Shown here: piece by piece, positions 1-41,339 of the stretch
How positions within the stretch are numbered: the stretch's first letter is position 1
How the letters are laid out: each line of letters starts with the position of its first letter
From: a virus
IMG/VR virus record: IMGVR_UViG_3300045988_044838
Coordinates: 1 to 41,339 of that record
DNA length: 41,339 nucleotides
Direction: 5' to 3' (one strand)
The notes under the pieces: generated by a model
Database searches by the model: none
Told to the model about the DNA's origin: nothing
The model's input: only the letters and a program-made list of their open reading frames with translations
Translations under genes and position numbers: made by a program

Positions 1-119
1 AATTGGAGAATTGAAAAAAGACATCCTTTTTTGATAAGGAGACCGCAAAATGTTAGATGAAAAAGACTTACAGGCTATTGCCCAGTTAATGGACTCTAAA
101 ATGGCCCAGCAAAAAAAAG
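1..119. repeat. Terminal direct repeat, copy 1 (identical to 41221..41339)
   Basis: 119 nt are identical base for base at both window ends. The ORF starting at 50 restarts at 41270. Confidence 0.95.
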
Positions 120-304
120 AAATCATCAGCGAAACTATGGTACTCATGGAAGCCTACTTTGACCCCAAATTCCAAGCCCTCAGTGAGCAGATCAATCCTG
201 TCCCTAAAGAGGCCATAGACATCTTGGAGGACCGGGTGGACGATCTGGAAAAAGCGGTGGAGTTACATACTCAGCAGATCAATGAGTTGAAGAAAGCGCA
301 ATAA
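50..304 (+). CDS. Small coiled-coil protein, paralog A (function unknown)
   Basis: ATG follows AAGGAGA. The 84-aa product is heptad-rich. Its C-terminus HTQQINELKKAQ matches the next ORF. Confidence 0.7.
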   Translation: MLDEKDLQAIAQLMDSKMAQQKKEIISETMVLMEAYFDPKFQALSEQINPVPKEAIDILEDRVDDLEKAVELHTQQINELKKAQ

Positions 305-316
305 AGGAGCTTTTCC

Positions 317-583
317 ATGACGAACGAAGAAAAGATTTTAGAATTACTGGAAGCGCAGGGAAAAAAGTTAGACACCGTATCGCAGGAAATTTCCAAAATC
401 AATCTGACGCTTGAAAATGAAATCCGTCCAAATATGCAGGCTATGGCTGAAAACATCTCCTCTATCAACAAGAAGTTAATTACCAGAGACGAGATTGACA
501 GCATGAAAGAAGAAATCGCTTTCCTCAAGGACATTATCCGTATGCACACTAACCAGATTAACGATCTCAAGAAAGCCCAATAA
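317..583 (+). CDS. Small coiled-coil protein, paralog B (function unknown)
   Basis: ATG follows AAGGAG. The 88-aa product has C-terminus HTNQINDLKKAQ, paralogous to 50..304. Confidence 0.7.
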   Translation: MTNEEKILELLEAQGKKLDTVSQEISKINLTLENEIRPNMQAMAENISSINKKLITRDEIDSMKEEIAFLKDIIRMHTNQINDLKKAQ

Positions 584-587
584 AAAC

Positions 588-612
588 CGCCGTCAGGTCT
601 CCCCTGGCGGCG
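588..612. other. GC-rich 10-bp stem-loop between the coiled-coil genes and int (attenuator or terminator, orientation ambiguous)
   Basis: CGCCGTCAGG / CCTGGCGGCG pairs perfectly with one G-U in plus sense but has no U-tail. In minus sense it has one mismatch but is followed by TTTTTATT. Confidence 0.35.
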
Positions 613-633
613 TACTCATAAGGGGGTGTCTTT

Positions 634-1710
634 TTGAACTGTATACGTTGCAAAGCGGAGCTCCCAGCGGGGGCTATATACTGTCCTGTCTGTGGGAAGA
701 AACAGAGTGGCACTCCCCCACGAAAAGCCCTGAAACGGGCCAATGGCACCGGAACAGTCTATAAGCTGTCCGGCCGTCGGCGCCGCCCATGGGTAGCCGC
801 CAAGAATAAAGTAATCATCGGATACTACGAGCGTAAGACAGACGCTATAGAAGCTCTGGAAAAACTGTCTGGTCGGGACTTGTCGGAGCGGTACAACATG
901 ACATTTGCTGAGGTATTCGAGATATGGAAAGCGGAGCATTATCAGGAAATCGGTGAAAAGGGCGTTGAGGGATATAACCGGGCCTTTGCTGTGTTCGCCC
1001 CGCTCCACGAGAAGAAATTCAGGGATCTGCGCACAGCAGATTTTCAGTCGGCCCTAGACCCACACATGAAAAAGTCGCACTCCACCGTGTCAAAGTACAA
1101 GCAACTGATTACGCAGATGTCCCAATGGGCTATCCGGGAGGAAATCTGCACCACCAACTTTGCCAAATTCGTCCGGCTCCCGGAAAACGTCAAAAAGGAA
1201 AAAGACATCTTTACAGATCAAGAAATCGCAAAACTGGAAGCTGATAACAGCGAAACGGCGAAAATCGTTCTCATGCTGATTTATACAGGTATGCGTATTG
1301 GAGAATTGTTCTCACTTCCTCTTGCGGACTACCACGGCACCTATGTCGTAGGCGGAGAAAAAACAGAGGCGGGGAGAAACCGCATCATCCCCATTCGGCC
1401 CGAGGGGCGTAGATGCTTTGCGTACTTCGCTCAGCAGGCAGACGGACCGCTGCTCCTGTCTGGATATACCGGACAGCACCGCCCGGAAAACTACCGAAAA
1501 CGGGATTACTACCCTCTGTTGAAAAAACTGGGCATTCCGCAGAAAAACCCACATTGCACTCGGCACACTTACGCCAGCTGGGCAAGAAAACAGGGCATGG
1601 CTCCGGAGACCTTGCAAAAAATCCTGGGCCATGCGGATTACAGCACCACAGCAAATATCTATGTACATACAGACGCAGATGAATTGATACAGGCAGTCGA
1701 GAATTGTTAG
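634..1710 (+). CDS. int: Tyrosine integrase (phage integrase family) with N-terminal zinc ribbon
   Basis: TTG start follows AAGGGGGTG. The N-terminus has CxxC...CxxC. The C-terminus HCTRHTYASW...LGHADYSTTANIYVH is the R-H-R-Y recombinase signature. attP lies immediately downstream. Confidence 0.92.
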   Translation: MNCIRCKAELPAGAIYCPVCGKKQSGTPPRKALKRANGTGTVYKLSGRRRRPWVAAKNKVIIGYYERKTDAIEALEKLSGRDLSERYNMTFAEVFEIWKAEHYQEIGEKGVEGYNRAFAVFAPLHEKKFRDLRTADFQSALDPHMKKSHSTVSKYKQLITQMSQWAIREEICTTNFAKFVRLPENVKKEKDIFTDQEIAKLEADNSETAKIVLMLIYTGMRIGELFSLPLADYHGTYVVGGEKTEAGRNRIIPIRPEGRRCFAYFAQQADGPLLLSGYTGQHRPENYRKRDYYPLLKKLGIPQKNPHCTRHTYASWARKQGMAPETLQKILGHADYSTTANIYVHTDADELIQAVENC

Positions 1711-1723
1711 AAATTTGTTAGTA
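1704..1723 (+). repeat. Candidate integrase arm-type sites (TTGTTAG x2, ATTTGTTAGTA), P arm
   Basis: TTGTTAG occurs at 1704-1710 and 1715-1721. The 11-mer ATTTGTTAGTA at 1713-1723 recurs at 1931-1941 on the other side of the core. Confidence 0.4.
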
Positions 1724-1830
1724 ACCGGAAAAAGTTTTTGAGATTTTTCTTCGATTGAAGTTTCAATTTTCCTTGAAATTGCTTGGTTTAACCTCTATAC
1801 ACCGTTTTGGAAAAGCATAGTATTATATTT

Positions 1831-1873
1831 CACACGCAGGAGGTCACTGGTTCGAGTCCAGTAGTCTCCACCA
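1831..1873 (+). other. attP core: 3' fragment of a tRNA or tmRNA gene (T-arm, acceptor 3' strand, CCA)
   Basis: The fragment has T-stem ACTGG, loop TTCGAGT, stem CCAGT, then AGTCTCC-A-CCA. No matching 5' acceptor strand (GGAGACT) lies upstream, so it is only a 3' fragment. It sits next to int. Confidence 0.75.
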
Positions 1874-1876
1874 AAG

Positions 1877-1916
1877 GAAACCCTAGAGCCGCAATGGTTC
1901 TAGGGTTTCTCTTTAT
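1877..1916 (+). terminator. Rho-independent terminator following the tRNA-like fragment
   Basis: GAAACCCTAGAGCC / GGTTCTAGGGTTTC forms a 14-bp stem with 1 mismatch and loop GCAAT, followed by TCTCTTTAT. Confidence 0.7.
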
Positions 1917-1930
1917 GTGCAAGATTTTGT

Positions 1931-1941
1931 ATTTGTTAGTA
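1931..1941 (+). repeat. Candidate integrase arm-type site (ATTTGTTAGTA), P' arm
   Basis: An exact 11-nt copy of 1713-1723, located on the opposite side of the tRNA-like core. Confidence 0.4.
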
Positions 1942-1955
1942 GCGTGTAAGTAACA

Positions 1956-2297
1956 TCACAATCCTCTAATCTTCCGCATTACCCCATTATATACTCTCGG
2001 ATTAGCAACCTGGAGCGTGTCCATCAAGTCATCCATAATGCCCCATACCTGCTCCTCGTTTCTCCCTTCAATCTCCCGGAGAAATTCACTGTCTCCGTAT
2101 CTTCCGACCTCTGGAGGCATTTCAGCCGGAGCCGCAGAATAGGCTTGCTCATAGGAGCGATTTTGCATCTCTGGTTCTTGTTTATTCATTTGATTTTTGA
2201 TGGTGTACAAGGTTGCCAATTTAGCGTATGCGGGATAGCTGCTCTCGCCGTACTCCAGACGAGCAATCTCAATGTCGATCTCTTTGGGGTCTAGCAT
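1956..2297 (-). CDS. Hypothetical protein (accessory cluster next to attP)
   Basis: ORF-track frame 1956..2306. The ATG at 2297 follows AGGGGGTG. No domain recognised. Confidence 0.6.
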   Translation of the reverse strand: MLDPKEIDIEIARLEYGESSYPAYAKLATLYTIKNQMNKQEPEMQNRSYEQAYSAAPAEMPPEVGRYGDSEFLREIEGRNEEQVWGIMDDLMDTLQVANPRVYNGVMRKIRGL

Positions 2298-2312
2298 AGG
2301 GGGCACCCCCTA

Positions 2313-2711
2313 TCAATCCCGACCCAGTTCGGACATAAAGCGGCGAATGGCGTCGCGCTCCCTCTCAGTAGTAGCGTTATCCATCATCTCCTGAGCCTGC
2401 TCCATCATAGCCTCTTTGGAGTCGTGGCGACTGTATCCACCCATGCGCCCATCCCGGCTATAACGTCCCATGGAGTCCCGCTTCCGGCCACGGTAGCTGG
2501 AGCCGCGGGCATAAGTGCCGCGCATATCAGCCTCCCAATCCCCGGCCCGGCTGTATCCACCGTCCTCTTCCAACATTGCGATCTTGTCGATGTTCTTGAT
2601 GGTGTCGGTCAGCTTGTGAGCAGCTTCAAGGTCCCCGGCAGACATCTCCGGCTTGCGGGCGATCTCCTCCAACTCTTCGCAGAGCTTTTCTTTCAGTTCG
2701 TGCATATACAT
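2313..2711 (-). CDS. Hypothetical protein with R/G/Y/S-rich centre
   Basis: ATG at 2711 follows GAAAGGAGAG. It has GGYSR-type low-complexity repeats. No domain recognised. Confidence 0.6.
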   Translation of the reverse strand: MYMHELKEKLCEELEEIARKPEMSAGDLEAAHKLTDTIKNIDKIAMLEEDGGYSRAGDWEADMRGTYARGSSYRGRKRDSMGRYSRDGRMGGYSRHDSKEAMMEQAQEMMDNATTERERDAIRRFMSELGRD

Positions 2712-2724
2712 GTTGACTCTCCTT

Positions 2725-3147
2725 TCAAGCCACGCGCTCAACGATCAGGTTAGCATTTTCAACCTCAATCGTCTCCGCGCTGGTATTTTTGACTGCCACA
2801 GTCACGCAGCAGCCACGGGGGACCTCAATAAAGGCCGCAGCAAACACGTTGAAAAACTCGTCCACCGAGGCAGGGGTCACAATAGCAGTAGCGCTGCCCA
2901 GTGCCTCTCCCTCCACAGCGATGGCAACGGAGATAGGGCCTACCGCGCCGCCGGTGGGAATTGCAATGTTGCTGCCGAAAACCACTTTATAGCGGGCGCG
3001 GCACTGATTCGTCATTCCACGCAGGGTAACGATGCCGGAGCCGTCACGGTGCACGACGCAATTAGACCCGCTGACAGGCGTCTCCGTAAAGACCACGTTC
3101 TGATTAGCGGCTACCTGCTGGACAAATACTCCAGTAAATTCAGCCAT
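2725..3147 (-). CDS. Hypothetical beta-rich protein, possibly a BclA-C-terminal/C1q-like jelly-roll
   Basis: ATG at 3147 follows AAAGGA. The small-residue-rich sequence with alternating beta-like pattern resembles BclA-CTD-type domains. This is a weak similarity recalled from memory. Confidence 0.5.
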   Translation of the reverse strand: MAEFTGVFVQQVAANQNVVFTETPVSGSNCVVHRDGSGIVTLRGMTNQCRARYKVVFGSNIAIPTGGAVGPISVAIAVEGEALGSATAIVTPASVDEFFNVFAAAFIEVPRGCCVTVAVKNTSAETIEVENANLIVERVA

Positions 3148-3162
3148 AAACTTCATTCCTTT

Positions 3163-3196
3163 CAAAAAGATAGCGGCGAGGCTGTTGCCCCGCCGC
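3163..3196 (-). terminator. Rho-independent terminator after the Gly/Cys-rich membrane protein gene
   Basis: In minus sense, GCGGCGGGG-CAACAG-CCTCGCCGC is followed by TATCTTTTT. Confidence 0.6.
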
Positions 3197-3259
3197 ATGG
3201 TTCAAAATCGGCACGGGGCCGAACATGTAAGCCTTTCTTACAAGTTGATGTATTGGATT

Positions 3260-3997
3260 TTAGCAGCCGCAGCCGCAGGGGTTGCAGCCACATCCGGCAT
3301 AAGGATTGGGCACCTGATAGGCCGGGACGGGCATGGGGTTGATGCGGCGAATCAGTTCAGCGGTCTGCGCCTCCTGATTGGCGCTGAAGAAAGCGTTCTG
3401 CGCCGCCTGAGAAGCCTGGAACTTCAGGCTCTGGTTTTCAGCCGTCAGAGTAGCGATCTTATCCTGGGTCAGGAAGTCCAGGATCGCGCGGCTGTTGGCA
3501 TTGGCGTTGTCGATGATGTCGCGGGTGCTGGACTGGATGGTGTTGCGGGTATCGCAAGCCTGAGTAGCCATGTCGTACCGGACACCGTCAATGCTCCGCT
3601 GAGTATCGCAGCAGCACTGCGCCAGCTGGGCGCCGAGGGCGTTAAAGCCCGCCTGCGTCTGATAGCCCAGGTTGCACACAGCGGTATCCACGCCATGGAA
3701 GCCGTTGCTCACGGCATCCCGGATGGAGGTCTGGCCGTTCTGGAGGCCGTTCAGGGCGAAGCCCTCGTTGATGTCGGCCCTGGTGGCCCAGCCCTGACCA
3801 GAGGGAGAACCCAGGCCATTGCCGGAGTTACCACCCCAGCCGCCGCCATAGCCGCCCCAGCCGAACATACCGAAGATCAGGAACAGGATAATCCAGGAGG
3901 CCCAATCGCCGCCCCAACCGCCGAAACCGCCGTTTCCGCCCTGATAGGCAGGAGTCACGGGCATGGTCATCACAGCGCCGTCAGAAGAAAGACTCAT
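3260..3997 (-). CDS. Glycine-rich membrane protein with C-terminal GCGCNPCGCGC tail (unknown function)
   Basis: AAAGGAGA lies upstream of the ATG. GGW/GGY low-complexity runs flank one hydrophobic helix (WIILFLIFGMFGW). There is a CCC motif and a Cys/Gly C-terminus. The gene has an AT-rich upstream region and its own terminator. Confidence 0.7.
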   Translation of the reverse strand: MSLSSDGAVMTMPVTPAYQGGNGGFGGWGGDWASWIILFLIFGMFGWGGYGGGWGGNSGNGLGSPSGQGWATRADINEGFALNGLQNGQTSIRDAVSNGFHGVDTAVCNLGYQTQAGFNALGAQLAQCCCDTQRSIDGVRYDMATQACDTRNTIQSSTRDIIDNANANSRAILDFLTQDKIATLTAENQSLKFQASQAAQNAFFSANQEAQTAELIRRINPMPVPAYQVPNPYAGCGCNPCGCGC

Positions 3998-4205
3998 TGT
4001 GTTATCTCCTTTGTAGATTTATTTTCAAAACCCGGCCGGGATTTTGAGACTAGATTAAAACCAAATTGAAACTAAGTCACAAAAGATTGCAACTATAGTT
4101 GGCATATTTCTCTTGCGATTTGAAGAAGGGAAAGCGTTTTCTTAACTTTTTTATTTAGATTCTGAACTCTAAACTTACTTTATAGCTTTAGAGAGTAGTT
4201 TAGAC

Positions 4206-4427
4206 TTACTTCCCAAACATCCCCCGCATCCCCTCAAACATGCCCTGCATCTGCTGGGCCTGCTTTTGGACTTGGTTGAGCTGATCTTGAGAAATGCGGC
4301 CAGAGGATACCATTTCTTGTATCATGGCGTTAGGGTCCTTCCCCTTCATCTGGTTCATGAACTGCTGAAACTGCTGCATCATGTTGGGCTGTCTGTTGCC
4401 GCCCATCGCCTGGAAAAAGGGATTCAT
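4206..4427 (-). CDS. Small Q/M-rich protein (unknown)
   Basis: 73-aa ORF. Its start overlaps the stop of 4424..4831 (ATGA coupling). Confidence 0.6.
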   Translation of the reverse strand: MNPFFQAMGGNRQPNMMQQFQQFMNQMKGKDPNAMIQEMVSSGRISQDQLNQVQKQAQQMQGMFEGMRGMFGK

Positions 4428-4831
4428 TCCGTATCCTCCTTATCTTTTGCCGCCAGCGCATCCAGGCGGGCCTCCAGGGCCTCCAGACGAGACAGGGGCG
4501 CATACTCTACCGCCGGAGCCTGTGGGGCCTGTACGGGCCTCTGATTGCGCTCTACGAGGTCATATATCTTCATGCTGGGCTTGCCGCTTGCGTCCGCCTG
4601 TTTGAGATAGACCACTGGAGAGTTGCTGTCCCATAACGTAACGGCGGAGTTTGGAGCGACTAGATAATTAGCCGCCTCCATCTCGCTCTGCACCCACACA
4701 ATAGACGGAGACGCCGGGGCTTGCTGCGGCTGCTGCATGGGTTGATAGGACTGCCGCAGCTGCGTCAGCTGGTCCGCCATAGGCGGCTGATACGGTTGGT
4801 ACGGCTGATAGTAATAGGGATAGTTAGGCAT
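4424..4831 (-). CDS. Hypothetical protein with N-terminal YQP repeats
   Basis: The ATG is preceded by GAAAGGA. The N-terminus is PYYYQPYQPYQPP. The rest looks globular. Confidence 0.65.
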   Translation of the reverse strand: MPNYPYYYQPYQPYQPPMADQLTQLRQSYQPMQQPQQAPASPSIVWVQSEMEAANYLVAPNSAVTLWDSNSPVVYLKQADASGKPSMKIYDLVERNQRPVQAPQAPAVEYAPLSRLEALEARLDALAAKDKEDTE

Positions 4832-4837
4832 CTCACG

Positions 4838-5200
4838 TCATCCTTTCTGCCAGTAGTACAGCACAGTTTCGTGTTCACTGTGCCATGTATCGTAGATCAC
4901 ACCATCCTGCAGGCATACCACATGACCGGACAGGGCCAGAATGTAAGTCCCGTTTGGATGCCCCATCGCAAACTCCGCCACGGTCATGTCCTCGGGTGCC
5001 ATGTCACGCTGAAAGCCATGCCGTCGGAGATAAGCCCCCCATGTGGCGTTTGCGCTGGGCATATCGCCTCTCACAGCTCCCTCAATGCAGAGGCCAAGGT
5101 ATGTCCTGTACCAGTCCTGCTCCAGCGCCTTCGAGATGGCCCGGACGGTACAATCCCCCACATTTTTTTCGTAGGGGTTCGGATTGTAAAATTCAAACAT
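4838..5200 (-). CDS. Hypothetical Cys...His protein (possible papain-like peptidase fold)
   Basis: The conserved-looking part starts at MFEFYNPNPYEKNVGDCTVRAISKA and has a later GHVVCL..DTWHS motif. The N-terminal 51 aa of track ORF 4838..5353 look like out-of-frame junk (W/P/R-rich). Confidence 0.6.
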   Translation of the reverse strand: MFEFYNPNPYEKNVGDCTVRAISKALEQDWYRTYLGLCIEGAVRGDMPSANATWGAYLRRHGFQRDMAPEDMTVAEFAMGHPNGTYILALSGHVVCLQDGVIYDTWHSEHETVLYYWQKG

Positions 5201-5363
5201 ATTGCTTTCGGTCATCATACAAAAGCTCGTTCTGCCGGATAAACCCTTCAAGGCCGGAGAAGTCTCCCTCCGCCGCATACTTCTCGCAGGTGTCTCTTGC
5301 TGTGGACTCCGTGAAGCCGCAGGCCACCAGCCGGGCCACCAGTTCTGAACCATTCAGAATCAA
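5193..5363 (-). CDS. Small helical protein (56 aa), TTG start; not in the ORF track
   Basis: The alternative frame reads LILNGSELVARLVACGFTESTARDTCEKYAAEGDFSGLEGFIRQNELLYDDRKQYV. Its stop overlaps the ATG at 5200 (ATGTTTGA coupling). Confidence 0.4.
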   Translation of the reverse strand: MILNGSELVARLVACGFTESTARDTCEKYAAEGDFSGLEGFIRQNELLYDDRKQYV

Positions 5364-5462
5364 CTTAAAACACGTCCTTATATAAAAGATCAGAAGGCCG
5401 CAAGGAGGGCGGCGACGTGTACCAGCCCTTGTCCCTTACGTCCTCCTGATGATATTTTTGCA

Positions 5463-5500
5463 GAAAAAGGCCCCGCCTGGGTGGTATCCAAGCGGGGTTT
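5463..5500 (-). terminator. Rho-independent terminator ending the late/lysis operon
   Basis: In minus sense, the CCCCGC...GCGGGG stem is followed by CCTTTTTCTG. Confidence 0.65.
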
Positions 5501-5508
5501 AGGTGAAG

Positions 5509-5757
5509 TTATGTGAAATGTAGCTTCCGTGCAGTTCTTTCGACCTTTGAGACGATCCGTTTGACCCGGTAGGAAATGGTAGACCGCTCCCAGCCGAACT
5601 CCGCTGCAATGTCGATCTGCGGGACTTTGTCGATCAGGTAGCGCCGGGCAATGTCCGTATCATCATTCCCAAGATTAGCTTCCCGGATGGCCGTCTCCAT
5701 CTCGGAGCGCATAAGGCTATCCAGGCTATCCGGTAATCTGACACGGGCAGTTGCCAC
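5509..5757 (-). CDS. Small sigma-70 region-4-like HTH protein
   Basis: GTG start follows AAAGGA. ARRYLIDKVPQIDIAAEFGWERSTISYRVKRI resembles a sigma region 4 HTH. Confidence 0.6.
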   Translation of the reverse strand: MATARVRLPDSLDSLMRSEMETAIREANLGNDDTDIARRYLIDKVPQIDIAAEFGWERSTISYRVKRIVSKVERTARKLHFT

Positions 5758-5761
5758 AGTT

Positions 5762-6385
5762 TCACGTCCTTTCGATCAGCTCCCAAAGCCGATGCAACAT
5801 CGTGCACATCTGCTGCCGGGTAACGGGCTGGGAGAGCATCAGGTCTCCTTCACCGTTGCCCGTCATGATGCCGTTTGCAATGGCCCATTCCACGCCCTCC
5901 TTGTGGGCGGGAGACGGTGTATTGTCCATAGTGACCTCCTTGTCATAGGCGGGCCGTACAGCCCCCAAAATCTGCCCCAGCGTCCGGGTCCGGCGCATGA
6001 CCTCTCCCCCGTCGCTGTCGTTGCCAATGGCGGTATTGCCCTCGATGGCGGTGATGGAGCTGCCGCCCACCGCCTCCACGATGCCGCAGTGGTCCGGGCG
6101 CTTGTCCCCGCCCCAATCGTAGATCACCACGTCTCCAGGCTGGTAATTGGATGTCACCCAGTTTCCGGCGGCCTTGGCGGCGTTCATCAAGATTGTGCAG
6201 CTGGCGGTCTCAATGGGCAGCTTGACACTCGCCTGGGCAAAGACCCACTCCACAAACATCACGCACCAGGGCTGGCCGTCCAGGCCGTACCATGCGCCGT
6301 ATTTCGTCCGGTTGGAGTTGGCTGGGGTCTCTTTGTACCCCAGCTCTCCACGGGCGATGTCAAGGAGTTCCCGTACTGTTGCCAT
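5762..6385 (-). CDS. Endolysin: CHAP amidase/peptidase domain plus one SLH-like C-terminal repeat
   Basis: It has a Cys motif GQPWCVMFV and a His motif DHCGIV. The C-terminus EGVEWAIANGIMTGNG....VTRQQMCTMLHR is SLH-like. It lies adjacent to the holin. The ATG at 6385 is preferred over the Arg-rich TTG extension. Confidence 0.85.
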   Translation of the reverse strand: MATVRELLDIARGELGYKETPANSNRTKYGAWYGLDGQPWCVMFVEWVFAQASVKLPIETASCTILMNAAKAAGNWVTSNYQPGDVVIYDWGGDKRPDHCGIVEAVGGSSITAIEGNTAIGNDSDGGEVMRRTRTLGQILGAVRPAYDKEVTMDNTPSPAHKEGVEWAIANGIMTGNGEGDLMLSQPVTRQQMCTMLHRLWELIERT

Positions 6386-6575
6386 TGTCCGCCTGCGCTT
6401 TCTTCTCCGCCTGCGTCCCAAAATAGAACGCGATGACCACGGTGAACACCGTCAAGAACTGCTCCGCCGTCACGCCGCCGGTGCAGGTCAGGTAGGCAAA
6501 CACCGCCGTCAAAACGATGGTGACGATGGACTTCACTGTCAGCAGGTTTCCGAGGCGTTTTTGCAGTGTTTCCAT
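6360..6575 (-). CDS. Holin (two transmembrane helices)
   Basis: 71 aa with two hydrophobic helices and a charged C-terminus, immediately upstream of the endolysin. Confidence 0.75.
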   Translation of the reverse strand: METLQKRLGNLLTVKSIVTIVLTAVFAYLTCTGGVTAEQFLTVFTVVIAFYFGTQAEKKAQADNGNSTGTP

Positions 6576-6576
6576 A

Positions 6577-6912
6577 TCAGCCCTCCGGCTCTGCCAGGGT
6601 GTCGCCCTTCAGCTCGTACTTCTTCCCTGCGATGTACACGTAGGCGGTCTCGGCGCCCATGTTCACATCCACGGTCTTGCCGTTCACCACATGGACCTTC
6701 TCCATGCAGCCTACGCCGTGGTCCATCAGGCCATAGCCGTTGACGGTATCGGGGGTCTCCCCCGCAGTGGTCGCCACAAACTCCTCCTGAGTGATGACGT
6801 TGCGGTTGGGGTCCAGGGTAAAGCCCGCGCCTGCCTCTTTCAGAGCCTCGTTCGCCTCGCGCAGGGTCATTTCGCCAGTGGTGTACTTGTTCAAGATTTC
6901 GTTGGTAGTCAT
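6577..6912 (-). CDS. Hypothetical protein
   Basis: ATG follows AAAGGAG. Tightly packed within the late operon. Confidence 0.6.
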   Translation of the reverse strand: MTTNEILNKYTTGEMTLREANEALKEAGAGFTLDPNRNVITQEEFVATTAGETPDTVNGYGLMDHGVGCMEKVHVVNGKTVDVNMGAETAYVYIAGKKYELKGDTLAEPEG

Positions 6913-6930
6913 AAGTAAGCTCCTTTCAAA

Positions 6931-7260
6931 TTACAGCCCAATGCGGGCCAAAATAAACGCAATCACAGCCGCCAGCACCGCCCATACGGACTTGTCCACG
7001 ATGGCCTCCCACCGCTTTTTCGGCTTGGCCTGCTCGGCCTCCTGCCATGCGATCAGCCGGTCCAGCTTCTCCATGATATTGTCGTACTGCTCATTCCGGG
7101 CGGCCTCCGCCTTTTCCAGTTCCCGCATCCGGTCAAAGAGTTCTTTGTGGGTGCTGCGGGATGCCTCCCGCCATTCCGACATCTGCTTTTCCAGCATGTT
7201 GGCTTTCTGGAGGCCCAGGCAATCCCTCTGCGGGTCCAGGATACACTTCTCGTCAGCCAT
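6931..7260 (-). CDS. XhlA-like coiled-coil protein with C-terminal membrane anchor (lysis-associated)
   Basis: A coiled-coil is followed by the C-terminal helix VWAVLAAVIAFILARIGL. Its position just upstream of holin/lysin matches the PBSX xhlA arrangement. Confidence 0.55.
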   Translation of the reverse strand: MADEKCILDPQRDCLGLQKANMLEKQMSEWREASRSTHKELFDRMRELEKAEAARNEQYDNIMEKLDRLIAWQEAEQAKPKKRWEAIVDKSVWAVLAAVIAFILARIGL

Positions 7261-7720
7261 TGGACACCTCCCCCAGGTCCTCCCACTTCACGCCCACGCT
7301 TCCGGGTTCCCACACGTTGTTGTCCTGACCGGACCGCCAGACATGACCGTCATAGGTGCAGCAGTCCCCGGTCATATACGGCGAAGTGGAGACAGCGATA
7401 AACGGCAGGGCCTTGGCCGGGTCTGTGGACCACACAAAGCCCCACTGTGCGGGCAGGTCCTCCGGCTCTTGGGTGTTGTAGATAGTGCTGTCATAGGGCT
7501 GGAGGAGACGCACCACACGCCCCGCTGTGGAACAGCAGACAAAGCCCGCCTTGCGTTCCAGCATGTTCATGGCCTCACAGGCCGCCGTAAAGCTGGGGAT
7601 GTAGTCCTCGGAGGCATACAGCTCCGTTCCCGTCATGTCCGAAGCCTGGGCCTGGAGGGTCTGTGCCCTCGCAAGCCCGGTATCCCGCATGGTGGTAAGT
7701 ACAAACTGCTTGTCCGTCAT
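7253..7720 (-). CDS. Hypothetical tail-fibre-associated protein (C-terminal W/Y-rich, CBM5/12-like motif)
   Basis: Overlapping start and stop with neighbours. The C-terminus is GDCCTYDGHVWRSGQDNNVWEPG. Confidence 0.55.
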   Translation of the reverse strand: MTDKQFVLTTMRDTGLARAQTLQAQASDMTGTELYASEDYIPSFTAACEAMNMLERKAGFVCCSTAGRVVRLLQPYDSTIYNTQEPEDLPAQWGFVWSTDPAKALPFIAVSTSPYMTGDCCTYDGHVWRSGQDNNVWEPGSVGVKWEDLGEVSNG

Positions 7721-8037
7721 ACTTCGTTCACGCCCTCTCTGATTGCTTTCGCAAGCTCCGCATAGGTCACATACTCCGGTTCAGGTTCCGGCTCCGGCTC
7801 TGGAGGCAGGGATTCCTTCCACGCTTCCCAGGCTTCGGTGTTCGGCTCCACGGTGTAGACCGTGCGGAAGAAGCCCTCCTCGTACTCCTCCTCATGGCTG
7901 GTGATGGTAACAAAGCCGTTGTAATCCACCACCGTCTCCGCCTGTTCATCCGTCAGTGGGATTGCGCCGGGAAAGGGATTGCTCTGCGGGGCCGGGTATG
8001 CTCCGCTGGGATTTGGGCGCGGAGTTAGGTAAATCAT
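7717..8037 (-). CDS. Hypothetical protein with EPEPEPEPE linker
   Basis: Coupled to its neighbours within the tail-fibre block. Confidence 0.55.
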   Translation of the reverse strand: MIYLTPRPNPSGAYPAPQSNPFPGAIPLTDEQAETVVDYNGFVTITSHEEEYEEGFFRTVYTVEPNTEAWEAWKESLPPEPEPEPEPEYVTYAELAKAIREGVNEV

Positions 8038-9773
8038 TTAGAATCACCTCCAAATAGATACGCAATATAGCTGTACTTTCTGCCTTTCCCGTTTAGTTGG
8101 GTATTTTCGTCTGTATTGGAATACCAAGAAACGCTATTTGAAGAAAATTTGAGGCCATTAATAAAATCACGTGACTGCCAGTTCCCGTTATCATATAGCT
8201 CAAACGCTTGTGTTACATCCCGGGTCATTAAAGCGGCCTGATCTCCTGCCAAATAAACAAAAACAAACTGCGGAAATCCGCCAAATGTGAGTGTTGTTCT
8301 ATTGGCACTTCCGTGCGTTCCTGTCCCCACATAGCTCCCGGTCTCGATGTGCACCATGGGGATAGCCCCGCCGGAGATGTCCGTGAAGGTGCCGCCTGAT
8401 GGGTCGTAAAGCATAGCCTGTGCCAGCTTGCTCAGCGCCAGCCCCAGATTGCCGCCCCAGATACCGGGCGTCCGCACCGCCTCCGCGATGGTCTTGGGCC
8501 AGATGGTTTTCCCCTGCTGGGTCAGGTCCGCCACGCTCCCGGCGTCCGGGAAGGTGATGGCCGCCTTGGTGTACGTCCACTCTCGTGTCACGCTCACCAC
8601 GCCGCTGCCGGGATTGGTGGAAGCCGTAATCTTGACGGTGCCCATTCCCGTGGGCAGGTCCACCACCGAAATCTTGTTTTCGGCTCCGTTGGTGGCCGTG
8701 AATGTCCGAGTGTTGACGCCGTTGATGGTCTCTGTAACTGTTAAAACGCTGGTCCCACTGGAGGACACCGAATACTGCACATCATTTGTGAGAGTGCCCA
8801 AACTGCCGTCAGACCCAGAAATCACCAGGGCAGAAAGAGGGACTACGGAAACAGATGTGCTCGTTGTATAATCGCCATATTTCCCGTTTGCGAGAGATTT
8901 GACGCGGTACTGAACGCTTGTCCAGGTGCCCACCGTTTCCTCAAAGCTCGTGTTTGCTCCGGAATACACCTGCACCCAGTCGGCGTCCGTGTTCGCTTTG
9001 CGCTCCAGGATGTAGCTGCTTGCTCCATCTACGGCAGACCAGCTCACCGTGATCTGCCGTCCCTGCATGACCTGAATCGGCACATTCAAAGCGGTAGGGG
9101 ACGCCGGAACGCCAACGGTTCCATCATCCGAAACCAGGATGGTAGGGTCCATAATCATGGCGGGTAGAGCGCCATAAGAGGGGTTTACCGTAGTGCTGCC
9201 CAAGCTGCCATCGGGCAAGATGTAAAACTTCCCGTCTGTGCTCAAAGAAACTGGAGAGCGAAGCCACCAAGCAGCCGCGGCTCCATTCAGTTTAGCAATC
9301 CGCTTGCTATTGGCTTCCGCGTCAAGTCCACTCTTGAAGTAATCCAGCTTCGCGCCGTCTGCGGGCATAATTCCGCTTGGGTCAGACAGGCCGACCTCAT
9401 ATCCACCAAGAGGGAACAGTTTGCACTCCAAACCATTTTCTCCACTTTTGATGTTCCAGGAAGGTTCTCCATTTCCTGGATGGTATGGGATTTTCACTGT
9501 CTTGATGGCAGACTGGATGTGGCTTTCATACCTTCCCAGATACCCAGCCATCGTAGACATAATTGTGGAGCCTGCAAGTGTGTTTGCATTGGTGCTGTTC
9601 CATTGGCATTTCTCCGCAATATCCTGCCGCAGCAACCACGCACCGTCACAGGAACTACCATACAGTCTTACATCCGGGTTCCCGATATGCACCACGATGT
9701 AGTTTGCCGGGCTCCCGTTCTCGTCGATCTTGACGATGCTCCCCACCGCCACGCTGCCGAGTGTCTGCGCCAT
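8034..9773 (-). CDS. Tail fibre / receptor-binding protein (DUF6273-like N-domain plus FN3 domain)
   Basis: The N-terminal ...WWLRSP... module is typical of DUF6273. The central ITVSWSAVDGASSYILERK...YRVK is fibronectin type III-like. It lies downstream of the tail tip genes. Confidence 0.7.
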   Translation of the reverse strand: MAQTLGSVAVGSIVKIDENGSPANYIVVHIGNPDVRLYGSSCDGAWLLRQDIAEKCQWNSTNANTLAGSTIMSTMAGYLGRYESHIQSAIKTVKIPYHPGNGEPSWNIKSGENGLECKLFPLGGYEVGLSDPSGIMPADGAKLDYFKSGLDAEANSKRIAKLNGAAAAWWLRSPVSLSTDGKFYILPDGSLGSTTVNPSYGALPAMIMDPTILVSDDGTVGVPASPTALNVPIQVMQGRQITVSWSAVDGASSYILERKANTDADWVQVYSGANTSFEETVGTWTSVQYRVKSLANGKYGDYTTSTSVSVVPLSALVISGSDGSLGTLTNDVQYSVSSSGTSVLTVTETINGVNTRTFTATNGAENKISVVDLPTGMGTVKITASTNPGSGVVSVTREWTYTKAAITFPDAGSVADLTQQGKTIWPKTIAEAVRTPGIWGGNLGLALSKLAQAMLYDPSGGTFTDISGGAIPMVHIETGSYVGTGTHGSANRTTLTFGGFPQFVFVYLAGDQAALMTRDVTQAFELYDNGNWQSRDFINGLKFSSNSVSWYSNTDENTQLNGKGRKYSYIAYLFGGDSK

Positions 9774-10036
9774 CAGTTACCACCTCCGTTGTAGGTTACT
9801 TGGATTTCAGCCGCCGTAAAGGTGGTGCCGATCAGATATAGGGCGTCGTTAACAGTGCGGTTTGCCGTGTTCCCAAAAAATACTGCTTCCGTCTCCGGCT
9901 TAAACAGCGTAGCCGTGCTGAGGGGCGTTCCAACCTGTGACGGCTCGTCTGCCCTTACAAGGTCGTATGTATTCTCTTGACCGGAGACAGGAGTAAGTTT
10001 AACCCGCCCCGGATAAGTAGGGATTCTGTCTTGCAT
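9773..10036 (-). CDS. Small tail-fibre-associated protein (PTYPGRVKLTPV motif)
   Basis: 87 aa. The N-terminal IPTYPGRVKL motif is common in Clostridia phage fibre genes. Confidence 0.55.
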   Translation of the reverse strand: MQDRIPTYPGRVKLTPVSGQENTYDLVRADEPSQVGTPLSTATLFKPETEAVFFGNTANRTVNDALYLIGTTFTAAEIQVTYNGGGN

Positions 10037-10045
10037 GTTGCCTCC

Positions 10046-10549
10046 TTACCATTCGCCAGCATAGACATCGCCAGCAAACACCCACAGAAGATTGTTGCTG
10101 ACCCATACCAGCAAATCATTGATATCGGTCAATATCCGCTCGATGTCATTCGCCTGCTCATAGGTGAGATGTTGCATGGTTTCAGGGGTTTCCGGCGGAG
10201 CCTGCCAATCGGAGGGATAAACGGGAATATTGGACATCATGGAGCGGATTGCCGCCACGTTGGAAAGGTAGTCCTCTAAATCCTGGCTAGTCGGAATATC
10301 CTTGATGGCCCAGTCAGTCTTAGGAGTAATCGCCATAGGAAAGCCAAACCCGCCGAACAAATCAGCGATATATTCAATCGCTTCTCCAACTCTATTCAGG
10401 TCCGTTGCGTTGTAAGCTCCTTTCACTCCGGCAGACCATTCCGCTTTTTCGCCCTCTGTCATTCCGCCCCAGCCCCTATCATGCAGGGTGCGCCAGCGGG
10501 TCACGTCGGATTGTGTTCGGTCTGTTATCAACGTGTCGATAATACTCAT
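10046..10549 (-). CDS. Hypothetical tail protein
   Basis: The ATG at 10549 follows GGAGGC, directly after the stop of the upstream gene at 10551. Confidence 0.6.
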   Translation of the reverse strand: MSIIDTLITDRTQSDVTRWRTLHDRGWGGMTEGEKAEWSAGVKGAYNATDLNRVGEAIEYIADLFGGFGFPMAITPKTDWAIKDIPTSQDLEDYLSNVAAIRSMMSNIPVYPSDWQAPPETPETMQHLTYEQANDIERILTDINDLLVWVSNNLLWVFAGDVYAGEW

Positions 10550-10550
10550 A

Positions 10551-12011
10551 CTAGCCTCCAAGGGATGCCACAGTCGCCACAACGGTATTTGACAACTTGA
10601 CTTCCATGCGGCGGAGATTCCCGGCATTCGTGGCCCCCCATGCGGTGGGAAGCGTCACGCAATCCCCTAATAGCTCTCCTGTCCAAACGATCTTCGCATT
10701 GGTGGTAATCCGTTTCGCATAGTAGTCATAGACCCTCTGTGCCGTTGCTTGCCCGATATCCGGCGAAACGAGAGTGGCATCTGCGACCTCAATAACATTT
10801 TGCTTATCAGTGGCAATTACATCCGGATTAGTAATGGTGTAAACTGTTTTGGCATCGTCGTATTTGACACCGTTGATCTCCACGCCTCCGTTCTCGGCCT
10901 GAGTATATACATGGGCGGTCACTCTAACCTCTGTCACAAGCGCGCTGGTGTCCACGGTGACTCCAGTAAACGTGTAATCCTCTGTGATGGCGTCAGGAGT
11001 CCCCGGCAAATTAAATACTCGGATGCCGTCCCGCCCATCAGTTGACGCGCACACGCCCCACGCAAATAACACCTGCTGTATAGCCGTCCGGATAGTTCCG
11101 GATGTAATAACCCCTGTCAAAGCCGTGTCTTCTACGTCCGAGTCATACTCGATGAAAAACTGTCCATTCACGATCTCTTCCAGTAGAGATTTTGCAGATT
11201 TTTCGTTGTACACGCCGCCAGGGAAGGGGCTGTCATCCAGCACTCCAAAAGCATCCTGGCAGTCGATTGTGTACAGGTTTTGCGCCTGTCTGGTGTGGCT
11301 GTCAATGTAGTACACGCCGATCAGTTTATTGTCGTTCCTGACCTCTACAGGTTGTTTGAGCTGGAACATGAAGTCCACGTCTTCCCGGCTGTCTAACGTC
11401 CAGTTCATTGTAGAGATTGGCATTTCCGTGGAAATCAGGCTCATTTCGTTGATGATGGAAGCGGACCGCAGTTCAGACATCCCGAAATAGCGGTAGACGC
11501 CGAAAATAATATGTTCCAGTTTCGCCCGCCGGTTGGGAAGATTCGTGCTGCCCAGGGTAATGACCACTTTGTCATAGCTCTGCACTTTCCGATTGCAGAA
11601 ATACGTTGCTGCATTGGGCGTGAAATCCACGTCCGCCTTTAGAGATTCCCCCTGATACCACTTGATATTGACTGATGGGCAATAGTCACCGGATGCCGTA
11701 TCAAACGCCAATGTAATGCCGACGGAGGAATACTGCTGGTCCATCTCAAGCGTGATGACTGGTTTGTTTGTAAAATTACAGTCATCTCCGCTCGTTTCCA
11801 CAGACCAGAATGCAACCTCCTGTGTGTCCACAGTGACATAGTCCCCAGCCAATCCCCAGTGGTTCGGCTCACAGGTAATGGTCGGTTCCGGCGTGATACC
11901 GAATGGGAGTTTTGACGGCGCAGAAAAGGGCATCGCCTCCGTAGTGGAGACGGAAGCGTCCTCGTCCGCTCCCGGCGCTATGTCCTTGTAAAGTACAGTC
12001 GTAACACTCAA
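10551..12011 (-). CDS. Tail tip / baseplate protein (Tal position)
   Basis: 486 aa, two genes downstream of the tape measure. Call is by position only. Confidence 0.6.
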   Translation of the reverse strand: MSVTTVLYKDIAPGADEDASVSTTEAMPFSAPSKLPFGITPEPTITCEPNHWGLAGDYVTVDTQEVAFWSVETSGDDCNFTNKPVITLEMDQQYSSVGITLAFDTASGDYCPSVNIKWYQGESLKADVDFTPNAATYFCNRKVQSYDKVVITLGSTNLPNRRAKLEHIIFGVYRYFGMSELRSASIINEMSLISTEMPISTMNWTLDSREDVDFMFQLKQPVEVRNDNKLIGVYYIDSHTRQAQNLYTIDCQDAFGVLDDSPFPGGVYNEKSAKSLLEEIVNGQFFIEYDSDVEDTALTGVITSGTIRTAIQQVLFAWGVCASTDGRDGIRVFNLPGTPDAITEDYTFTGVTVDTSALVTEVRVTAHVYTQAENGGVEINGVKYDDAKTVYTITNPDVIATDKQNVIEVADATLVSPDIGQATAQRVYDYYAKRITTNAKIVWTGELLGDCVTLPTAWGATNAGNLRRMEVKLSNTVVATVASLGG

Positions 12012-12406
12012 AACGGCGTCACCTGCGCTTCCATAGGGACAAAACTAACTTCGATTTCGCCCCAATAGTTGATACCGTTTTCCACCTTCTCCATATCCTG
12101 CGAGGCGCTGGTGTAATAGGCTTCATACGAGATCGTGGTTTGTCCGTCAGCAGCTTCCAACTGTACAGAGTCATCGACGGAATGTTCCACCAAGTAGTCC
12201 CAGAACTCATCAAGGCCCTGGTAGTTGTCGCCCCGGCGAAACACTGTCAGCTGATGGCCGATGTACGTTCCGATAATGTCCCGCACCATGCGGCCGGTCA
12301 TGACGCGGCCGGCGTTCTCTCCGTCCAAAACGTTGAAATTTCGGTTGTATGCGGAAATGGCAACATCCGCGTCAAACTCTTTTCCATTCAGTTTGATGTA
12401 GCTCAT
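12008..12406 (-). CDS. Tail component (Dit position)
   Basis: 132 aa, immediately after the tape measure with an overlapping stop/start. Confidence 0.55.
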   Translation of the reverse strand: MSYIKLNGKEFDADVAISAYNRNFNVLDGENAGRVMTGRMVRDIIGTYIGHQLTVFRRGDNYQGLDEFWDYLVEHSVDDSVQLEAADGQTTISYEAYYTSASQDMEKVENGINYWGEIEVSFVPMEAQVTPF

Positions 12407-12407
12407 G

Positions 12408-14699
12408 TCACACCCCCGCCAGATTGACGCCGATACGCCGGGTCTCCGCCTTGTTCAGCTTATAGACCACCTTCCCCAGCTGGTCTCTATCCAATTGTAA
12501 GATAACAGTCTGCTCACCTCCGCCCAAATTGGCAGTTTCCTCGCGTACAATGCGGCGGATCAAGCTCTCAGGCGCTTCAATGTTATTCCCCTGCTTCTGG
12601 TCACCCAAGACAGCTAGAAACTCCCGGTTAGGCGGAATGACCGCGCCCTGGGCAAGTCGAGGTATATTAACCTCTGGAATGGTCGGAATACTAACATTAA
12701 AGCCCATAAAAGATAGTGCGGCAAGTCGTTTGTTGACAGTTTCAATAAATGAATTGATTTTGCTGATGATCCAGTTTAATCCGGTTTCAATAGCATCGAT
12801 CAATCCGTTGATTGCGTTTCTTCCGAGCTCCTTCCACCATGCGGCGGTAAAATACTTTGCAACATTTGTGTTCCACCAGTTTTTAATGCTCGCCCACACT
12901 TCTTTGAGCTTGTCTAAAATAGCGTCCCAGTTTAGAGCCGCAACGGTAACAAGCCCAATAGCTCCTGCTGCAATTAAAGCAACTCCAAGCGGAATAAAAA
13001 CACCTGTTGCGCACAAAATGATGCCTAGCACAAGTAGCGCTGCGCTTACAATTGCAGTAATTTCGCCAATTTGCCCCTGTAGTGCTGTGACAATCGTATC
13101 CCAATTTAAAGAGACAACTTCTGCCAACGCAATAGCGCCAACGGCAAGCAAGCTAATTCCGAGCGGGATATTGACGCCAGAAAATGTAAGAATAGCACCC
13201 AAAGCCAAAAAAGCTACACTGATAATAGCGGTAATAGCACCGATAGGGCCTTGCAATGCAGTTTGGATCGCTGTCCAATTGAGGTTAACAATGCCTGCTA
13301 AACCAACCGCTCCTGCAATCATCAGGCCAATTCCGAGCGGGATATTCGCACCGGAAAATGTAAGAATAGCACCTATTACAAGTAACGATGTGCTCAACAA
13401 TGCAGCCAAGATACCGATAGGGCCTTGCAATGCAGTAATAATGCTATCCCAATTTGCGGCTACGGTTGACGCTAAACCAACCGCTCCTGCAATCATCAGG
13501 CCAATTCCGAGCGGGATATTCGCACCGGAAAAAGTTAAGATAGCGCCAAGAACCAGCAACGCTCCGCTTACTATTGCAGCAATGGCTCCCAATGTACTTT
13601 GTAGCGTAGATGCTATTGTATCCCAGTTTTCTACAACAGCATCCCAAATTGCCAATGCACCAATTGCCATAAGTGCAAGCCCAAGTGGAATATTTGCTCC
13701 AGAGAACGTTAGGATAGCGCCTAAAGCTAGCAGGGCCGCTCCAGTAAACAATTCCACAATAGCAGAAAGCTGGTCTTTAATGACACTTGTAAAGTCTGGC
13801 TTTACACCTTCTCCAGTTACCGTACCTCCGCTCCCCGCCGCAGTATCGCCAGAAAGTTTATTGATAGTGTCGAAACCGGCCAAAGATTTTTCGGCTTTCT
13901 TAGCTGCGCTTCCAACGCTTTCAAGGGCTTCTGTCTCATTGTAAAGCTCCTCAGCAGCTTCTGCAGATTGCTCCGCGGTAGTTCCGAACAAGGAAGACAG
14001 CAAGCTTGCCGCCGCACTTACAATTCGTGTAAGGACATTCGCAAAAGTTGTTAGAGCAGGAATGATAACATTGACCAAAGGCTGTACCAATGTCAGCAGA
14101 GCACCTTTCAGGCGTGCAATTGCTGCGGATGCTTCATCGTTTGTTTGAATTACTTTTCCTAGCCACTCTCTGAAAGCGGCTAATGCCTGAGAAATAACAG
14201 TGAACACAAGCGCACTTCGTACGACTTCACGCAATCTTAAAGAAAATCTAGTAATATTTCTTTGCATTCTATCAAATGCTTGGGATGTCCGTTCCGCACT
14301 AGAACTTATTTCGCCCATATTACTTTCAATTTCTCCGGCTTGTTCTTGAGCCAAGTTGATCTGTACGTTTGCAGCTTCTATGGTTCTATCATATCTTTCG
14401 ACTTGACTCTGCACATTATTCCAAGAGCCCCGAAGCTCGTTTACGCGGTTTTGCTGCTCTTGGATACTAGCGGATGGAAAAAATTCATCTCCAGCTGTCA
14501 TTCTCGCGAGCGTTGCTTGTGCTTCGTCTAACTCCGCTCCTAATTGCCTGGATTGTTCAACAAGAGGTGCTCTTTGCCGCTGTTTTACATAGATTTGGTT
14601 GTTTAAATTTTGGATTTTTCTATTAAGCCTATTAAGTTCTTGCTGCGCCTGCCTGTCATCTAAATTTGTGTTAATAATAATGCTTCCATCAGCAGCCAT
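12408..14699 (-). CDS. Tail tape measure protein
   Basis: 763 aa with an N-terminal coiled-coil and five hydrophobic repeats. It lies downstream of the two chaperone genes. Confidence 0.9.
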   Translation of the reverse strand: MAADGSIIINTNLDDRQAQQELNRLNRKIQNLNNQIYVKQRQRAPLVEQSRQLGAELDEAQATLARMTAGDEFFPSASIQEQQNRVNELRGSWNNVQSQVERYDRTIEAANVQINLAQEQAGEIESNMGEISSSAERTSQAFDRMQRNITRFSLRLREVVRSALVFTVISQALAAFREWLGKVIQTNDEASAAIARLKGALLTLVQPLVNVIIPALTTFANVLTRIVSAAASLLSSLFGTTAEQSAEAAEELYNETEALESVGSAAKKAEKSLAGFDTINKLSGDTAAGSGGTVTGEGVKPDFTSVIKDQLSAIVELFTGAALLALGAILTFSGANIPLGLALMAIGALAIWDAVVENWDTIASTLQSTLGAIAAIVSGALLVLGAILTFSGANIPLGIGLMIAGAVGLASTVAANWDSIITALQGPIGILAALLSTSLLVIGAILTFSGANIPLGIGLMIAGAVGLAGIVNLNWTAIQTALQGPIGAITAIISVAFLALGAILTFSGVNIPLGISLLAVGAIALAEVVSLNWDTIVTALQGQIGEITAIVSAALLVLGIILCATGVFIPLGVALIAAGAIGLVTVAALNWDAILDKLKEVWASIKNWWNTNVAKYFTAAWWKELGRNAINGLIDAIETGLNWIISKINSFIETVNKRLAALSFMGFNVSIPTIPEVNIPRLAQGAVIPPNREFLAVLGDQKQGNNIEAPESLIRRIVREETANLGGGEQTVILQLDRDQLGKVVYKLNKAETRRIGVNLAGV
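12909..13778 (-). repeat. Five tandem ~174-bp (58-aa) repeats inside the tape measure gene
   Basis: GAILTFSGANIPLG recurs at aa 327, 385, 443 and 501, with a degenerate copy at 559. DNA blocks such as AATTCCGAGCGGGATATTCGCACCGGAAAA recur at about 175-bp spacing. Confidence 0.85.
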
Positions 14700-14703
14700 T
14701 ATT

Positions 14704-15276
14704 TCACCCCCCCGTCCACGCCTTCACGAGATCATTTTCTGCGCTCGTGTAGTGATTCTTTATGTCCACAATTTCCCAATTTTTCCGGTAAAAATACTGG
14801 TCTTCTTTGCTTAATTTCTTACCTTTTAGCCTTTTCTCACGGATTCTAACTATCTGAGCAAACAGGCAGTCTCCAATTTCCATATATGCAGCCAGGAATG
14901 TCCACCAATGCACTCCGCCTGTGTTGGTTTTCATGTCATACTCCGTATCACGGATTTCATATCCAAGAACACGATTGATTGGTGCAACAATATACTGGAA
15001 GTCCTGATCCCACGCCACAAGGCGGGGTTGTTTCTTGCCAGAATTCTCCGGATTCCCACCGTTGATAAAATTCAAGCACAATTTGATTGCAGAATCGTAA
15101 TCTGTAATATTTTCAAAGTCCGGGTAGAACATTAGGAGCACGGCTAGGGCCCGTTCCTGACCGTCCAATTCGGGATCATTGATAGCCTCAAATATATCAA
15201 GAATGACTCGATAATCGTATCGGACAGAAAATTCTTCTCCATCGATTTCAACGCTTTTTGGTAGTCCGTAGCCCAT
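14704..15276 (-). CDS. Phage Gp15-family protein (second tail assembly chaperone position)
   Basis: The ATG at 15276 follows TTGGAG. The sequence type (YDYRVILDI..., WWTF) resembles Phage_Gp15 proteins found upstream of tape measures. Confidence 0.65.
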   Translation of the reverse strand: MGYGLPKSVEIDGEEFSVRYDYRVILDIFEAINDPELDGQERALAVLLMFYPDFENITDYDSAIKLCLNFINGGNPENSGKKQPRLVAWDQDFQYIVAPINRVLGYEIRDTEYDMKTNTGGVHWWTFLAAYMEIGDCLFAQIVRIREKRLKGKKLSKEDQYFYRKNWEIVDIKNHYTSAENDLVKAWTGG

Positions 15277-15291
15277 GCCATGCTCCAATCT

Positions 15292-15720
15292 TTACTTTTT
15301 ATATTTCTGATATTTGGCAGTATATTTTGCAAGTCTGGGATTGGTAGCCTTTTGCTCCCTTGCAACTGAACTGTCAATTTCGTCCATCACAGCAAAAATG
15401 AGGTTACACCAAACCGGCAATCCCCCGGCCATAGAGTACACATTCATGCCGCCAAACAGGGAGTCACTGACCGGCTCATTGAACAGGTTGTCAATAATCT
15501 CGCGCATTTCCGCGTCCCGCTCTTTAGCGAAATTGAAAATCTCGCGGCTATTGGTCATCTTTTCGACCTGCGCTTTGTAACTCTCCTGCTTTTTATCCAG
15601 TTCTTCAAATGCGGAATATAGACGATCCACAAAGTTAGAGTCTGTTGGATTGAAAGAAACATCGCACTTGCCATTTAGGGAATATGTAACAAGTCCAGAA
15701 TCAAAATTGAGTTCTCTCAT
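15292..15720 (-). CDS. Tail assembly chaperone
   Basis: 142 aa, located between the major tail protein and the Gp15-like gene. Confidence 0.6.
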   Translation of the reverse strand: MRELNFDSGLVTYSLNGKCDVSFNPTDSNFVDRLYSAFEELDKKQESYKAQVEKMTNSREIFNFAKERDAEMREIIDNLFNEPVSDSLFGGMNVYSMAGGLPVWCNLIFAVMDEIDSSVAREQKATNPRLAKYTAKYQKYKK

Positions 15721-15732
15721 AGATTACTCCCC

Positions 15733-16254
15733 TCAGTCTTCTTTAAAGGTCACTGTAGTCCCGGAAATGGATGCTGTTCCAGTAGTGCGGGTGCCGCCGT
15801 AAGTTACCTCAATGGGCATCCCAATGGAGCCACCACCCTCACCGCCAAGGCCAGTAGGCAATACCGAGCAGGCAGAATACCTCTCCGCAAATACCGCCGT
15901 GTTTGCCGTGCCTGCATACAGGTGCACAATAAGCATGTCTTGATTCAGCAAAGCATTGACGTTGTTCTCTTTGATGGCAAGATTCCAAATCTTTTGCTGC
16001 GCCTCGTCAGCGCCATCCAACTCGCAGGGGTCAAAGGTTTGTGTCTTGGTTGCCTTCTTACCAGTGGTATAGGTATCGCCAAAGATATCTACCTTGGTCT
16101 CCGTCTGCCAGTCAAATTCAATGGAGCTATCTTCCACTCGCTTTCCGATGGGGGACCAAGTGGGAGACCCGCTCTCTCCAGTATTTAGATATGCAATCAG
16201 CATTTCCCGACCTACAGTCTGGCCTGGGGTAGTATTAAACTCTAAATCAGCCAT
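15733..16254 (-). CDS. Major tail protein
   Basis: 173 aa, beta-rich, in the canonical position upstream of the chaperones and tape measure. Confidence 0.75.
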   Translation of the reverse strand: MADLEFNTTPGQTVGREMLIAYLNTGESGSPTWSPIGKRVEDSSIEFDWQTETKVDIFGDTYTTGKKATKTQTFDPCELDGADEAQQKIWNLAIKENNVNALLNQDMLIVHLYAGTANTAVFAERYSACSVLPTGLGGEGGGSIGMPIEVTYGGTRTTGTASISGTTVTFKED

Positions 16255-16267
16255 TGTTCTGCTCCTT

Positions 16268-16588
16268 TCACTTTTCGTAAATGATGGTCAGCCCATATGC
16301 TTTTGCCGCCTCATGCTCGATTCGGCATCCTCTGGCGGTCTCCCACCCCTCGCAGAAATAGGCTGCATGGCAAAGGCTCATATTCTCCAAAGATTTCGCC
16401 AGGAAACAAAGCGGGATTTGAACTACTCCGCGTTCCTCCATTTGCTCTTTGCTGTACCACTCATCAGTAAACAGGGTGTTCACAACTTCGTATCCCTTTT
16501 CCTTCAGAGCCGCGATAGCCTTTTCTCTGGTTGCAATGATTTCTTCATCAGTTTTTCCAGCCATAGGCTGAGACAGCATTGCTTTCAT
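16268..16588 (-). CDS. DUF4406-like (nucleoside 2-deoxyribosyltransferase-like fold) protein
   Basis: The pattern MK..LSQPMAGKT....GYEVVN....GWETARGCRIEHEAAKAYGL matches the DUF4406 family as I recall it. Confidence 0.55.
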   Translation of the reverse strand: MKAMLSQPMAGKTDEEIIATREKAIAALKEKGYEVVNTLFTDEWYSKEQMEERGVVQIPLCFLAKSLENMSLCHAAYFCEGWETARGCRIEHEAAKAYGLTIIYEK

Positions 16589-16603
16589 GTTCGACTTCTC
16601 CTT

Positions 16604-17062
16604 TCAGACGCCGACCTCGTAGGTCAGGGTCATTTCGATAAAGTAATCTTCGTCCCCGTTTTCATACGGAGCGTAAAGTTCAGCCGACGAAGTGGGCGAT
16701 ACTTTCAGCACACGAATTTCATCACCTAAACTTGGTAAGTTCTCGCTACACCAGTCTCCCATTTGGTTAAGTGCCTCCAGCGCCTCCAAACGTGCGTTCA
16801 TGCTGTCTCCAGGCTTAACACGATAGATTATCCGGAAGGAATACTCAGCCTGATACCCGCCCATAATGTATCGCCGGGAGTAATAGGCATTTGTCGAGGC
16901 AGATAGGGCCATGCCCTTCTCGTTGATGGGCAACTGCGGCTGTGTCTTGACAACAGCAACCGGCAAGTCCGGGTACTGGTTCAGCCACGCCAAAACCTTC
17001 CGGTCAATCTTGGTGCGCTCTGCCGCAGAGACAGACAACCTCTGTTTTTCATTTGAACTCAT
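16604..17062 (-). CDS. Tail completion / minor structural protein
   Basis: The ATG at 17062 overlaps the end of the upstream gene. It lies between the connector genes and the major tail gene. Confidence 0.55.
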   Translation of the reverse strand: MSSNEKQRLSVSAAERTKIDRKVLAWLNQYPDLPVAVVKTQPQLPINEKGMALSASTNAYYSRRYIMGGYQAEYSFRIIYRVKPGDSMNARLEALEALNQMGDWCSENLPSLGDEIRVLKVSPTSSAELYAPYENGDEDYFIEMTLTYEVGV

Positions 17063-17510
17063 GCAATGTTGCCTCCTTTGCGACACGCAGCCATTTAGGG
17101 AGGTTCTTGGCCTTGCTTGCCTCAAACCAGTGGGATTGTGCTTTTGGGTGCCCCGAGCGTTTGATGTCCAGGTCCCGGTTTGTCGGCTTCAGCGTTGCAC
17201 CTTTGCGGAAGCGGATAACTTCTGTTCCGTCCTTGCTGACGATCCGCATGGGGCCTTTCCCTGTCGCCGCGTCCACCATGACCTTACCGTAGTAAAGGTA
17301 TCTGGCATATGGGCCAGGGTAGATGATATAGGATCCATCCACCCTTGTCCTTGTATCAAGTGAGCCGGTCAGGAACGGGACATAGGGGGATGTGTCCTTC
17401 TGCACCTGAATTGCAACGGTATGTTCCGCCTTTTCGGATGCGCTCGCCAGCCGTTCCGGGAGGGAATCAAGCCCGCTGGTGTGTACCGTAAATTTCAGCA
17501 TCTCAGACAC
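17049..17510 (-). CDS. Head-tail joining protein (HK97 gp10-like)
   Basis: It carries the motif KDTSPYVPFLTGSLDTRT, typical of gp10-like and minor capsid proteins. Confidence 0.6.
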   Translation of the reverse strand: MSEMLKFTVHTSGLDSLPERLASASEKAEHTVAIQVQKDTSPYVPFLTGSLDTRTRVDGSYIIYPGPYARYLYYGKVMVDAATGKGPMRIVSKDGTEVIRFRKGATLKPTNRDLDIKRSGHPKAQSHWFEASKAKNLPKWLRVAKEATLHEFK

Positions 17511-17955
17511 CCCCTACTTGAAAGTGCGACATCTCCCCGCCGAAGTCCTTGAAGTCCACCTTTGTGACATCGTAGACATCATCATAGGCGGCCTCTATGG
17601 TCTGCACCGTCCAGTCGGGGTGTACTGCCTCGCCTTTGACGAAAAAGCAGTTGCGCCCAACAGACAGCGTCCAGAGGCCGGACTTGTCATCGGCCCGCCA
17701 GAACTCGATAGGGCCCGTGTACTGCTTTGGCTCGCCCGTAGTGCCGTCCACCGCCTCCACACTAACAGGGATATAGAGGTTCACGGAATCGGCCCCCTCA
17801 AGCCCGCTCTTAGCCACATTGGAGCCCTTGGAGGCATCCAGCATCACGCCGCGAAGGATGGTGATGTAGTTGACCAGCGTTGGCTCAAAATCGTTCTCCG
17901 GCAGTTCTACGGTGTCGGTGTTATAGACCGTTACAGTGTGTGGAAACATGTCCAC
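17503..17955 (-). CDS. Head closure / adaptor protein
   Basis: The GTG at 17955 (or the ATG at 17949) follows GGGGGAGGTG. The longer track ORF would overlap the upstream gene by about 100 nt. Confidence 0.5.
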   Translation of the reverse strand: MDMFPHTVTVYNTDTVELPENDFEPTLVNYITILRGVMLDASKGSNVAKSGLEGADSVNLYIPVSVEAVDGTTGEPKQYTGPIEFWRADDKSGLWTLSVGRNCFFVKGEAVHPDWTVQTIEAAYDDVYDVTKVDFKDFGGEMSHFQVGGV

Positions 17956-18379
17956 AACAACACCTCCCCCGGTATAGAAGCCCTGTCCCGGCCAAATACC
18001 TCTGGGCAATAGAGGCAAGCATGGCCTCTGCTGCCCGGGCGGATTCAGCCGCTTGTTGGGCGCTCTCGCCGCCGCTGCGGTAGGACTTAGACCAACTGCC
18101 CACTGTCTGGCTTTGCAGTTCCCCGGAATCGCTGGATTCCAACGAAGCGGTCAGGGCCTTTTGCGCCAGTACCTGGGCGGTCTCGATGACCTGGTACTGT
18201 TCCGCAAGGGCGCAGCAGCACATTTTCAGCGCGTCTAACTCTGCGTTCTTTGCCGCCCGGCCCTGCGTGTAATAGTCCAAAAAGCTGCTTGCACGCAGGG
18301 CGAGGCGCGGAAAGTCGGCCTCCTGGATGGCCGTCCCCAGGTATGTATTTTTGTAATACTGATAATCTGCGTAAGCCAT
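17921..18379 (-). CDS. Head-tail connector protein
   Basis: ATG follows AAGGAGG. The start MAYADYQYYKNTYLG and the ...GLLYRG near the end are typical of gp6-like connectors. Confidence 0.6.
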   Translation of the reverse strand: MAYADYQYYKNTYLGTAIQEADFPRLALRASSFLDYYTQGRAAKNAELDALKMCCCALAEQYQVIETAQVLAQKALTASLESSDSGELQSQTVGSWSKSYRSGGESAQQAAESARAAEAMLASIAQRYLAGTGLLYRGRCCCGHVSTHCNGL

Positions 18380-18391
18380 CAGGAGACCTCC

Positions 18392-18745
18392 TTACTTCTT
18401 TAAGCGGGTTTTCGTCTTGGCCTGTGGCTCAAACGTCGCTCCAGTAAAGCTAAATTTCACCACACTGGAATCATCAACAAGCACTTCAAAGGTATCGTCC
18501 TTGGTTACTCGGAATATGATGTCGGCATCAAACGGGATGTTTTGCTTTGTAGGGGAGCCGTTTTTCTTGAAGGTCATTTTTGACCCGGTTTTGGTCAGAT
18601 GGAACGGGAAATAATACCCGCTCTGCTCCTCCGGGGTGCTGCTGAACTCTGTATAATCAGAAACATAATGAAATGTGCCCGTTACAGCGCCGTTCGCATA
18701 AACCTTCAGGTCATCACCCACAAGCTCGGAAACCTGTTTCCCCAA
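18392..18745 (-). CDS. Hypothetical head-associated protein (start uncertain)
   Basis: Track ORF with a TTG start and no clear RBS. Beta-rich, directly after the capsid gene. Confidence 0.5.
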   Translation of the reverse strand: MGKQVSELVGDDLKVYANGAVTGTFHYVSDYTEFSSTPEEQSGYYFPFHLTKTGSKMTFKKNGSPTKQNIPFDADIIFRVTKDDTFEVLVDDSSVVKFSFTGATFEPQAKTKTRLKK

Positions 18746-18748
18746 TAG

Positions 18749-18786
18749 GGTCTGACCGCTGGGGAATAGCGTTAGGGTGTCAGACC
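18749..18786 (-). other. Stem-loop directly after the major capsid gene
   Basis: GGTCTGAC ... GTCAGACC forms an 8-bp stem with a 22-nt loop. There is no U-tail. Confidence 0.4.
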
Positions 18787-18789
18787 CAA

Positions 18790-19758
18790 TTACCCCCCCG
18801 CCGGTGCGTAGACAGCAAAAGGGAAAGCCTTCGTGTTCCCGACATTGTAAGCGTTGATGGGATTGGGAATCTCCCAGCCCAGCCGCATGACGGCACGGAG
18901 GGCCACCATGTCGTTCTGCATCAGGTTATAGAGGATGTTTCCGGTGGTGGGATCCTGCACCACACCACTGTCGAAAATCTTAAAGGTCATATCCTGCCGA
19001 ATGGCATAGACCAGCTGGCTCCAGTCGCCCACGATGGCAAGAGACTCTTCCGGGTCGTAAGCGCCGTTCACAGGGAAGTACATACTCATGCCGTCCAGCG
19101 CGTAGCGGGTATCGCCCTGCATATCGGTCTTGAAAATGGGCTGACCGTTCTTGTCCACAAGGCCGCGCAGCTTGGCGCGCATCTGAATAGCCGCCATTAC
19201 GCCGTTGGGGATATAGCCGCTCTCTTCTACCTTGGCGATCACGCCGCCCTCACCCATGATGTCCTTGAAGATGTCGGCGGTTGCGGTTACGACTGCGCTT
19301 GCAGTAGTAGCAGAAGGGACAAGGCCCTCACGCCAGGAGGTGGGCTTGTCCGTGCCATACAGGATAGCGGCGTCAATGACCTTGCCGAATGCCTCCTGAA
19401 GGCGGGGACGCACTTCGCCCCAGATGTCATAATCGCTGTCATCCAGTACAGCCTCCGGGATGGGAACGATGACGGCGATCTCTTCGGCGTAGATTTTCTT
19501 CTTGTCCCATGCCATATTTGTTGTCTTTTTCAGAGACCCCTTGGAGTCGGACGCGCCAGTAGCGGCCTCTCCATTCACAAAATAGGCAGTGGGCAGGGCG
19601 TCCAGCACATTGAGCGTCTGCGTCTTGCTGGTCATGTTGGGCAGTCGACGGGCCATCCGCAACACGGCGGACTCCGTCACCGCGCCCTGAATGATCTCAC
19701 GGGTTACAGGCTCAGGAATAAGCCCGGAAAGTTTGCTTCTGTCGATAATATCGGCCAT
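18790..19758 (-). CDS. Major capsid protein (HK97-fold type)
   Basis: 322 aa, following the scaffold gene. The N-terminus MADIIDRSKLSGLIPEPVTREIIQG is typical of this family. Confidence 0.88.
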   Translation of the reverse strand: MADIIDRSKLSGLIPEPVTREIIQGAVTESAVLRMARRLPNMTSKTQTLNVLDALPTAYFVNGEAATGASDSKGSLKKTTNMAWDKKKIYAEEIAVIVPIPEAVLDDSDYDIWGEVRPRLQEAFGKVIDAAILYGTDKPTSWREGLVPSATTASAVVTATADIFKDIMGEGGVIAKVEESGYIPNGVMAAIQMRAKLRGLVDKNGQPIFKTDMQGDTRYALDGMSMYFPVNGAYDPEESLAIVGDWSQLVYAIRQDMTFKIFDSGVVQDPTTGNILYNLMQNDMVALRAVMRLGWEIPNPINAYNVGNTKAFPFAVYAPAGG

Positions 19759-19773
19759 TGATAGGCTCCTTTC

Positions 19774-20274
19774 TTACTTGAGTGCGCCCCGAATCAGGGC
19801 GTTCATTACATCGTTTTCTCCTGTTTTTGGCTTCCCGCCGCCCACAGGAGCGGTCCAGTCAAATGTTGTTTTCTTGCGGTCAGCGGTTAGCTCGTCCACG
19901 GCCTGTTCGAAGGTTTTCTTATCGTCCACCATCTTCCCGGCCTTAAAGGCGATAAACTCGGCCTCCTCGCCGGACAGGCCCTTTTGGGCCAGATACAGGT
20001 CCCGCTTGAGTTGGTCCCGCTCCGCCTCTGCGGCGGTCAGTTTCCCGGCCAGCGTGTCCCGCTCTCCGGTCAGCTTGTCCCAGCGTTCCTTTTCTCCCGC
20101 TTGTCCAGCCTGCCAGGTACGGTAGGCGGTAAGCTCTTCCTCGCTGGGCATTCCCTTCATGGCTTTTGCAAGCCGTTTGCCGATCATGGCATCCACTTCC
20201 GCCTGAGTGAAGGTCTTCTCAGGTGTGGGCTCCGGCACAGGGGCCGGGGTAGGGTTATTGATAGGTTCACTCAT
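19774..20274 (-). CDS. Capsid scaffolding protein
   Basis: 166 aa, acidic and coiled-coil with a Pro-rich N-terminus, immediately upstream of the capsid gene. Confidence 0.8.
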   Translation of the reverse strand: MSEPINNPTPAPVPEPTPEKTFTQAEVDAMIGKRLAKAMKGMPSEEELTAYRTWQAGQAGEKERWDKLTGERDTLAGKLTAAEAERDQLKRDLYLAQKGLSGEEAEFIAFKAGKMVDDKKTFEQAVDELTADRKKTTFDWTAPVGGGKPKTGENDVMNALIRGALK

Positions 20275-20330
20275 GGTATTACCTCCGTTTATTATCAGGG
20301 CCGTCGCCCTGCGGTTTTACGCCTCTCGGC

Positions 20331-20380
20331 AAACAAAAAGAGCCATCAACTACCGAATTTCGATAATCAATGGCTCTTGG
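20331..20380 (-). terminator. Rho-independent terminator inside the head module
   Basis: In minus sense, AAGAGCCAT...ATGGCTCTT is followed by TTTGTTT. Confidence 0.55.
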
Positions 20381-20397
20381 CTCACGGGCTCTTGGCT

Positions 20398-20544
20398 CTA
20401 TGCGATATTCACTTCTATGTCATGCTTACATGCCTTACATCGGAACGGCATGTGCTGTATTTTGGTATCTGTTCGGAGTGGGAAAAGAGCCTTCCCGCAA
20501 TATGGGCAACAGTACCATGTTTTCCCGTTGATTTCTTTTATCAT
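20398..20544 (-). CDS. Cysteine-rich KTR-like zinc-ribbon miniprotein (48 aa); not in the ORF track
   Basis: The product is MIKEINGKTWYCCPYCGKALFPLRTDTKIQHMPFRCKACKHDIEVNIA. Its ATG overlaps the stop of 20541..20735 (ATGA). Confidence 0.55.
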   Translation of the reverse strand: MIKEINGKTWYCCPYCGKALFPLRTDTKIQHMPFRCKACKHDIEVNIA

Positions 20545-20735
20545 GCGCTGCCCTCCACAACATACCACTTACATTTCTCGCAGATTTCATTTGCTTTCTC
20601 TACGTCAAACGGCTCTATTGCAAGCTCCATGTCCATCTCGTCCTCCCGAACTTCTTGAACCTCGTAGCATTCTCCGTACAGGATTTCTCGCCCAAACAGA
20701 GGGCAAATGTATTTATCATTATGATTTTTTGCCAT
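20541..20735 (-). CDS. Small Cys-rich protein
   Basis: 64 aa with CP...C and C..C motifs, directly after the Mu-F-like gene. Confidence 0.55.
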   Translation of the reverse strand: MAKNHNDKYICPLFGREILYGECYEVQEVREDEMDMELAIEPFDVEKANEICEKCKWYVVEGSA

Positions 20736-20736
20736 A

Positions 20737-22281
20737 TCATTTTCCCTCCAAATAGCCCCGATACTTCTTTCTCAGCTTTTCCGGAACTGCTGTCACAATC
20801 TTCCCGTCAACGCTTAAAACAACATACCCGTTGTCTGCCAAGAATTTTAATGTATTCCTGTCGGTCTGATATAAGACTAACCTGCTGTTATTTATGATAC
20901 TCTGCGACGCTTCGATAGTCAATGCAGCTCTATCCGGTTTCATCGTCAGATTCTTTGCAAAGTGGTCTGTTACACCGCTAATCTGCGGTGGGTCAAGCTG
21001 CACCTGATATTGTCGTTCAGAGAACTTTCTGACAATTTTTATATCCCCTTGATATGCTCGCAGTCCAGAGAATTGCTTTATGCCGGTTATCTCTTCCGGA
21101 TATTGGATCTGCATACGCTCCCGCTGCAACGGCAGCCCCGCCGCCTCGCTAAATGCTTTATATTCCTTGTTCAGCCGCCGGATACGGGCCGTTACAGCTT
21201 GGTAATCTTCTTCTAGCCCTGCGGCATTGTAAGCGGTCTGCTCCCGTTTCAGCTTACGGACAGTACGCTCTATTTGGCGTTGCTTTTGAGTGGCCGTATA
21301 TCCGTCGTACTGCCTGCCTTCAAAAGATATCTCCCGATTTTTCCCCTTCATCGCGTTCAGATCAGAGCTTGAATAGGTCGGCTCCATAACACTCTCAACA
21401 AACGGATAAAAGTGGTGGCGGCAATTCCATCCGCCCAGACCGGGTCCGGTACCATAGCCCGTAGAAGCGATAAAATCAGGATATCTCCCACTGGATTGCT
21501 TCGGTTTTTTGCTCCATCGGTAAATCTTCCCTTGCCAGCTCTCGTGGTTTTCCGGCCCGGTTCCGGTGTTCCGCGCCCCGATATGAGCAGAGACCTCAAC
21601 CAGATCAGTTTCCAAATAATCCATGCCTTGCTCCGAATACTGTTGGCAAAGCTGATTGATACCAGTCATAATAGCGCGGCGGACTGCAACGTCAATCTGG
21701 TCCATGTGACCGCTTTCATATTCCGCTGTCTTGATGCCGCTGTCTGCAAGCTGCTTCACGGCACCTCTAATTGCCTGATTGTAGCTGATTGCACCGCTCT
21801 GTATCTGCAACACGGCATTATCAAGTGCCCATTGGTAAGCACTTGCAGGCCGGAGCAAAGTCCTTCCATTGTCCAGCAGGAAAGCCATTGATTGCGTAAT
21901 ATTTCGGAATGTTTGGCGAGTCTGCTCATAAATGGCATAGGTATCTTCGATGCTCAACAGTGTTTTGGGCGCTGTTACATCCGAACGATCAATCAGATAT
22001 GTGTAATACTTCTGATTCCGCTCTACAACATCGTCAAATAGCTTATTCAGCTCTTTCTCGCCGATATTGGTTGTCCTTTTGATTGCTTGCTCGATCTCCT
22101 GTTGGCTGATACCGTGGGAGCGCAACGCCTGAATATCTAGGACAGTGACTTCGTTTAGCTCTCCAGACGCTTTGAGGCGAGAGCAGATTTCCTCTAGTAG
22201 CGTGTTTTCAAGATTGCGGTATAGCTCGGCCAGCTCTTCCGGGAGGGCATCGAGAAGTTCCGGGGTAAATGGATACCTCAT
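20737..22281 (-). CDS. Head morphogenesis / minor capsid protein (Mu F / SPP1 gp7-like)
   Basis: It has the GGWNCRHHF motif and follows the portal gene. It also has a roughly 150-aa C-terminal extension. Confidence 0.8.
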   Translation of the reverse strand: MRYPFTPELLDALPEELAELYRNLENTLLEEICSRLKASGELNEVTVLDIQALRSHGISQQEIEQAIKRTTNIGEKELNKLFDDVVERNQKYYTYLIDRSDVTAPKTLLSIEDTYAIYEQTRQTFRNITQSMAFLLDNGRTLLRPASAYQWALDNAVLQIQSGAISYNQAIRGAVKQLADSGIKTAEYESGHMDQIDVAVRRAIMTGINQLCQQYSEQGMDYLETDLVEVSAHIGARNTGTGPENHESWQGKIYRWSKKPKQSSGRYPDFIASTGYGTGPGLGGWNCRHHFYPFVESVMEPTYSSSDLNAMKGKNREISFEGRQYDGYTATQKQRQIERTVRKLKREQTAYNAAGLEEDYQAVTARIRRLNKEYKAFSEAAGLPLQRERMQIQYPEEITGIKQFSGLRAYQGDIKIVRKFSERQYQVQLDPPQISGVTDHFAKNLTMKPDRAALTIEASQSIINNSRLVLYQTDRNTLKFLADNGYVVLSVDGKIVTAVPEKLRKKYRGYLEGK

Positions 22282-23699
22282 TCAATTTCTTCTTCCTCCT
22301 CGTCCGTCATATCCTCCATTTTCGGCAGCATCTTCTTTGCTGTGGCTTCGTCCTCGTTATACCACTTCATGCGGTACTCCCAATCGTTCATAATACCCGC
22401 CGCTAAATCCTGCCTGTCATTATTTCGTTCTGTTGTCTTGTCCTCGATGATGCTATCATCGAAATCAATAGTGACCTCCGCATCCTCATTCAACCCGGCA
22501 CCCATGGCCGTGTTGCCCAAGTGAAGAATAATCCGGCACAGTTCTTTGATGGCGCTCTCCAGAATGATTTCATGCTTCTTGATGGTGCGGAACATGGTGG
22601 AGTTTTCACTGATGACCTGGGTGGCGGTAGTGATGTTCCCACCGTCAAAGCGGTAATAAGTCTCCCCGAAACCACACTTGCTGGACAGCAGATTAAGCTG
22701 TGTCTGCACCCCCTGGGTGTGTTCCGCTGTCCGAAGGTTCATGTCGATGGGCTGAATGATGGCCCCGCCCTCGATGTCTTCCGGAAGCACATAATAGGCC
22801 AGATCATCAGGGTCAAAAACCGGCTCCCCGTCCAAATACTGTTGTGCGGAAGGCTTGACCATCACCCGCTTTTTCCCCAGCACGAACTCATTGACGTAGC
22901 TGTCAAAAGCAATATCTACGCCCTTCATGCTGTCGATGGCGTTAGCGTAGACCGAAATCCCAAGTGGAATGGAGTAATCGAAGTTGTTGGCTATATTGGG
23001 CCGGTCAATAACGAATTGCCTCCGGTCGCTGCCGGTGTGAACAACAGGGGGCACCTTCTCAAAGCCCTGCACAGATGCCAGCGCCACTTCCGTATCCACG
23101 TTCTGATTTCGGTATGTATACAGCCTGTTTTCGATGTCGTACAGGCCGTTTACCTTCCGGTGGATTTGCAGATAGCAGTAATCGTCGCCATTTACGTTGA
23201 CGATGCTGTCAAAGGCACATTCAGTAATAACGCCATTCTGCCAGGACAGGGGCCAGATATGCTCCACCGTTACGTAGTCGATGACGATATCTGTGGCGCT
23301 GCCAGGAACCGGGCCCGCTTCCGTGACCCCCATGCCCACCACGCGGGGGATAAAAGCCACCGTTCCAAGAGCGAAGGCCATTTCCTGCATCTCGTTGGAG
23401 CGCACGCGAAAGTTGTTCTCCTTCAGGACCCGGTCAATAAACTCCTGCTCCTTTGTGCCATCCAGAGTGATTTCAACCCTCTCATTCATGAGAAGATTTG
23501 CCCAGTCCTCCGGGATTTTCTTTCCCATGTTGAGGGTGTACCGCTTGCAGCGCACCATCCCGGCCCCGTTTCGTACCCGGTAACGGTGGAACCCCTTCAC
23601 GTCGCCCTCATACCAAGACTTCCACTCCTGGACCTTGCCGTAAAAGCCCGCGCTGATGGTGGAAAAGCCCAGCTCTTTCAGTTTGTCGATGATGGTCAT
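22278..23699 (-). CDS. Portal protein
   Basis: 473 aa, immediately downstream of TerL, with an acidic C-terminus. Confidence 0.88.
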   Translation of the reverse strand: MTIIDKLKELGFSTISAGFYGKVQEWKSWYEGDVKGFHRYRVRNGAGMVRCKRYTLNMGKKIPEDWANLLMNERVEITLDGTKEQEFIDRVLKENNFRVRSNEMQEMAFALGTVAFIPRVVGMGVTEAGPVPGSATDIVIDYVTVEHIWPLSWQNGVITECAFDSIVNVNGDDYCYLQIHRKVNGLYDIENRLYTYRNQNVDTEVALASVQGFEKVPPVVHTGSDRRQFVIDRPNIANNFDYSIPLGISVYANAIDSMKGVDIAFDSYVNEFVLGKKRVMVKPSAQQYLDGEPVFDPDDLAYYVLPEDIEGGAIIQPIDMNLRTAEHTQGVQTQLNLLSSKCGFGETYYRFDGGNITTATQVISENSTMFRTIKKHEIILESAIKELCRIILHLGNTAMGAGLNEDAEVTIDFDDSIIEDKTTERNNDRQDLAAGIMNDWEYRMKWYNEDEATAKKMLPKMEDMTDEEEEEIE

Positions 23700-23703
23700 T
23701 CGT

Positions 23704-24882
23704 TCACCTCATTACCGGGAAATGCCGAACCAGAATAGTATTCGCAAAATATCGTATATCGTCCATGGCGTGGTCATCCGCCTTGATGACCTTGTCCACC
23801 GTTGAGTCCTCGTCCCAGCGGTATAGTCCAAATTCTCGGATAGCGTCCTTGCACCGGCGGTGTATTTTGAGTTTCCCGCTTTTGAGATAGACAGAGGTCC
23901 GCCGTATCCCGTCCATTACGTCATTGTTCGCTTTGACCACATGGAACTCATTGTGTCGGAATACTGTAGTGATAAAAGACGCCGCCGACGGGTCAATGAC
24001 CACATAGTCCACGTTATAACCGTCGGCCAGTTCCCGTATCGCCTGGTAATACTCCTCGTCGGTCAGTTGCTCCTGCGTCCCACGCCCGCTGTAATAATAC
24101 TCATTGATGCGGACAGCCCCTTGCGTTGTCACGCACCACAGGCCGGCAGAAAAGGGGTTGAGCGTTCCGTAATCCACAGAAATATAATACCGGCCCGCCG
24201 GCGGTTCCTCGTCCACGATGTTGCTCTCCCCAAACATGGGGTAGATCAGTCCCTCAGCCAGCGCCCACTGTCCCAAAATATAACGGTCATAAAAAACCGT
24301 GCCACGATACTCCCGTTTTAGGTTCTCCACAAAAGCCTCCGGGAGAAACGGATTATCGTCAATGGTATATGTCTGGCTAAAAATATCCGCTTTACTGTCC
24401 AGAAACACTTTCAACCAGTGATTCGGCCCCTGCGGATTATAAGTGCCGTCAAAGCACGAATACGCCTTATCCAGACGGCTTTTCAGCAGCTCAAAGACTT
24501 CCTGGCTCCAGTCCGCCACCTCGTCTCCATAGCAGTATTTGATTGATGCACCGCGGATTTTTGATACCTGCGTTACTTTTTCCGCTCCAAGACAGTAGCA
24601 CTTTTCCCCAAATATCCACGCCGTATTATCGCTGGAAATCGTGCCAACAAGATCGTCACCATAGATCGTTCGCATAGGCTCAAGTACATTCCGCTCAATG
24701 GTAGATTTAGTGACACCAAGAATAACCGTCAGACCGTCCTTGCCAACACGCTCCCGGATGCGGATTGGGATGATCCACCGGAAATCAAGGTAGGTTTTCC
24801 CGCTGCGGGTGGCCCCTCCCTTAAAATTCCAGCGGTGATGCCCCTCCCGGACAAATTCAGTTTGTTTCGGACTTAACAGCAT
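23704..24882 (-). CDS. terL: Terminase large subunit (PBSX/Terminase_3-like)
   Basis: It has a Walker A-like GGATRSGKT and a YGDEV Walker B-like segment, with a nuclease half. It lies upstream of the portal gene. Confidence 0.9.
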   Translation of the reverse strand: MLLSPKQTEFVREGHHRWNFKGGATRSGKTYLDFRWIIPIRIRERVGKDGLTVILGVTKSTIERNVLEPMRTIYGDDLVGTISSDNTAWIFGEKCYCLGAEKVTQVSKIRGASIKYCYGDEVADWSQEVFELLKSRLDKAYSCFDGTYNPQGPNHWLKVFLDSKADIFSQTYTIDDNPFLPEAFVENLKREYRGTVFYDRYILGQWALAEGLIYPMFGESNIVDEEPPAGRYYISVDYGTLNPFSAGLWCVTTQGAVRINEYYYSGRGTQEQLTDEEYYQAIRELADGYNVDYVVIDPSAASFITTVFRHNEFHVVKANNDVMDGIRRTSVYLKSGKLKIHRRCKDAIREFGLYRWDEDSTVDKVIKADDHAMDDIRYFANTILVRHFPVMR

Positions 24883-25276
24883 CCTTAAACTCCTTCAACA
24901 AACCATCCAACTTGTTCAAACTGTCGTTTCCGCTGGCTGTGTTCTTTGTGGCCTTGTCAACGATGATCCCGAAAGAAGTAGCAATTTGAGATAATCCCGC
25001 ATCCCTGATCTTTTCCGGGTCTGTCAGCGCCATCAGGTGGAGGTCGATGGCCTCCTGCATCTTTTCCTTGCGCGTCTCCATAAAGGCCAGCATATCAAGT
25101 GTATTCTGCTTCTTTTTTTGTTGCGCCTTTTGGGCGAATCCTTCGCACTTTAGCACTATCCGCTTCACAGTATCTTTGGAAACCCCATTGATTTTTGCTG
25201 TGGCGTTATAGCTTTCGGTCTCCAGATAATCAGCCACGATTTTCTTTTTCTGCTTATCCGTCAGCCGTGCAGCCAT
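24857..25276 (-). CDS. terS: Terminase small subunit (HTH N-terminus)
   Basis: 139 aa. The N-terminal HTH is ATAKINGVSKDTVKRIV. It overlaps the terL start. Confidence 0.7.
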   Translation of the reverse strand: MAARLTDKQKKKIVADYLETESYNATAKINGVSKDTVKRIVLKCEGFAQKAQQKKKQNTLDMLAFMETRKEKMQEAIDLHLMALTDPEKIRDAGLSQIATSFGIIVDKATKNTASGNDSLNKLDGLLKEFKDAVKSETN

Positions 25277-25348
25277 ATCACCACCTCAATCAAAAATTCC
25301 CCGTACCCGACCCTCCCATCATTTCAGCGAGACGGGCACGCCCTTGTA

Positions 25349-25981
25349 TCAAAGCTCCATATTGGGGTAAACTTTTTCCCACACTTTCATATGGTAAATA
25401 TTTACCTCACCGTAGTTAGCATCGAAAATCTTCCTCACGCCGTATCCCATCCGCTCACTTTCTCTTTTGAGTTTCCTCCAATCAAAGTCCTTATGAGACC
25501 GTCCATTCATGTGGGCAACTCTTTTGATGGAGTACCATTCTTTGCTCCGGTCCAGCTCTGCCTCCAGTGCCTTTCTTCTGTCCTGTTCTCCTTTGAGCAC
25601 AGTACACAGCCGGATCATAATATCCGGATTCATAATTGCCGCTTCAAGGGTTTCAGGAGTTATGTAGGCCCCATGCTTGCGGATAGACGGAAGCACCTCA
25701 TCAAAAATCCATTTTTCAAATCGTTCCGCCCCCGGCAGCTCTGACTTGGCTGCCAGACGGTAAATGTCACCCTCGGGGATGAACTTCATGGCCTGTTCAC
25801 CACCGTTGGTAGGGAGTCGGCGAATCACCGACCCCTTGCAATGAGTAGTGATTGCATCAGCGGGGCGTTTGTATCCCAGCGCCTTTGCCACATCACTCCC
25901 GCAGAACATCACCTTGCCGTCCTCTTCTATGGTCCGGATTTCTCCAAACTCCGGGTTGTTGAAAATCATAAGCTCATTCAT
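25349..25981 (-). CDS. Bro-N domain antirepressor-like protein
   Basis: FGEIRTIEEDGKVMFCGSDVAKALGY...GDIYRLAAKSELPGAERFEKWIFDEVLPSIRKHGAY is a classical Bro-N pattern. Confidence 0.85.
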   Translation of the reverse strand: MNELMIFNNPEFGEIRTIEEDGKVMFCGSDVAKALGYKRPADAITTHCKGSVIRRLPTNGGEQAMKFIPEGDIYRLAAKSELPGAERFEKWIFDEVLPSIRKHGAYITPETLEAAIMNPDIMIRLCTVLKGEQDRRKALEAELDRSKEWYSIKRVAHMNGRSHKDFDWRKLKRESERMGYGVRKIFDANYGEVNIYHMKVWEKVYPNMEL

Positions 25982-26551
25982 TTGAGGGTTCTCCTTTCGT
26001 ATATGTTAGGAGAGGCGGCGGGAGATTACCCCGCCATGCGTAACCCCTCAACATTGATCGTTCCGCCCCCGTCTCCTGCAACTGCGAGGCGGCATATTTG
26101 AGCGGGTGAGGATTTGCACCTCACATACAGGGACGCGTATAAACCTCGTTGCCCTGCCCTACGATTTATCAGTGCGTCTACTGGCATAGCCCACCCGCAG
26201 TTTCCCGCAAGTGACACACCCACTTTCGTGTCTATTCCGCCACCGCTCAGTCGTTATCTGCTCCGCATGTCGGCTTCGATTGCGAAACTCTGGAGCAGGT
26301 TAACGTGAAGGGAGTCCCCCGGCAGGAAACGTACAAGAGAGGCACTCCTTTCCGTTTAATATCTGCTCACTAGATACTCCTGCCGGGGGAGTGGGTTGTC
26401 CTTTGGGCCGTGGTTGGTGCATAGCCCGAAAGGGGAGGAAAAAGAAGGAGCATGGGGAAGTTACTCCCTCATGTTCCATTGTCGCATAGATGGCGCTTTT
26501 TGCTCATAAAACTTTATGAATATCCGATATTCTTTGTGAGACCATGAAGGG
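25982..26551 (-). ncRNA. Candidate large structured RNA / structured leader (570 nt, ORF-free)
   Basis: No credible ORF on either strand. There are many nested helices, including the perfect 12-bp pair 26316-26327/26378-26389. Two helices (26273-26288 and 26194-26211, the latter with a GAAA loop) pair only in minus sense through G-U. Confidence 0.45.
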
Positions 26552-26764
26552 TTACTCGTCCTCCATTTTACACAGCTCGTCCAAACTAATGTGATAATAT
26601 GCCGCAATCAATTTTAAAGCTGTCATCTTCGGTTCGACCTCTCCTCGCTCATATTTCCGAAGCGCATCCGGGCTTAACCCCATCAACTGTGATGTGACCG
26701 TCATGCTCCGAACTGGCCGCATAGTCTCCCGCAACTTTCTCAGCCTTTCCGGGAACTCACCCAT
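26552..26764 (-). CDS. Small XRE-family HTH protein
   Basis: The ATG at 26764 follows AGAAGGAGGA. ...SQLMGLSPDALRKYERGEVEPKMTALKLIAAYY is a Cro/C1-type HTH. Confidence 0.75.
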   Translation of the reverse strand: MGEFPERLRKLRETMRPVRSMTVTSQLMGLSPDALRKYERGEVEPKMTALKLIAAYYHISLDELCKMEDE

Positions 26765-26933
26765 CCATATCCTCCTTCTTGATCCAATACCGTCCCGCGC
26801 AGCGGTGGGCGGTAACGCAGGCGGTAGAAATCCGGCAGGGGCGAACACCAACATCCTCTGCTGCAGATTTGATCGACGGATACTCCTTCCGCTGGCCGTG
26901 ACGATCAATGGAGATCACTTCGGTTTCAGTCAT
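26757..26933 (-). CDS. Small NUMOD1/HTH-like protein (58 aa); not in the ORF track
   Basis: The product is MTETEVISIDRHGQRKEYPSIKSAAEDVGVRPCRISTACVTAHRCAGRYWIKKEDMDG. Its start overlaps the upstream stop and its stop overlaps the downstream ATG. Confidence 0.5.
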   Translation of the reverse strand: MTETEVISIDRHGQRKEYPSIKSAAEDVGVRPCRISTACVTAHRCAGRYWIKKEDMDG

Positions 26934-27237
26934 TGTTTGCCTCCTTGCTTTTCACCCAATTTTTGCACCCTTCCTGCGGATCAAAGTCCTTCTCAATTTC
27001 ACACCCAATGCAGTTAAAACAAGTGCGTGGTTCATCATCCTCCACCACCTCATAGCCCATCAGGCGGGCGGCTCCGTGGGGATGCGATTCGGTATAATCG
27101 GCGCACGAATAACCAGAAATAAACGCCTCTTTTCCAATGGGGCACGTCCCCGGATTGCAACAGTTACATTCAAAAACGGAATCAAGTGCATCGTCTGCAT
27201 CGTACACTTCCCCCGTCTCAGGGTCCCGAAACTTCAT
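26926..27237 (-). CDS. Cys-rich hypothetical protein
   Basis: The ATG at 27237 follows AAAGGAGG. It contains multiple CxxC motifs. Confidence 0.6.
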   Translation of the reverse strand: MKFRDPETGEVYDADDALDSVFECNCCNPGTCPIGKEAFISGYSCADYTESHPHGAARLMGYEVVEDDEPRTCFNCIGCEIEKDFDPQEGCKNWVKSKEANND

Positions 27238-27526
27238 GGTCGGCCTCCTTTCGCTGGCCGTAGGCACAGAAAAAATCTGGGTCAGGAAAAAAATCATTGT
27301 TAATAGTATCAGAATGGATGCAAATCAGTAAATCTAAGGACTGGCAATCCCCAATCTTACCGTAATTTTCGCACTCCCGGCACCTGACCACAGACACGGC
27401 GTCGATGGTGGGAGCATCACAAATCAAATTAAGAAAATTACGGTTACAGTTACGTTCAATGCCAGTTGACCCTTTATATTGTTTCTCAACTTCGTCATAA
27501 ATCGTGTCAACATCAGCTAACCTCAT
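27218..27526 (-). CDS. Cys-rich hypothetical protein
   Basis: The ATG at 27526 follows AAGGAGGA. Confidence 0.6.
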   Translation of the reverse strand: MRLADVDTIYDEVEKQYKGSTGIERNCNRNFLNLICDAPTIDAVSVVRCRECENYGKIGDCQSLDLLICIHSDTINNDFFPDPDFFCAYGQRKEADHEVSGP

Positions 27527-27824
27527 GCTCGTCCTCCTTGTCCATGCGAGCGCCGCACGAAGGGCAGTATCTTGACTTTTTACCGCTCCATTCTCCGCAT
27601 TCACTACAGATCAATTTGTGTGTTCCGCTCGGCCATTTGTCTCTAACCCATCTCCCGTGCCGCACCTCCGCAACGTCGGCGGCGGAGATAGCCATAAGTT
27701 CGGATACGCAATCCTCAAAAATCTGTGCAGCTCTTTCGTCGTTTTCTTCTTCGCAATCACGGCGATAGTTCTCAAATTTCTTGACAGCAACCGCCCTCTC
27801 GATGTACTCCTTCATTCGCTCCAC
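27513..27824 (-). CDS. Hypothetical protein with C-terminal zinc ribbon
   Basis: It contains CSECG...CPSCG. Confidence 0.6.
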   Translation of the reverse strand: MERMKEYIERAVAVKKFENYRRDCEEENDERAAQIFEDCVSELMAISAADVAEVRHGRWVRDKWPSGTHKLICSECGEWSGKKSRYCPSCGARMDKEDEHEVS

Positions 27825-28069
27825 CTCCGTTCGTGATCGTCCACAATCCGTTGAATGATTTCCAACTCTTCATCTGTCAGCGTCCGGTTCCACGCAATGG
27901 AGAAATCGCCCGTACACCGATTCGGGCAGGCCGTACACTCGCAACGGTTGGCGTTGCTGGTATCATTCACCCTGAATGGGCAGCTGTGGTTATAGCAGTC
28001 AGTTCTAATCCCTAATTCCCGTTCGACAAATTCAGTGGGATACATCGGCGGTATAGTTTTATTCTCCAT
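27812..28069 (-). CDS. Cys-rich hypothetical protein
   Basis: 85-aa ORF, coupled to its neighbours. Confidence 0.55.
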   Translation of the reverse strand: MENKTIPPMYPTEFVERELGIRTDCYNHSCPFRVNDTSNANRCECTACPNRCTGDFSIAWNRTLTDEELEIIQRIVDDHERRWSE

Positions 28070-28556
28070 CCTGCTCCCTCCGTAGTGCGGCCTCTTCGCG
28101 GGTCAGGAAAACAGTTTTTCCGAAATCTTCAGGTATCAAATAACCGTTCCAAATCGGATATGTAATCTCTCCATCTGCGTTAATTTGTGCGCCATCAAGA
28201 CGGCTTACGCTCGGACAGTCATCACCTATGCGCCACTGATAGATAGTTTGATCTGGCTTTGCAGGCAGCACCACGCACCGCCCCTCACGATCCGCCTGGG
28301 CCAGTTTGCGGAGGCGGGTATATGTTACAGCGCAACCGCAGGACACGCCATTCAAAAGCTCCACAAGGCCTTTCTCACGAGATTTAAGTGCTCCTATCTC
28401 TTCCGGCTCCAGGCCCGTTTCCTCGTAGGCTGCGAGGCGGTCAACAATAGCAGTGGCCTCAAACTCTCCACGACAATAGTTCCCTGTCAGGCTATCCTCT
28501 CTAACCCCTTCTGCTCCATGAGCATAGCCGCAGATATACGTTGTCAAGCGTTCCAT
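28059..28556 (-). CDS. Hypothetical protein
   Basis: The ATG at 28556 follows AAAGGAGGA, directly after the upstream stop. Confidence 0.6.
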   Translation of the reverse strand: MERLTTYICGYAHGAEGVREDSLTGNYCRGEFEATAIVDRLAAYEETGLEPEEIGALKSREKGLVELLNGVSCGCAVTYTRLRKLAQADREGRCVVLPAKPDQTIYQWRIGDDCPSVSRLDGAQINADGEITYPIWNGYLIPEDFGKTVFLTREEAALRREQDGE

Positions 28557-28557
28557 G

Positions 28558-29001
28558 TCAGTCCTCCTTTTCACCGTCCCACTTCCATGCGGGGCAAAGT
28601 TTGTGCAGGTCCTCTACTGCCGCATCCCTTTCCTGTTTTACCCGTTCCAGCTCAGCTTGTACGGCTTCCAACTCCTCGTGCGCCTTGATGATTTCCGTTT
28701 TAGCACAGACGATAGGGCAGTCGTGGCACTTATCCTCATAGTGTTTCAGACGGGCGATCTCTGCCCCGGCCTGTTCCAGCTCGGCAAACGTGGATGTGAT
28801 TCCTTCATCCCCTCCATACATATCCCATTGGGCCCGCAAGTCGTTCAGCTCGGCCCGCAGCTGCTCGTTTTCGGCCTGGAGCGTGGAGAGGGCGGTCAAG
28901 CACTCCACCATATCATGAAACGTCTCCTCCGGGTTGTTCTCCACCGTACTGTACCCGTGGTAGTTATGTTTCAGCCGCTCAATCAGCTTCTCAATGTCCA
29001 T
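28558..29001 (-). CDS. Coiled-coil hypothetical protein
   Basis: 147 aa, heptad-rich. Confidence 0.6.
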   Translation of the reverse strand: MDIEKLIERLKHNYHGYSTVENNPEETFHDMVECLTALSTLQAENEQLRAELNDLRAQWDMYGGDEGITSTFAELEQAGAEIARLKHYEDKCHDCPIVCAKTEIIKAHEELEAVQAELERVKQERDAAVEDLHKLCPAWKWDGEKED

Positions 29002-29198
29002 CAGGTGTCTTCCTCCCCCTCCGGCTCGTAGTAAACAAAATCCGTCCCTGCATTTGGCTTATGCAGTGCCAATGCCACAGGGTCAATGCAGTTATAACAC
29101 GGGGCCTCAACGGTCATTTTGTTTTTGTGCCTGCAGGTTCTGCATGGCGGCACATCTGCTCTCTGGCCGTCTGCCCTGATTTCATAGTGCCCTTTCAT
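29001..29198 (-). CDS. Small Cys-rich protein
   Basis: 65 aa with CRTC and CYNC motifs. Confidence 0.55.
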   Translation of the reverse strand: MKGHYEIRADGQRADVPPCRTCRHKNKMTVEAPCYNCIDPVALALHKPNAGTDFVYYEPEGEEDT

Positions 29199-29341
29199 GC
29201 TTCTCCCTCCGGCGGTCGGCGGTAGGCAGTGACTCCGTCATCTTTCATCTCATCGTTGTCGTAATATTCATTTCTGCCCCCAAGATTACTGGTGAGAATT
29301 ACGCAGTTGGCCGTTTCCACCACTTCAATCAACGCCCACAT
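29195..29341 (-). CDS. Possible 48-aa ORF filling the 29199-29364 gap; not in the ORF track
   Basis: The product is MWALIEVVETANCVILTSNLGGRNEYYDNDEMKDDGVTAYRRPPEGEA. Its stop overlaps the next ATG (ATGA). Confidence 0.35.
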   Translation of the reverse strand: MWALIEVVETANCVILTSNLGGRNEYYDNDEMKDDGVTAYRRPPEGEA

Positions 29342-29364
29342 TTTCGTGCAGGCACTTCTTGCAA

Positions 29365-29754
29365 TCAAACTCTGCCATCTTTCAGCGCCTCCAATCTCTC
29401 CATCACCATCTGCACGGCTTCGTCCGTCATGGGTGCGCCGCAGTGGGGGCAGAAATTTTCATCTTTCACATAAAGGGCTATCGCAAATGCTTCGTGCCCA
29501 CACTTTGAGCATTTAACAACAGCAAAGTGGTCTGTTTCGGTTGTATGGCTATAATTCCACTCACCCCTCCACACCTTCTCCACCTGCTCCCGGCTGACGG
29601 GGCGGAGGGCGGTGAGGATAGTGTCCAATACAAGCTTGAACGACACAGCCATACCAGCCGCTATAAACGAACCTTGACCCTCGTATTCATCGGTCAGTTC
29701 TTTAAGGCTATCATTCAAAATTTTAGCTTTTGCGATTGCTTCTTCCAGCTTCAT
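29365..29754 (-). CDS. Hypothetical protein with zinc ribbon
   Basis: The ATG at 29754 overlaps the upstream stop. It contains CSKCGH...CPHCG. Confidence 0.6.
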   Translation of the reverse strand: MKLEEAIAKAKILNDSLKELTDEYEGQGSFIAAGMAVSFKLVLDTILTALRPVSREQVEKVWRGEWNYSHTTETDHFAVVKCSKCGHEAFAIALYVKDENFCPHCGAPMTDEAVQMVMERLEALKDGRV

Positions 29755-29999
29755 AGTTGGGCCTCCCTCTCTATCTTCTCTTTGACGGCTGACAGGATGA
29801 AATCTCGGTTCAGCACATACAGGTCCGTAATTCCGTGCTCCTTGCACATCTTGATGATCTCGTCCATGATGTAGTTTTTGATATCTTCTTTCCAGAGGAC
29901 AACCGCCTGTATCGTTGCAGAGGCCACGGTGTTTCCATCCTCGTCTGTTCTGACTTGCAAAGCTGGTTCTCCAATGCCAAAATACTCTCCGAGGTTCAT
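29751..29999 (-). CDS. Hypothetical protein
   Basis: The ATG at 29999 overlaps the methyltransferase stop (ATGA). Confidence 0.55.
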   Translation of the reverse strand: MNLGEYFGIGEPALQVRTDEDGNTVASATIQAVVLWKEDIKNYIMDEIIKMCKEHGITDLYVLNRDFILSAVKEKIEREAQL

Positions 30000-30505
30000 T
30001 CCATCCCCTCCAGCATCTCCATCTCCTCCAACTTCATAAAGCACGCCCAGAAAGTACGGCTTTGCTTCCCGCTGTGATGCCCAAATAGAGGCTTTTGCCC
30101 AATGGCTTTCCAAACATCCGCTGCTGGAATGTCATACTCAGACCACTTAAAGATAAGCACCCCATCCGGTTTAAGCACTCGCATACACTCCCTGAAACCG
30201 TCATGGAGCATCTTCGGCCAGCTCTCGTCCAGTTTCCCATATTTCTTGACGAGCCAAGCCGTCTCTTTCGCCCCAGTCAGATGGGGCGGGTCAAATACCA
30301 CCAGATGGAATGAGTTATCTGTGAACGGCAGGTTTGTAAAATCACATACCACATCAGGATTGATGTCCAGCATACAGTTACCGGCGTTCTTCCAAAGATG
30401 ATGGTACTGCTCCCGACGCTTATCACAGTAGACCGCCGCCGGGTGGTGCTTATTGAACCAGATAGACCTTGCACCACAAGTCACATCAAGAATTTTCTTT
30501 TCCAT
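29996..30505 (-). CDS. Small SAM-dependent (probably DNA) methyltransferase
   Basis: It has a motif I-like ILDVTCGARS and a motif IV-like VVFDPPHL. Confidence 0.65.
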   Translation of the reverse strand: MEKKILDVTCGARSIWFNKHHPAAVYCDKRREQYHHLWKNAGNCMLDINPDVVCDFTNLPFTDNSFHLVVFDPPHLTGAKETAWLVKKYGKLDESWPKMLHDGFRECMRVLKPDGVLIFKWSEYDIPAADVWKAIGQKPLFGHHSGKQSRTFWACFMKLEEMEMLEGME

Positions 30506-30773
30506 AGATTTTCTCCATCTCCTCCGCGCTCAGAATCGGCGCGCGAGTGTTCCATTCCAGGCGGGCTTGCTCTGTATCCTGAAATCCTTCACAGTAAACG
30601 CTTGGGCCTTGCCAGCCGCAATCATCGCACTGATACCAGACCTCATTGTGTCTGTACCAATCCACGATATTGTCGCTACCGCATCCAGGGCACGGCACCA
30701 GCACCCCCGCATCCGTCAGCCGCTTGGCTGCCTCGTGGTCGCCCAGCAAGGCGCGCTTTGTATCATCCATCAT
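30486..30773 (-). CDS. Lar-family restriction-alleviation-like protein
   Basis: The ATG at 30773 follows GGAAAGGAAGAGAG. It contains PCPGCG....CDDCGW....EQARLEWNTRAP. Confidence 0.6.
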   Translation of the reverse strand: MMDDTKRALLGDHEAAKRLTDAGVLVPCPGCGSDNIVDWYRHNEVWYQCDDCGWQGPSVYCEGFQDTEQARLEWNTRAPILSAEEMEKIYGKENS

Positions 30774-31000
30774 GCTCTCTTCCTTTCCAGCGGGCAGCTC
30801 TCGATGGCGTATGTAGTCACCCATGTTTTCCGCCCGCCCCGGTTTCTCCCAACAATGAACGTCCGTTTCTTGGCCGTCCAACCCGGCACGGGTTTCTCCT
30901 CCCGCAGCCAGGGACACTGGCCGATCGGGAAGCAGCAATCCATGCAGGGGTTGGCCGAATACCGCCGGATGGGGACCAGGTATTGTTCAAGTTCGCCCAT
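30770..31000 (-). CDS. Cys-rich hypothetical protein
   Basis: The ATG at 31000 comes directly after the upstream stop at 31002. It contains NPCMDCCFPIGQCPW. Confidence 0.5.
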   Translation of the reverse strand: MGELEQYLVPIRRYSANPCMDCCFPIGQCPWLREEKPVPGWTAKKRTFIVGRNRGGRKTWVTTYAIESCPLERKRA

Positions 31001-31001
31001 A

Positions 31002-31466
31002 TCACCACACCAGCATCGCTCCGCAGGACTCGCAGAAGCGCGGTTTTGCCTGAGCATGATCCTGATTGAAGAACTTCCCACAGCATGGGCAATTTGCGCC
31101 ATGTTCTGAAAGAATCACGTTCTGCTGAAGTTCATTCTTCAGGATGCCGTCAATGGTATCAACCAGTGCAAGGCAATTTTCCTGTGTAGGCTCTTTTCGC
31201 GCCCGTGTCCTTGCCTGCTCTGACAACCGTAAAATTTTCTCCCGTTCATAGGCGGTGTTGTCGCGGAAGTTATCAGAACCGATTTCCTCCATCATCTGCT
31301 TTCCGATTTGTCTTTTCTCGACGGACGCCTGCTCCGGCGTGATTGCTTTTGCGTTGAACCTGCGGTATAATAAAACCATCGCTTGAAATGCCCGCTGTTC
31401 TGACAGACATAACCCGTCCGGCATAGGGCCCTCTCTGGAGGCGATTTCCTCCCATCTGAATGTCAT
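31002..31466 (-). CDS. Hypothetical protein with C-terminal zinc ribbon
   Basis: AAAGGAGAAGAAA lies upstream of the ATG. It contains CPCCG...CESCG. Confidence 0.65.
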   Translation of the reverse strand: MTFRWEEIASREGPMPDGLCLSEQRAFQAMVLLYRRFNAKAITPEQASVEKRQIGKQMMEEIGSDNFRDNTAYEREKILRLSEQARTRARKEPTQENCLALVDTIDGILKNELQQNVILSEHGANCPCCGKFFNQDHAQAKPRFCESCGAMLVW

Positions 31467-31481
31467 TTTCTTCTCCTTTCA

Positions 31482-31687
31482 GGTTCCCCGGTATTCCCCG
31501 GCGGTTCCCCGGTCGGTTCCCCGGTGCAAGCCTTAGAGCCGCAACGGGTTCCCCGGGTTCCCCGGTCAAACGGAGATTTCCTATATAGAGCGAATATTTT
31601 GAACGCTTTAACTAATTAAAGTTCTCAAAATTATTTTATATATAAGGGGTGTCCGAAATAGCGGGGAACACCGGGGAACCGGGGAAC
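31482..31687. repeat. Iteron array flanking an AT-rich spacer: candidate replication origin
   Basis: GGTTCCCCGG (one variant, TATTCCCCGG) starts at 31482, 31492, 31503, 31515, 31547 and 31556. Inverted copies (CC)GGGGAAC lie at 31663-31669, 31671-31680 and 31679-31687. They flank a roughly 95-bp AT-rich segment at 31566-31660. Confidence 0.7.
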
Positions 31688-31688
31688 T

Positions 31689-33503
31689 TTAATCAATCAA
31701 TTCTGTCGAATATGCACAAATATCAGTGCTGTCTTTTATGCAAACACACCTGGGATGCATTTTGCCAATCAGCTTCTTTTTGGTGTTGTAGTCCCGGTCT
31801 GTGTCGAGTATTCCGCGCCGCTTTGCCCATGACAGGAACGACGCCGGGTTAAATCCTTCCCTCATCATCTCCCGGTCAAAGACCGATTTAATGATACAGA
31901 TATAGCCATCACGGAGTACCCCCCAGGTCTCCGTTTTTTCATCTTCCGGGTCAAACTTTGATTGGTTGGAAGCTACAAAATCCATGATCCAGTCTATCGC
32001 CCGTTCGTTCTGGTCAACGTCTGATTTGTCCGTCAGATATGGACACATCTCATTGACTTTGAGAGCGTTGCCGTCTTGAAATATCCATTTCTCTGCCAGA
32101 TAATCGGCTGTCAGGATCATCGCTCCAGCCATTGCCTGTTTCTCGGTGCTGGAACCCCTCTGTAAATCGGCATAGAAGCCCTTATAAGCCATCCTGGCCT
32201 CATCCATGTAATCAGACAGGCACTCCACGAAAATCCGTCCAGCGAAGCCGTAGTTGCGTCTGACGGTATCTGCGACAGTCTGCGGGTCCTGAAAGAGCTT
32301 TTCGTCTTTACAGTCGACCTCGACGATCCGGTTCACAGCGCCGCCGCCGGAAGCTCCGGTTGTGATGGGCTGCTCTCCGGTTGTGATAATGCAGTTTTTC
32401 CAGGTCTGTATTCTCTGTAAGCCGCCCGCCTTTGCGCCCCGCCCCTTGCCGATGCCCTCTGTCAGCATATAGATCAGGCGGTCGAAGTCTGCCCGCTCTT
32501 TGATGCATTGCAGCTCGTCCAGGCAAAGAGGAAGGGAGTTGCAGAAACCGGCCATCATTTCTTGGCCCACATAGGTACTGTTGAATGTGTGGATGTAGCT
32601 TCCCATGGACGGGTTTGCCCAAACGCTGGCGGCTGCCATCAGTCCAACCGTCTTGCCAGCCTCTGTACCGCCCCATATATGAGTAAAGAACGGAAGACCA
32701 CCCAGCGGTTCCACCAGAGCAGAGGCGAACGATGCTGCAAGCATAATCCTGGCAATGGTCCCATTTGCTCTGATCGTTCGCATCAGGCTCAGCCATTCAT
32801 CGTAGTCTCCCTGGGGGCATACGCTGTCAAACATGTGCTTGTAGGACAGGTCTCCATCATATTTGAGTTCTTCCACATAAGGAGAAAAACCGTAATCTCC
32901 GATCCAGCCCAGCCGTCCAACACTGTTTGTTTCCGGGATCTTGTCGTAGTTTTCGGACTCCAAAAACGTCAGGTATTTTACCAGCTCTTTTGCGCTCTCA
33001 CTGTCAACAGCGATACCGTATCTTGAGAGGTCCACGATCTTGCTTGCGCTTGATAGCGTGGACTTGTCAAATACTTTCACTTGCCAGCGCAAGCCGCGTT
33101 TATAGGCGATCTCCAGCTTGACTTCACCCGTGTCGATGTTGATGAGACGGCCCACCGGCATGATCGGATGTCGGCAAACAATGATCTCTCTGCCAGCAAA
33201 ATCCAGGCAGGTCACTCCAGCGTCATCACAGGTGTATTCCCCGCAGTAAAGTTCCATCGGCTGGCCGTCAAAATCAGTGACATTTTCGATGTCCCGGCCT
33301 TCAGCTTTGCGCTTCTCCGAAAGAAACGCATTCCACTTTGTGATGAAGTTCTTGACGCCGATGGCTCCAGCCTTTTCCTTGATGGCATCCCGGAGCTGAA
33401 GCATCACAAATTTGTTATCTCTAAAAGCGTACAGCCATTCAAACGGTTCGGGTGTCTGATATGTCTCCCGTGTCCAGTCCGGGATTTCGGGGAGATTGTT
33501 CAA
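31689..33503 (-). CDS. Replicative P-loop helicase/primase-associated protein (DUF927-like)
   Basis: It has Walker A GGTEAGKT and Walker B LCLDE. The track ORF extends to 33581. The TTG at 33503 after GAAAGAGGTGGG is the best-supported start. Confidence 0.8.
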   Translation of the reverse strand: MNNLPEIPDWTRETYQTPEPFEWLYAFRDNKFVMLQLRDAIKEKAGAIGVKNFITKWNAFLSEKRKAEGRDIENVTDFDGQPMELYCGEYTCDDAGVTCLDFAGREIIVCRHPIMPVGRLINIDTGEVKLEIAYKRGLRWQVKVFDKSTLSSASKIVDLSRYGIAVDSESAKELVKYLTFLESENYDKIPETNSVGRLGWIGDYGFSPYVEELKYDGDLSYKHMFDSVCPQGDYDEWLSLMRTIRANGTIARIMLAASFASALVEPLGGLPFFTHIWGGTEAGKTVGLMAAASVWANPSMGSYIHTFNSTYVGQEMMAGFCNSLPLCLDELQCIKERADFDRLIYMLTEGIGKGRGAKAGGLQRIQTWKNCIITTGEQPITTGASGGGAVNRIVEVDCKDEKLFQDPQTVADTVRRNYGFAGRIFVECLSDYMDEARMAYKGFYADLQRGSSTEKQAMAGAMILTADYLAEKWIFQDGNALKVNEMCPYLTDKSDVDQNERAIDWIMDFVASNQSKFDPEDEKTETWGVLRDGYICIIKSVFDREMMREGFNPASFLSWAKRRGILDTDRDYNTKKKLIGKMHPRCVCIKDSTDICAYSTELID

Positions 33504-34038
33504 GTTCCCACCTCTTTCCTTCTGCCAACAGCAGGTCATATTTGATTGCATCCATGCTTTTGAGCGCCCATGCAAATGCACAGGTCAATTCATCCGGATC
33601 ACTTGGCTGAAGGTTTCGGATCAGCTCATCCGCCATATCATACCGGCGCTCCAGTTCATTGCATTTGGCGTTTATCTCTGCAAGCTGTCTGTCATGCTCT
33701 CTGACTGCCATGATCGCGCTCTGACGGGCCTTACGCTCTCTGTACGTGATGGGCCGTGAAATACCGATCCCCAAGTTAAAATCGCTGTTAAGGCGTCCCA
33801 TGGCCTCTCTGAAAGAGCAGTTAAACAACAGCATGGCGAAGTCAATGACGCTGCCATGCGCCCCGCAGCCGAAACAATGGAAGCCACCAGAACCCGGATA
33901 GATATGTAGACTTGCCTGTCGGTCTCCCGCATGGAACGGGCAGCGAATGCAGTTTGCACGATCGACCTGAAATCCGTAATGCTCGACTACTTCCCGCATG
34001 GTGAGCCGCTGCCTGATTTCTTCAGCATTCCGGTTCAT
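33439..34038 (-). CDS. CHC2 zinc-finger protein (DnaG-type primase finger)
   Basis: It contains CPFHAGDRQASLHIYPGSGGFHCFGCGAHG. The ATG at 34038 overlaps the upstream stop. Confidence 0.8.
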   Translation of the reverse strand: MNRNAEEIRQRLTMREVVEHYGFQVDRANCIRCPFHAGDRQASLHIYPGSGGFHCFGCGAHGSVIDFAMLLFNCSFREAMGRLNSDFNLGIGISRPITYRERKARQSAIMAVREHDRQLAEINAKCNELERRYDMADELIRNLQPSDPDELTCAFAWALKSMDAIKYDLLLAEGKRWELEQSPRNPGLDTGDISDTRTV

Positions 34039-34537
34039 CTGGCAGGCCCTCCAACCGCTCTTTAAGCTCCCGGTACAAGACATCGTGGATCAGCTGGCCG
34101 CTCGTTTCTTCTTTGCAGAATAGGATCTGGCAGTTGTAGCGAGACAACCAGGCCGTCATGCTTGCCACCAGGGACTCCGGCTTCATCTGACTGCGATAGA
34201 CCCCAGCATAGGCTTTTTCCCAATCTCCGTTTTCAATCAAGAGATAGACCTTCGCGTTGGCCTGTTTGGCCCGCTCAAACTCCCGCTCGAACCGTTTGCG
34301 GTCCTGGCAATAGCAGTGAGCAATTTCATCCAGGTCCATCTTCCGCTCGATCACAACGGTATCCCGCAGGTCCAGACGTTCACACCTTGCAGAGTAATCG
34401 CCAAACGGCAGCGTCACCCGTTCCACGGGGAGACCGATGGAGGTCAGGCGCTTCCTGGCCCTCACCGTGTCCTGTTCCCGTGTGTCTACCAGACAGACCA
34501 TGCTGGAAAGCTGGCGTTTCACTTCTACTGGGTGCAT
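34022..34537 (-). CDS. ERCC4-type nuclease
   Basis: It has VDTREQ ... FGDY ... ERKMDLDE motifs. Confidence 0.7.
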   Translation of the reverse strand: MHPVEVKRQLSSMVCLVDTREQDTVRARKRLTSIGLPVERVTLPFGDYSARCERLDLRDTVVIERKMDLDEIAHCYCQDRKRFEREFERAKQANAKVYLLIENGDWEKAYAGVYRSQMKPESLVASMTAWLSRYNCQILFCKEETSGQLIHDVLYRELKERLEGLPDEPEC

Positions 34538-34546
34538 GGAACCGCC

Positions 34547-35128
34547 TTACTTCCAAGGAAATTCCATGTGGTCAGGGATCGTTCCCTCTTCAGACCATTC
34601 AGGAATTGCCGGGGTGCTGTTCTGTTTGTTCTTCAGAGGCTTGTCCTTCGGCATTTTGAATTTGCCGTCCTTGATGTCTCCGACACAGGCAAGGGCACAT
34701 GCTCTGGTAGACCAGCCAGTGTTTCCGTTGTACTCCCATTCCTCGTTGCGGAACAGAATGCCGACAGTCTTGCCTTTCAGAGTGGCCTCGTCCCAATTCC
34801 AGTGATAGCCAGGGTTTCCATCCTCAATGCAGTAGATGGCATTATTGAAGGTCCGCTTCGTCCAACCATCCTTTTCGCTGCCATCGTCCTTGGGGACATT
34901 CAGACGGTAGGCCCCCCGCCAGCGGCGGTCTTCACCAGTTTGGCTGTCAAAATCCTTTTTGAAAAAACCGGCGTAGGGGCCTTCCAGAATATCAAAGGAG
35001 ATCAAAAGTACATGGCCCCAGTCATAGTAGATTTCCTCCGCGTTGAGGATCTTCGCCACATAGCCACCAACCGGGAGCTGTTCTCTGGCCACGCTTTTCT
35101 CTGCCTTAAATCCGCTGAATTGTTTCAT
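34547..35128 (-). CDS. DUF669-like protein (SSB-like partner of Sak4-type ATPases)
   Basis: The ATG at 35128 follows CGGAGGATG. It has an LPVGGYVAKI... pattern. Its position is adjacent to the AAA_24-like ATPase. Confidence 0.6.
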   Translation of the reverse strand: MKQFSGFKAEKSVAREQLPVGGYVAKILNAEEIYYDWGHVLLISFDILEGPYAGFFKKDFDSQTGEDRRWRGAYRLNVPKDDGSEKDGWTKRTFNNAIYCIEDGNPGYHWNWDEATLKGKTVGILFRNEEWEYNGNTGWSTRACALACVGDIKDGKFKMPKDKPLKNKQNSTPAIPEWSEEGTIPDHMEFPWK

Positions 35129-35357
35129 TTTCATCCTCCGTTTCAATCGTTAATGGGCAATTCTGCCCGACATAGTGATCTGGATAGGCGCTGATCTCTC
35201 CAGTCAGAGCACAGGTCCGGCTCTGCTGGCGGAAAAACCGGCACTGGCGGCACGAACAATCGGCCACGCCTTTCCGGTCGACCGGGAAATATACGCTGAC
35301 GGTTGCCGTGCCTTTGATGTAGCTGGACACGCCAGACTCAAAACGGTTATATCTCAT
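35106..35357 (-). CDS. Cys-rich hypothetical protein
   Basis: The ATG at 35357 overlaps the end of the upstream gene. Confidence 0.5.
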   Translation of the reverse strand: MRYNRFESGVSSYIKGTATVSVYFPVDRKGVADCSCRQCRFFRQQSRTCALTGEISAYPDHYVGQNCPLTIETEDENETIQRI

Positions 35358-35952
35358 AGTATTCTCTGATGGCCTTGTCAACTGCGGCAAGGTCATTCTC
35401 GATCAACGGCTCGCTGAACATCCCCATAGGTGTTTTCACTGTGTCCTGTCCGCTGTTCCTGGTGGAGAACTGATATTTTCCATCAGTGACTACAGTTTTC
35501 AGGACAATGGTAAACATCCCTTCTAAAGTGATTTTCTCGTCCAGCAGCTTCCCGATGGTTTTGAACTTCTCGTTTCCGTTGCTGTCAATGTCGCTGTGCC
35601 CCATGAAATACACGATCTTATCATCAGGCAGAGCGGCAGCAGTCTTTACCAGGGTGTAGTAGTTCAGCGCGAGCTCTGTGAACTTCTGGTAGCCGGTCAC
35701 TTTGGCCGTTCTCATGTACTCACCTGTCATTAGGTAGGTCGCGTCGTCAATAACGATGGACTTTGCCGGGGCTTTCTGAATAGCCGCCTCAATGGATATA
35801 TAGTCATCTGTGTTGAAGGTCTTGTGCTTGTTCTTGAACGGCAGTGGCTTGCCGGAAACATTCACGATACACACATCTTCCGGCTTGAAATTCCGCAAGC
35901 TGGTGCTTTTTCCGGTGCCGGACTGCCCGTACACCATAACGATGATTGCCAT
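35347..35952 (-). CDS. Sak4-like / AAA_24 ATPase (recombination or annealing associated)
   Basis: It has Walker A GQSGTGKS near the N-terminus and a Walker B-like IVIDD. Confidence 0.7.
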   Translation of the reverse strand: MAIIVMVYGQSGTGKSTSLRNFKPEDVCIVNVSGKPLPFKNKHKTFNTDDYISIEAAIQKAPAKSIVIDDATYLMTGEYMRTAKVTGYQKFTELALNYYTLVKTAAALPDDKIVYFMGHSDIDSNGNEKFKTIGKLLDEKITLEGMFTIVLKTVVTDGKYQFSTRNSGQDTVKTPMGMFSEPLIENDLAAVDKAIREYYEI

Positions 35953-36171
35953 TTAATCCATTCCTCCCGAAATATCTTTCAGCGATCTGTCCGCCAATTG
36001 GAGGATGATCCTCGCCTCCTGGTAGCTGACAGAATAGCTGGAATTTGCAATCAGAGAGACGATTTTGGAGGCGGTTTTGATGAAGTTTGACGCTTGGTCC
36101 AATGTCACGTAATAGCCAAGCTGGTCTCTGATCCGCTCCTGCTCTTCTCTGAAAGCCTCCGCCCTGTTCAT
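35953..36171 (-). CDS. Hypothetical protein
   Basis: 72-aa ORF, coupled to its neighbours. Confidence 0.55.
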   Translation of the reverse strand: MNRAEAFREEQERIRDQLGYYVTLDQASNFIKTASKIVSLIANSSYSVSYQEARIILQLADRSLKDISGGMD

Positions 36172-36371
36172 GCTCCCCTTCCCTCCATGTAATAGACCGG
36201 AATCCCTGCAACTTCCTCAAGCTGCTCTCTGAGCTCATCAAACCGTTCTTCCAGTTCATCCACCAAAAAATCCTTTTCGCAGTGCTGGCAGTAAATTTCA
36301 CCGCAAATCACAGAATAGCGATCCCCAGGCCGTATTTCTGCGTCGCACTGACTGCATTTTGGATATTTCAC
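36168..36371 (-). CDS. Small zinc-finger protein
   Basis: It contains CSQC...CQHC. Confidence 0.55.
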   Translation of the reverse strand: MKYPKCSQCDAEIRPGDRYSVICGEIYCQHCEKDFLVDELEERFDELREQLEEVAGIPVYYMEGRGA

Positions 36372-36566
36372 CTATTGTCTCCCTCCATTCCAGACTCTCG
36401 CCGCATGGTTGATATCAGTAAATTTCCGAGTTCGCCATCCGCAGGCGTCGCAGGCCACCAGGAACATATCCGGGTTGCCCTCGATTGCCAATCGCTGGCC
36501 GGAATATAGTCCGCATCTTGGGCACGGTCCCAACTCGCCTCTGGGGCGTTTAGCGTTTGCGTTCAT
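36372..36566 (-). CDS. Lar-family restriction-alleviation-like protein
   Basis: It contains PCPRCG...CDACGW...INHAARVWNGG. Confidence 0.6.
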   Translation of the reverse strand: MNANAKRPRGELGPCPRCGLYSGQRLAIEGNPDMFLVACDACGWRTRKFTDINHAARVWNGGRQ

Positions 36567-37150
36567 TCCTCACACCACCAAATGTCTGCCGTCTGGACGC
36601 CCAGGGATAAGGCAAAATCGTGGGTAGGGACTGCAATATCAATATGGTCCCCCTTGACTGCCGGACCGGTATCATCGGCTCTCAGATAAACCATCTCGCC
36701 GTTGTACTCGATCATGATGGTGCTGCCCAGCGGTATAATATCAGGGTCCACGGCGCAGCTCACATACGGAGTCACGCGCCGTCCGCTGGCGGTGATGCCT
36801 GTCCCAGTCCCGCAGATGTGAGGCCGTTCCTCGCAACAATAAAAGGTGATGGTGGCACCTTCCAGCTTGTGAGACCGGGCCAGCAAAGCAGCTTCTATAA
36901 GCTCATTCTCGTTTTCCTCGATCTCTTCTTCTGTCAGATAACAGCGAGTGGTGGCCGGAGTATCGTCGCCGGGGAGACTTCCGTCCTCTTTGGCTGCCTC
37001 CGGCTCGTGCATGGCCAGCCGCTCCGCCTCCACGGTCATAATCAGGTAGCTTCCCAGCCACGCCAGCAACAAGATCAGAAACAGGAGATATGTAATCAGC
37101 TGCCGCCTCTGGCTCCAGCGCCGCCGCTCTTCCCGTGTCAGTTTCTTCAC
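36563..37150 (-). CDS. Membrane-anchored 3D-domain protein (MltA/RlpA-like DPBB cell-wall-binding or lytic fold)
   Basis: It has a transmembrane helix LITYLLFLILLLAWLGSYLI. AVDPDIIPLGSTIMIEY...ADDTGPAVKGDHIDIAV carries the three-Asp (3D) signature. The GTG at 37150 after GGAGGGAG is preferred over the ATG at 37189. Confidence 0.7.
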   Translation of the reverse strand: MKKLTREERRRWSQRRQLITYLLFLILLLAWLGSYLIMTVEAERLAMHEPEAAKEDGSLPGDDTPATTRCYLTEEEIEENENELIEAALLARSHKLEGATITFYCCEERPHICGTGTGITASGRRVTPYVSCAVDPDIIPLGSTIMIEYNGEMVYLRADDTGPAVKGDHIDIAVPTHDFALSLGVQTADIWWCEE

Positions 37151-37247
37151 CGCTCTCCCTCCATCCAGGAAAGGAAGCGCATGAACCATCCGGCAACCTT
37201 GACTGTTCCGATGATGGTGATTACCACCCCTATACCCATTTCAAAGC

Positions 37248-37460
37248 TCATGCGCTCACCGTTCTTTCCGCGATCCAGCGATCCAGCAAAGCCTTATAGA
37301 TATAACACCATTTGACTTTCTTGCCGTCCTCGGCCATTACGCAGTCCCCGAACGGGAAGACTTTCTTTTGGATGCCATCCCGGATAGTCTCCGGAGTAAT
37401 ACGCAGCCCCGCATTGCGAAGGACTTCTGTTGCTTCGGCTGCCGTCAATGCTTCAATCAT
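37248..37460 (-). CDS. Small HTH protein (excisionase/MerR-like)
   Basis: The ATG at 37460 follows AAGGAGG. The 70-aa product contains LTAAEATEVLRNAGLRITPETIRDGI. Confidence 0.6.
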   Translation of the reverse strand: MIEALTAAEATEVLRNAGLRITPETIRDGIQKKVFPFGDCVMAEDGKKVKWCYIYKALLDRWIAERTVSA

Positions 37461-37471
37461 AAAAAACCTCC

Positions 37472-37500
37472 TTGATTTCTCCCTCTGGAGGCGATATACT
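37472..37500 (+). promoter_or_regulatory. Sigma-70-type promoter for antisense sRNA A
   Basis: TTGATT - 17 nt - TATACT. Confidence 0.55.
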
Positions 37501-37506
37501 GTATCC

Positions 37507-37576
37507 AAAGGGATTGTTCGTGGTTGCTCAATCCTTGCCCGTCTGACTGCCGGTAACGGTCAGGCGGGATTTTTTA
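37507..37576 (+). ncRNA. Candidate antisense small RNA A (~70 nt)
   Basis: It starts downstream of the promoter at 37472-37500. It has two hairpins: GGGATTG/CAATCCT, and the terminator CCCGTCTGAC/GTCAGGCGGG followed by ATTTTTT. The G-U pairs form only in plus sense. Confidence 0.5.
37538..37576 (+). terminator. Plus-strand intrinsic terminator (sRNA A)
   Basis: A 10-bp stem with one G-U, followed by ATTTTTT. In minus sense it has a C-A mismatch and no U-tail. Confidence 0.6.
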
Positions 37577-37837
37577 CACATCTTCCGGGTACGCAACGGA
37601 AACCAGCTCTTTCAGTTCCATCAAGTCGATGCCGGGATCATGTGCCGCCCGGTCCAGAATCAGCTCCTTCAACTTGGGGCCAGCGCCTTCCAGTGCCTTG
37701 CGGTAATCTTCAAATGTGTAATCCATGTGGGCCTCCTCCCATGTGCGGCCCTTCCAGGCGAGACAGAGATTGTCCATAAGACGATTGGTGTTCCTTGCCT
37801 GCCTTTCAAGGGCTTGAATGCTGTCTTTTTCGTTCAT
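37574..37837 (-). CDS. Hypothetical early protein
   Basis: ATG follows AAGGAGG. 87 aa. Confidence 0.65.
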   Translation of the reverse strand: MNEKDSIQALERQARNTNRLMDNLCLAWKGRTWEEAHMDYTFEDYRKALEGAGPKLKELILDRAAHDPGIDLMELKELVSVAYPEDV

Positions 37838-37847
37838 AAAAACCTCC

Positions 37848-37876
37848 TTGTCATTTGACCCGGAGGCGTGTATAAT
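37848..37876 (+). promoter_or_regulatory. Sigma-70-type promoter for antisense sRNA B
   Basis: TTGTCA - 17 nt - TATAAT. Confidence 0.65.
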
Positions 37877-37882
37877 AACCTC

Positions 37883-37966
37883 GCGGGCCTGTTGGCACTA
37901 TCAATAGGTCTCCGCAGCCCTCGTCAGTGTTTCCGGCACTGGCGGGGGCGTTTCTTATTTGCTTTT
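37883..37966 (+). ncRNA. Candidate antisense small RNA B (~80 nt)
   Basis: It has hairpin CCTGTTG/CAATAGG and a 13-bp terminator stem at 37917-37929/37937-37949 with two G-U pairs, followed by TTTCTTATTTGCTTTT. It overlaps the stop codon of the Cro-like gene in antisense. Confidence 0.55.
37917..37966 (+). terminator. Plus-strand intrinsic terminator (sRNA B)
   Basis: A 13-bp stem that is perfect only in plus sense (two G-U pairs become A-C in minus sense), followed by a U-rich tail. Confidence 0.65.
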
Positions 37967-38140
37967 CAGGCGTTCTAAAGCCTCGTTTAGCTTCTGCTCT
38001 GCGCCCTTCGGCTCTTTGTGGCCGTTAAGCACGACACTGAGATACTTTGGGTTCCAGCCGACCTCCGCTGCGAGTTGCTTGGCCGTTACTCCGGCCAAAT
38101 GCATCTCACCCAGCAGATCAGCAGTCCACTTTGCTGGCAT
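37955..38140 (-). CDS. Cro-like small HTH protein (first clear early gene)
   Basis: The ATG at 38140 follows AGAAGGAGGAA. The 61-aa product contains VTAKQLAAEVGWNPKYLSVVLNG. Confidence 0.7.
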   Translation of the reverse strand: MPAKWTADLLGEMHLAGVTAKQLAAEVGWNPKYLSVVLNGHKEPKGAEQKLNEALERLKSK

Positions 38141-38156
38141 ATGATTCCTCCTTCTG

Positions 38157-38185
38157 TTGATTACTATGGTTAATTCTGGTACAAT
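38157..38185 (+). promoter_or_regulatory. Strong sigma-70-type promoter with extended -10
   Basis: TTGATT - 17 nt - TACAAT, preceded by TGG. It is followed by GAGGTGA and the GTG at 38205. Confidence 0.6.
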
Positions 38186-38204
38186 CACCGTTGAGGTGAT
38201 ATTT

Positions 38205-38570
38205 GTGCTTGATAATCGTTCTTATAAATTGCTGAAAAGGTTTTACCGAAAGAAAAAGTTGAAGTTTGAACAGATACAGAAAATCACGGAGCATGATGAA
38301 AGCAAAAAACCAAGTAAATACATATCCTCTTTGACTACAAGCCATTTCATCACATATTGGAACACGGATGAAATCATAAACGATGTCGGAGACACGAAGC
38401 AGGAAGGGTACTGTATTACGCTGGATGGAGAAGCCTATGTAGAGCAGCGCAGACGAGATAGAAAAATGTTCTGGGTTCCATACCTTATTACCACCGCTAT
38501 TGCACTACTAAGCCTCATTACTTCTCTGGCAGAGCATTGGGAAACGATCAGCAATCTTTTCTGCGGCTAA
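38205..38570 (+). CDS. AT-rich gene for a C-terminally membrane-anchored protein (prophage-expressed accessory candidate)
   Basis: The GTG at 38205 follows GAGGTGA. The C-terminal helix is FWVPYLITTAIALLSLITSLA. The upstream part of track ORF 38157.. is occupied by the promoter. Confidence 0.6.
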   Translation: MLDNRSYKLLKRFYRKKKLKFEQIQKITEHDESKKPSKYISSLTTSHFITYWNTDEIINDVGDTKQEGYCITLDGEAYVEQRRRDRKMFWVPYLITTAIALLSLITSLAEHWETISNLFCG

Positions 38571-38808
38571 AGTTCTCGCAATTCGTACTTATATCGCATC
38601 CAATTATTTGGCTTTGCTCAAACGGTAATTCTACTGAAACCGCATGAACACATGCTTTACAAATTACTCCCTTGCATTTGGCAAGTCCGCTTTCTTCTGG
38701 AAGTTGATTTTTGCGGCGCTCAATTTCAAGTTCTCTTTCAAGGCTAAAAATTCGCTTCTTCAATGCCTTTTTTGTCTGAAACAATTTTTCACCCCCATCC
38801 CTTGCCAT
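38548..38808 (-). CDS. Hypothetical ORF (weak)
   Basis: 86-aa track ORF with no RBS at the ATG. An in-frame TTG at 38784 follows GGGGGTGA. It is convergent with, and overlaps, 38205..38570. Confidence 0.35.
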   Translation of the reverse strand: MARDGGEKLFQTKKALKKRIFSLERELEIERRKNQLPEESGLAKCKGVICKACVHAVSVELPFEQSQIIGCDISTNCENFSRRKDC

Positions 38809-38856
38809 ATTTTTCTGATATAAACCGCTAGATTTAGATCACCTCCAAAACCTGTC

Positions 38857-38873
38857 CTTGCTTTTTGGGCAAG
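38857..38873. promoter_or_regulatory. Operator-like palindrome TTGC-N9-GCAA
   Basis: CTTGCTTTTTGGGCAAG overlaps the -10 of the candidate minus-strand promoter. The same TTGC-N9-GCAA pattern recurs at 39005-39021. Confidence 0.3.
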
Positions 38874-38900
38874 AATACAAAAGTTGTCTTTTTACTGCAA
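38872..38900 (-). promoter_or_regulatory. Candidate leftward (early) promoter
   Basis: In minus sense it reads TTGCAG - 17 nt - TATTCT, back-to-back with the repressor promoter. Confidence 0.3.
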
Positions 38901-38905
38901 AAGCG

Positions 38906-38934
38906 TTGACTTAGGTTATCTTTCGTGATACTAT
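38906..38934 (+). promoter_or_regulatory. Candidate repressor promoter
   Basis: TTGACT - 17 nt - TACTAT with an upstream TG (extended -10). Confidence 0.5.
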
Positions 38935-39004
38935 GTGTTTGCCGACAAATAGAACAGAAAGATGACTTAAGTTGCTCCATGAACTTATTATACGATAACC
39001 ATGG

Positions 39005-39021
39005 TTGCCTGTCAATGGCAA
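39005..39021. promoter_or_regulatory. Operator-like palindrome TTGC-N9-GCAA
   Basis: TTGCCTGTCAATGGCAA lies in the repressor leader. Confidence 0.3.
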
Positions 39022-39074
39022 AAAGCAACTTCAGTGGCTTTCTATGTTTTATACAAACTAGGAGGTTGCTTTTC

Positions 39075-39443
39075 GTGTTTTTTGATAGGTTTGAAAGTTT
39101 GTGCAAGCAAAAGGGTGTTTCTAAACAAAAGGCTTGTATAGACTGTGGGCTGAGCCGTACCGCTTGGAACAAATGGAAAGCGGGAGCCATCCCTAACGGA
39201 GATGCAATACAATCTCTTGCCGATTATTTTGGCGTCACTACTGATTACCTCTTGACCGGCGAAGAAACAAAAAAAGCGCCCACCTCGGAAGGTGAGCGTG
39301 AAGTTACTGACCGTCAAATCAAAGCTGCATTTTTCCATGGCGCTGATATGACTGACGAAGAGATGGACGCCGCCTGGGAAGATGTTATGGATTTAAGGGA
39401 TATTGTTATAAGAAAAAGAAAGCGTGATGCAGGTGGTAAATAG
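39075..39443 (+). CDS. XRE-family repressor (ImmR/CI-like)
   Basis: The GTG at 39075 follows AGGAGG. The HTH is KQKACIDCGLSRTAWNKWKAGAIPNGDAIQSLADYFGVTTDYLL. It is followed by an ImmA-like gene. Confidence 0.85.
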   Translation: MFFDRFESLCKQKGVSKQKACIDCGLSRTAWNKWKAGAIPNGDAIQSLADYFGVTTDYLLTGEETKKAPTSEGEREVTDRQIKAAFFHGADMTDEEMDAAWEDVMDLRDIVIRKRKRDAGGK

Positions 39444-39867
39444 CCCGCTGCAACTCTATCAAGAAGCTAACGATGCTGGAATTGATATAATTTGGATGCC
39501 TCTGCGGATAGATCAGTCTTTAGCGACCCAGTTTGATGATGGCTCCTTCGCTATTGGAATTGATCCCTGGAAGATGGATACTATTGCAAAGGAAATTGTT
39601 TGCTTGGGACATGAACTAGGGCACTGCAATACAGGGAGTTTTTATAACCGCTGGGCAACTTGCGATATTCGGAAGAAACACGAAAACCGTGCCGACAAGT
39701 GGGCAATTGAACGCCTTGTTCCGCTGGAAGATTTTGACCAGGCAATAGCTGATGGATATGATAACATTCCGGACCTAGCGGATTATTTCAATGTAACAGA
39801 AGATTTTATGCGGAAAGCAGTGTGCTTCTATATACACGGGAATCTAGCAGCTGAGTTATATTTTTAG
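39427..39867 (+). CDS. ImmA/IrrE-family zinc metallopeptidase (anti-repressor protease)
   Basis: It has the HEXXH motif (GHELGHC) and a typical length. It overlaps the repressor stop. Confidence 0.85.
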   Translation: MQVVNSPLQLYQEANDAGIDIIWMPLRIDQSLATQFDDGSFAIGIDPWKMDTIAKEIVCLGHELGHCNTGSFYNRWATCDIRKKHENRADKWAIERLVPLEDFDQAIADGYDNIPDLADYFNVTEDFMRKAVCFYIHGNLAAELYF

Positions 39868-39879
39868 AGGTAGTGCGAT

Positions 39880-40428
39880 ATGGCTTTGATTAAATGCAAG
39901 GAATGCGGAAAGGAAATATCAGATCAAGCCCAAACATGCCCCAATTGTGGATACCCAATAAACATAAAGGATCGGGATGGTGTGCTCCATTTTTATTGGG
40001 CGAATATGAGAGGAAATACGTTTCTAAAAACGAAAATAGTCATTGATGGCGTATCTTTCGGGGAAATAAAATGCGGACATTCCATAGATATAAGCGTAGA
40101 TGTTGGGGCACATACGGTAGAACTTTACTTTAGAGATAAAATTGCTATAAGCGAAACCGTAGATGTAACTGGATCGCATCTTGATGAGTATTTTGCATTT
40201 AAACAAACTGTTACATCAATCAAACGTATTCCAGCTTCATCAATAAAAAATTGGAAACAAAACAATAAATTAGGGGATGCCAATATACCAAAGTGCCCCA
40301 CTTGTGGAAGCACCAACATTTCAAAAATATCAATGAACAGGAAAATACTCTCTGTTGGAATGATAGGCCTTGCCAGCACTTCTGCTGGAAAAACTTTTAG
40401 ATGCAAGAATTGCGGATATATGTGGTAA
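39880..40428 (+). CDS. Double zinc-ribbon protein (unknown function)
   Basis: The N-terminus has CKECG...CPNCG and the C-terminus has CPTCG...CKNCG. RBS GAGGTAG lies upstream. Confidence 0.7.
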   Translation: MALIKCKECGKEISDQAQTCPNCGYPINIKDRDGVLHFYWANMRGNTFLKTKIVIDGVSFGEIKCGHSIDISVDVGAHTVELYFRDKIAISETVDVTGSHLDEYFAFKQTVTSIKRIPASSIKNWKQNNKLGDANIPKCPTCGSTNISKISMNRKILSVGMIGLASTSAGKTFRCKNCGYMW

Positions 40429-40489
40429 TTATTAAAATTTAATAATATGCAAATATTTTGTGGTCTAATATTGAAAAAGGGATATTTAA

Positions 40490-40822
40490 ATGACAAGAGA
40501 AGAATATTTTGCATCACCGTCCCACCGCATGAAGATAAGAAAATGCGCAGAAATGGAGCGAGCTGATTTTCTAGTCAGAATCGATGAGTCCCTTGTCCCT
40601 CCATATTCTAAAGGCGATCTTTTGATGGTTCAGAAACAGCCAGATGTGTTTGAAGGGGAAATCGGGCTTTTTCTAATTGATGGGAAACCGCATGTGAAAA
40701 AGCGCGGAAAAGACTGCCTGATTTCGCTAAACCCGTCTATTGAACCAGTTCCAATGAGTGATAACGTTCAGGGTCTAGGAAAAGTGTTGGGTGTCGTTGA
40801 CCCTGAATGGATTGGAAAATAG
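40490..40822 (+). CDS. Stand-alone S24 (LexA/UmuD-like) peptidase domain protein
   Basis: FLVRIDESLVPPYSKGDLLMVQK...GKPHVKKRG aligns to the LexA Ser/Lys catalytic segment. There is no HTH and no room for a cleavage loop. Confidence 0.6.
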   Translation: MTREEYFASPSHRMKIRKCAEMERADFLVRIDESLVPPYSKGDLLMVQKQPDVFEGEIGLFLIDGKPHVKKRGKDCLISLNPSIEPVPMSDNVQGLGKVLGVVDPEWIGK

Positions 40823-40842
40823 TTGAATACGGAGGGGATAAA

Positions 40843-41220
40843 ATGGAAAATGAGATTTTACAACCTGGGAAAAAGTTTTGTAAGCATTGCGGCCAACAGA
40901 TAGATAAAGATTGCATCGTATGCCCGATTTGCGGAAAGCAAGTTGAAGATTTGAAGGCAAATCAGCAACCCGTTGTAATAAATAATACAAACACCAACAC
41001 AAATACCGTTGATGTCAAAATGGAGAACAGAGGGAAAGAAAAAAACAAATGGGTAGCTTTTGTCCTCTGCCTTTTCCTTGGAGTTTTTGGCGCTCATAAA
41101 TTCTATGAAGGGAAAATATTAATGGGCGTCATTTATATCTTTACTGGTGGCTTATTATTGATCGGGTGCATTATTGATTTGATTGCAATTTTAATGAAAC
41201 CAAATCCGTACTATGTATAA
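40843..41220 (+). CDS. Zinc-ribbon plus TM2-domain membrane protein
   Basis: The ATG at 40843 follows GGAGGGG. It contains CKHCG...CPICG. NKWVAFVLCLFLGVFGAHKFYEGK...IIDLI is a TM2 pattern. Confidence 0.75.
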   Translation: MENEILQPGKKFCKHCGQQIDKDCIVCPICGKQVEDLKANQQPVVINNTNTNTNTVDVKMENRGKEKNKWVAFVLCLFLGVFGAHKFYEGKILMGVIYIFTGGLLLIGCIIDLIAILMKPNPYYV

Positions 41221-41339
41221 AATTGGAGAATTGAAAAAAGACATCCTTTTTTGATAAGGAGACCGCAAAATGTTAGATGAAAAAGACTTACAGGCTATTG
41301 CCCAGTTAATGGACTCTAAAATGGCCCAGCAAAAAAAAG
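41221..41339. repeat. Terminal direct repeat, copy 2 (identical to 1..119)
   Basis: Exact duplicate of the window start. Confidence 0.95.

What the first reader, a model, noticed from the sequence alone, without database searches (positions are those of the whole stretch)
583..39880. AT-rich accessory island between repressor/ImmA and integrase: candidate superinfection-immunity or defence cassette
Five co-oriented genes sit in the classical prophage-expressed slot, reading through the artificial window junction (39880..41220, then 50..583). They encode a double zinc-ribbon protein, a stand-alone S24 peptidase domain, a zinc-ribbon/TM2 membrane protein and two paralogous ~85-aa coiled-coil proteins that share the C-terminus H-T-x-Q-I-N-[ED]-L-K-K-A-Q. 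The block is visibly AT-richer than the rest of the genome, which suggests horizontal acquisition. None matches a defence system I can name. The mix of a membrane protein, a protease-like domain and small coiled-coils resembles abortive-infection or exclusion modules.
Basis: inference. Interest (0 to 1): 0.62.

Follow-up and report, generated by a model that had tools for sequence, protein, structure and literature searches.

The report
Prophage cargo slot, not one cassette
The five genes are real and sit in the part of a gut-bacterium virus that is probably read while the virus lies dormant, but related viruses keep, drop and reorder them independently, so this is an ordinary swap-in slot for accessory genes (some relatives carry known anti-virus genes there) and not one new five-gene defence system.

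Summary
Observation confirmed. The window is a complete circular or terminally repeated temperate phage of Oscillospiraceae; bases 41221-41339 repeat 1-119. The five co-oriented genes have the stated domains. The block has 38.8% G+C against 52.3% (sd 4.6) for the rest of the genome.

Interpretation partly supported. The genes lie in one plus-strand lysogeny operon: XRE repressor, ImmA protease, five genes, integrase. They are not a co-inherited unit.
- Across 36 distinct coiled-coil (CC) variants, a TM2 gene is nearby in 7, the S24 gene in 5 and the double-ribbon gene in 0.
- Across 34 TM2 variants, CC is nearby in 4.
- A close relative carries the genes in a different order.
- The S24 and CC genes diverge in step with the repressor and protease, and they bracket a variable slot.
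- In relatives that slot holds lipoproteins, PD-Lambda-1/SNIPE (a known defence nuclease), PDC-S48-like exonucleases and an Mrr-like nuclease.

So the slot is a real accessory and defence hotspot. This phage's occupants match no known system (PADLOC found nothing). The S24 protein lacks a cleavage site, and its catalytic Ser is Asp in 4 of 10 family clusters. CC belongs to a large unnamed family (about 1,000 clusters at 50% identity).

This scan has flagged stand-alone S24 genes and zinc-ribbon/TM2 genes before, in other genomes.

The parts
41221..41339 (.). Terminal direct repeat, identical to window 1-119. It marks the circular or terminally repeated junction that the island spans.
   Evidence: Sequence identity. 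Self-match of 119 bases at 100% identity, and IMG/VR classes the ends as 'direct terminal repeats'.
38906..38934 (+). Promoter-like site (TTGACT, 17-nt spacer, TACTAT, with an extended -10 TG) upstream of the repressor gene. It is the candidate start of the plus-strand lysogeny transcript.
   Evidence: Consensus scan. This is a prediction only. A second, better match (10 of 12) lies at 39734-39762 inside the 3' end of immA, 118 nt before the island.
39075..39443 (+). XRE-type helix-turn-helix repressor (122 aa from the GTG at 39075; the open frame begins at 38925).
   Evidence: Pfam HTH_31, HTH_3 and HTH_19 at weak scores; PHROG 8, 2e-17; NCBIfam phage_RstR, 1.1e-8. The ortholog in L285 (74% identical) starts at the equivalent Val.
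39424..39867 (+). ImmA/IrrE-type metalloprotease with an HELGH motif, partner of the repressor.
   Evidence: Pfam Peptidase_M78, 3.4e-5. PHROG 87 metallo-protease, 2.9e-25.
39880..40428 (+). Cargo gene 1. A soluble 182-aa protein with an N-terminal zinc ribbon, a central beta-sandwich and a C-terminal zinc ribbon (CPTCGS...FGLAS...CKNCGYMW).
   Evidence: Pfam. 745 homologs, with conserved ribbons and a swappable middle. The AlphaFold2 model has pLDDT 78.6 with strands over residues 33-117; the best BFVD hit is a DUF4352 protein at 3e-8. No membrane helix. G+C 0.373. In L277 it lies after TM2 and an Mrr-like gene, not before S24.
40490..40822 (+). Stand-alone S24 (LexA/CI/UmuD') core domain of 110 aa, with no DNA-binding domain and no self-cleavage site. 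It is a frame gene that normally follows the repressor module directly.
   Evidence: Pfam S24, profile positions 30-115 only. HMMER aligns S34 and K70 with the LexA catalytic Ser and Lys. The Ser column reads S, D or T across 10 clusters, while K70 is invariant. Contexts.
40807..41220 (+). Cargo gene 2. An N-terminal zinc ribbon, an Asn/Thr-rich linker and a TM2 two-helix membrane domain. The likely true start is 40843 (125 aa).
   Evidence: Pfam TM2, 5.5e-18. Membrane helices at residues 82-100 and 101-134. SD sequence GGAGGGG before 40843. 115 relatives in viral contigs, mostly without CC, S24 or this integrase nearby. G+C 0.360.
50..304 (+). CC_A. An acidic 84-aa protein of two helices with a conserved N-terminus (MLDEKDLQAIAQLM) and C-terminus (HTxQINELKKAQ). 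It is a frame gene just upstream of the integrase. The gene also begins at 41270 in the terminal repeat.
   Evidence: PHROG 33872, 1e-13. 146 viral-contig relatives; 1,039 clusters at 50% identity in the profile search. AlphaFold2: helices 4-47 and 53-83, pLDDT 91.8. Synonymous variation at the conserved end codons. K+R 10 against D+E 18.
317..583 (+). CC_B. An 88-aa tandem paralog of CC_A that shares the C-terminal motif but lacks the N-terminal motif. It is present in only some close relatives.
   Evidence: BLASTP 34% identity, E 1e-10. PHROG 33872, 6.5e-11. Present in L003, L004, L005, L007 and L014; absent in L006, L008-L011 and L277.
588..612 (.). GC-rich hairpin with a 10-bp stem right after CC_B. 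It has an A-run before it and no T-run after it on the plus strand. It therefore looks like a terminator for minus-strand transcripts, and at most a leaky one for the lysogeny transcript. It is conserved after CC genes in relatives.
   Evidence: Fold of -23.4 kcal/mol, z = -3.1; the minus-strand version is followed by UUUUUAUU. The same hairpin follows CC in L006, L008, L009, L011 and L013.
634..1710 (+). Tyrosine integrase with an N-terminal zinc ribbon and a TTG start. It is the last gene of the lysogeny module.
   Evidence: Pfam Phage_integrase, 4e-15, and Zn_Ribbon_1 at residues 3-23. PHROG 1, 1.9e-49. Copies 95-100% identical occur in L123-L127 directly after a TM2 gene, with no CC gene.

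Best explanation
The region is the plus-strand lysogeny operon of a temperate Oscillospiraceae phage: repressor (XRE), its protease (ImmA), five small genes, then the integrase.

The five genes are not one machine. Two of them are conserved frame genes of this operon type: the stand-alone S24 domain just after the repressor module, and the CC gene or genes just before the integrase. Between them lies a slot where accessory genes (morons) are swapped in and out by recombination.

In this phage the slot, slightly widened, holds two such cargo genes. One is the soluble double-ribbon beta-sandwich protein. The other is the zinc-ribbon/TM2 membrane protein.

Inferred, not shown:
- The operon is read from the repressor promoter in the lysogen, so all five proteins are made in the dormant state.
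- The TM2 membrane protein is the best candidate for a single-gene block on entry of other phages (superinfection exclusion).
- The S24 protein acts as a binding or regulatory domain, not as a self-cleaving protease.
- The CC proteins act through coiled-coil protein-protein contacts. They are not needed by the integrase.
For: Operon layout.
- All genes are co-oriented, with gaps of 12 to 61 nt.
- No plus-strand terminator-like site is predicted from 38925 to 583.
- The rest of the genome is on the minus strand.

Independent assortment (counted over distinct protein variants of the anchoring gene in viral contigs).
- 36 CC variants: TM2 nearby in 7, S24 in 5, the double-ribbon gene in 0.
- 34 TM2 variants: CC nearby in 4, S24 in 3.

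Natural presence and absence among near-identical phages.
- L008 has S24, CC_A and Int only.
- L005 has TM2, CC_A, CC_B and Int with no S24.
- L010 adds a 207-aa lipoprotein and lacks CC_B.
- L123-L127 have TM2 followed directly by a 95-100% identical integrase, with no CC.

Order change. L277 runs S24, TM2, a 35-aa ORF, an Mrr-like gene, the double-ribbon gene, CC, Int.

Frame genes diverge in step with the repressor and protease.
- L285: XRE 74%, ImmA 75%, S24 76%, CC 74%, with a different cargo (a lipoprotein) and a different integrase at 34%.
- L288: XRE, ImmA, S24, PD-Lambda-1/SNIPE, TM2.
- L058 and the cultured Flavonifractor phage Castelnaud have XRE, ImmA, (cargo), CC, Int.

Composition agrees. 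Cargo genes have G+C 0.36-0.37. S24, CC_A, XRE and ImmA have 0.44-0.45.

The slot is a hotspot. Relatives carry PD-Lambda-1 (3.4e-160), PDC-S48 (1e-41 and 1e-44), an Mrr-like nuclease, an HSDR_N protein and lipoproteins there.

CC genes are textbook morons elsewhere. They lie on the opposite strand inside tail modules, with their own TATAAT about 20 nt upstream and a hairpin terminator.

The TM2 gene recurs between the repressor and tyrosine or serine recombinases, and also between the tail chaperone and tape-measure genes.

Precedent. Phage TP-J34 has the order int, ltp, metalloproteinase, cI, with ltp transcribed in the prophage (PMC3952083).
Against: - Promoter and terminator calls are consensus matches at about chance density.
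- S24 and TM2 are adjacent in 5 of 6 S24 variants from viral contigs, so a functional pair is not excluded.
- Locus retrieval relied on short peptide patterns and tblastn with window proteins. Distant homologs of partner genes may have been missed, and close relatives are over-sampled.
- My ORF calling in the fetched loci was naive.
- The functions assigned to the individual proteins rest on position and fold only.
Confidence: 0.7

Rival explanations
1. All five genes form one dedicated multi-gene defence or abortive-infection system: sensor, protease, membrane effector and coiled-coil adaptors.
For: - The genes are co-oriented and tightly packed in the prophage-expressed slot.
- The mix of a membrane protein with soluble proteins resembles Rex-like layouts.
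- The homologous slot holds defence genes in relatives.
Against: - The components assort independently, and the double-ribbon gene accompanies none of the 36 CC variants in viral contigs.
- Gene order differs in a close relative.
- Near-identical phages lack one to three of the five genes.
- There are no PADLOC hits.
Confidence: 0.04
2. The S24 orphan and the membrane gene that follows it form a two-gene module, analogous to lambda cI-rexA-rexB. The S24 domain would be the sensor, for example of RecA filaments or a phage protein, and the membrane protein would be the effector.
For: - S24 is followed by TM2 in 5 of 6 viral-contig variants.
- A 53%-identical homolog is followed by a bPH/SHOCT protein.
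- Both genes sit just downstream of the repressor.
Against: - L008 has S24 followed directly by CC, with no membrane gene.
- In L285, S24 is followed by a lipoprotein. In L288, PD-Lambda-1 separates S24 from TM2.
- 31 of 34 TM2 variants have no S24 nearby.
- With the likely TM2 start at 40843, the two genes do not overlap.
Confidence: 0.1
3. The CC proteins are integrase accessory factors, either a directionality factor (excisionase-like) or regulators of int expression. That would explain why they sit immediately upstream of integrases of many lineages.
For: - CC lies directly upstream of, and co-oriented with, tyrosine integrases that are only 23-100% identical to one another, in 20 of 36 variants.
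- A conserved hairpin sits between CC and int.
Against: - Integrases 95-100% identical to this one occur without any CC gene (L123-L127).
- CC also occurs as a promoter-plus-terminator moron inside tail modules, away from int.
- CC_A is acidic (10 K+R against 18 D+E) and all-helical coiled coil, unlike the basic DNA-binding excisionases.
- Phage Castelnaud has a separately annotated excisionase in its early operon.
- In bacterial genomes, few of the 76 CC loci (about 10) have any integrase hit, and only about 5 have one immediately downstream and co-oriented.
Confidence: 0.1
4. The S24 protein is the detached C-terminal half of a split CI-type repressor, or a UmuD'/HumD-like mutagenesis subunit.
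For: - It is homologous to the LexA/CI/UmuD core, with PHROG matches to the repressor C-terminal part and to a UmuD-like protein.
- Like UmuD' and phage P1 HumD, it lacks the N-terminal cleavage segment. HumD reference: McLenigan et al. 1999, cited in PMC4713147.
Against: - It also follows a complete HTH+S24 CI repressor in L196-L200 and is only 30% identical to that repressor's own domain.
- The phage already has an ImmA-type switch.
- The S24 allele does not track the repressor type.
- The phage genome has no Y-family polymerase.
- The Ser position is not conserved.
Confidence: 0.06

Closest known systems
Lysogeny module of Streptococcus thermophilus phage TP-J34 (int, ltp, metalloproteinase, cI), with the exclusion lipoprotein Ltp as a moron (PMC3952083)
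   Same: - Same gene order logic: a repressor, an ImmA-like metalloprotease, one or more accessory genes, then the integrase, all on the strand opposite to the lytic genes.
- The accessory gene is envelope-located.
- It is regarded as a horizontally acquired moron and is expressed from the prophage.
   Different: - No sequence relation to Ltp; Pfam reported no Ltp-type family for any protein here.
- The envelope protein here is a zinc-ribbon/TM2 membrane protein, not a lipoprotein.
- The slot here holds several genes and is bracketed by two extra conserved genes (S24 orphan and CC).
- Expression and exclusion are untested here.
Lambda cI-rexA-rexB and other prophage-expressed exclusion genes next to the repressor (my own knowledge; the P22 sie genes are described in PMC10883804)
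   Same: Accessory genes are co-transcribed with the repressor, and they include a membrane protein.
   Different: - No homology.
- The components here are not co-inherited.
- There is no evidence of a sensor-effector relation.
C-terminal S24 domain of LexA, CI and UmuD; the pre-truncated phage P1 HumD (UmuD'-like)
   Same: - Same fold family (Pfam 34.1 bits).
- The Lys is conserved.
- Like UmuD' and HumD, the protein lacks the cleavable N-terminal segment and any DNA-binding domain.
   Different: - The Ser nucleophile position varies (S, D or T) within the family.
- There is no partner polymerase in the phage.
- It is located in the lysogeny operon right after the repressor module.
PD-Lambda-1/SNIPE, PDC-S48 and Mrr-like nucleases (PADLOC; SNIPE in bioRxiv 10.1101/2025.11.03.685801)
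   Same: They occupy the homologous slot in related phages (L288, L038, L067, L277).
   Different: They are not present in this window, and none of the five window proteins resembles them.
Zinc-ribbon/DUF4352 and other zinc-ribbon membrane proteins of Firmicutes prophages
   Same: - The N-terminal CxxC...CxxC ribbon is followed by a variable module.
- The double-ribbon protein's middle domain is a beta-sandwich whose best structural match is a phage DUF4352 protein (3e-8).
- A zinc-ribbon/DUF4352 gene accompanies CC in tail-module morons.
   Different: - The 182-aa protein has no membrane helix and carries a second, C-terminal ribbon.
- The function of all these proteins is unknown.

Membership tests
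Peptidase S24 (LexA/CI/UmuD self-cleaving proteins) | Homologous catalytic-core beta-barrel | tested here: met
   Pfam PF00717, 34.1 bits against a 23.3-bit cut-off, profile positions 30-115. PDB LexA C-terminal domains match at 8e-4.
Peptidase S24 (LexA/CI/UmuD self-cleaving proteins) | Ser nucleophile and Lys general base conserved | tested here: inconclusive
   The window protein has S34 and K70 aligned to the LexA dyad. Across 10 family clusters the Ser column reads S, D or T (Asp in 4), while K70 is invariant.
Peptidase S24 (LexA/CI/UmuD self-cleaving proteins) | Ala-Gly or Cys-Gly self-cleavage site N-terminal to the core | tested here: not met
   Profile positions 1-29 are not matched. 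There is no AG or CG dipeptide in residues 1-27 (sequence).
Peptidase S24 (LexA/CI/UmuD self-cleaving proteins) | N-terminal DNA-binding domain (for the repressor members) | tested here: not met
   The protein is 110 aa and the S24 core alone fills residues 21-103. No HTH was reported.
UmuD'/HumD-type mutagenesis subunit | Partner Y-family polymerase (UmuC-like) encoded alongside | tested here: not met
   No PF00817 (IMS) match in the complete phage genome; the control genomes did match. The host genome was not examined.
TM2 domain proteins (PF05154) | Pair of membrane helices joined by a short linker, matching the family profile | tested here: met
   65.4 bits against a 27.9-bit cut-off. Hydrophobic segments at residues 82-100 and 101-134. 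The function of the family is unknown (PMC3581485).
Known anti-phage defence systems (PADLOC-DB 2.0) | Significant match of any component to a system model | tested here: not met
   No hit below E = 0.01 for any of the five proteins. DefenseFinder was not available.
Multi-gene defence system (general criterion) | Components co-occur and keep their order across unrelated elements | tested here: not met
   Co-occurrence counts, mosaic relatives and a changed order in L277.
Moron (accessory gene inserted in a prophage) | Present or absent among otherwise near-identical phages | tested here: met
   TM2, CC_B, the double-ribbon gene and S24 are each missing in some relatives that share integrases and flanking genes at 95-100% identity.
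Moron (accessory gene inserted in a prophage) | Own promoter and terminator | tested here: inconclusive
   This is clear for CC genes inside tail modules: a TATAAT about 20 nt upstream and a hairpin with a T-run downstream. Within the window there are only consensus-level promoter matches (39734-39762 and 41194-41223) and no internal terminators.
Moron (accessory gene inserted in a prophage) | Base composition deviating from the host phage | tested here: met
   G+C is 0.36-0.37 for the double-ribbon and TM2 genes, against 0.523 (sd 0.046) for the backbone and about 0.44 for neighbouring lysogeny genes.
Superinfection-exclusion proteins of Gram-positive temperate phages (Ltp/Sie2009 type) | Encoded in the lysogeny module between the repressor/metalloprotease and the integrase | tested here: met
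   Window layout. TP-J34 precedent (PMC3952083).
Superinfection-exclusion proteins of Gram-positive temperate phages (Ltp/Sie2009 type) | Membrane-anchored or surface-exposed | tested here: met
   Met only by the TM2 protein. The other four proteins are soluble.
Superinfection-exclusion proteins of Gram-positive temperate phages (Ltp/Sie2009 type) | [quoted passage not shown] | not testable with these tools
A phage-challenge test needs bench work.
Excisionase / recombination directionality factor (considered for CC) | Small basic DNA-binding protein required by the cognate integrase | tested here: not met
   CC_A is acidic and is a two-helix coiled coil. Integrases 95-100% identical to the window's occur without CC. 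Castelnaud has a separately annotated excisionase.

The most novel reading that the evidence does not exclude
At least one of the two conserved frame genes is itself a new kind of lysogen-expressed phage-phage conflict or switch protein.

The more attractive candidate is CC. It belongs to an unnamed family of about 1,000 clusters, almost all in Oscillospiraceae phages and prophages. It travels as a self-contained promoter-gene-terminator moron, including next to tape-measure genes. It could be a single-gene, soluble, acidic coiled-coil exclusion factor, for example one that traps an incoming phage protein such as the basic tape-measure protein, much as Ltp does from outside the membrane.

Alternatively, the cleavage-site-free S24 domain could be a sensor or decoy that couples RecA or SOS signals to ImmA-type switches.
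Probability: 0.12. Interest if true: 0.65.

Novelty: new member of a known kind. Interest (0 to 1): 0.36.

Why it matters
Gut Oscillospiraceae (Flavonifractor, Oscillibacter, Dysosmobacter) are abundant, and their phages are little studied.

- **A place to look for new defence genes.** The analysis defines the layout of their lysogeny operon: repressor, ImmA, S24 orphan, variable slot, CC, integrase. The variable slot carries validated defence genes in some relatives. This gives a cheap positional rule for mining new single-gene defence or exclusion candidates. The TM2 protein, the double-ribbon protein and several lipoproteins are the first ones.
- **Two uncharacterised families to test.** The CC family and the cleavage-site-free S24 orphan are conserved parts of the dormant-state programme. 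A cultured system exists for testing them: prophage Castelnaud in F. plautii YL31.
- **What it does not show.** It is not a new multi-gene defence system.

Tried and rejected

2. Known-family searches for the five proteins.
- PADLOC found nothing.
- NCBIfam gave nothing useful.
- For CC, Pfam gave only sub-threshold coiled-coil noise.

3. Structure-based leads.
- The CC_A model gave no Foldseek hit in the PDB. The CC profile matched only GCN4-type coiled coils in PDB sequences.
- The double-ribbon model gave only generic beta-sandwich matches in the PDB (best E 4e-3) and a DUF4352 protein in BFVD.

4. CC has an obligate upstream partner: rejected. The upstream neighbour varies widely: TM2, lipoproteins, S24, zinc-ribbon/DUF4352, DEDDh exonuclease, ImmA or XRE.

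5. CC is an excisionase: rejected (see the rival explanations).

6. S24 is half of a split repressor, or co-evolves with the repressor: rejected. It also follows a complete CI repressor. The IDESL and IGPDL alleles both occur with the same XRE type.

7. The conserved CC termini reflect a DNA or RNA element: rejected. Synonymous codons vary freely at those positions.

8. The window ORF at 37248-37508 (minus strand) is a recognisable excisionase: no Pfam support, so it was not used.

9. Literature on TM2 function in phages: none found. Pfam-based literature calls the function unknown (PMC3581485).

10. Neighbour tally of CC genes in 58 bacterial-genome loci. The neighbours were heterogeneous, including many housekeeping genes, and gave no clear functional association.

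Full report
**What the window is.** The 41,339-base window is a complete IMG/VR virus record. Its last 119 bases repeat its first 119. The finding's reading across the junction is therefore legitimate, and CC_A simply starts in the repeat (41270 = 50). Nearly all genes lie on the minus strand. The exception is a plus-strand block from about 38,900 through the junction to 1,710. The nearest cultured phages are Flavonifractor plautii phages. CC-family genes occur almost only in Oscillospiraceae genomes (Oscillibacter, Dysosmobacter, Flavonifractor, Lawsonibacter).

**Checking the observation.** ORF listing and Pfam, PHROG and PADLOC scans confirm each statement.
- The 182-aa protein has a zinc ribbon at each end.
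- The 110-aa protein consists of an S24 core only (profile positions 30-115 of 116).
- The third protein has a zinc ribbon plus a TM2 domain (5.5e-18) and two hydrophobic helices.
- Two small paralogs are 34% identical (E 1e-10), both match PHROG 33872, and they share a C-terminal motif.
- The block has G+C 0.388. None of 357 backbone windows of 400 nt is as low (mean 0.523, sd 0.046).
- PADLOC finds nothing.

Two refinements apply. First, the TM2 gene most likely starts at 40843, behind a GGAGGGG site, so it does not overlap the S24 gene; a gene caller made the same choice in relative L277. Second, AT-richness is a property of the whole lysogeny module. XRE, ImmA, S24 and CC_A all sit at 0.44-0.45. 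Only the double-ribbon gene (0.373), the TM2 gene (0.360) and CC_B (0.390) go lower.

**Surroundings.** Upstream lie an XRE repressor (39075-39443) and an ImmA/IrrE metalloprotease (39424-39867). Downstream lies a tyrosine integrase with an N-terminal zinc ribbon (634-1710). A promoter-like site precedes the repressor (38906-38934), and a better one lies inside the end of immA (39734-39762). No plus-strand terminator-like site is predicted until after CC_B. These are consensus matches only. By sequence, the simplest reading is one lysogeny transcript: XRE, ImmA, five genes, then possibly int.

**Do the five genes travel together?** I fetched loci around relatives of each protein and mapped all window proteins onto them. 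The counts below use distinct variants of the anchoring protein.
- 36 CC variants have TM2 nearby in 7, S24 in 5, the double-ribbon gene in 0, and an integrase in 20.
- 34 TM2 variants have CC nearby in 4 and S24 in 3.
- The 6 S24 variants all have CC and Int, and 5 have TM2. These six are all close relatives of the window.

Near-identical phages differ by whole genes.
- L008 has S24, CC_A and Int.
- L005 has TM2, CC_A, CC_B and Int.
- L006, L010 and L011 insert a 207-aa lipoprotein and lack CC_B.
- L123-L127 have TM2 followed directly by a 95-100% identical integrase, with no CC at all.
- In L277, a 41-kb relative, the order is S24, TM2, a 35-aa ORF, an Mrr-like nuclease, the double-ribbon gene (83% identical), CC and Int. 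There the double-ribbon gene sits at the other end of the slot.
- In L280 a 52%-identical double-ribbon gene follows XRE and ImmA in a phage with none of the other four genes.

This pattern is what independent accessory genes show. It is not what a multi-component system shows.

**Frame genes and cargo.** Two of the five genes behave differently from the rest.

In L285 the identities are XRE 74%, ImmA 75%, S24 76% and CC 74%. The gene between S24 and CC is an unrelated lipoprotein, and the integrase is only 34% identical. In L288 the order is XRE, ImmA, S24 (64%), a 413-aa protein, then zinc-ribbon/TM2. That 413-aa protein matches PD-Lambda-1 at 3.4e-160 in PADLOC and the Pfam SNIPE/T5orf172 families. 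SNIPE is a membrane-bound nuclease that cuts phage DNA during injection (bioRxiv 10.1101/2025.11.03.685801).

In more distant phages, CC is again the last gene before the integrase. The genes ahead of it vary.
- XRE and ImmA alone (L058).
- A 245-aa unknown protein (L041).
- A DEDDh exonuclease with a BRCT domain that matches the PADLOC candidate PDC-S48 at 1e-44 and 1e-41 (L038, L067).
- An HSDR_N protein (L039).
- A DUF4236 protein (L061).

The cultured prophage Castelnaud of F. plautii YL31 has a DNA-binding protein, a metalloprotease, a 29-aa ORF, a 172-aa protein, CC (39% identical) and the integrase (PMC10197239).

A 53%-identical S24 orphan follows a complete CI repressor (HTH plus its own S24 domain with an AG site) and precedes a bPH/SHOCT protein.

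The recurring layout is therefore: repressor module, S24 orphan (in one sub-lineage), variable cargo, CC, integrase. The G+C values agree with this split. In the window, the double-ribbon gene has been inserted between ImmA and S24, and the TM2 gene sits between S24 and CC.

**The individual proteins.**

*S24 orphan.* HMMER aligns IDESL and HVKK with the catalytic Ser and Lys of LexA. In 3 of 7 close orthologs, and in 4 of 10 family clusters, the motif is IGPDL or IEPDL, with Asp in place of Ser; one cluster has Thr. Lys70 is invariant. The N-terminal cleavage segment is absent. Differences between the two main alleles cluster in residues 12-42, while the rest of the protein is nearly identical. 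The allele does not follow the repressor type. The phage has no Y-family polymerase. I conclude it is a CI-C-terminal-domain/UmuD'-like binding module. It is not a self-processing protease, and its partner is unknown.

*TM2 protein.* It has a cytoplasmic ribbon, a low-complexity linker and two membrane helices. Relatives sit after XRE (with or without ImmA) and before tyrosine or large serine recombinases, or between the tail chaperone and tape-measure genes. This is the distribution expected of a lysogen-expressed membrane moron. The function of the TM2 domain is unknown (PMC3581485).

*Double-ribbon protein.* The family has 745 members. The N-terminal ribbon is conserved, and so is a distinctive C-terminal ribbon (CPTCGS...FGLAS...CKNCGYKW). 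The middle is interchangeable. Here the middle is a beta-sandwich (pLDDT 78.6), and its best structural match is a phage DUF4352 protein. There is no membrane helix.

*CC.* The profile search found 1,039 clusters at 50% identity (393 at E <= 1e-10). All are 70-170 aa and span the whole profile. None has a name. The ends MLDEKDLQAIAQLM and H[ST]xEIxELKKAQ are conserved despite free synonymous change, so selection acts on the protein. The middle varies in length. AlphaFold2 gives two helices (4-47 and 53-83, pLDDT 91.8), and there are no Foldseek hits. The protein is acidic.

In several phages CC is an opposite-strand gene inside the tail module. There it has its own TATAAT and a hairpin terminator, and it sits next to tape-measure or Gp15 genes, sometimes with a zinc-ribbon/DUF4352 membrane protein. 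One phage contig carries one copy there and another copy beside its integrase (L013 and L026).

**How it most likely works.**

Shown:
- The layout of the operon.
- Independent assortment of the genes.
- The frame-plus-slot structure.
- Known defence genes in the homologous slot of relatives.

Inferred:
- The operon is read in the lysogen, as in TP-J34, where ltp lies between the metalloproteinase gene and int and is transcribed from the prophage (PMC3952083).
- Each gene acts on its own.
- TM2 is the best exclusion candidate because it is the only membrane protein.
- S24 and CC are regulatory or interaction proteins of the dormant state.

I give this overall model a probability of 0.7. The rival models and their probabilities are:
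- a single five-gene system: about 0.04;
- an S24-plus-membrane-protein pair: about 0.10;
- CC as an integrase cofactor: about 0.10;
- S24 as a split repressor or UmuD' analog: about 0.06.

**Limits.**
- Locus retrieval depended on short peptide patterns and favours close relatives.
- My ORF calls in the fetched loci are naive.
- Promoter and terminator scans found sites at about the density expected by chance.
- DefenseFinder was not available.

**Novelty and score.** A prophage lysogeny module with a variable accessory and defence slot is a well-known kind of feature. This is a new example from poorly studied gut phages, with unannotated occupants. Earlier notes of this scan had already flagged stand-alone S24 genes in other prophages (e1-3143275, e1-143151, e1-128998, e1-128155) and zinc-ribbon/TM2 genes (e1-732519, e1-1886041, e1-3236301). 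Their conclusions that such genes are optional and swappable agree with what I find here. The most interesting residue is the pair of conserved frame genes, above all the large unnamed CC family. Interest: 0.36.

Noticed in passing
window 588-612 (and after CC genes in L006, L008, L009, L011, L013): The conserved GC-rich hairpin between CC_B and int has an A-run before it and no T-run after it on the plus strand. On the minus strand it is followed by UUUUUAUU. It looks like a terminator for minus-strand transcripts that read through attP and antisense int, for example late-operon read-through on the circular genome. That would make int expression depend on the state of the genome, as with lambda sib.
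   Followed up: partly
window 40523-40615 (S24 residues 12-42); L003, L006, L007: The S24 orphan exists as two alleles that differ at 13 of 31 residues around the former active-site loop (IDESL against IGPDL). The remaining 68 residues are nearly identical. This looks like a recombined or diversifying patch. The alleles do not track the repressor type.
   Followed up: partly
window 634-705; L130 6337-7473: The tyrosine integrase carries an N-terminal CxxC...CxxC zinc ribbon and starts with TTG. A distantly related integrase in L130 has the same kind of ribbon. Four proteins in this 3-kb stretch begin with such a ribbon.
   Followed up: no
alignment A5 (relatives of window 39880-40428): The double-ribbon family keeps both terminal ribbons but swaps the middle module. 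Close relatives have a beta-sandwich there. More distant ones have a helical segment that gets Ribosomal_L12-type Pfam hits. This suggests a clamp-like scaffold that carries variable inserts.
   Followed up: no
L288 1704-3436: A PD-Lambda-1/SNIPE nuclease gene is followed directly by a zinc-ribbon/TM2 gene in a relative's slot. It is unclear whether the TM2 protein cooperates with membrane-bound defence nucleases or is merely a neighbour.
   Followed up: no
L003 3-254 (minus strand); L123 2498-3163 (minus strand): Related phages encode a pentapeptide-repeat protein (ANLSG/ANLSR repeats, about 220 aa) in the early region. The window phage has no such gene.
   Followed up: partly
L013 and L026 (same contig, IMGVR_UViG_3300045988_074092): One phage genome carries two diverged CC genes at different sites. 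One lies next to the integrase and the other inside the tail module. This parallels the tandem pair in the window.
   Followed up: no

Follow-up and report, generated by a model that had tools for sequence, protein, structure and literature searches.

Eight open reading frames on the minus strand, here called g1 to g8, fill positions 1956 to 5363 of the window, by which we mean the whole 41,339-nt stretch of viral DNA whose open reading frames were listed (Table 1). All eight lie where a sequence-only reading of this DNA had placed them. They are packed into three blocks consisting of g1 to g4, g5 alone, and g6 to g8, with gaps of -8, 6, and -4 nt inside the first block and -17 and 6 nt inside the last. 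The blocks themselves are separated by 208 nt (g4 to g5) and 112 nt (g5 to g6). Because g2 to g7 match PHROG families (E values from 8e-14 to 5e-99) and homologues of all eight genes are present in related loci, we consider these to be real genes rather than chance reading frames. The families matched by these six of the eight proteins are of unknown function. Furthermore, none of the PHROG matches of the cassette proteins is to a structural family, and searches of Pfam, NCBIfam, and PADLOC returned no known family, which bears out the earlier claim that the cluster carries no phage-morphogenesis signature.

Table 1. Genes and other features of the cassette and its upstream flank, in window positions
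Feature	Positions	Strand	Description
sig82	5509-5757	-	82-aa HTH protein, sigma-70 region 4/KorA-like; last gene ahead of the late terminator
Late terminator	5471-5497	-	Intrinsic, closes lysis operon; 10-bp stem with 8 GC pairs, U-tract; -20.4 kcal/mol
RAGATH-31 motif (Rfam RF03101)	5393-5446	-	54-nt hairpin heading the cassette, between late terminator and g1
g1	5193-5363	-	56 aa, helical; overlaps start of g2 by 8 nt
g2	4838-5200	-	120 aa counted from an ATG within a 171-aa ORF
g3	4424-4831	-	135 aa; P 13%, Q 12%, Y 8%
g4	4206-4427	-	73 aa, helical; Q 22%, M 16%
g4-g5 spacer	3998-4205		AT-rich, 32% GC versus 55% for the cluster; not conserved
Bulged hairpin (palindrome)	4026-4046	-	8 nt upstream of g5 Shine-Dalgarno; -9.3 kcal/mol
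g5	3260-3997	-	245 aa; G 15%, 10 Cys; C-terminal end GCGCNPCGCGC
g5-g6 spacer	3148-3259	-	Covarying hairpin, conserved second hairpin, then intrinsic terminator
g5 terminator	3173-3196	-	Intrinsic; -22.3 kcal/mol
g6	2725-3147	-	140 aa, beta-rich
g7	2313-2741	-	142 aa; R/E/G/Y/S-rich
g8	1956-2306	-	Helical; 116 aa from GTG, 113 aa from ATG; final gene before attP and integrase

RNA elements and spacers

Comparisons were made with 80 related viral contigs found through g5 (close loci), 71 distant viral loci, and 80 bacterial species genomes (genome loci). The two terminators that the sequence-only reading had placed at 5463-5500 and 3163-3196 were both found within those intervals. That reading had missed the hairpin at the head of the cassette, which is a full-length match to the orphan motif RAGATH-31, scoring 76.0 bits, above the gathering threshold of 71.8 (E 3.4e-14). 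RAGATH stands for RNAs associated with genes associated with twister and hammerhead ribozymes. The core of the motif is present in 64 of the 80 close loci, with compensatory changes in its stem, and in most of these it lies either 45 to 65 nt before g1 or approximately 190 nt before g2. Outside the lineage that bears sig82, it was detected only in loci L160 and L163 and, marginally, in L164. Since the motif is thus confined to the sig82-bearing lineage, we regard it as an add-on and not as a defining part of the cassette. A literature search yielded no mention of RAGATH-31, and the name RAGATH does not occur in the main text of the paper on 224 candidate RNAs. Other RNAs of this kind occur near the cassette in relatives: Dulem virus 35 has RAGATH-21, and Dulem virus 39 has type II hammerheads.

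The spacers on either side of g5 differ in how well they are kept. In relatives, the g4-g5 spacer ranges from 46 to 1031 nt and usually consists of a hairpin and a ribosome-binding site alone. This position is also a hot spot for insertions such as HNH endonuclease genes, and in Dulem virus 33 it holds an endonuclease gene and an int-alpA RNA. The hairpin itself, recorded earlier as a palindrome in the g5 leader, is retained in nearly all relatives with compensatory stem variants (CCCGG/CCGGG, TTTCCGG/CCGGAAATT, and CCGTGG/CCACGG). Likewise, the first hairpin of the g5-g6 spacer varies as GTAAG/CTTAC, TCCGG/CCGGA, and CCGAGG/CCTTGG. It had been proposed that g5 forms an autonomous unit, and its terminator and leader hairpin are indeed both conserved. 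However, the AT-rich 208-nt spacer is peculiar to this phage and a scan of it for consensus promoters found none, and therefore autonomy is not established.

Cassette proteins

The g5 protein (phrog_16490, E 5e-99) matches at least 7999 protein clusters, whereas Pfam and PDB searches found no relative. It begins with an acidic tail (residues 1 to 32), followed by a single transmembrane helix (33 to 49) that has Gly/aromatic tracts on both sides and flanks from which Lys and Arg are almost absent. A Pro-free repeat segment of 147 residues (72 to 218) contains a CCC motif and leads into a Pro-rich linker, PxPAYxV (219 to 234), and a terminal Cys/Gly cluster (235 to 245). Residues C128-130, C148, and C241 are nearly invariant. 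The type of tail that g5 carries does not correlate with the presence of g6.

The g6 protein (phrog_20016, E 1e-70) is, according to its AF2 model (pLDDT 94.4), a stand-alone TNF/C1q jelly roll of the BclA_C/ExsF type, as the sequence-only reading had suspected. Foldseek places PDB entry 9h38 first (E 8e-8), followed by 7r1m, 8d02, and 1wck, and the top folds are the F-BclA CTD, ExsFA/BxpB, and the BclA CTD (TM 0.66 to 0.78). The Pfam family BclA_C is matched by 7 of 27 members of the g6 family, but g6 of this window itself falls short of it. Nearly all of the 150 members listed among 674 representatives are approximately 140 aa and lack long fusions. The fold also resembles the short tail fibre of cyanophage A-1(L), the portal-tail complex of cyanophage A4, and the central spike of phi812.

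Among the partners, g2 (phrog_3754, E 3.5e-38) has invariant residues D16, C17, H93, and D104 in a papain-like Cys-His-Asp pattern. Its AF2 model (pLDDT 92) gives weak PDB fold matches to Josephin (E 0.12, TM 0.49), ComA C39, and Tae4, and strong matches to uncharacterized phage proteins; family members are also found in Pseudomonas phages, Bacillus Tsamsa-like phages, and Lak phages. In g3 (phrog_21718, E 1e-54), a Y/Q/P-rich N-terminus precedes a conserved central domain (WVxGExxAxxYxVAPN...LWD...Y.K..D.SG.P), which, judged from its sequence, is small and beta-rich, and a C-terminal helix. The g7 protein (phrog_28802, E 8e-14) has an R/G/Y/S-rich disordered center between helical ends (HKLTDTIKNIDKI motif). 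Pfam and PDB searches found no relative of g3 or g7, and a Pfam search with g4 (phrog_22984, E 1.5e-38) gave only sub-threshold noise. No signal-peptide-like N-terminus was seen among the partner proteins of g5.

The remaining genes are distributed more narrowly. Matches of sig82 to Pfam KORA (E 3.7e-5) and Sigma70_r4 (E 0.1) are both below cut-off, and it matches a PHROG sigma factor family at 3.3e-5. The gene occurs at 65 of the 80 close loci but at only 6 of the 80 genome loci, and it forms a front end to the cassette that is specific to this lineage. The g1 gene is also lineage specific, being conserved with conservative substitutions in 36 close loci and found in 3 of the 80 genome loci. 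For g8, the counts are 59 close loci and 22 genome loci; it also occurs in Butyrivibrio virus Ceridwen and, weakly, in Clostridium perfringens phages.

Distribution and genomic context

The cluster represents a conserved, widespread, and uncharacterized cassette of gut-bacterial viruses, of which it is one copy, and is not private cargo of this phage. The canonical cassette comprises g2, g3, g4, g5, g6, g7, and often g8, in fixed order on one strand, to which this lineage has added sig82, the terminator, the RAGATH-31 hairpin, and g1 at the front. The order of sig82 and g2 to g8 is kept in all 80 close contigs with mosaic allele identities, and some of these contigs share it even though their lysis genes, fibres, and integrases are unrelated. 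Most of the 80 bacterial species genomes keep the same order on one strand (g3 in 61, g4 in 56, g2 in 55, g7 in 54, and g6 in 49), as do Dulem viruses 33, 35, and 39, bajarodcaudo virus 5, and the C. perfringens phages. The pair that persists most widely is g5 with g6 directly after it; the two are adjacent in 46 of the 71 distant viral loci. Another frequent member is g3.

The cassette is not bound to lysogeny. A g5-g6 core is present in contigs of 118 to 164 kb in which no tyrosine or large serine recombinases were found. The full cassette is carried by the cultured phage Ceridwen, for which lytic growth alone has been observed, on Butyrivibrio fibrisolvens (PMC7372960). An integrase was looked for in Ceridwen and none was found, nor was a tyrosine integrase found in CPD1, XP41-N3, or bajarodcaudo virus 5. 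Relatives of g5 extend to the crAss-like phage cr53_1, where the gene lies among structural genes, and to a Prevotella scaffold. In cr53_1, the C. perfringens phages, and bajarodcaudo virus 5, the gene that follows g5 encodes a different beta-rich, Cys-rich protein instead of g6.

The surroundings of the cassette vary. An endolysin gene precedes it in this phage and in 4 of the 10 prophages sampled; in 4 of the 10 it follows terminase, portal, and minor capsid protein 2 genes and precedes scaffold and major head protein genes. In Dulem virus 35, too, it is located between minor capsid protein 2 and the scaffold/major head genes. The cassette strand also carries a minor capsid protein 2 gene in 0/80, 11/71, and 6/80 loci, upstream wherever positions are given. 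If the products were virion components, such as a head- or tail-associated TNF-knob fibre, decoration proteins, or proteins that are packaged and ejected, this would explain why some lineages, including prophages of four different species, carry the cassette inside the head-morphogenesis operon. The likeness of g6 to phage fibre and spike knobs and the structural neighbors of the g5 relative in cr53_1 are consistent with such a role. However, g5 has a classic transmembrane helix with Gly/aromatic flanks that would be unusual for a fibre, most copies come after the endolysin gene, preceded by a terminator and separate from the structural block, and PHROG structural families are not matched. A search for virion proteomes of carrier phages found none. 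On balance, we judge a place in the virion to be rather unlikely.

The same data bear on the proposal in the sequence-only reading that the cluster is lysogenic-conversion cargo, in which prophage-made coat- or exosporium-like proteins would remodel the surface of the host or its spores. In this phage the cassette is situated between a strong late terminator and attP, which is the classic moron position and counts against a lytic module. The exosporium fold of g6 also favors cargo, as do the Cys-, Tyr/Gln/Pro-, and Gly-rich compositions and the papain-like enzyme, which recall cross-linked coat proteins. Signal peptides are absent from all of the proteins, as they are from coat proteins assembled in the mother cell. 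However, that reading had named conservation as a syntenic core in all relatives as grounds for dropping the proposal, and g2 to g8 form such a core in the 80 viral contigs. Carriage by phages without integrases, insertion into head operons, the presence of g5 relatives in a crAss-like phage and a Prevotella scaffold, and the full cassette in a phage seen to grow only lytically on B. fibrisolvens, which is taken to be non-sporulating, all argue against cargo. Neither a collagen-like stalk nor an exosporium leader was found, and NCBIfam sporulation families are not matched. Therefore, the spore-surface resemblance holds for the fold of g6, but its use as surface cargo is very improbable.

A proposed membrane module and its comparison with known systems

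We slightly favor the explanation that the cassette is a phage-function module in which a membrane-anchored stalk (g5) bears a TNF-fold knob (g6) and works with a papain-like enzyme and low-complexity partners. In this module, g5 would be held in the cytoplasmic membrane by its single helix and would project a stalk of approximately 20 nm that is probably oligomeric and helical. A g6 trimer may cap its conserved Pro-rich/Cys-rich tip. The ExsF trimer docks Pro-rich exosporium-leader peptides of collagen-like stalk proteins (PMC12357932) and therefore offers a concrete model for g6 on the Pro-rich tail of g5. The g2 enzyme could process or cross-link partner proteins, and g3, g4, g7, and g8 might serve as assembly partners or matrix proteins. 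Because the partners lack signal peptides, assembly would be confined to the cytoplasmic side or delayed until lysis. Points that count against this module are the weak fold matches of g2, the different protein that follows g5 in some carriers, and the g5 tail types that vary independently of g6. From position and strand only, we infer that the cassette probably acts late in infection. The device would be produced with the late genes, whether for lysis or for the head, and would serve the lytic cycle. Late expression is not guaranteed everywhere, since the C. perfringens phages carry the cassette between lysis and replication genes. Our best guess, a tentative one, is that it acts at the membrane during the release or lysis stage.

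A membrane location would also suit a superinfection exclusion or protective device, made late or by the prophage, in which g5 and its partners block DNA entry or adsorption of competitors. Bitopic g5 occurs in phages of both Clostridia, which are monoderm, and Bacteroidota, which are diderm, and in this phage g5 has its own terminator, an AT-rich spacer upstream, and an integrase and attP adjoining its cassette. The known exclusion systems Sie, Ltp, Imm, and Sp are one- or two-gene systems, unlike this set of seven genes with mostly cytoplasmic, low-complexity products. In addition, PADLOC gives no match, and the cassette is carried by apparently virulent phages that lack integrases and also lies in head operons, and thus we consider exclusion improbable.

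With the nap and F-ENA anchors of the Bacillus cereus-group exosporium (BclA, F-BclA CTD, and ExsFA/BxpB), g6 shares the TNF/C1q jelly-roll fold, and its wider family, but not g6 here, reaches BclA_C by sequence. It further resembles ExsFA/BxpB in being a stand-alone protein, in the range of about 140 to 170 aa, that lacks a signal peptide. Unlike the BclA system, the cassette has no collagen GXY repeats or exosporium leader, and its candidate stalk is an alpha-helical membrane protein. It is also phage-borne, including in phages seen to grow only lytically and phages of hosts taken to be non-sporulating.

Morons, the lysogenic-conversion genes of temperate phages such as lambda bor and lom, resemble the cassette in its terminator-bounded location at the end of the late operon and next to attP. 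Unlike them, it is a seven-gene block whose order is fixed across phage families, including integrase-less phages and phages seen to grow only lytically, and the promoter scan of the g4-g5 spacer was negative.

A third comparison is with bitopic lysis regulators and accessory lysis proteins, such as T4 holin T, antiholin RI, XhlA of PBSX, and the i-spanins. Although g5 is not related in sequence to holin, antiholin, or spanin families, and although a holin, an endolysin, and an XhlA-like protein are already encoded upstream in this phage and the cassette is also found away from lysis genes, g5 resembles these proteins in its one N-terminal transmembrane helix, large helical C-terminal part, conserved Cys residues, and frequent location just downstream of holin and endolysin genes.

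Layout of the cassette and its surroundings

The window (41,339 bases) has direct terminal repeats and is a complete viral record; its phage is a temperate siphophage. A member of the Oscillospiraceae is the likely host because one g5 protein cluster, at 84% identity, carries the name of Dysosmobacter welbionis. The eight open reading frames (g1 to g8, in reading order) listed in the sequence-only reading are present downstream of sig82, a gene for an 82-residue HTH protein, and of a strong terminator. Computed compositions of the eight proteins likewise bear out those described from sequence. The genes are packed in three tight blocks (g1-g4, g5 and g6-g8) with intervals of 208 and 112 nt between them. 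Pfam, NCBIfam and PADLOC gave nothing above cut-off for any of the eight proteins, and six of the eight match PHROG families of unknown function (E 8e-14 to 5e-99).

Two regions outside the cassette also deserve mention. Judged by sequence alone, the 109-residue protein encoded upstream of the holin gene looks XhlA-like, so the phage would already have a membrane-anchored lysis accessory protein besides g5. Near the opposite end of the cassette, the adjacent coiled-coil proteins are paralogues with the C-termini ...INELKKAQ and ...INDLKKAQ, and the stretch that surrounds them is lower in GC (46%).

Features in and around the cassette
Feature	Position	Strand	Remarks
Coiled-coil paralogue, 84 aa	50-304	+	upstream of integrase
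Coiled-coil paralogue, 88 aa	317-583	+	upstream of integrase
Tyrosine integrase	634-1710	+
g8	1956-2306	-
g7	2313-2741	-
g6	2725-3147	-	candidate knob
g5-g6 spacer	3148-3259	-	conserved element of ~112 nt: two hairpins, then terminator
Terminator of g5-g6 spacer	3173-3196
g5	3260-3997	-	candidate membrane stalk
g4	4206-4427	-
g3	4424-4831	-
g2	4838-5200	-
g1	5193-5363	-
RAGATH-31 RNA	5393-5446	-
Strong terminator	5471-5497		-20.4 kcal/mol; after sig82, before the eight ORFs
sig82	5509-5757	-	downstream of endolysin
CHAP/SLH endolysin	5762-6421	-	lysis block
Holin		-	lysis block
Putative XhlA-like protein, 109 aa	6931-7260	-	lysis block, upstream of holin; coiled coil and C-terminal TM helix

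Synteny, carriers and genomic settings

Because all comparison loci were picked through g5, they show the joint travel of the cassette genes and not carriage by every relative of the phage. In essentially all of the 80 IMG/VR loci that reach far enough, sig82 and g2-g8 occur in the same order. This order is also kept in a large subgroup (L026-L045) where the endolysin, holin and fibre are undetectable with the proteins of the window phage and the integrase is 24-42% identical to its own. Allele identities vary gene by gene across the 80 loci, which marks a module that is shuffled as a unit with internal recombination.

A search with a single g5 protein as the query recovered loci in 80 species-representative bacterial genomes, which preserve the order g2-g3-g4-g5-g6-g7-(g8) (g3 in 61 of the 80, g4 in 56, g2 in 55, g7 in 54, g6 in 49 and g8 in 22). 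These are mostly metagenome-assembled genomes of Oscillospiraceae, Acutalibacteraceae, Lachnospiraceae and Ruminococcus, with a single Prevotella scaffold besides. In its conserved order, the cassette is found repeatedly in prophages from many families of gut Clostridia. In distant viral loci, g6 after g5 is the pairing that persists best (46/71), including in contigs of 118-164 kb. Five of these contigs, two of which are at least 94% complete, have no recombinase of the tyrosine or large serine type. Clustering at 90% identity leaves at least 7999 protein clusters in the g5 family alone.

The sequence-only reading had suggested that the block could be cargo of lysogenic conversion. Among the g5-selected loci, the order of the block is kept although the lysis, fibre and integrase genes around it differ; a syntenic core of this kind is the outcome that the reading itself had named as refuting, and it speaks against variable cargo. 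We consider it quite probable that the cassette is a conserved phage-function module rather than private cargo.

Carriage is not confined to temperate phages either, as would be expected for conversion cargo. Butyrivibrio virus Ceridwen encodes g2, g3, g4, g5, g6, an inserted 264-residue protein, g7 and g8 directly after its endolysin, and no integrase was found in its genome. Those who described this virus observed lytic growth alone and judged it virulent (PMC7372960). No tyrosine integrase was found in the Clostridium perfringens phages CPD1 and XP41-N3 or in bajarodcaudo virus 5, which have g3-like, g4-like and g5-like genes and then a gene for a different, small Cys-rich beta protein. The cassette genes are a co-inherited unit, with a core of g5 and a beta protein, that is independent of lysogeny and, with monoderm and diderm hosts alike, of envelope type. 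That the unit acts as an exclusion device is quite improbable.

The beta-rich proteins encoded after g5 in CPD1 (L002, 6544-6921) and bajarodcaudo virus 5 (L086, 8872-9291) have 125-145 residues, are not of the g6 type and have a Cys-rich N-terminus, CNRRCNCCNRR. The knob thus seems to have been replaced here by a non-orthologous protein. The crAss-like phage cr53_1 carries its g5 relative after a holin gene and a gene annotated as LysB-like, and a gene of similar size again occupies the following position (L003, 6600-7040). Reading frames in this part of cr53_1 (L003, 5668-7647) have in-frame stops under table 11, one in gp66 and several in gp64 and gp65, which is consistent with stop-codon recoding.

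Gene context was sampled in ten diverse prophages. A cell-wall hydrolase (NlpC/P60, Amidase_3, GH25, or Amidase_2+CHAP+CW_7) is encoded upstream of g2 in four of them, and "phage minor capsid protein 2" in another four. The latter share the order terminase, portal, minor capsid protein 2, cassette, scaffold and major head protein, as does Dulem virus 35. Such a position among head genes could be taken to mean that the cassette encodes a virion component, a reading that we regard as unlikely. Across all loci, the minor capsid protein 2 gene lies on the cassette strand in 0/80 close, 11/71 distant and 6/80 genome loci, and upstream of the cassette wherever its position was given. The cassette of Dulem virus 39 comes after the integrase. 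Given these varied settings, the cassette is a mobile block that usually resides in late-gene surroundings and is co-oriented with them.

RNA elements of the cassette

A full-length RAGATH-31 motif (Rfam RF03101), overlooked in the sequence-only reading, lies in the 145 nt that separate g1 from the late terminator. It scores 76.0 bits with the covariance model, compared to a gathering threshold of 71.8, and covers model positions 1-54 of 54. The core of this RNA is present in 64/80 close relatives, mostly just upstream of g1 or g2, and its stems show compensatory changes (e.g., GUAAGG/CCUUGC versus GUGAGG/CCUCAC). A covariance model built from the close-relative copies matched 2/85 more distant cassette loci plus one marginal case, and we therefore rejected RAGATH-31 as a universal cassette leader. 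Both clear distant loci also carry sig82. Given this near-absence elsewhere and the shared presence of sig82, we conclude that sig82, the terminator, RAGATH-31 and g1 are one lineage-specific front end. A literature search found no paper naming RAGATH-31, and this orphan RNA now gains a defined accompanying gene set.

RAGATH-31 and g1 lie apart in one relative, and RAGATH-31 and sig82 in others, owing to insertions of 1.1-1.6 kb; the RNA stays by sig82 in L007 and by g1 in L008, L011 and L017. By these differing positions, either sig82 or g1 might be its functional partner.

The palindrome described earlier in the g5 leader is real and conserved. It folds as a bulged hairpin, lies 8 nt before the ribosome-binding site of g5 and has been retained, with compensatory changes, in nearly all relatives. 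The stretch of 208 AT-rich nt above this hairpin is not conserved; the g4-g5 spacer ranges from 46 to 1031 nt in relatives and usually consists of the hairpin and the ribosome-binding site alone. A consensus scan found no promoter in 3998-4205 or 5364-5470. With an unconserved spacer and no consensus promoter, the proposal that g5 is an autonomous unit is unsupported. The spacer is an insertion hot spot, and it harbors an HNH endonuclease gene in some relatives. Dulem virus 33 has an int-alpA RNA within it, just upstream of an oppositely oriented endonuclease gene. The int-alpA RNA (RF02996) was found in two relatives (L001, 9615-9681; L129, 1724-1791).

In the g5-g6 spacer, the first hairpin covaries (three compensatory variants) and the second, UUCGGCcccgUGCCGA, is invariant. 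This element is absent from Rfam and may be an attenuator through which the g5:g6-g8 ratio is set.

Other RNAs were observed in individual relatives: RAGATH-21 after a g7-like gene in Dulem virus 35 (L085, 9927-10003), two type II hammerhead ribozymes in Dulem virus 39 (L087, 11890-11957 and 14099-14163), and a FuFi-1 RNA in an IMG/VR relative (L026, 12527-12685). Ribozymes were rejected as constant neighbours of the cassette because none occurred in 10 further loci.

Cassette proteins and their possible assembly

The g5 protein begins with an acidic tail of 32 residues, followed by one TM helix between Gly/aromatic tracts. Its middle part is a Pro-free segment of 147 residues with 18-residue repeats and a nearly invariant CCC motif, which would be ~22 nm long if formed as one helix. 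The protein finishes with a conserved PxPAYxV linker, rich in Pro, and a Cys/Gly cluster at the terminus. The N-tail has on average 3.25 D/E versus 0.64 K/R and the C-flank is uncharged, and the positive-inside rule gives no orientation. No relative was found for g5 in a PDB profile search or in a Pfam search with 28 diverse members. The type of its C-terminal tail does not correlate with the presence of g6 among loci many of which are incomplete.

A TNF/C1q jelly roll is predicted with high confidence for g6 (AF2 pLDDT 94.4), which the sequence-only reading had called BclA-CTD/C1q-like. This predicted fold superposes on the BclA C-terminal domain and on ExsFA. Foldseek ranked the C-terminal domain of F-BclA (9h38; E 8e-8, TM up to 0.78), ExsFA/BxpB (7r1m, TM 0.76; 8d02) and the BclA C-terminal domain (1wck; TM 0.66) ahead of TNF ligands and some phage fibre knobs. 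The window g6 does not match Pfam BclA_C (PF18573) at E <= 0.1, and 7/27 aligned family members do (best E 9.6e-9). Of the 674 family representatives, 150 were listed, and almost all of these stand alone as proteins of ~140 residues.

The AF2 model of g2 has a pLDDT of 92. Residues D16, C17, H93 and D104 are invariant in 22-23 sequences, and the Cys-His-Asp order is that of papain-like (clan CA-type) enzymes. No Pfam or PDB sequence match was found for g2. Its Foldseek matches in the PDB are weak (Josephin, E 0.12, TM 0.49; ComA C39 and Tae4 weaker still), and a Peptidase C39 in BFVD matches at E 8e-3. Many tailed phages have uncharacterised proteins that commonly share this fold. By tblastn, the family extends far beyond the cassette to 139 phage records, including 87 Pseudomonas phages, 23 Bacillus phages, 15 Prevotella Lak megaphages and Geobacillus GBK2; the Bacillus carriers are mostly Tsamsa-like genomes of 160-170 kb, and some copies are annotated "putative peptidase".

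The g3, g4 and g7 proteins are orphans that gave only noise in Pfam searches (25-28 diverse members each) and, for g3 and g7, in PDB profile searches. A Met/Gln-rich chaperone of the STI1/ubiquilin type was considered for g4 and dropped without Pfam support. The notion that g3 and g4 are GerQ-like substrates of a Tgl-like g2 is an analogy that found no NCBIfam or Pfam support.

We propose that g5 is a membrane-anchored stalk whose conserved Pro-rich/Cys tip would be capped by a g6 trimer. In the ExsF trimer, inter-subunit clefts bind the Pro-rich leader peptides of stalk proteins (PMC12357932), and by this analogy a g5-g6 complex is plausible, at slightly less than an even chance. The g2 protein might process or cross-link, and the low-complexity proteins might be partners. 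None of the g5 partners has a signal-peptide-like N-terminus, and since they lack secretion signals, assembly would occur on the cytoplasmic face or at lysis. A role of the cassette in the release or lysis stage is possible but doubtful.

More tentative still is a broader proposal, in which the cassette encodes an unrecognised self-assembling device of gut-anaerobe phages that carries out a new step of the lytic cycle. The infected cell would build the membrane-anchored helical g5 stalk with its TNF-fold g6 cap, a trimer, and the prion-like low-complexity proteins g3, g4 and g7, with g2 as a papain-like cross-linker or protease, would embed or mature them. Candidate steps are progeny release, lysis control and the organisation of assembly at the membrane. 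Six cassette proteins are without a family, assignable fold or literature, and a module so common probably encodes a general gut-phage step that is missing from current models. Such ideas are testable because a cultured phage-host pair, Butyrivibrio virus Ceridwen and B. fibrisolvens DSM 3071, carries the full cassette; C. perfringens phages offer a reduced version.

One known system that the cassette recalls is the exosporium nap, in which a BclA-type glycoprotein sits on ExsFA/BxpB. The predicted BclA/ExsF-type fold of g6 agrees with this comparison. Unlike nap proteins, however, g6 lacks a collagen-like GXY stalk and begins directly at the beta domain, and none of the eight proteins has an exosporium leader or matches an NCBIfam sporulation or exosporium family (E <= 0.1). 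Furthermore, the cassette is not restricted to spore-formers. B. fibrisolvens is non-sporulating, as are the hosts of the crAss-like phage and Prevotella, and g5 relatives are present in that phage and in the Prevotella scaffold. A function in lysogenic conversion or on the spore surface is thus very improbable, and the tempting annotation "spore-coat-like lysogenic-conversion cargo", which would otherwise spread through prophage annotation, should be corrected.

Compared to holins, antiholins and spanins, g5 shows no homology: its 28 diverse members have no Pfam match, and its PHROG family (phrog_16490) is of unknown function. A spanin identity was rejected, given that the main cassette hosts are monoderm Clostridia and that cr53_1 already has the LysB-like-annotated gene beside its g5 relative. 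If the proposed device exists, it would represent a new class of phage machinery with a generality like that of spanins or holins.

What the first reader, a model, noticed from the sequence alone, without database searches (positions are those of the whole stretch)
25982..26551. 570-nt ORF-free, densely structured segment at the early/late junction: candidate large ncRNA
This is the only long non-coding stretch in an otherwise tightly packed genome. It lies between the last early genes and the Bro/terminase late block. No frame has a credible ORF; the best are 59-65 aa of P/R/G-rich junk without an RBS. Nested helices are visible by eye. A perfect 12-bp pair (26316-26327 with 26378-26389) encloses three small hairpins. 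An outer GAGGGAG/CTCCCTT pairing encloses that, and several 6-9-bp hairpins follow. Two helices pair only in minus sense through G-U: GUUUCG-CAAU-CGAAGC at 26273-26288, and CUUGCGG-GAAA-CUGCGGG with a GNRA loop at 26194-26211. A 9-nt motif GGGCTATGC occurs twice in minus sense. The size and the prophage early/late location recall the ornate large RNAs ROOL and GOLLD, but I cannot verify family membership from memory. It could equally be a new class or a long regulatory leader, for example an antitermination element.
Basis: partly seen in the sequence, partly recalled or inferred. Interest (0 to 1): 0.75.

Follow-up and report, generated by a model that had tools for sequence, protein, structure and literature searches.

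The report
Phage tRNA-like RNA inside composite spacer
The 570-base gene-free stretch is not one giant RNA but a patchwork, and its conserved core is a 151-base RNA shaped like a leucine tRNA without an anticodon arm, from a large family in phages of Gram-positive bacteria (including the model phage SPP1) that is absent from Rfam and unannotated in the phage records examined.

Summary
Window 25982-26551 is ORF-free, lies between an XRE/HTH gene and a Bro-N/terminase block (all minus strand), and holds the reported helices and repeat.

- No Rfam family, ROOL and GOLLD included, matches even at E<=10.
- Related phages reshuffle the region as separate modules.

The conserved core is 26099-26249 (minus), a tRNA-Leu-derived shell:
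- 7-bp acceptor stem, U8/A14/A15/G18G19, a 3-bp D-stem, an invariant U48-like U, a 6-bp T-stem and the T-loop UGCAAAU;
- the anticodon and variable arms are replaced by a hypervariable body;
- here a 50-nt insertion splits G18|G19.

Evidence for the family:
- 14 of 16 shell pairs covary across 102 distinct sequences.
- A covariance model finds one copy in the window (60 bits).
- It finds independent copies in phi3T, Goe3, Listeria B054 and Leuconostoc LN34 (the SPP1 copy was in the training set), and prophage copies occur in about 50 bacterial species.
- Copies often sit in phage tRNA arrays or just upstream of terminase genes.
- ARAGORN and Rfam miss it, and GenBank leaves it unannotated.

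Function is unknown. My best guess is a stable, non-decoding tRNA mimic matured by RNase P and RNase Z. The flanks are a clade-specific 5' structured module and a widespread hairpin leader of the Bro/late genes.

The parts
26099..26249 (-). tRNA-Leu-like RNA. This is the conserved core and a member of a large phage family. Order 5'->3': acceptor UGAGCGG, U8 G9, D-stem GCG, D-loop AAUAG[insertion]GUAGA, hypervariable body, AU, T-stem GUGAGG, T-loop UGCAAAU, CCUCAC, acceptor CCGCUCA.
   Evidence: It is the only window match to model R1 (60.3 bits, E=1.6e-12, full length). The window sequence was in the training alignment. Independent members score 60-92 bits. For shell covariation.
26243..26249 (-). 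Acceptor stem, 5' strand (UGAGCGG). It pairs with 26099-26105 (CCGCUCA).
   Evidence: Inverted repeat I3. All 7 acceptor pairs show double-sided changes in the family.
26182..26231 (-). 50-nt insertion in the D-loop between G18 and G19. It holds two GNRA-capped hairpins (CAC-GAAA-GUG and CUUGCGG-GAAA-CUGCGGG) and one GGGCUAUGC copy.
   Evidence: Alignment A3 shows it as an insertion relative to 70 of the 72 sequences. Other family members have unrelated insertions of up to ~110 nt at the same point. For the fold.
26127..26157 (-). Variable-arm-like hairpin GCAGGG(19-nt loop)CCCUGU, directly 5' of the AU that precedes the T-stem.
   Evidence: MFE fold. Dulem virus 33 has GUAGGG...CCCUAC here, a U-A to C-G change.
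26106..26124 (-). T-arm: 6-bp stem GUGAGG/CCUCAC with the T-loop UGCAAAU (G at position 55).
   Evidence: All 6 pairs covary and 99% of cells are paired. The loop is UGCAAAU in the independent phage members that the model found. In alignment A2 the loop was fixed by the extraction pattern.
26063..26093 (-). 'p2' hairpin GCCGCCUCG-CAGUUGCAGGAGA-CGGGGGCGG. It starts 6 nt after the tRNA-like 3' end. Its loop holds an SD-like AGGAGA.
   Evidence: The exact 21-mer is in more than 119 IMG/VR contigs. In most of them it follows AT-rich promoter/operator-like DNA and leads Bro or TerS-like genes.
26009..26049 (-). Hairpin B (GAGGGG..GGCGGGG-UAAUC-UCCCGCC..CCUCUCC), the second element of the Bro leader.
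   Evidence: It is conserved together with p2 at ~79-92% identity in about 67 loci, including Flavonifractor phage Chenonceau. For the fold.
25979..25997 (-). Ribosome-binding site AAAGGAG and the ATG of the Bro-N gene.
   Evidence: Read from the sequence. ORF and Pfam.
26250..26442 (-). 5' structured module: H1 26400-26433; H2 26315-26390 (13-bp stem closing a three-way junction); H3 26258-26298 (contains GUUUCG-CAAU-CGAAGC).
   Evidence: z = -4.9, with 0 of 200 shuffles as stable. Homologs exist in only ~17 loci, all >=94% identical, so covariation cannot be tested. In L045, L115, L027 and L043 a TGnTATAAT promoter lies ~25 nt upstream of it and the tRNA-like element follows it.
26437..26473 (-). 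Terminator-like hairpin CAUGAGGGAG-UAACU-UCCCCAUG followed by CUCCUUCUUUUUCC.
   Evidence: Read from the sequence and the fold. Rfam gives only a weak stem-loop hit here. The consensus terminator scan did not list it, so this is a reading, not a call.
26552..26770 (-). Upstream gene: XRE-type HTH regulator.
   Evidence: Pfam HTH_3, E=1.3e-8.
25349..25981 (-). Downstream gene: Bro-N anti-repressor-like protein, followed by an HTH small-terminase-like gene and TerL.
   Evidence: Pfam Bro-N E=3.8e-21; Terminase_6N/6C for 23704-24882.

Best explanation
The gap is a mosaic of at least three separable non-coding modules on the minus strand.

Core module (shown). 26099-26249 is a gene for a tRNA-shaped RNA derived from tRNA-Leu.
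- It keeps the parts that make the L-shape and are read by tRNA-processing enzymes: a 7-bp acceptor stem, U8-A14, A15-U48, G18G19, the D-stem, and a T-arm with the T54/A58 positions.
- It has no anticodon stem-loop. A hypervariable body sits in that place.
- It has a 6-bp T-stem, giving a 13-bp acceptor/T stack.
- It has G instead of U at position 55.
- It has no conserved discriminator base and no encoded CCA.

How it probably works (inferred).
- It is transcribed with the neighbouring genes or tRNAs.
- RNase P cuts at its 5' end and RNase Z at its 3' end, as for a pre-tRNA.
- It accumulates as a stable RNA that cannot decode.
- The conserved elbow and acceptor engage a tRNA-binding host or phage factor.
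- The variable body and the insertions are the part that differs between phages.
- A decoy or modulator role against tRNA-directed host factors is my preferred guess, and it is untested.

A second effect in this window (inferred). Excision would also leave the downstream Bro/terminase mRNA starting 6 nt before the p2 hairpin. That is the same leader that in other phages follows promoter-like DNA.

The 5' 190-nt module is a clade-specific structured RNA segment of unknown role, co-transcribed upstream.
For: Family and structure.
- Exact 21-mers from the core each hit more than 119 IMG/VR contigs.
- In 102 distinct shells fetched only by the 5' D-arm pattern, 92.8% of cells pair and 12 of 18 pairs have double-sided changes. 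The covariation score is 0.412, against 0.154 for shuffles (0 of 500 reach it) and <=0.136 for slid partners.
- In the model-based alignment, 14 of 16 pairs have double-sided changes, 97.3% of cells pair, and the score is 0.452 against 0.158.
- The U48-like U is invariant without having been selected for. U8, A14, A15 and G18G19 were fixed by the search pattern. They recur in the four highest-scoring independent phage members the model found, phi3T-SPbeta, LN34, Dulem virus 33 and Goe3.
- Genuine tRNA-Leu genes of candidate-phyla-radiation bacteria and a deltaproteobacterium share the identical 23-nt D-arm.

Not a decoding tRNA.
- ARAGORN finds nothing in the window or in L001/L002.
- Rfam finds nothing at E<=10, even on an 80-nt minimal member.
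- The body ranges from 27 to 180 nt.
- The discriminator position is A42/T36/G12/C12.

tRNA-gene behaviour.
- 51 of 139 loci have tRNAs within 1.5 kb, all on the same strand. The element fills array slots with tRNA-like spacers.
- Tandem copies are separated by ~7 nt.
- Some copies stand alone with a -10 box upstream and a terminator downstream.

Spread.
- 50 of the 55 matching stretches in bacterial genomes carry the element. They come from about 50 species, mostly Bacillota, and the seven loci whose ORFs were checked look like prophage.
- 127 cultured-phage records match the shell consensus, in whole or in half. A few of them (Synechococcus phages) are genuine tRNA-Leu genes. None of the other listed matches carries an RNA annotation: SPP1, phi3T, Goe3, Listeria B054 and LP-037, Leuconostoc LN34, Enterococcus phiFL2A.
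- The model scores the phage copies outside its training set at 60-75 bits.

Mosaic nature.
Against: - No expression or processing data exist for any member, so excision by RNase P/Z, stability and CCA addition are all inferred from shape.
- Insertions at G18|G19 and within the T-loop (UG|CAAAU) in some members would alter the outer face of the elbow. RNase P is known to stack on that face (established knowledge), so processing may differ from that of a tRNA.
- No protein family is consistently encoded nearby, so the decoy idea has no partner.
- My shell sets were gathered with exact-match patterns and a pairing filter. This inflates the percentage of paired cells but not the diversity of pair types.
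- The unity or independence of the 5' module and the core in this window is not resolved. In some relatives one promoter appears to drive both.
Confidence: 0.6

Rival explanations
1. Processing signal only. The tRNA-like fold serves in cis as an RNase P/Z cleavage signal, as in mitochondrial tRNA punctuation. It separates early from late message and sets the 5' end of the Bro/terminase mRNA at the p2 hairpin. The excised RNA has no function of its own.
For: - The element recurs between a late regulator (ArpU-type or HTH) and HNH/TerS/TerL.
- In the window its 3' end is 6 nt from p2, which elsewhere follows promoter-like DNA.
- In SPP1 it sits inside the late operon just before the scaffold gene.
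Against: - Any tRNA would serve this purpose. It would not explain near-invariant D- and T-loop sequences with G55, ornate hypervariable bodies with extra T-loop hairpins (11 of 89 against 1.5 by chance), or tandem arrays of different copies.
- It would not explain copies inside pure tRNA arrays or stand-alone promoter-terminator units.
Confidence: 0.2
2. One large ornate RNA. The whole ~570 nt folds and acts as a single ROOL/GOLLD-like RNA.
For: - High predicted stability over the full length (z -3.4).
- Location in a phage at a site where tRNAs occur, as described for ROOL and GOLLD (PMC5737381).
- In L045-type relatives the 5' module and the core appear to share one promoter.
Against: - No ROOL, GOLLD or other large-RNA Rfam hit at E<=10.
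- The modules occur independently and in other orders in relatives.
- The 5' half has only near-identical homologs.
- The syntenic gap of phage Chenonceau has the same length but lacks a full core (E=0.16). It carries other motifs instead: int-alpA and a mini tRNA-like.
Confidence: 0.08
3. Decaying tRNA-Leu pseudogene or integration scar. The similarity to tRNA-Leu is a remnant with no function.
For: The D-arm is identical to that of real tRNA-Leu genes, and the anticodon arm is missing.
Against: - Compensatory changes keep three helices paired across hundreds of divergent copies.
- The family is present in strictly lytic phages (SPP1, Goe3), which do not integrate.
- The same non-tRNA features (6-bp T-stem, G55) recur throughout.
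Confidence: 0.02
4. DNA-level site. The conserved ends are recombination, packaging (cos/pac) or operator sites that flank a variable cassette, and they do not act as RNA.
For: - Highly conserved ~25-nt ends flank variable DNA.
- The position is near terminase genes and, in some records, near genome ends.
- p2 itself lies next to promoter-like DNA, and its stem shows G-C/G-U/G-A variation rather than clean compensation.
Against: - The two conserved ends of the core covary with each other across 27-180 nt of unrelated sequence, and G-U pairs are tolerated.
- The strand always agrees with neighbouring tRNAs.
- The element also lies far from terminase genes in jumbo-phage tRNA arrays.
- For p2 alone, this rival remains open.
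Confidence: 0.04

Closest known systems
tRNA-Leu (class II bacterial tRNA)
   Same: - 7-bp acceptor stem, U8, the 3-bp D-stem GCG/CGC, the D-loop AAUAGGUAGA with G18G19, an A15/U48-type pair, and the T54 and A58 positions.
- The 23-nt D-arm is identical to that of real tRNA-Leu genes.
- It sits in tRNA arrays on the tRNA strand.
   Different: - No anticodon stem-loop; the body is 27-180 nt and not alignable between members.
- 6-bp T-stem, giving a 13-bp stack.
- G55 instead of U55.
- Discriminator base not conserved and no CCA.
- Insertions inside the D- and T-loops.
- Not called by ARAGORN or by the Rfam tRNA model.
tmRNA (its tRNA-like domain plus a large internal insert)
   Same: tRNA-like acceptor and T-arm ends enclose a large non-tRNA interior. 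It can be phage-encoded and lie among tRNAs. Real tmRNAs occur next to family members in L062, L363 and L368.
   Different: - A true D-stem is present here.
- No G3-U70, no CCA, no tag reading frame and no pseudoknot series were detected.
- Much smaller: full-length members span about 80-235 nt.
- No Rfam or ARAGORN tmRNA call.
Bacterial and phage Y RNA-like YrlA (tRNA-mimicking module bound by the Ro60 homolog Rsr)
   Same: A non-decoding tRNA mimic found in bacteria and phages, described as a substrate of tRNA enzymes (PMC4201824, as listed; my knowledge of that paper).
   Different: - In YrlA the tRNA-like module is internal and the RNA ends form the Rsr-binding helix. Here the ends are the acceptor stem.
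- No Y RNA family matched in the Rfam scans.
- The neighbour clustering gave no recurrent partner protein. The clusters were not annotated, so an rsr gene was not searched for directly.
ROOL and GOLLD large RNAs
   Same: Phage or prophage location, often beside tRNAs, function unknown (PMC5737381).
   Different: - Those are ~580-800-nt RNAs with their own conserved architecture.
- No model match here, nor in 18 bacterial loci that carry the element.
Phage T4 'species 1 and 2' stable RNAs in the tRNA cluster (from memory, not tested)
   Same: Small stable RNAs of unknown function, encoded among phage tRNA genes and matured with them.
   Different: No sequence or structure comparison was made here. 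T4 belongs to a different host phylum.

Membership tests
ROOL (Rfam) | Match to the ROOL covariance model (~580 nt, multistem junctions, pseudoknots) | tested here: not met
   No hit at the gathering threshold over the whole window. No hit at E<=10 on 25800-26800, both strands.
GOLLD (Rfam) | Match to the GOLLD covariance model | tested here: not met
   Same searches, no hit. No hit either in 144 kb around 18 bacterial copies.
tRNA (functional, decoding) | Cloverleaf with an anticodon stem and a 7-nt anticodon loop | tested here: not met
   ARAGORN finds 0 genes. The Rfam tRNA model is silent at E<=10, even on an 80-nt member. The body is hypervariable and 27-180 nt long. A short hairpin after the D-stem is not enriched over shuffles (23 against 20.5).
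tRNA (functional, decoding) | 12-bp acceptor/T stack (7+5) and a UUCRANY T-loop | tested here: not met
   The stack is 7+6 bp, and the sixth T-stem pair is G-C, G-U or A-U in all cells. The loop is UGCAAAU.
tRNA-like fold (L-shape core) | Acceptor, D and T helices supported by covariation, plus U8/A14, A15/U48, G18G19, T54/A58 | tested here: met
   14 of 16 pairs have double-sided changes and 97.3% of cells pair. The U48-like position is invariant without selection. The D-loop residues recur in the four highest-scoring independent model hits, phi3T-SPbeta, LN34, Dulem virus 33 and Goe3. The three-dimensional fold itself was not tested.
tRNA-Leu identity (chargeable by LeuRS) | Discriminator A73 (E. 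coli rule, from established knowledge) and a 3' CCA | tested here: not met
   The position after the acceptor stem is A42/T36/G12/C12, and no CCA is encoded. Post-transcriptional CCA addition and charging cannot be tested with these tools.
tmRNA | Rfam or ARAGORN tmRNA call with a tag peptide frame | tested here: not met
   No call in the window. The same tools do call real tmRNAs in L062, L363 and L368.
The new tRNA-Leu-like phage family (model R1, built here) | Full-length match to R1: the shell with 16 base pairs | tested here: met
   Window 26099-26249(-) scores 60.3 bits, E=1.6e-12, model positions 1-112. The window sequence was in the training set. The shell alone matches the family consensus at every invariant column.
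Intrinsic terminator / antitermination leader (for 26437-26473 and p2) | GC-rich hairpin followed by a U-run, or a demonstrated effect on read-through | tested here: inconclusive
   A hairpin plus CUUCUUUUU is visible at 26437-26473, but the consensus scan did not call it. p2 has no U-run. Read-through cannot be tested here.

The most novel reading that the evidence does not exclude
Phages of Gram-positive bacteria (and some others) carry a previously undescribed class of RNA. A tRNA-Leu shell, matured like a tRNA but unable to decode, works as a natural 'tRNA scaffold'. It displays hypervariable RNA modules in three places: in the position of the anticodon and variable arms, in the D-loop at the tip of the elbow, and in the T-loop at the tip of the elbow. 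Phages keep one copy or arrays of different copies. The displayed modules act as decoys or inhibitors of tRNA-directed host defences, or of other tRNA-binding factors.
Probability: 0.25. Interest if true: 0.9.

Novelty: new variant of a known kind. Interest (0 to 1): 0.68.

Why it matters
tRNA mimics are known, but this one seems to be a large unrecorded family.
- It numbers at least some hundreds of copies.
- Its covariation is clean.
- It sits unannotated in decades-old model phages (SPP1, phi3T, SPO1-like phages, Listeria and dairy phages) and in gut and rumen viromes.
- It is missed by tRNA finders and by Rfam, and it is often buried under 'hypothetical protein' calls.

Because SPP1 and B. 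subtilis are genetically tractable, its processing, binding partners and phenotype could be tested directly.

It also bears on three other questions:
- how to read the gene-free gap upstream of terminase genes in many temperate phages;
- what phage 'tRNA arrays' really contain;
- whether phages counter tRNA-targeting defences with non-decoding tRNA look-alikes.

If it turns out to be only a processing signal, it is still a useful annotation feature.

Tried and rejected
- Rfam at the gathering threshold (whole window) and at E<=10 (region, and a minimal member): nothing relevant. The weak rli48, psbA-2 and Mahella-1 hits are chance or generic stem-loops.
- ARAGORN on the window and two relatives: no call.
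- Coding: the three 59-65-aa ORFs have no Pfam hit.
- BLASTN of the region against 50,697 phage records: only two short hits. Sequence search alone hides the family, and a 66-nt shell consensus was needed to find it.
- A partner protein: clustering 2,792 neighbouring ORFs from 176 loci gave no family present in more than 16 loci. The top clusters are terminase subunits, HTH, HNH and Bro.
- A remnant anticodon-arm hairpin after the D-stem looked convincing by eye but is not enriched over shuffles. Dropped.
- Covariation for the 5' module is impossible, because all homologs are >=94% identical.
- Covariation for p2: the fetched set is fixed by the search pattern. The one variable stem position shows G-C, G-U and G-A, which is uninformative.
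- A sigma-70 promoter in the gap on the minus strand: the scan found none. TGCGACAAT at 26478-26486 is only my reading of the sequence.
- Literature: eight full-text searches and six papers gave no description of this RNA. The SPP1 re-annotation paper does not contain the word tRNA. The library lacks most subscription journals, so an earlier description cannot be excluded.
- The 14-nt complementarity between the D-loop insertion and p2 (pair I2) is absent from relatives that carry other insertions. Treated as chance.
Full report
**Setting.** All credible genes around the finding are on the minus strand.
- 26552-26770 encodes an XRE-type HTH protein (Pfam HTH_3, E=1.3e-8).
- 25349-25981 encodes a Bro-N protein (E=3.8e-21).
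- An HTH small-terminase-like gene and TerL follow.
- Any RNA from the 570-nt gap is therefore most likely minus-sense, and the later evidence agrees.

**Check of the observation.**
- The gap has only 59-65-aa ORFs, and these have no family match.
- The perfect inverted repeat is present and is 13 nt (26315-26327 / 26378-26390). GCATAGCCC occurs twice.
- The two hairpins that need G-U pairs in minus sense are in the predicted folds.
- Folding energy is beyond all shuffles on both strands (z -3.4 and -3.8).
- Two details are off. Two hairpins, not three, sit inside the 13-bp stem. The window also has other 300-400-nt ORF-poor gaps, although this one is the longest.

**Known RNA families.**
- The Rfam 15 gathering search of the whole window gives one hit, RAGATH-31 at 5393-5446(-), far from the finding.
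- A permissive search (E<=10) of 25800-26800 gives three weak hits that do not matter, and no ROOL, GOLLD, tRNA or tmRNA.
- ARAGORN finds no tRNA or tmRNA.

**Relatives show a mosaic.**
- BLASTN against cultured phages finds only two ~90-nt matches.
- One is in Flavonifractor phage Chenonceau. That phage has the same gene order (regulator, ~580-nt gap, anti-repressor, TerS, TerL).
- The three-way alignment shows conservation only in blocks.
- The two blocks are 36 nt apart in 19 loci, as in the window. They are 500-1400 nt apart in others, and each occurs alone in most.
- A BLAST of the window region against all fetched loci gives separate coverage plateaus. The ~300-nt 5' part is covered by about 6-17 loci, the core's T-arm by about 110, and the 3' hairpin pair by about 67-137.
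- Only L042 (99.9% identical, the same phage) and L068 (92%) share the whole region.

**The core is a tRNA-Leu-like shell.** Lining up the sequences anchored on the first 21-mer shows a constant frame:
- 5' NNNGCGG-UG-GCGGAAUAGGUAGACGC;
- a variable stretch;
- (C)AUG-NNAGG-UGCAAAU-CCUNN-CCGCNNN 3'.

In tRNA terms the frame reads as follows.
- A 7-bp acceptor stem, then U8 and G9.
- A 3-bp D-stem plus the G13/A22 position.
- The class II D-loop with A14, A15 and G18G19.
- A U at the place of U48.
- A T-arm followed by the acceptor 3' strand.

The 23-nt D-arm is identical to that of genuine tRNA-Leu genes in candidate-phyla-radiation bacteria and a deltaproteobacterium, which the genome scan picked up alongside the family.

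The frame departs from a tRNA in several ways.
- Nothing alignable stands where the anticodon and variable arms should be. The body is 27-180 nt, median 77.
- The T-stem has six pairs, so the acceptor/T stack is 13 bp.
- Position 55 is G.
- The base after the acceptor stem is not conserved (A42/T36/G12/C12), and no CCA follows.
- Some members carry insertions of up to ~110 nt between G18 and G19.
- Others carry insertions inside the T-loop between UG and CAAAU.
- About 12% of bodies hold an extra canonical T-arm hairpin (GGUUCRANUCC): 11 of 89, against 1.5 expected.

In the window the element is 26099-26249(-). A hairpin at 26127-26157 stands where a variable arm would end.

**Covariation.**
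- To avoid circularity for the T-arm and the acceptor 3' strand, I fetched loci using only the 5' D-arm pattern.
- I cut out 102 distinct 68-nt shells. This step required at least 6 of 7 acceptor pairs and at least 5 of 6 T-stem pairs, which inflates the percentage paired.
- On that alignment (A2) 92.8% of cells pair and 12 of 18 pairs have changes on both sides, in 309 cells.
- The covariation score is 0.412, against 0.154 for shuffles (0 of 500 reach it) and 0.07-0.14 when partners are slid.
- All six T-stem pairs vary on both sides. The three outer acceptor pairs do too, and the middle D-stem pair switches C-G to U-A in 8 sequences.
- I then built covariance model R1 from 72 full-length members (A3; 112 positions, 16 pairs) and searched 100 of those loci.
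- This gave 114 hits. Their model-fitted alignment (A4) shows 97.3% pairing, 14 of 16 pairs with double-sided changes, and a score of 0.452 against 0.158 (slid <=0.105).
- G-U pairs are tolerated at several positions, and every nearby tRNA lies on the same strand as the element. The functional strand is therefore the one given.

**The window has exactly one member.**
- With filters off, R1 finds 26099-26249(-) at 60.3 bits (E=1.6e-12). Nothing else scores above 11 bits. The window sequence was in the training alignment.
- Independent tests gave full-length hits: phi3T-SPbeta 74.7 bits, Leuconostoc LN34 72.4, Dulem virus 33 70.9, Goe3 67.2, Listeria B054 64.3, LP-037 60.0. Several of these have different acceptor and D-stem sequences.
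- SPP1 scores 80.7 bits, but it was in the training set.
- Chenonceau has no full member (E=0.16).

**Where the family lives.**
- Bacterial genomes: of 55 matching stretches, 50 carry the element and 3 are real tRNA-Leu genes. They come from about 50 species, mostly Bacillota: Bacillus, Paenibacillus, Cohnella, Levilactobacillus, and many Clostridia, Oscillospiraceae and Lachnospiraceae. Single hits come from Fusobacterium, a Bacteroidales MAG, Pseudolabrys, Succinivibrio and Neomarinimicrobiota.
- Context in genomes: the seven loci checked look like prophage. In several of them the element lies between a small regulator and HNH/TerS/TerL.
- Cultured phages: 127 records match the shell consensus in whole or in half, and a few of them (Synechococcus phages) are real tRNA-Leu genes.
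- SPP1: the element lies between gene 9 and scaffold gene 11, partly under the doubtful 'gene 10'.
- phi3T-type phages: it follows the HBsu-like gene.
- Goe3: it sits in the tRNA array.
- phiFL2A: it sits in the ArpU-to-TerS gap.
- LN34: it lies after an HNH gene near the genome end.
- No listed match outside the real tRNA-Leu genes carries an RNA annotation.
- The 2018 SPP1 re-annotation paper does not mention tRNA at all.
- My other searches found no description of such an RNA.
- The 2023 catalogue of 10,006 viral candidate RNAs discusses tRNA-like candidates only where ARAGORN overlaps them, and ARAGORN does not call this family.

**Behaviour like a tRNA gene.**
- 51 of 139 loci have tRNAs within 1.5 kb, all co-oriented.
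- In big arrays the element fills a slot with ~10-nt spacers. For example, L368 7619-7728 lies between tRNAs that end at 7608 and start at 7739.
- Several contigs carry two to four different copies. Some are in tandem with ~7-nt spacers (L256 11363-11854).
- Others stand alone with a -10 box upstream and a terminator 40-85 nt downstream (L286, L295, L313).
- No protein family is a constant neighbour. The commonest are terminase subunits 1-2 kb downstream.

**The other modules in the window.**
- *p2 and hairpin B.* p2 is at 26063-26093, and hairpin B (26009-26049) follows it. In most loci p2 sits directly after AT-rich DNA that holds a TTGTCA box and palindromes or direct repeats. It leads either a Bro-N gene, as here, or a TerS-like gene.
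- In the window the same leader starts 6 nt after the tRNA-like 3' end.
- The p2 loop exposes AGGAGA. This recalls the SD-like 5' stabilisers of Bacillus mRNAs, which is my own knowledge and untested here.
- Whether p2 acts as RNA or as a promoter-proximal DNA site is open, because its stem variation is not compensatory.
- In Chenonceau and Dulem virus 33 the stretch just before the next gene carries the Rfam motifs int-alpA and skipping-rope. The window lacks both.
- *5' module.* 26250-26442 is very stable (z -4.9), but its homologs are all >=94% identical, so nothing can be said from covariation.
- In L045, L115, L027 and L043 it begins ~25 nt after a TGnTATAAT promoter, and the tRNA-like element follows it. 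In the L045-group flanks listed (L027, L108, L115) a tRNA-like sequence comes next.
- This suggests a dedicated non-coding transcription unit in those phages.
- *Terminator-like hairpin.* 26437-26473 looks like a hairpin with a U-run after the HTH gene. The consensus scan did not call it.

**What it most likely does.**
- Shown: a conserved, covarying tRNA-Leu-like fold without decoding parts. It is placed like a tRNA gene or just upstream of the late/packaging genes.
- Inferred from what is established about tRNA enzymes: RNase P and RNase Z read the acceptor/T-arm and the elbow, not the anticodon arm. The RNA should therefore be cut out like a tRNA and be stable.
- Also inferred: a 13-bp stack and G55 should keep it away from EF-Tu and TruB, much as the 13-bp stack does for tRNA-Sec. 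A variable discriminator argues against a conserved charging role.
- The near-invariant elbow sequences imply a specific partner. The hypervariable, module-swapping body, the elbow insertions and the multi-copy arrays look like arms-race or host-adaptation features.
- I therefore favour a trans-acting tRNA mimic (a decoy or modulator of a tRNA-binding factor). A cis effect on mRNA processing is a secondary consequence in contexts like this window.
- The pure 'processing signal' reading is the main rival. I put about 0.6 on the composite-region-plus-excised-tRNA-mimic account as a whole, and about 0.25 on the specific decoy/scaffold reading.

**Verdict.**
- It is not a ROOL/GOLLD-type giant RNA.
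- It is a mosaic whose conserved heart is a member of a large family of phage tRNA-Leu-like RNAs. As far as Rfam 15, ARAGORN, the GenBank annotations and the searchable literature show, that family has not been described.

Noticed in passing
window 5393-5446 (-): Full-length match to Rfam RAGATH-31 (76 bits against a gathering score of 71.8, E=3.4e-14). It lies in another ORF-poor gap (5243-5650).
   Followed up: no
L002 (Flavonifractor phage Chenonceau) 3255-3304 (-): A 50-nt mini tRNA-like in the syntenic gap: acceptor GCCAUC/GGUGGC, a D-loop-like UUAGCUCAACUGGUU, a canonical T-arm GGAGGUUCGAUUCCUCC, then UCCA. It has no anticodon arm and ARAGORN does not call it. The window has GCUCCAGAG at the matching place but no such fold.
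   Followed up: partly
L002 2922-2991 (-) and L001 (Dulem virus 33) 2733-2802 (-): The Rfam motifs int-alpA (49.6 bits) and skipping-rope (53.8 bits) occupy the last part of the equivalent gap, just upstream of the next gene. The window has no counterpart. The slot seems to collect different orphan RNA motifs.
   Followed up: partly
L380 (SPP1, NC_004166.2) 2618-2664 (+): Right after the SPP1 family member lies a second small tRNA-like piece, GGACGG...GCGGGUUCAAUUCCCGGAGUCCG followed by UUUUU. It has a canonical T-arm and may double as a terminator.
   Followed up: no
L256 11363-11854 (-); also L294, L231, L237, L323, L285, L310, L265, L316: Two to four different family members per contig. In L256 three are in tandem with ~7-nt spacers, like a tRNA array made of tRNA mimics with different bodies.
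   Followed up: partly
L288, L280, L239, L318, L255, L332, L356 (IMG/VR and genome loci): Members with 8-100-nt insertions inside the T-loop, between UG and CAAAU. These mirror the D-loop insertions between G18 and G19, so both sit at the tip of the elbow.
   Followed up: partly
L036 about 380-460 nt upstream of its element; L062 about 500-900 nt upstream: ARAGORN calls a tRNA with anticodon CTA (printed as tRNA-Pyl; possibly an amber suppressor) in L036 and a tmRNA in L062 beside family members. This hints at phages with recoding or a large translation toolkit.
   Followed up: no
window 26080-26093 and 26189-26202: A 14-nt, 79% complementary match between the D-loop insertion of the tRNA-like RNA and the 5' strand and loop of the p2 hairpin. 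Relatives with other insertions lack it, so it is probably chance.
   Followed up: partly
L115, L108, L027 and similar loci, directly 3' of the element: A tRNA-Trp-like sequence (anticodon loop CUCCAAA) with an aberrant T-arm that ARAGORN does not call. The near-identical sequence in L096 and L119 is called tRNA-Trp.
   Followed up: no
PMC12282133 (Listeria phage CKA15 transcriptome): The paper reports that two or three unannotated non-coding loci near the tRNA genes make up as much as ~67% of phage transcripts, and its authors guess they are Y RNAs. Listeria phages are among the hits to the family, but I did not check whether the CKA15 loci are members.
   Followed up: no

Follow-up and report, generated by a model that had tools for sequence, protein, structure and literature searches.

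The DNA analyzed here is the whole of IMG/VR record IMGVR_UViG_3300045988_044838 (positions 1 to 41,339; hereafter the window), which represents a complete virus of 41,339 bp, a temperate tailed phage. Its bases 1-119 are identical to bases 41221-41339. Because of this 119-bp terminal overlap, the record is a circular or terminally redundant assembly with about 41,220 unique bases. As listed in Table 1, the window carries genes for an integrase, for head, portal and terminase proteins and for an Ant-like product. The minus strand bears early genes encoding a Sak4-like annealing protein, an SSB-like protein and an ERCC4 nuclease, as well as the genes of a CHC2 (DnaG-type) zinc-ribbon protein, a DUF927-type helicase and a protein of 154 amino acids. 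The last two genes are separated by a gap of exactly 222 bp (31467-31688), which is bounded on one side by the helicase stop codon (31689-31691) and on the other by the next gene, whose ATG is at 31466. This gap is filled by short repeats that are arranged around an AT-rich tract.

Table 1. Position of the genes and sequence features of the window that are discussed in the text.
Feature	Position	Strand	Remarks
Integrase	634-1710
Minor head protein	20737-22281
Portal	22278-23699
Terminase large subunit	23704-24882
Ant-like gene	25349-25981
Next early gene, 154 aa	31002-31466	-	Zinc-ribbon-like C-terminal end; start codon after the last iteron
Distal outer iteron quartet	31482-31524	-	GGTTCCCCGG at 31482, 31503 and 31515, degenerate TATTCCCCGG at 31492; spacing 10, 11, 12
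22-bp spacer, distal pair to distal quartet	31525-31546	-	Coding strand ..AACCCGTTGCGGCTCTAAGGCTTGCA..
Distal inner iteron pair	31547-31565	-	GGTTCCCCGG twice on +; spacing 9; opposite in orientation to the proximal block
AT-rich core	31566-31660		72% A+T; from A+T content and rank
Proximal iteron block, three tandem copies	31662-31687	-	CGGGGAAC on +, GTTCCCCG on the coding strand; spacing 10, 8
Helicase	31689-33581	-	DUF927 MCM-like ATPase, SaPIbov1 Rep / SCCmec Cch family (sequence and model)
HTH_56 C-terminal winged helix	31734-32015	-	Residues 523-616; proposed iteron reader (Pfam and model)
CHC2 (DnaG-type) zinc-ribbon protein, 214 aa	33439-34083	-	Zinc ribbon at residues 19-106
ERCC4 nuclease	34022-34537	-	Early gene
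SSB-like protein	34547-35146	-	Early gene
Sak4-like annealing protein	35347-35952	-	Early gene

In Pfam, the helicase matched DUF927 (E = 3.4e-35, residues 134-390) and, at its C-terminal end, HTH_56 (E = 2.8e-18), the "Cch helix-turn-helix domain". PHROGs assigned it to phrog_8841, DNA primase/helicase. Its sequence matched two PDB entries and no others, namely 8tch (E = 5.5e-22), the Rep protein of the staphylococcal pathogenicity island (SaPI) SaPIbov1, which is entitled "initiation of replication protein with helicase activity", and 5dgk (E = 5.6e-14), the Cch protein of SCCmec. An AlphaFold2 model of the helicase was built from 72 homologues (mean pLDDT 91). When it was compared with known structures by Foldseek, 8tch ranked first (E = 2e-26, TM 0.59/0.71) and 5dgk second (E = 2e-23), and the next structure followed at about 1e-6 to 3.5e-6. 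On the basis of these sequence and fold matches, the helicase is assigned, with SaPIbov1 Rep and Cch, to one family of MCM-like helicases that load themselves.

The listed start of the helicase ORF, GTG 33581, overlaps the CHC2 gene by 143 nt (33439-33581). The TTG at 33503, which is preceded by AAGAGGTGGG, is more likely to be the start codon. In the related locus L010, an in-frame stop is found upstream of the position equivalent to TTG 33503. Many related helicases (L001-L004, L015 and L016) possess acidic C-terminal tails (...EELPF, ...DDLPF or ...VPFS) that resemble the C-terminal tip of bacterial SSB (DDDIPF), which suggests that they mimic the SSB interaction tail. The helicase of the window ends with ...AYSTELID and has no SSB-like tail. 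As for the CHC2 protein, a Toprim domain could be detected neither in its C-terminal half nor in the N-terminus of the helicase. In phages THSA-485A and FP_Epona a CHC2 zinc ribbon is fused to the helicase. The CHC2 protein is probably the priming partner of the helicase.

The repeats of the gap fall into two groups of opposite orientation. On the plus strand, GGTTCCCCGG occurs without mismatch at 31482, 31503, 31515, 31547 and 31556, and a degenerate copy, TATTCCCCGG, is found at 31492, so that the left copies follow each other at start-to-start distances of 10, 11, 12, 32 and 9. On the right, the inverted CGGGGAAC occurs three times on the same strand, at 31662, 31672 and 31680 (start-to-start 10 and 8). 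The original prediction, which proposed a phage origin in this gap, had listed six direct and three inverted copies. All nine were recovered within 1 nt of the coordinates that it gave, except that only five of the six direct copies are exact, the one at 31492 being degenerate. Expressed as CGGGGAA(C), the nine copies are thus split into six at 31483-31564 and three inverted ones at 31662-31687. There are nine CGGGGAA in the 222-bp gap versus four in the other 41.1 kb, and the 8-mer CGGGGAAC is present eight times within the gap versus once outside (at 18118). From the density outside the gap, at most 0.02 copies would be expected per 222 bp (Poisson P < 1e-15). When the complete genome was scanned, paired iterons were confined to 31504-31687. 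The sole exact copy outside the gap, GTTCCCCGG at 18118-18126, is solitary, lies within the structural gene region and is probably due to chance.

The tract of about 95 bp between the two groups (31566-31660), which the original prediction had described as AT-rich, has indeed an A+T content of 72% versus 49% for the genome and ranks among the top 0.3% of all 95-bp windows. It contains TTATATATA and is probably a DNA-unwinding element. An imperfect palindrome, ATTTTGAACGCTTTAA / TTAAAGTTCTCAAAAT, is found at its center (31596-31631; DNA fold z = -2.5), and central dyads of other sequence also occur in L004, L010 and L015. The 222-bp extent of the gap and its place between the DUF927-type helicase gene and the next gene were likewise described correctly. 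What had been missed is the orientation: as the genes are on the minus strand, the array directly follows the helicase stop on its 3' side, and this position is diagnostic for an origin of the kind discussed below. The first iteron core begins 3 nt past the stop codon, and the end of the distal quartet is 11 nt away from the ribosome-binding site of the next gene. GC skew and cumulative skew followed gene orientation throughout the phage and showed no inflection at 31.5 kb, a result that is uninformative either way.

Relatives of this locus were searched by tblastn, in IMG/VR and by profile-based scans. Near relatives were found neither by megablast of the region against GenBank phages nor by a single-protein scan of genome contigs. 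By tblastn against GenBank phages, helicases with 26-45% identity were found in Anaerostipes phages AC844P1-3, Roseburia phage Jekyll (where it is annotated as "MCM-like DNA helicase"), Ruminococcus gnavus phages phiRg507T2, Thermoanaerobacterium phage THSA-485A and Faecalibacterium phage FP_Epona, as well as in the Staphylococcus element PT1028. IMG/VR contigs showed 57-100% identity. In all 12 lineages compared, among them PT1028, the 430 bp past the helicase stop contain 6-10 copies of a lineage-specific 6-7-mer, of which only 0-4 copies are present in the remaining 3-5 kb of each locus. Examples of these iterons are GGGGAA, GGTCACA, GTAACC, GTAACA, GGTAACC and GGTGAAA, and GGGAAC in PT1028.

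The window and its closest diverged relatives (L010, L012 and L013) share exactly the same layout. On the coding strand, the helicase stop is followed by three tandem copies, about 100 bp of AT-rich DNA, two inverted copies, a spacer of about 30 bp and four more copies. In L013 this layout is unchanged, with GGTCACA in place of GGGGAAC. The three cores of the proximal block are invariant across L005-L012 (3/3), and the spacer at 31525-31546 is similar to AACCCGCATAGCTCTAGGCTTT in phage THSA-485A. Conservation of the iterons in related phages had been put forward with the original prediction as a check. In alignments of the gap with L010 and L012, whose helicases are 76-78% identical to that of the window, the 63 iteron-core positions were 90-94% identical and the other 159 positions 59% and 41%, respectively (Fisher P = 2.5e-6 and 4e-14). 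The unit kept in the relatives is the 7-8-mer (C)GGGGAA(C) and not the 10-mer that had been taken for the repeat.

The profile-based scans gave about 1000 matches, 550 of them viral and 464 genomic, and the best 160 were taken as a larger sample. Most of these were gut viral contigs or prophages of Clostridia, Oscillospiraceae among them, and 155 loci were usable. In 137 of the 155, the most frequent 6-mer in the 300 bp past the helicase stop had more copies than any 6-mer reached in a control window from that locus (median 8 versus about 3). In an unbiased scan of each entire locus with sliding windows, the window richest in short repeats started at most 150 bp from the helicase stop in 139 of the 155 loci, for which about 7% would be expected by chance. 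The relatives use more than 35 different iteron cores, and their first iteron is usually located 1-8 nt past the stop. Three loci (L063, L064 and L150) have the array, for example CGACTA in 12-13 copies, displaced 0.3-1.1 kb downstream of the stop, presumably by a small gene inserted between helicase and origin, as in phiRg507T2_3. About 10 of the 155 relatives had no array in the stretch examined.

This linkage bears on a possible role of the array in partition (as a centromere-like site) or in packaging (as a pac site), with some other phage protein as its binder. Clustered short repeats are typical of parS-like and pac sites too. The array is nevertheless linked to the helicase in about 90% of the 155 loci, no ParA/ParB-type gene was present among the ORFs scanned in a phage that has an integrase, and the terminase genes are 6-7 kb off, at 23704-25276. 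Such a function is therefore extremely improbable.

The relatives are also instructive with regard to RNA structure. In an RNA of the minus strand covering 31460-31700, the proximal iterons pair with the outer distal ones (MFE -93.7 kcal/mol, z = -4.8 versus shuffles). The inverted repeats might accordingly serve as a hairpin of the early transcript, acting in processing, stability or translational control, or as a cruciform, and not as protein-binding iterons. Any inverted repeat set folds in this way, however, and a hairpin leaves unexplained the tandem spacing of 8-12 bp, the three versus six copies and the two inner copies that are unpaired. Moreover, the orientation patterns of the relatives vary (e.g. 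PPdPPPddPddd), so that one hairpin is not preserved, and a search of Rfam found no match, only a meaningless sub-threshold hit. We consider it very improbable that the array acts as a hairpin or cruciform and not through protein-binding iterons. Pairing of the inverted iterons in the early mRNA may conceivably have a role at the RNA level.

In a scan for sigma-70 promoters over 31300-31900, no promoter-like site was found on either strand. The same scan revealed one terminator-like site, on the non-coding strand and inside the next gene. Since the gap is without a promoter-like site, the next gene must be transcribed through the origin. The 154-aa product of that gene had no family match. The array could also be a transcriptional operator or roadblock for the downstream early genes instead of an origin, perhaps with the helicase itself or the 154-aa protein as regulator. 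It is situated within the early operon, its last iteron is close to the ribosome-binding site of the next gene (11 nt, see above), and a conserved TATAGGAAA box is present in the core. A role as operator or promoter is nonetheless unlikely to be its main function, and we regard the operator explanation as quite improbable: apart from the missing promoter, the array travels with the helicase gene and not with the downstream gene, which varies by lineage, and nine sites around an AT-rich core beside a Rep/Cch-family helicase are the layout of the experimentally defined SaPI origin.

If the array is an origin, the protein that reads the iterons has to be named. The original prediction had seen no obvious initiator and had considered the N-terminal half of the helicase or the CHC2 protein as the binder. 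Neither point is supported, since by its sequence and fold the helicase would be an initiator that loads itself, like the other members of the SaPIbov1 Rep / Cch family, and since HTH_56 with its iteron-tracking columns favors the C-terminal domain. The co-variation was seen in two ways. At matched ATPase identity (0.5-0.8), HTH_56 was 7-12 points more identical in pairs of loci with the same iteron than in pairs with different iterons. Of the 30 columns most tied to iteron identity, 13 fall in HTH_56, which makes up 94 of the 600 columns (hypergeometric P = 2e-4). According to the model, these iteron-associated columns cluster at residues 592-611, the wing after the SWAKRRG helix. As both tests use related, non-independent pairs of sequences, and fast-evolving columns are freer to differ, they are supportive rather than conclusive. 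Because this domain is the known DNA-binding domain of the family and co-varies with the iteron, the C-terminal domain of the helicase is likely to be the initiator part, and it is predicted here as the iteron reader. The ten ORFs scanned in the early/replication region yielded no further initiator, whether of the Rep, DnaA, DnaD or O-like kind. Matches to the DnaA box were at chance level, and none was within 2.7 kb of the array.

Two elements other than iterons also recur. The first box, CTATATAGGAAA (CTATA(TA)GGAAA type), is located on the minus strand at 31577-31588, in the core just before the inner distal iterons, and is kept in the window, L010 and L012. The second, AACCCG(C/T)(A/T)T...(A)GG(C/T)TT, lies between the distal iteron groups (31525-31551 in the window). 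Both recur at origins with differing iterons (L004:3255-3295 and the downstream regions of L015, L018 and L013). Loose patterns of the two boxes were about 8-fold enriched after helicase genes and covered 13 and 16 iteron classes, in only 11-16% of the loci, and the strict pattern AACCCGYWT...AGGYTT was present in only 3 of 182 loci. The idea that the spacer separating the two distal groups forms a conserved hairpin or terminator did not hold for the window (z = -0.8); the corresponding hairpin is also not significant in L010 and is significant in L013 (z = -3.6).

It is possible, if rather doubtful, that the origin also holds conserved non-iteron elements at 31577-31588 and 31525-31551 and, as a separate matter, that a winged-helix/iteron recognition code can be read from these loci. 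If the boxes were truly shared across differing iterons, they would point to a second, conserved docking factor, for example the CHC2 protein or a host protein. The more than 35 natural iteron specificities, paired with the variation of the HTH_56 wing (592-611), could yield a recognition code of self-loading helicases.

The layout of SaPI origins has been published. The Rep protein of SaPIs is both initiator and helicase, and its C-terminal winged helix recognizes penta- or hexanucleotide iterons (PMC9371898). The origin consists of 6-12 iterons immediately downstream of the rep ORF, with an AT-rich region near the center and at least two iterons on each side in opposing directions (PMC9371898). 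No loader is required, and binding and melting are ATP-independent (PMC9371898). Cch, which contains DUF927, is related to SaPIbov1 Rep, and SaPI origins are found directly downstream of the helicase gene (PMC7581432). The original papers on SaPI origins are those of Ubeda et al. (2007 and 2012), to which PMC9371898 and PMC7581432 refer. A 2026 preprint describes an origin of about 300 bp with iterons oppositely disposed about the AT-rich region (bioRxiv 10.64898/2026.10.17.759575). It proposes one hexamer per side and shows that the C-terminal domains bend DNA in self-loading (10.64898/2026.10.17.759575).

The array of the window has every one of these features of a SaPI origin at the sequence level, that is, the position, nine iterons, the AT-rich center and the opposed iterons. 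The matching initiator is represented by the adjacent ring helicase, which according to Pfam, PDB sequence and Foldseek matches has the Rep/Cch fold and a C-terminal winged helix. In view of this homology, of the agreement with SaPI origins as published and of the conservation in about 140 related loci, we consider it highly probable that the 222-bp gap is a SaPI-type phage origin, for which the helicase encoded upstream is both initiator and replicative helicase and its HTH_56 domain reads (C)GGGGAA(C). The proposal of a probable phage origin is thus supported.

We infer that binding, melting, loading and replication take place at the 222-bp gap. Judging from the layout, the early operon would be transcribed through the gap, and the helicase, whose gene ends at the origin, would be made first. 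By its family and the co-variation, its winged helices may then bind the three proximal and six distal (2 + 4) iterons, which have opposite orientations. By analogy with SaPI Rep, one hexamer ring might assemble on each side while the core is bent and melted, although the numbers of iterons across the core are unequal (three versus six). The rings would self-load onto the single strands, again by analogy. Priming could follow through the CHC2 protein and/or the host primase DnaG, after which the host polymerase would replicate the phage genome.

This type of replicon is already known from staphylococcal pathogenicity islands. The element of the window is well supported as one of this type, and it reveals no new mechanism. 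We found no published description of such origins in phages of gut Clostridia. The analysis places a probable origin, together with its predicted initiator, in a temperate phage of gut Clostridia that is uncultured, and it indicates that among true tailed phages in Clostridia the replicon of staphylococcal pathogenicity islands is a common module for replication. This can be of use for annotation, for shuttle or reporter replicons in gut anaerobes that are hard to engineer, and for inferring from the coverage of metagenomes how active replication is. The dozens of iteron specificities that change with the winged-helix domain represent a natural data set on how self-loading helicases recognize and open their origins. 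The conserved non-iteron boxes and the large natural set of iteron/winged-helix pairs are the points where the analysis could go further.

Several known systems can be compared with this origin. It is similar to the lambda ori and to iteron plasmids (RepA-type) in that iterons are found beside an AT-rich unwinding region and the origin is located within an early transcription unit. In lambda and in iteron plasmids a dedicated initiator recruits a separate helicase, and the lambda ori is inside the O gene. Unlike these, the helicase of the window itself carries the DNA-binding domain, and no separate initiator was found among the ten early-region ORFs scanned.

The alpha protein of P4 combines helicase and origin recognition in one polypeptide, and its C-terminal DNA-binding domain reads short iterons. 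In phage P4, ori and crr are both required in cis as separate elements, and the alpha helicase, which is joined to a primase, comes from another family. Unlike the ori and crr of P4, there is a single iteron cluster in the genome of the window.

The helicase also resembles SCCmec Cch (PDB 5dgk), which shares DUF927 and HTH_56, the latter Pfam family being named after Cch. For Cch itself no origin is defined, and SCC elements are not phages. Cch2 is similar in that the helicase recognizes repeats just downstream of its own gene (PMC7581432). The origin mapped for Cch2, downstream of cch2, goes with a helicase of a different family and contains just three iterons of 5 nt (PMC7581432).

The closest resemblance in organization is to the SaPI rep-ori replicon, especially that with a Rep of the SaPIbov1 / SaPI2 type (DUF927, MCM-like; PDB 8tch). 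The two have in common the family and fold of the helicase, with only 16-17% identity in the Foldseek structural alignment, the origin immediately 3' of the helicase gene, short opposed iterons around an AT-rich center, a presumed winged-helix reader and a primase-related gene just upstream. The iteron of PT1028 (L017, Staphylococcus), GTTCCC / GGGAAC, is similar to that of the window. The differences from SaPIs lie in the 7-8-mer iteron CGGGGAA(C), in the arrangement of the sites (3 / 2 + 4), in the hosts of the relatives, which are gut Clostridia, and in the upstream partner, which is a lone CHC2 zinc-ribbon protein and not SaPI Pri. A further difference is that the window is not a satellite island but the complete genome of a temperate tailed phage, which has its own genes for capsid, portal and terminase. 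A satellite would lack a full set of virion and packaging genes and depend on a helper, whereas integrase, terminase large subunit, portal and head genes are all present here. Its replicon is of the SaPI type, but the phage itself is not a SaPI.

Follow-up and report, generated by a model that had tools for sequence, protein, structure and literature searches.

Do two gaps in the early operon of this virus encode small RNAs against the operon's own mRNA, and what would such RNAs do to the genes that follow? The gaps (37461-37573 and 37838-37954) lie between minus-strand early genes in the window, i.e. the whole stretch of 41,339 nucleotides that was analysed. On the plus strand, each gap holds a sigma-70-type promoter, a hairpin at the predicted start and a GC hairpin with a T-run. 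An earlier note on this DNA had read them as a duplicated pair of lambda OOP-like countertranscript cassettes. Comparison with relatives gives good support to the reading that they are two genuine plus-strand units, predicted to give countertranscripts of ~68 nt and ~76 nt against the minus-strand early operon.

Two cassettes opposite the early operon

The cassettes, A and B, and the genes around them are arranged as follows.

37248-37460, minus strand: ORF71, 70 aa, with its RBS abutting promoter A
37472-37500, plus strand: promoter of antisense RNA A, TTGATT (37472-37477), 17-nt spacer, TATACT (37495-37500)
37507-37575, plus strand: predicted antisense RNA A, ~68 nt, with 5' hairpin 37509-37536, terminator hairpin 37538-37568 and T-run 37570-37575
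37574-37837, minus strand: ORF87, 87 aa, with its RBS abutting promoter B
37848-37876, plus strand: promoter of antisense RNA B, TTGTCA (37848-37853), 17-nt spacer, TATAAT (37871-37876)
37883-37960, plus strand: predicted antisense RNA B, ~76 nt, with 5' hairpin 37883-37915, terminator hairpin 37917-37949 and tail 37950-37960
37955-38140, minus strand: Cro-like HTH gene, 61 aa, upstream neighbour of cassette B

Both promoters lie where the earlier note had placed them, and a consensus scan gave 9 of 12 matches for promoter A and 11 of 12 for promoter B. The SD complement CCTCC abuts or overlaps the −35 element in both cassettes, as had been claimed, and the common sequence TCATAAAAA(A)CCTCCTTG is present in each. 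The proposed duplication did not hold further than this: beyond a 17-mer at the RBS and −35 element, A and B belong to different sequence families, with 71% identity in a forced alignment. The antisense promoters face incoming early transcription, at 13-22 nt from the next start codon. The predicted +1 positions (37507 and 37883) are 36-37 nt past the SD complement, with the SD beside the −35 element and outside the transcript. No sense-strand promoter was seen in either gap (minus strand by eye; consensus scan), and a search for common operators able to regulate the antisense promoters found none.

Both predicted RNAs fold as two hairpins, in agreement with the 5' hairpins and terminators described before. 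RNA A (37507-37576) reached −31.3 kcal/mol (z = −4.8); its terminator-like hairpin has 12 bp and is followed by ATTTTTT, the T-run overlapping the ORF87 stop codon (37574-37576). RNA B (37883-37960) reached −43.7 kcal/mol (z = −7.3), and its 15-bp terminator-like hairpin is followed by the tail GTTTCTTATTT (37950-37960), which, as the note had it, spans the stop codon of the Cro-like gene (TTA, 37955-37957). The U-tract of terminator B is interrupted. The sizes first given for the RNAs, ~70 and ~80 nt, were about right and are refined here to the ~68 and ~76 nt listed above. Both predicted RNAs match the intercistronic leader of the early mRNA with perfect complementarity. The whole gaps also folded more strongly on the plus strand (−40.6 vs −35.3 kcal/mol for gap A, −54.8 vs −43.6 kcal/mol for gap B), because G-U pairs of the stems turn into A·C mismatches on the minus strand. 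The earlier argument that plus-only G-U pairs fix the functional strand is borne out by these folds and by the pair counts given below.

The Cro-like gene has weak matches to Pfam HTH_3/HTH_31 and to the PHROG transcriptional repressor phrog_1468, and at the DNA level it is 87% identical to a gene that Flavonifractor phage Chenonceau has for a "DNA binding protein". ORF87, the presumed target of RNA B because its RBS abuts promoter B, matched nothing in Pfam, PHROG or NCBIfam. Its AlphaFold model is all-helical (pLDDT 87) and had no fold match in the PDB. A genome contig search with ORF87 itself gave no match, and the search with an ORF87 alignment gave a single uncultured-bacterium bin. ORF71 is, by the same reasoning from promoter A, the presumed target of RNA A; its sole family match was phrog_6058. 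We considered ORF71 as an excisionase and rejected this, as it has no similarity to the excisionase-like protein of Chenonceau. A 34-aa hydrophobic ORF is also found nearby (37147-37251), not adjacent to the RNAs.

With Rfam 15, the region 37200-38300 gave no match even at E ≤ 10, noise aside, and nothing reached the gathering score in the region, either in the window or in six related loci. Rfam and literature searches found no published description of this module. Anti-CRISPR repeat mimics, retron RNA and type III antitoxin repeats were dropped as candidates, there being no repeat structure or partner gene.

Conservation and functional strand

A scan of both strands of the 41-kb window for a promoter followed by a terminator returned exactly two sites, cassettes A and B. 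Markov-resampled windows held 0.30 such sites on average and at least two in 5.3% of trials, so the window taken alone is only borderline significant and the case for the cassettes rests on their conservation in relatives. The same layout was found beside homologous early genes in three main sequence families (A, B and C) and in variants of them. Across 56 related loci, 68 promoter-terminator units were antisense to the early operon vs 13 in the sense orientation. Among viral contigs, 93 had the family C leader and 46 the hairpin 1 (the hairpin at the predicted start) of family B; families B and C alone account for more than 100 viral contigs. In all family B and C cassettes examined, the gene immediately downstream is of the ORF87 family; the cassettes of family A precede at least two unrelated genes.

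The promoter hexamers and their 17-nt spacing persist while the surrounding sequence turns over. The −35 element occurs as TTGTCA, TTGCCA, TTGATT, TTGATA, TTGTTT, TTGCGT or TTGTGG, and the −10 element, at 17-nt spacing, as TATAAT, TATACT, TACTAT, TAAAAT or TATAGT. In family A, hexamers with a spacing of 16-18 nt were kept in 13 distinct sequences, including TTGCTT and TTGTCC-17-TATAGT. Nine different leaders are joined to hairpin 1 of family B and all have TTGNNN-17-TAnnnT, bar one with a weak −35 element. Hairpin 1 always starts 7-8 nt past the −10 element in the relatives. The 46-nt region of promoter B, which contains the RBS, the promoter and the start site, had 0.005 differences per site across 16 loci, compared with 0.062 at the fourfold-degenerate sites of the gene adjoining cassette B.

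The RNA structure was retained as well. In the family B alignment (A5), 95.5% of cells were paired, five pairs had changed on both sides, and none of 500 shuffles reached the covariation score. One stem pair of family C was A-U 24 times and G-C 15 times, with a mismatch in a single sequence, and in family A the structure was kept in the relatives. The earlier note had proposed an alignment of related phages; in ours, the hexamers are conserved and the stems carry compensatory plus-strand changes. The frequency of two or more cassettes in the resampled windows would be the argument for chance motifs, and the 34-aa hydrophobic ORF that for a type I toxin-antitoxin pair with the RNAs as antitoxin. 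We give hardly any credence to this pair of explanations: chance is excluded by the conservation, covariation and purifying selection seen in over 100 contigs, the RNAs, unlike those of type I systems, overlap no small hydrophobic toxin ORF, and ORF87 is modelled by AlphaFold as an 87-aa soluble helical protein.

The cassette strand was more stable than its reverse complement by a mean of 10.5 kcal/mol, in 41 of 44 cases. G-U pairs made up 81 of 346 pairs on the cassette strand vs 0 of 276 on the other strand in family B, 30 of 236 vs 0 of 200 in family C, and 48 of 278 vs 16 of 247 in family A. These numbers bear on the proposal that only the sense strand matters, the gaps being structured intercistronic leaders of the early mRNA (for instance sites for RNase III processing like those of the T7 early region, stabilisers at the 5' end, or antitermination RNAs like HK022 put) and the plus-strand hexamers and T-runs by-products. 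The mRNA-sense leader does have conserved competing helices, described below, and the two hairpins one nucleotide apart recall put, a two-hairpin antitermination RNA on the operon strand. Moreover, in Chenonceau-type phages similar GC hairpins with T-runs adjoin the RBS with no promoter in front, so the hairpins may have a role that is independent of the small RNA. We nevertheless regard a purely sense-strand function as very improbable. The 4-8 G-U pairs per hairpin on the plus strand would be A·C mismatches in the mRNA, and the G-U bias and fold energies favour the strand opposite the operon, unlike in put. The T-run always stands 3' of the plus-strand hairpin and would be a functionless A-run before the hairpin in the mRNA. 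Consensus hexamers are held at exactly 17 nt through nine different leaders, and hairpin 1 begins at the predicted +1.

The loops behave quite differently from the stems. In the same family B comparison, stems had 0.000 and the hairpin-1 loop 0.543 differences per site, i.e. the loops diverge ~9 times faster than synonymous sites (0.062) while the stems are invariant. Hairpin 1 has 15 different loops among the family B sequences and no fewer than 17 among those of family C, and these loops reassort with the terminator loops; CACTA, TCTAC and CGCTT are examples of natural hairpin-1 variants. Such a pattern would suit trans-acting immunity or exclusion RNAs, by which a prophage silences the early mRNAs of superinfecting phages with the same loops, control of its own operon being secondary; the P1/P7 c4 and BTP1 STnc6030 RNAs are precedents. 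Against this, no part of a hairpin is under less constraint than its loop, the signature of diversifying selection could also be produced by local recombination, and the cis target is always present, which leaves room for action in cis. We therefore consider a mainly trans-acting role improbable.

A predicted switch in the early mRNA leader

Our fold models indicate that the early mRNA leader carries a three-way switch, which the earlier note had overlooked. An anti-SD segment, located inside the spacer of the antisense promoter, is predicted to pair either with the complement of the small RNA's 5' end (helix H23) or with the SD (helix H34). The elements are as follows.

37467-37512, minus strand: ORF71 leader switch, with SD GGAGG (complement of 37467-37471) and anti-SD CCUCC (complement of 37487-37491)
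Minus strand: H23 of the ORF71 leader, complement of 37504-37512 paired with complement of 37481-37489, with the −10 complement in the loop
37842-37889, minus strand: ORF87 leader switch, with SD (complement of 37843-37847) and anti-SD (complement of 37862-37866)
37850-37853/37856-37859, minus strand: inner helix of the ORF87 leader
Minus strand: H23 of the ORF87 leader, complement of 37878-37889 paired with complement of 37857-37867

The minimum-energy fold of the ORF71 leader contains H23, at −17.3 kcal/mol vs −6.6 ± 2.5 kcal/mol in shuffled sequences (p = 0.001). Masking the stretch complementary to the antisense RNA lowered the probability that the SD is unpaired from 0.41 to 0.06. The same masking in family A lowered it from 0.4-0.6 to 0.01-0.19 in all variants but one. 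H23 of the ORF87 leader reached −20.3 kcal/mol (p = 0.004-0.008 vs shuffles). When cut before the SD, as a nascent transcript, this leader folds as H23, and the full-length leader refolds into the hairpin-1 complement and the SD hairpin, the latter being present in the predicted fold. We must also note that in equilibrium folds of families B and C (the ORF87 type) the SD is closed with or without the antisense RNA, so that for these families the effect rests on a kinetic, co-transcriptional argument.

Against shuffles, H23 was significant (p = 0.001-0.009) in each of the five representatives tested from families A, B, C and L055, and it was significant in five further diverged variants too. 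All nine leader types on hairpin 1 of family B retain a significant H23 with co-varying arms, and the alternative pairing was retained in every leader variant tested. Approximately half of the 5' arm of H23 is the complement of antisense RNA nucleotides +1 to +7, and the anti-SD is maintained at variable distances from the −10 element. Over 13 variants of family A, H23 was 96.6% paired and its changes were wobble-compatible only; the covariation was not significant (138 of 500 shuffles), and as it is weak within this family, support for H23 is drawn from the independent families. The strand asymmetry of H23 is mild. A palindromic DNA operator around the −10 element was rejected in favour of H23, since the arms differ between cassettes A and B of this one phage and, among relatives, co-vary with wobble pairs.

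The SD is separated from the AUG by U6 in the ORF71 leader (37461-37466, read directly from the sequence) and by U5 in the ORF87 leader (37838-37842). Among the convincing gene starts of the window, only these two have a pure T-run as SD-AUG spacer. A run of U5-U6 after H34 was found in cassettes A and B of the window and in family C, and it was absent from the L063 and L068 leaders (GGAGGAAA) and from the L026-type leader (GGAGGAAAUC). Termination of transcription at the SD hairpin was thus rejected as the conserved output, which is probably translational. Read on the plus strand, this run is an A-tract, which could have a different role, as an UP element for the antisense promoter.

Taken together, we favour, with moderate confidence, the reading that each gap is a two-strand module in which a cis-antisense RNA pushes the leader into the SD-closed form. 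The plus strand would carry a small gene whose −35 element abuts the RBS of the next early gene and whose ~70-nt RNA would open with the hairpin at +1 and close with an intrinsic terminator where the preceding early gene has its stop codon. While the mRNA is nascent, the anti-SD would be paired with the 3' half of the hairpin-1 complement and a few bases after it (H23), and the SD would stay free; otherwise the anti-SD would pair with the SD (H34), which the following U5-U6 makes resemble a terminator in the window. Owing to the conserved G-U pairs, the hairpins would be strong in the antisense RNA but weak in the mRNA, where these pairs are A·C mismatches, and it would be this asymmetry that allows H23 to win in the nascent transcript. 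An antisense RNA bound to the leader would take away one arm of H23 and force H34, blocking translation of ORF87 (RNA B) and ORF71 (RNA A); H34 may also halt transcription at the U-run.

We saw no operator for a repressor in the antisense promoters, so both RNAs should be made all the time in a lysogen. Leaky early transcripts would then remain without product, owing to the two gates placed one after the other past the Cro-like gene. During a burst of early transcription, the RNAs would be titrated out, and their promoters, being convergent with it, would suffer interference. First contact (kissing), which would set specificity, probably takes place at the hypervariable loops. A putative role in enforcing lysogeny or in timing early expression, as the earlier note had suggested, is plausible.

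The RNAs may also be real and act by a simpler antisense route. Interference between convergent promoters, or RNase III cleavage of the ~70-bp duplex, would uncouple the Cro-like gene from the genes downstream, and the leader helices would be incidental or some other signal. The antisense promoters do face incoming early transcription close to the next start codon, ~70 nt of full complementarity is an ideal RNase III substrate, and the closed SD of families B and C at equilibrium, whether or not antisense RNA is present, fits this route. It also has a precedent in lambda OOP, a 77-nt antisense RNA over the 3' coding end of cII that acts via RNase III (review PMC12197685). What this route does not account for is that H23 arms co-vary in every leader variant and that the anti-SD persists although its distance from the −10 element varies; interference and cleavage need neither. 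We consider it rather unlikely as the explanation of the locus, and it is compatible with the leader switch rather than exclusive of it.

Known antisense systems and the meaning of the module

The comparison with lambda OOP made in the earlier note stands in part. The RNAs proposed here are likewise short (~70-80 nt), have their own promoter and terminator, oppose the early operon of a temperate phage and may influence the choice between lysis and lysogeny. Unlike OOP, they do not overlap the 3' coding part of the upstream gene; they cover an untranslated gap, reach only the upstream stop codons (37574-37576 and 37955-37957), and precede the regulated gene, with a leader switch. The best reading is that the module resembles P22 sar and the pT181 and pIP501 countertranscripts more than OOP.

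P22 sar is a ~69-nt antisense RNA from the arc-ant intercistronic region of immI, which covers the ant RBS and represses the downstream gene post-transcriptionally. RNAs A and B agree with it in length (~70 nt), in their opposite orientation and in their place in an intercistronic gap of an operon. They differ in that their complementarity does not extend to the downstream gene's start codon or its RBS, the RBS lying under the antisense promoter; as the RBS is absent from the antisense RNA, repression would be indirect, via the anti-SD switch. There is also no sequence relationship with sar, the host here is of the Gram-positive type, two gates stand in series, and the module occurs in several families.

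The countertranscript-driven attenuation systems of plasmids pT181, pIP501, pAMbeta1 and pCF10 (Anti-Q), and RnaG/icsA, share with our model a constitutive stem-loop RNA complementary to the mRNA leader, a pre-emptor helix in competition with a hairpin shortly before the start of the target gene (here H23 vs H34, in silico), an antisense target that includes one arm of the pre-emptor, which antisense binding removes, and loops as recognition sites. Here, by contrast, the context is a phage early operon and not the control of replication or conjugation, the model is read from sequence alone, the closing hairpin would hold the SD itself, and the U-run occurs in some variants only. P1/P7 c4 is a phage antisense RNA, processed from its target's own transcript, in which short recognition sequences define immunity. 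The short specificity sequences of c4 and of BTP1 STnc6030 parallel the hypervariable loops described here; both differ from our module in having no antisense promoter that overlaps the target RBS, and the target of STnc6030 is a tailspike gene.

Textbook models of the lysis-lysogeny decision consist of protein repressors and a few enterobacterial antisense RNAs, and to our knowledge its control in phages of gut Clostridia is almost unexplored. If the proposed reading is correct, many gut phages would gate the genes past cro with an RNA logic like that of plasmid copy control, and a single stretch of DNA would act as RBS, anti-SD and antisense promoter at once. The ORF87 family, always found behind such a gate, would be flagged as an early protein that needs tightly limited expression. 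We advance more tentatively, as a possibility, that the modules are mobile, fast-diversifying RNA "locks", in which a constitutive antisense RNA senses genome dosage or a prophage and gates everything downstream of cro, the kissing loops defining immunity groups. Should this be true, changes in the loops would give new heteroimmune phages with no change of repressor or operator. The reading would also provide compact, orthogonal, sequence-programmable gates for engineering Firmicutes, and it would open three matters to direct test: immunity specificity based on RNA, the sensing of dosage, and threshold switching when a prophage is induced.

Two cassettes in the early operon

The window is a prophage or phage genome, and its minus strand carries nearly all genes from ~2 kb to 38.1 kb. 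The early genes and the adjoining right-end block are arranged as follows:

38925-39867, plus strand, right-end block: HTH gene, then M78 peptidase gene (ImmR/ImmA-like pair)
39015-38987, minus strand: promoter TTGACA-17-TATAAT (12/12 consensus)
38907 and 38963, within 38900-39080: direct repeats TGACTTA(G/A)GTT
within 38157-38570, plus strand: promoter TTGATT-17-TACAAT with upstream TG
within 38157-38570, plus strand: ORF of 121-137 aa, phrog_12206
37955-38140, minus strand: Cro-like HTH gene, first of the early genes
37838-37954: untranslated gap B
37574-37837, minus strand: ORF87, second early gene
37461-37573: untranslated gap A
37248-37460, minus strand: ORF71, third early gene
37147-37251, minus strand: strongly hydrophobic 34-aa ORF (MSFEMGIGVVITIIGTVKVAGWFMRFLSW...), after ORF71
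after the 34-aa ORF, minus strand: 3D-domain protein gene, then recombination and replication genes

The probable genetic switch, 38900-39080, contains several inverted repeats and adjoins the HTH and M78-peptidase pair. The plus-strand promoter and phrog_12206 ORF lie head-on between the consensus promoter and the Cro-like gene, and the palindrome ATCACCGTTGAGGTGAT (38184-38200) is kept in phage Chenonceau (L001:3199-3215). The 34-aa ORF overlaps both of its neighbours, ORF71 at its end and the 3D-domain gene at its start. In the late region, we also observed a full-length match to the RAGATH-31 RNA of Rfam (5393-5446, minus strand; 76 bits vs a gathering score of 71.8; E = 3e-14).

A consensus scan recovered both putative antisense promoters described in the earlier note, TTGATT-17-TATACT at 37472-37500 (A) and TTGTCA-17-TATAAT at 37848-37876 (B), as well as the plus-strand terminator-like hairpins at 37538-37568 and 37917-37949. 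Folded from its predicted start site, each predicted RNA formed two hairpins with 1 nt between them, one at the 5' end and one acting as terminator, at -31.3 kcal/mol (z = -4.8) for A and -43.7 kcal/mol (z = -7.3) for B. The surroundings had been called duplicated; the 17-mer TCATAAAAA(A)CCTCCTTG is indeed common to A and B, but the rest of the sequences differ. A scan of both strands of the 41 kb for promoters with a hairpin and T-run 35-100 nt downstream returned A and B as its only two sites. Resampled windows held a mean of 0.30 sites, with at least two in 5.3% of trials; judged from the window alone, the two cassettes are suggestive and non-conclusive. Rfam contained no family matching the cassette region.

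Conservation and functional strand

At the level of sequence, comparison with relatives establishes the cassettes as genuine. We collected 55 loci from viral-contig scans with the Cro-like protein and ORF87, and further loci via distant ORF87 homologs; the nearest named phage was Flavonifractor phage Chenonceau. The gap upstream of every ORF87-family gene examined had one layout, read on the strand opposite the gene: start-codon complement, A/T-rich run, CCTCC, TTGNNN, 17 nt, TAnnnT, 6 nt, a hairpin, and a GC hairpin with a T-run. Besides the three main sequence families of cassettes (A, B and C) there were several more, and 68 units were antisense to the early operon vs 13 sense. We counted 93 viral contigs with the family C leader 22-mer and 46 with the family B hairpin.

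Family B (16 loci): pairwise differences per site
Stems: 0.000
46 nt across RBS, promoter and start site: 0.005
ORF87 fourfold-degenerate sites: 0.062
Hairpin-1 loop: 0.543

Judged by these differences, promoter and stems are under strong purifying selection, and loop change outpaces that of neutral sites. Wider sets contained 15 different hairpin-1 loops in family B and at least 17 in family C, which reassort with differing terminator loops.

The earlier assignment of function to the plus strand, argued from G-U pairs, was borne out. The plus-strand fold was the better one for both gaps, and among the relatives the cassette strand surpassed its reverse complement by a mean of 10.5 kcal/mol (41/44 distinct RNAs). 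G-U pairs numbered 81/346, 30/236 and 48/278 on the cassette strand of families B, C and A, many of them invariant across relatives, and 0, 0 and 16 on the other strand. The T-run always followed the hairpin on the cassette strand. Moreover, the family B stems covaried, with 95.5% of cells paired, five two-sided pair changes, and 0/500 shuffles reaching the score, and at one family C stem pair, 24 sequences had A-U, 15 had G-C and 1 had a mismatch.

In Chenonceau (ON453904, locus L001), an apparently unannotated zinc-ribbon ORF (MFVQATISCECGC...; 2437-2664, plus strand of the locus) runs opposite the early operon and has an extended -10 promoter and a Shine-Dalgarno (SD) sequence of its own; GenBank places a short CDS on the opposite strand at 2433-2564. 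At L027:2652-2890, a second unit on the RNA B strand comes directly after the RNA B terminator (promoter TTGTCC-17-TAGGAT, SD, 59-aa ORF, terminator), and also occurs in L026, L028, L030-L032, L036 and L038-L040; it resembles a moron that has entered the early operon in head-on orientation. In Chenonceau-type phages, promoterless GC hairpins with T-runs on the antisense strand abut early-gene RBSs (L001:2343-2378 and 2908-2930; also, downstream of the Cro-like gene, L005 and L012-L023). A TGTCC-N8-GGACA palindrome comes after them, and one of the hairpins is homologous to the RNA B terminator. Other mini-units of promoter, hairpin and terminator, unrelated in sequence, lie in early or switch regions of related phages (L001:1699-1783, L010:4472-4575, L011:680-799, L016:4978-5069, L047:685-786, L055:1249-1367); in the Chenonceau type, the adjacent gene has both its SD and its start codon within the antisense promoter. 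Other prophage-like elements (L058-L062, contigs carrying P0062) encode the C-terminal ~50 aa of ORF87 as a separate 50-aa protein, 26 nt after an HTH_17 gene and without gap or cassette.

A predicted switch in the early mRNA leader

The GGAGG within the spacer of both antisense promoters is CCUCC in the early mRNA, an anti-SD that can base-pair with the next gene's SD (helix H34). In the competing helix H23, the same segment pairs with a stretch that runs from the middle of the hairpin-1 complement to a few bases past its 3' end, and the loop holds the complement of the -10. H23 was far more stable than shuffled controls in A, B, two C variants and the unrelated L055 cassette (-17 to -23 kcal/mol, p = 0.001-0.009), and also surpassed shuffles in five more diverged variants. 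It was present in 9/9 different leaders joined to the family B hairpin, with co-varying arms (e.g. GAGGU:GCCUC, AGGAA:UUCCU, GCAGGAG:CUCCUGC). Both arms exist only in the early mRNA, since the antisense RNA begins downstream of the -10.

Nascent mRNA truncated just before the SD was predicted to form H23, and full-length B and C leaders to refold into the hairpin-1 complement and H34. With the antisense-complementary stretch masked, the probability of an open SD in family A fell from 0.4-0.6 to 0.01-0.19 in all leaders but one. In families B and C, the SD was closed at equilibrium with or without masking; any effect there must therefore be kinetic.

H34 is trailed by U5 or U6 in the window, where pure T-run SD-AUG spacers occur at the two cassette genes (the ORF71 case being read from sequence) and at no other convincing gene start; in consequence, termination at the U-run may add to repression. 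The plus-strand A-tract could instead act as an UP element. The U-run is missing in some relatives, which points to SD sequestration as the conserved output of the switch.

Proposed mechanism and known systems

The antisense RNA would pair with the leader, first contact probably occurring via loops, and would take away one H23 arm, so that the anti-SD shuts the SD. The conserved G-U pairs fit this leader-switch model, as they would keep the antisense hairpins strong and the mRNA complements weak enough for H23 to form.

The likeness to lambda OOP drawn in the earlier note holds only in part, since OOP overlaps coding sequence and the A and B RNAs do not. Nearest in layout is P22 sar (~69 nt), likewise intercistronic, which, unlike the A and B RNAs, spans the RBS. 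Nearest in logic are the countertranscript attenuators of pT181, pIP501 and pCF10, from which the present switch differs in that its closing hairpin is the SD itself and in its phage context. Literature searches returned no description of such two-strand antisense/leader modules.

A search for an operator common to the antisense promoters and the switch region found none, and the antisense promoters are probably constitutive on that basis. Two serial gates after cro would mute leaky early transcription in the lysogen, and induction would overrun or titrate both.
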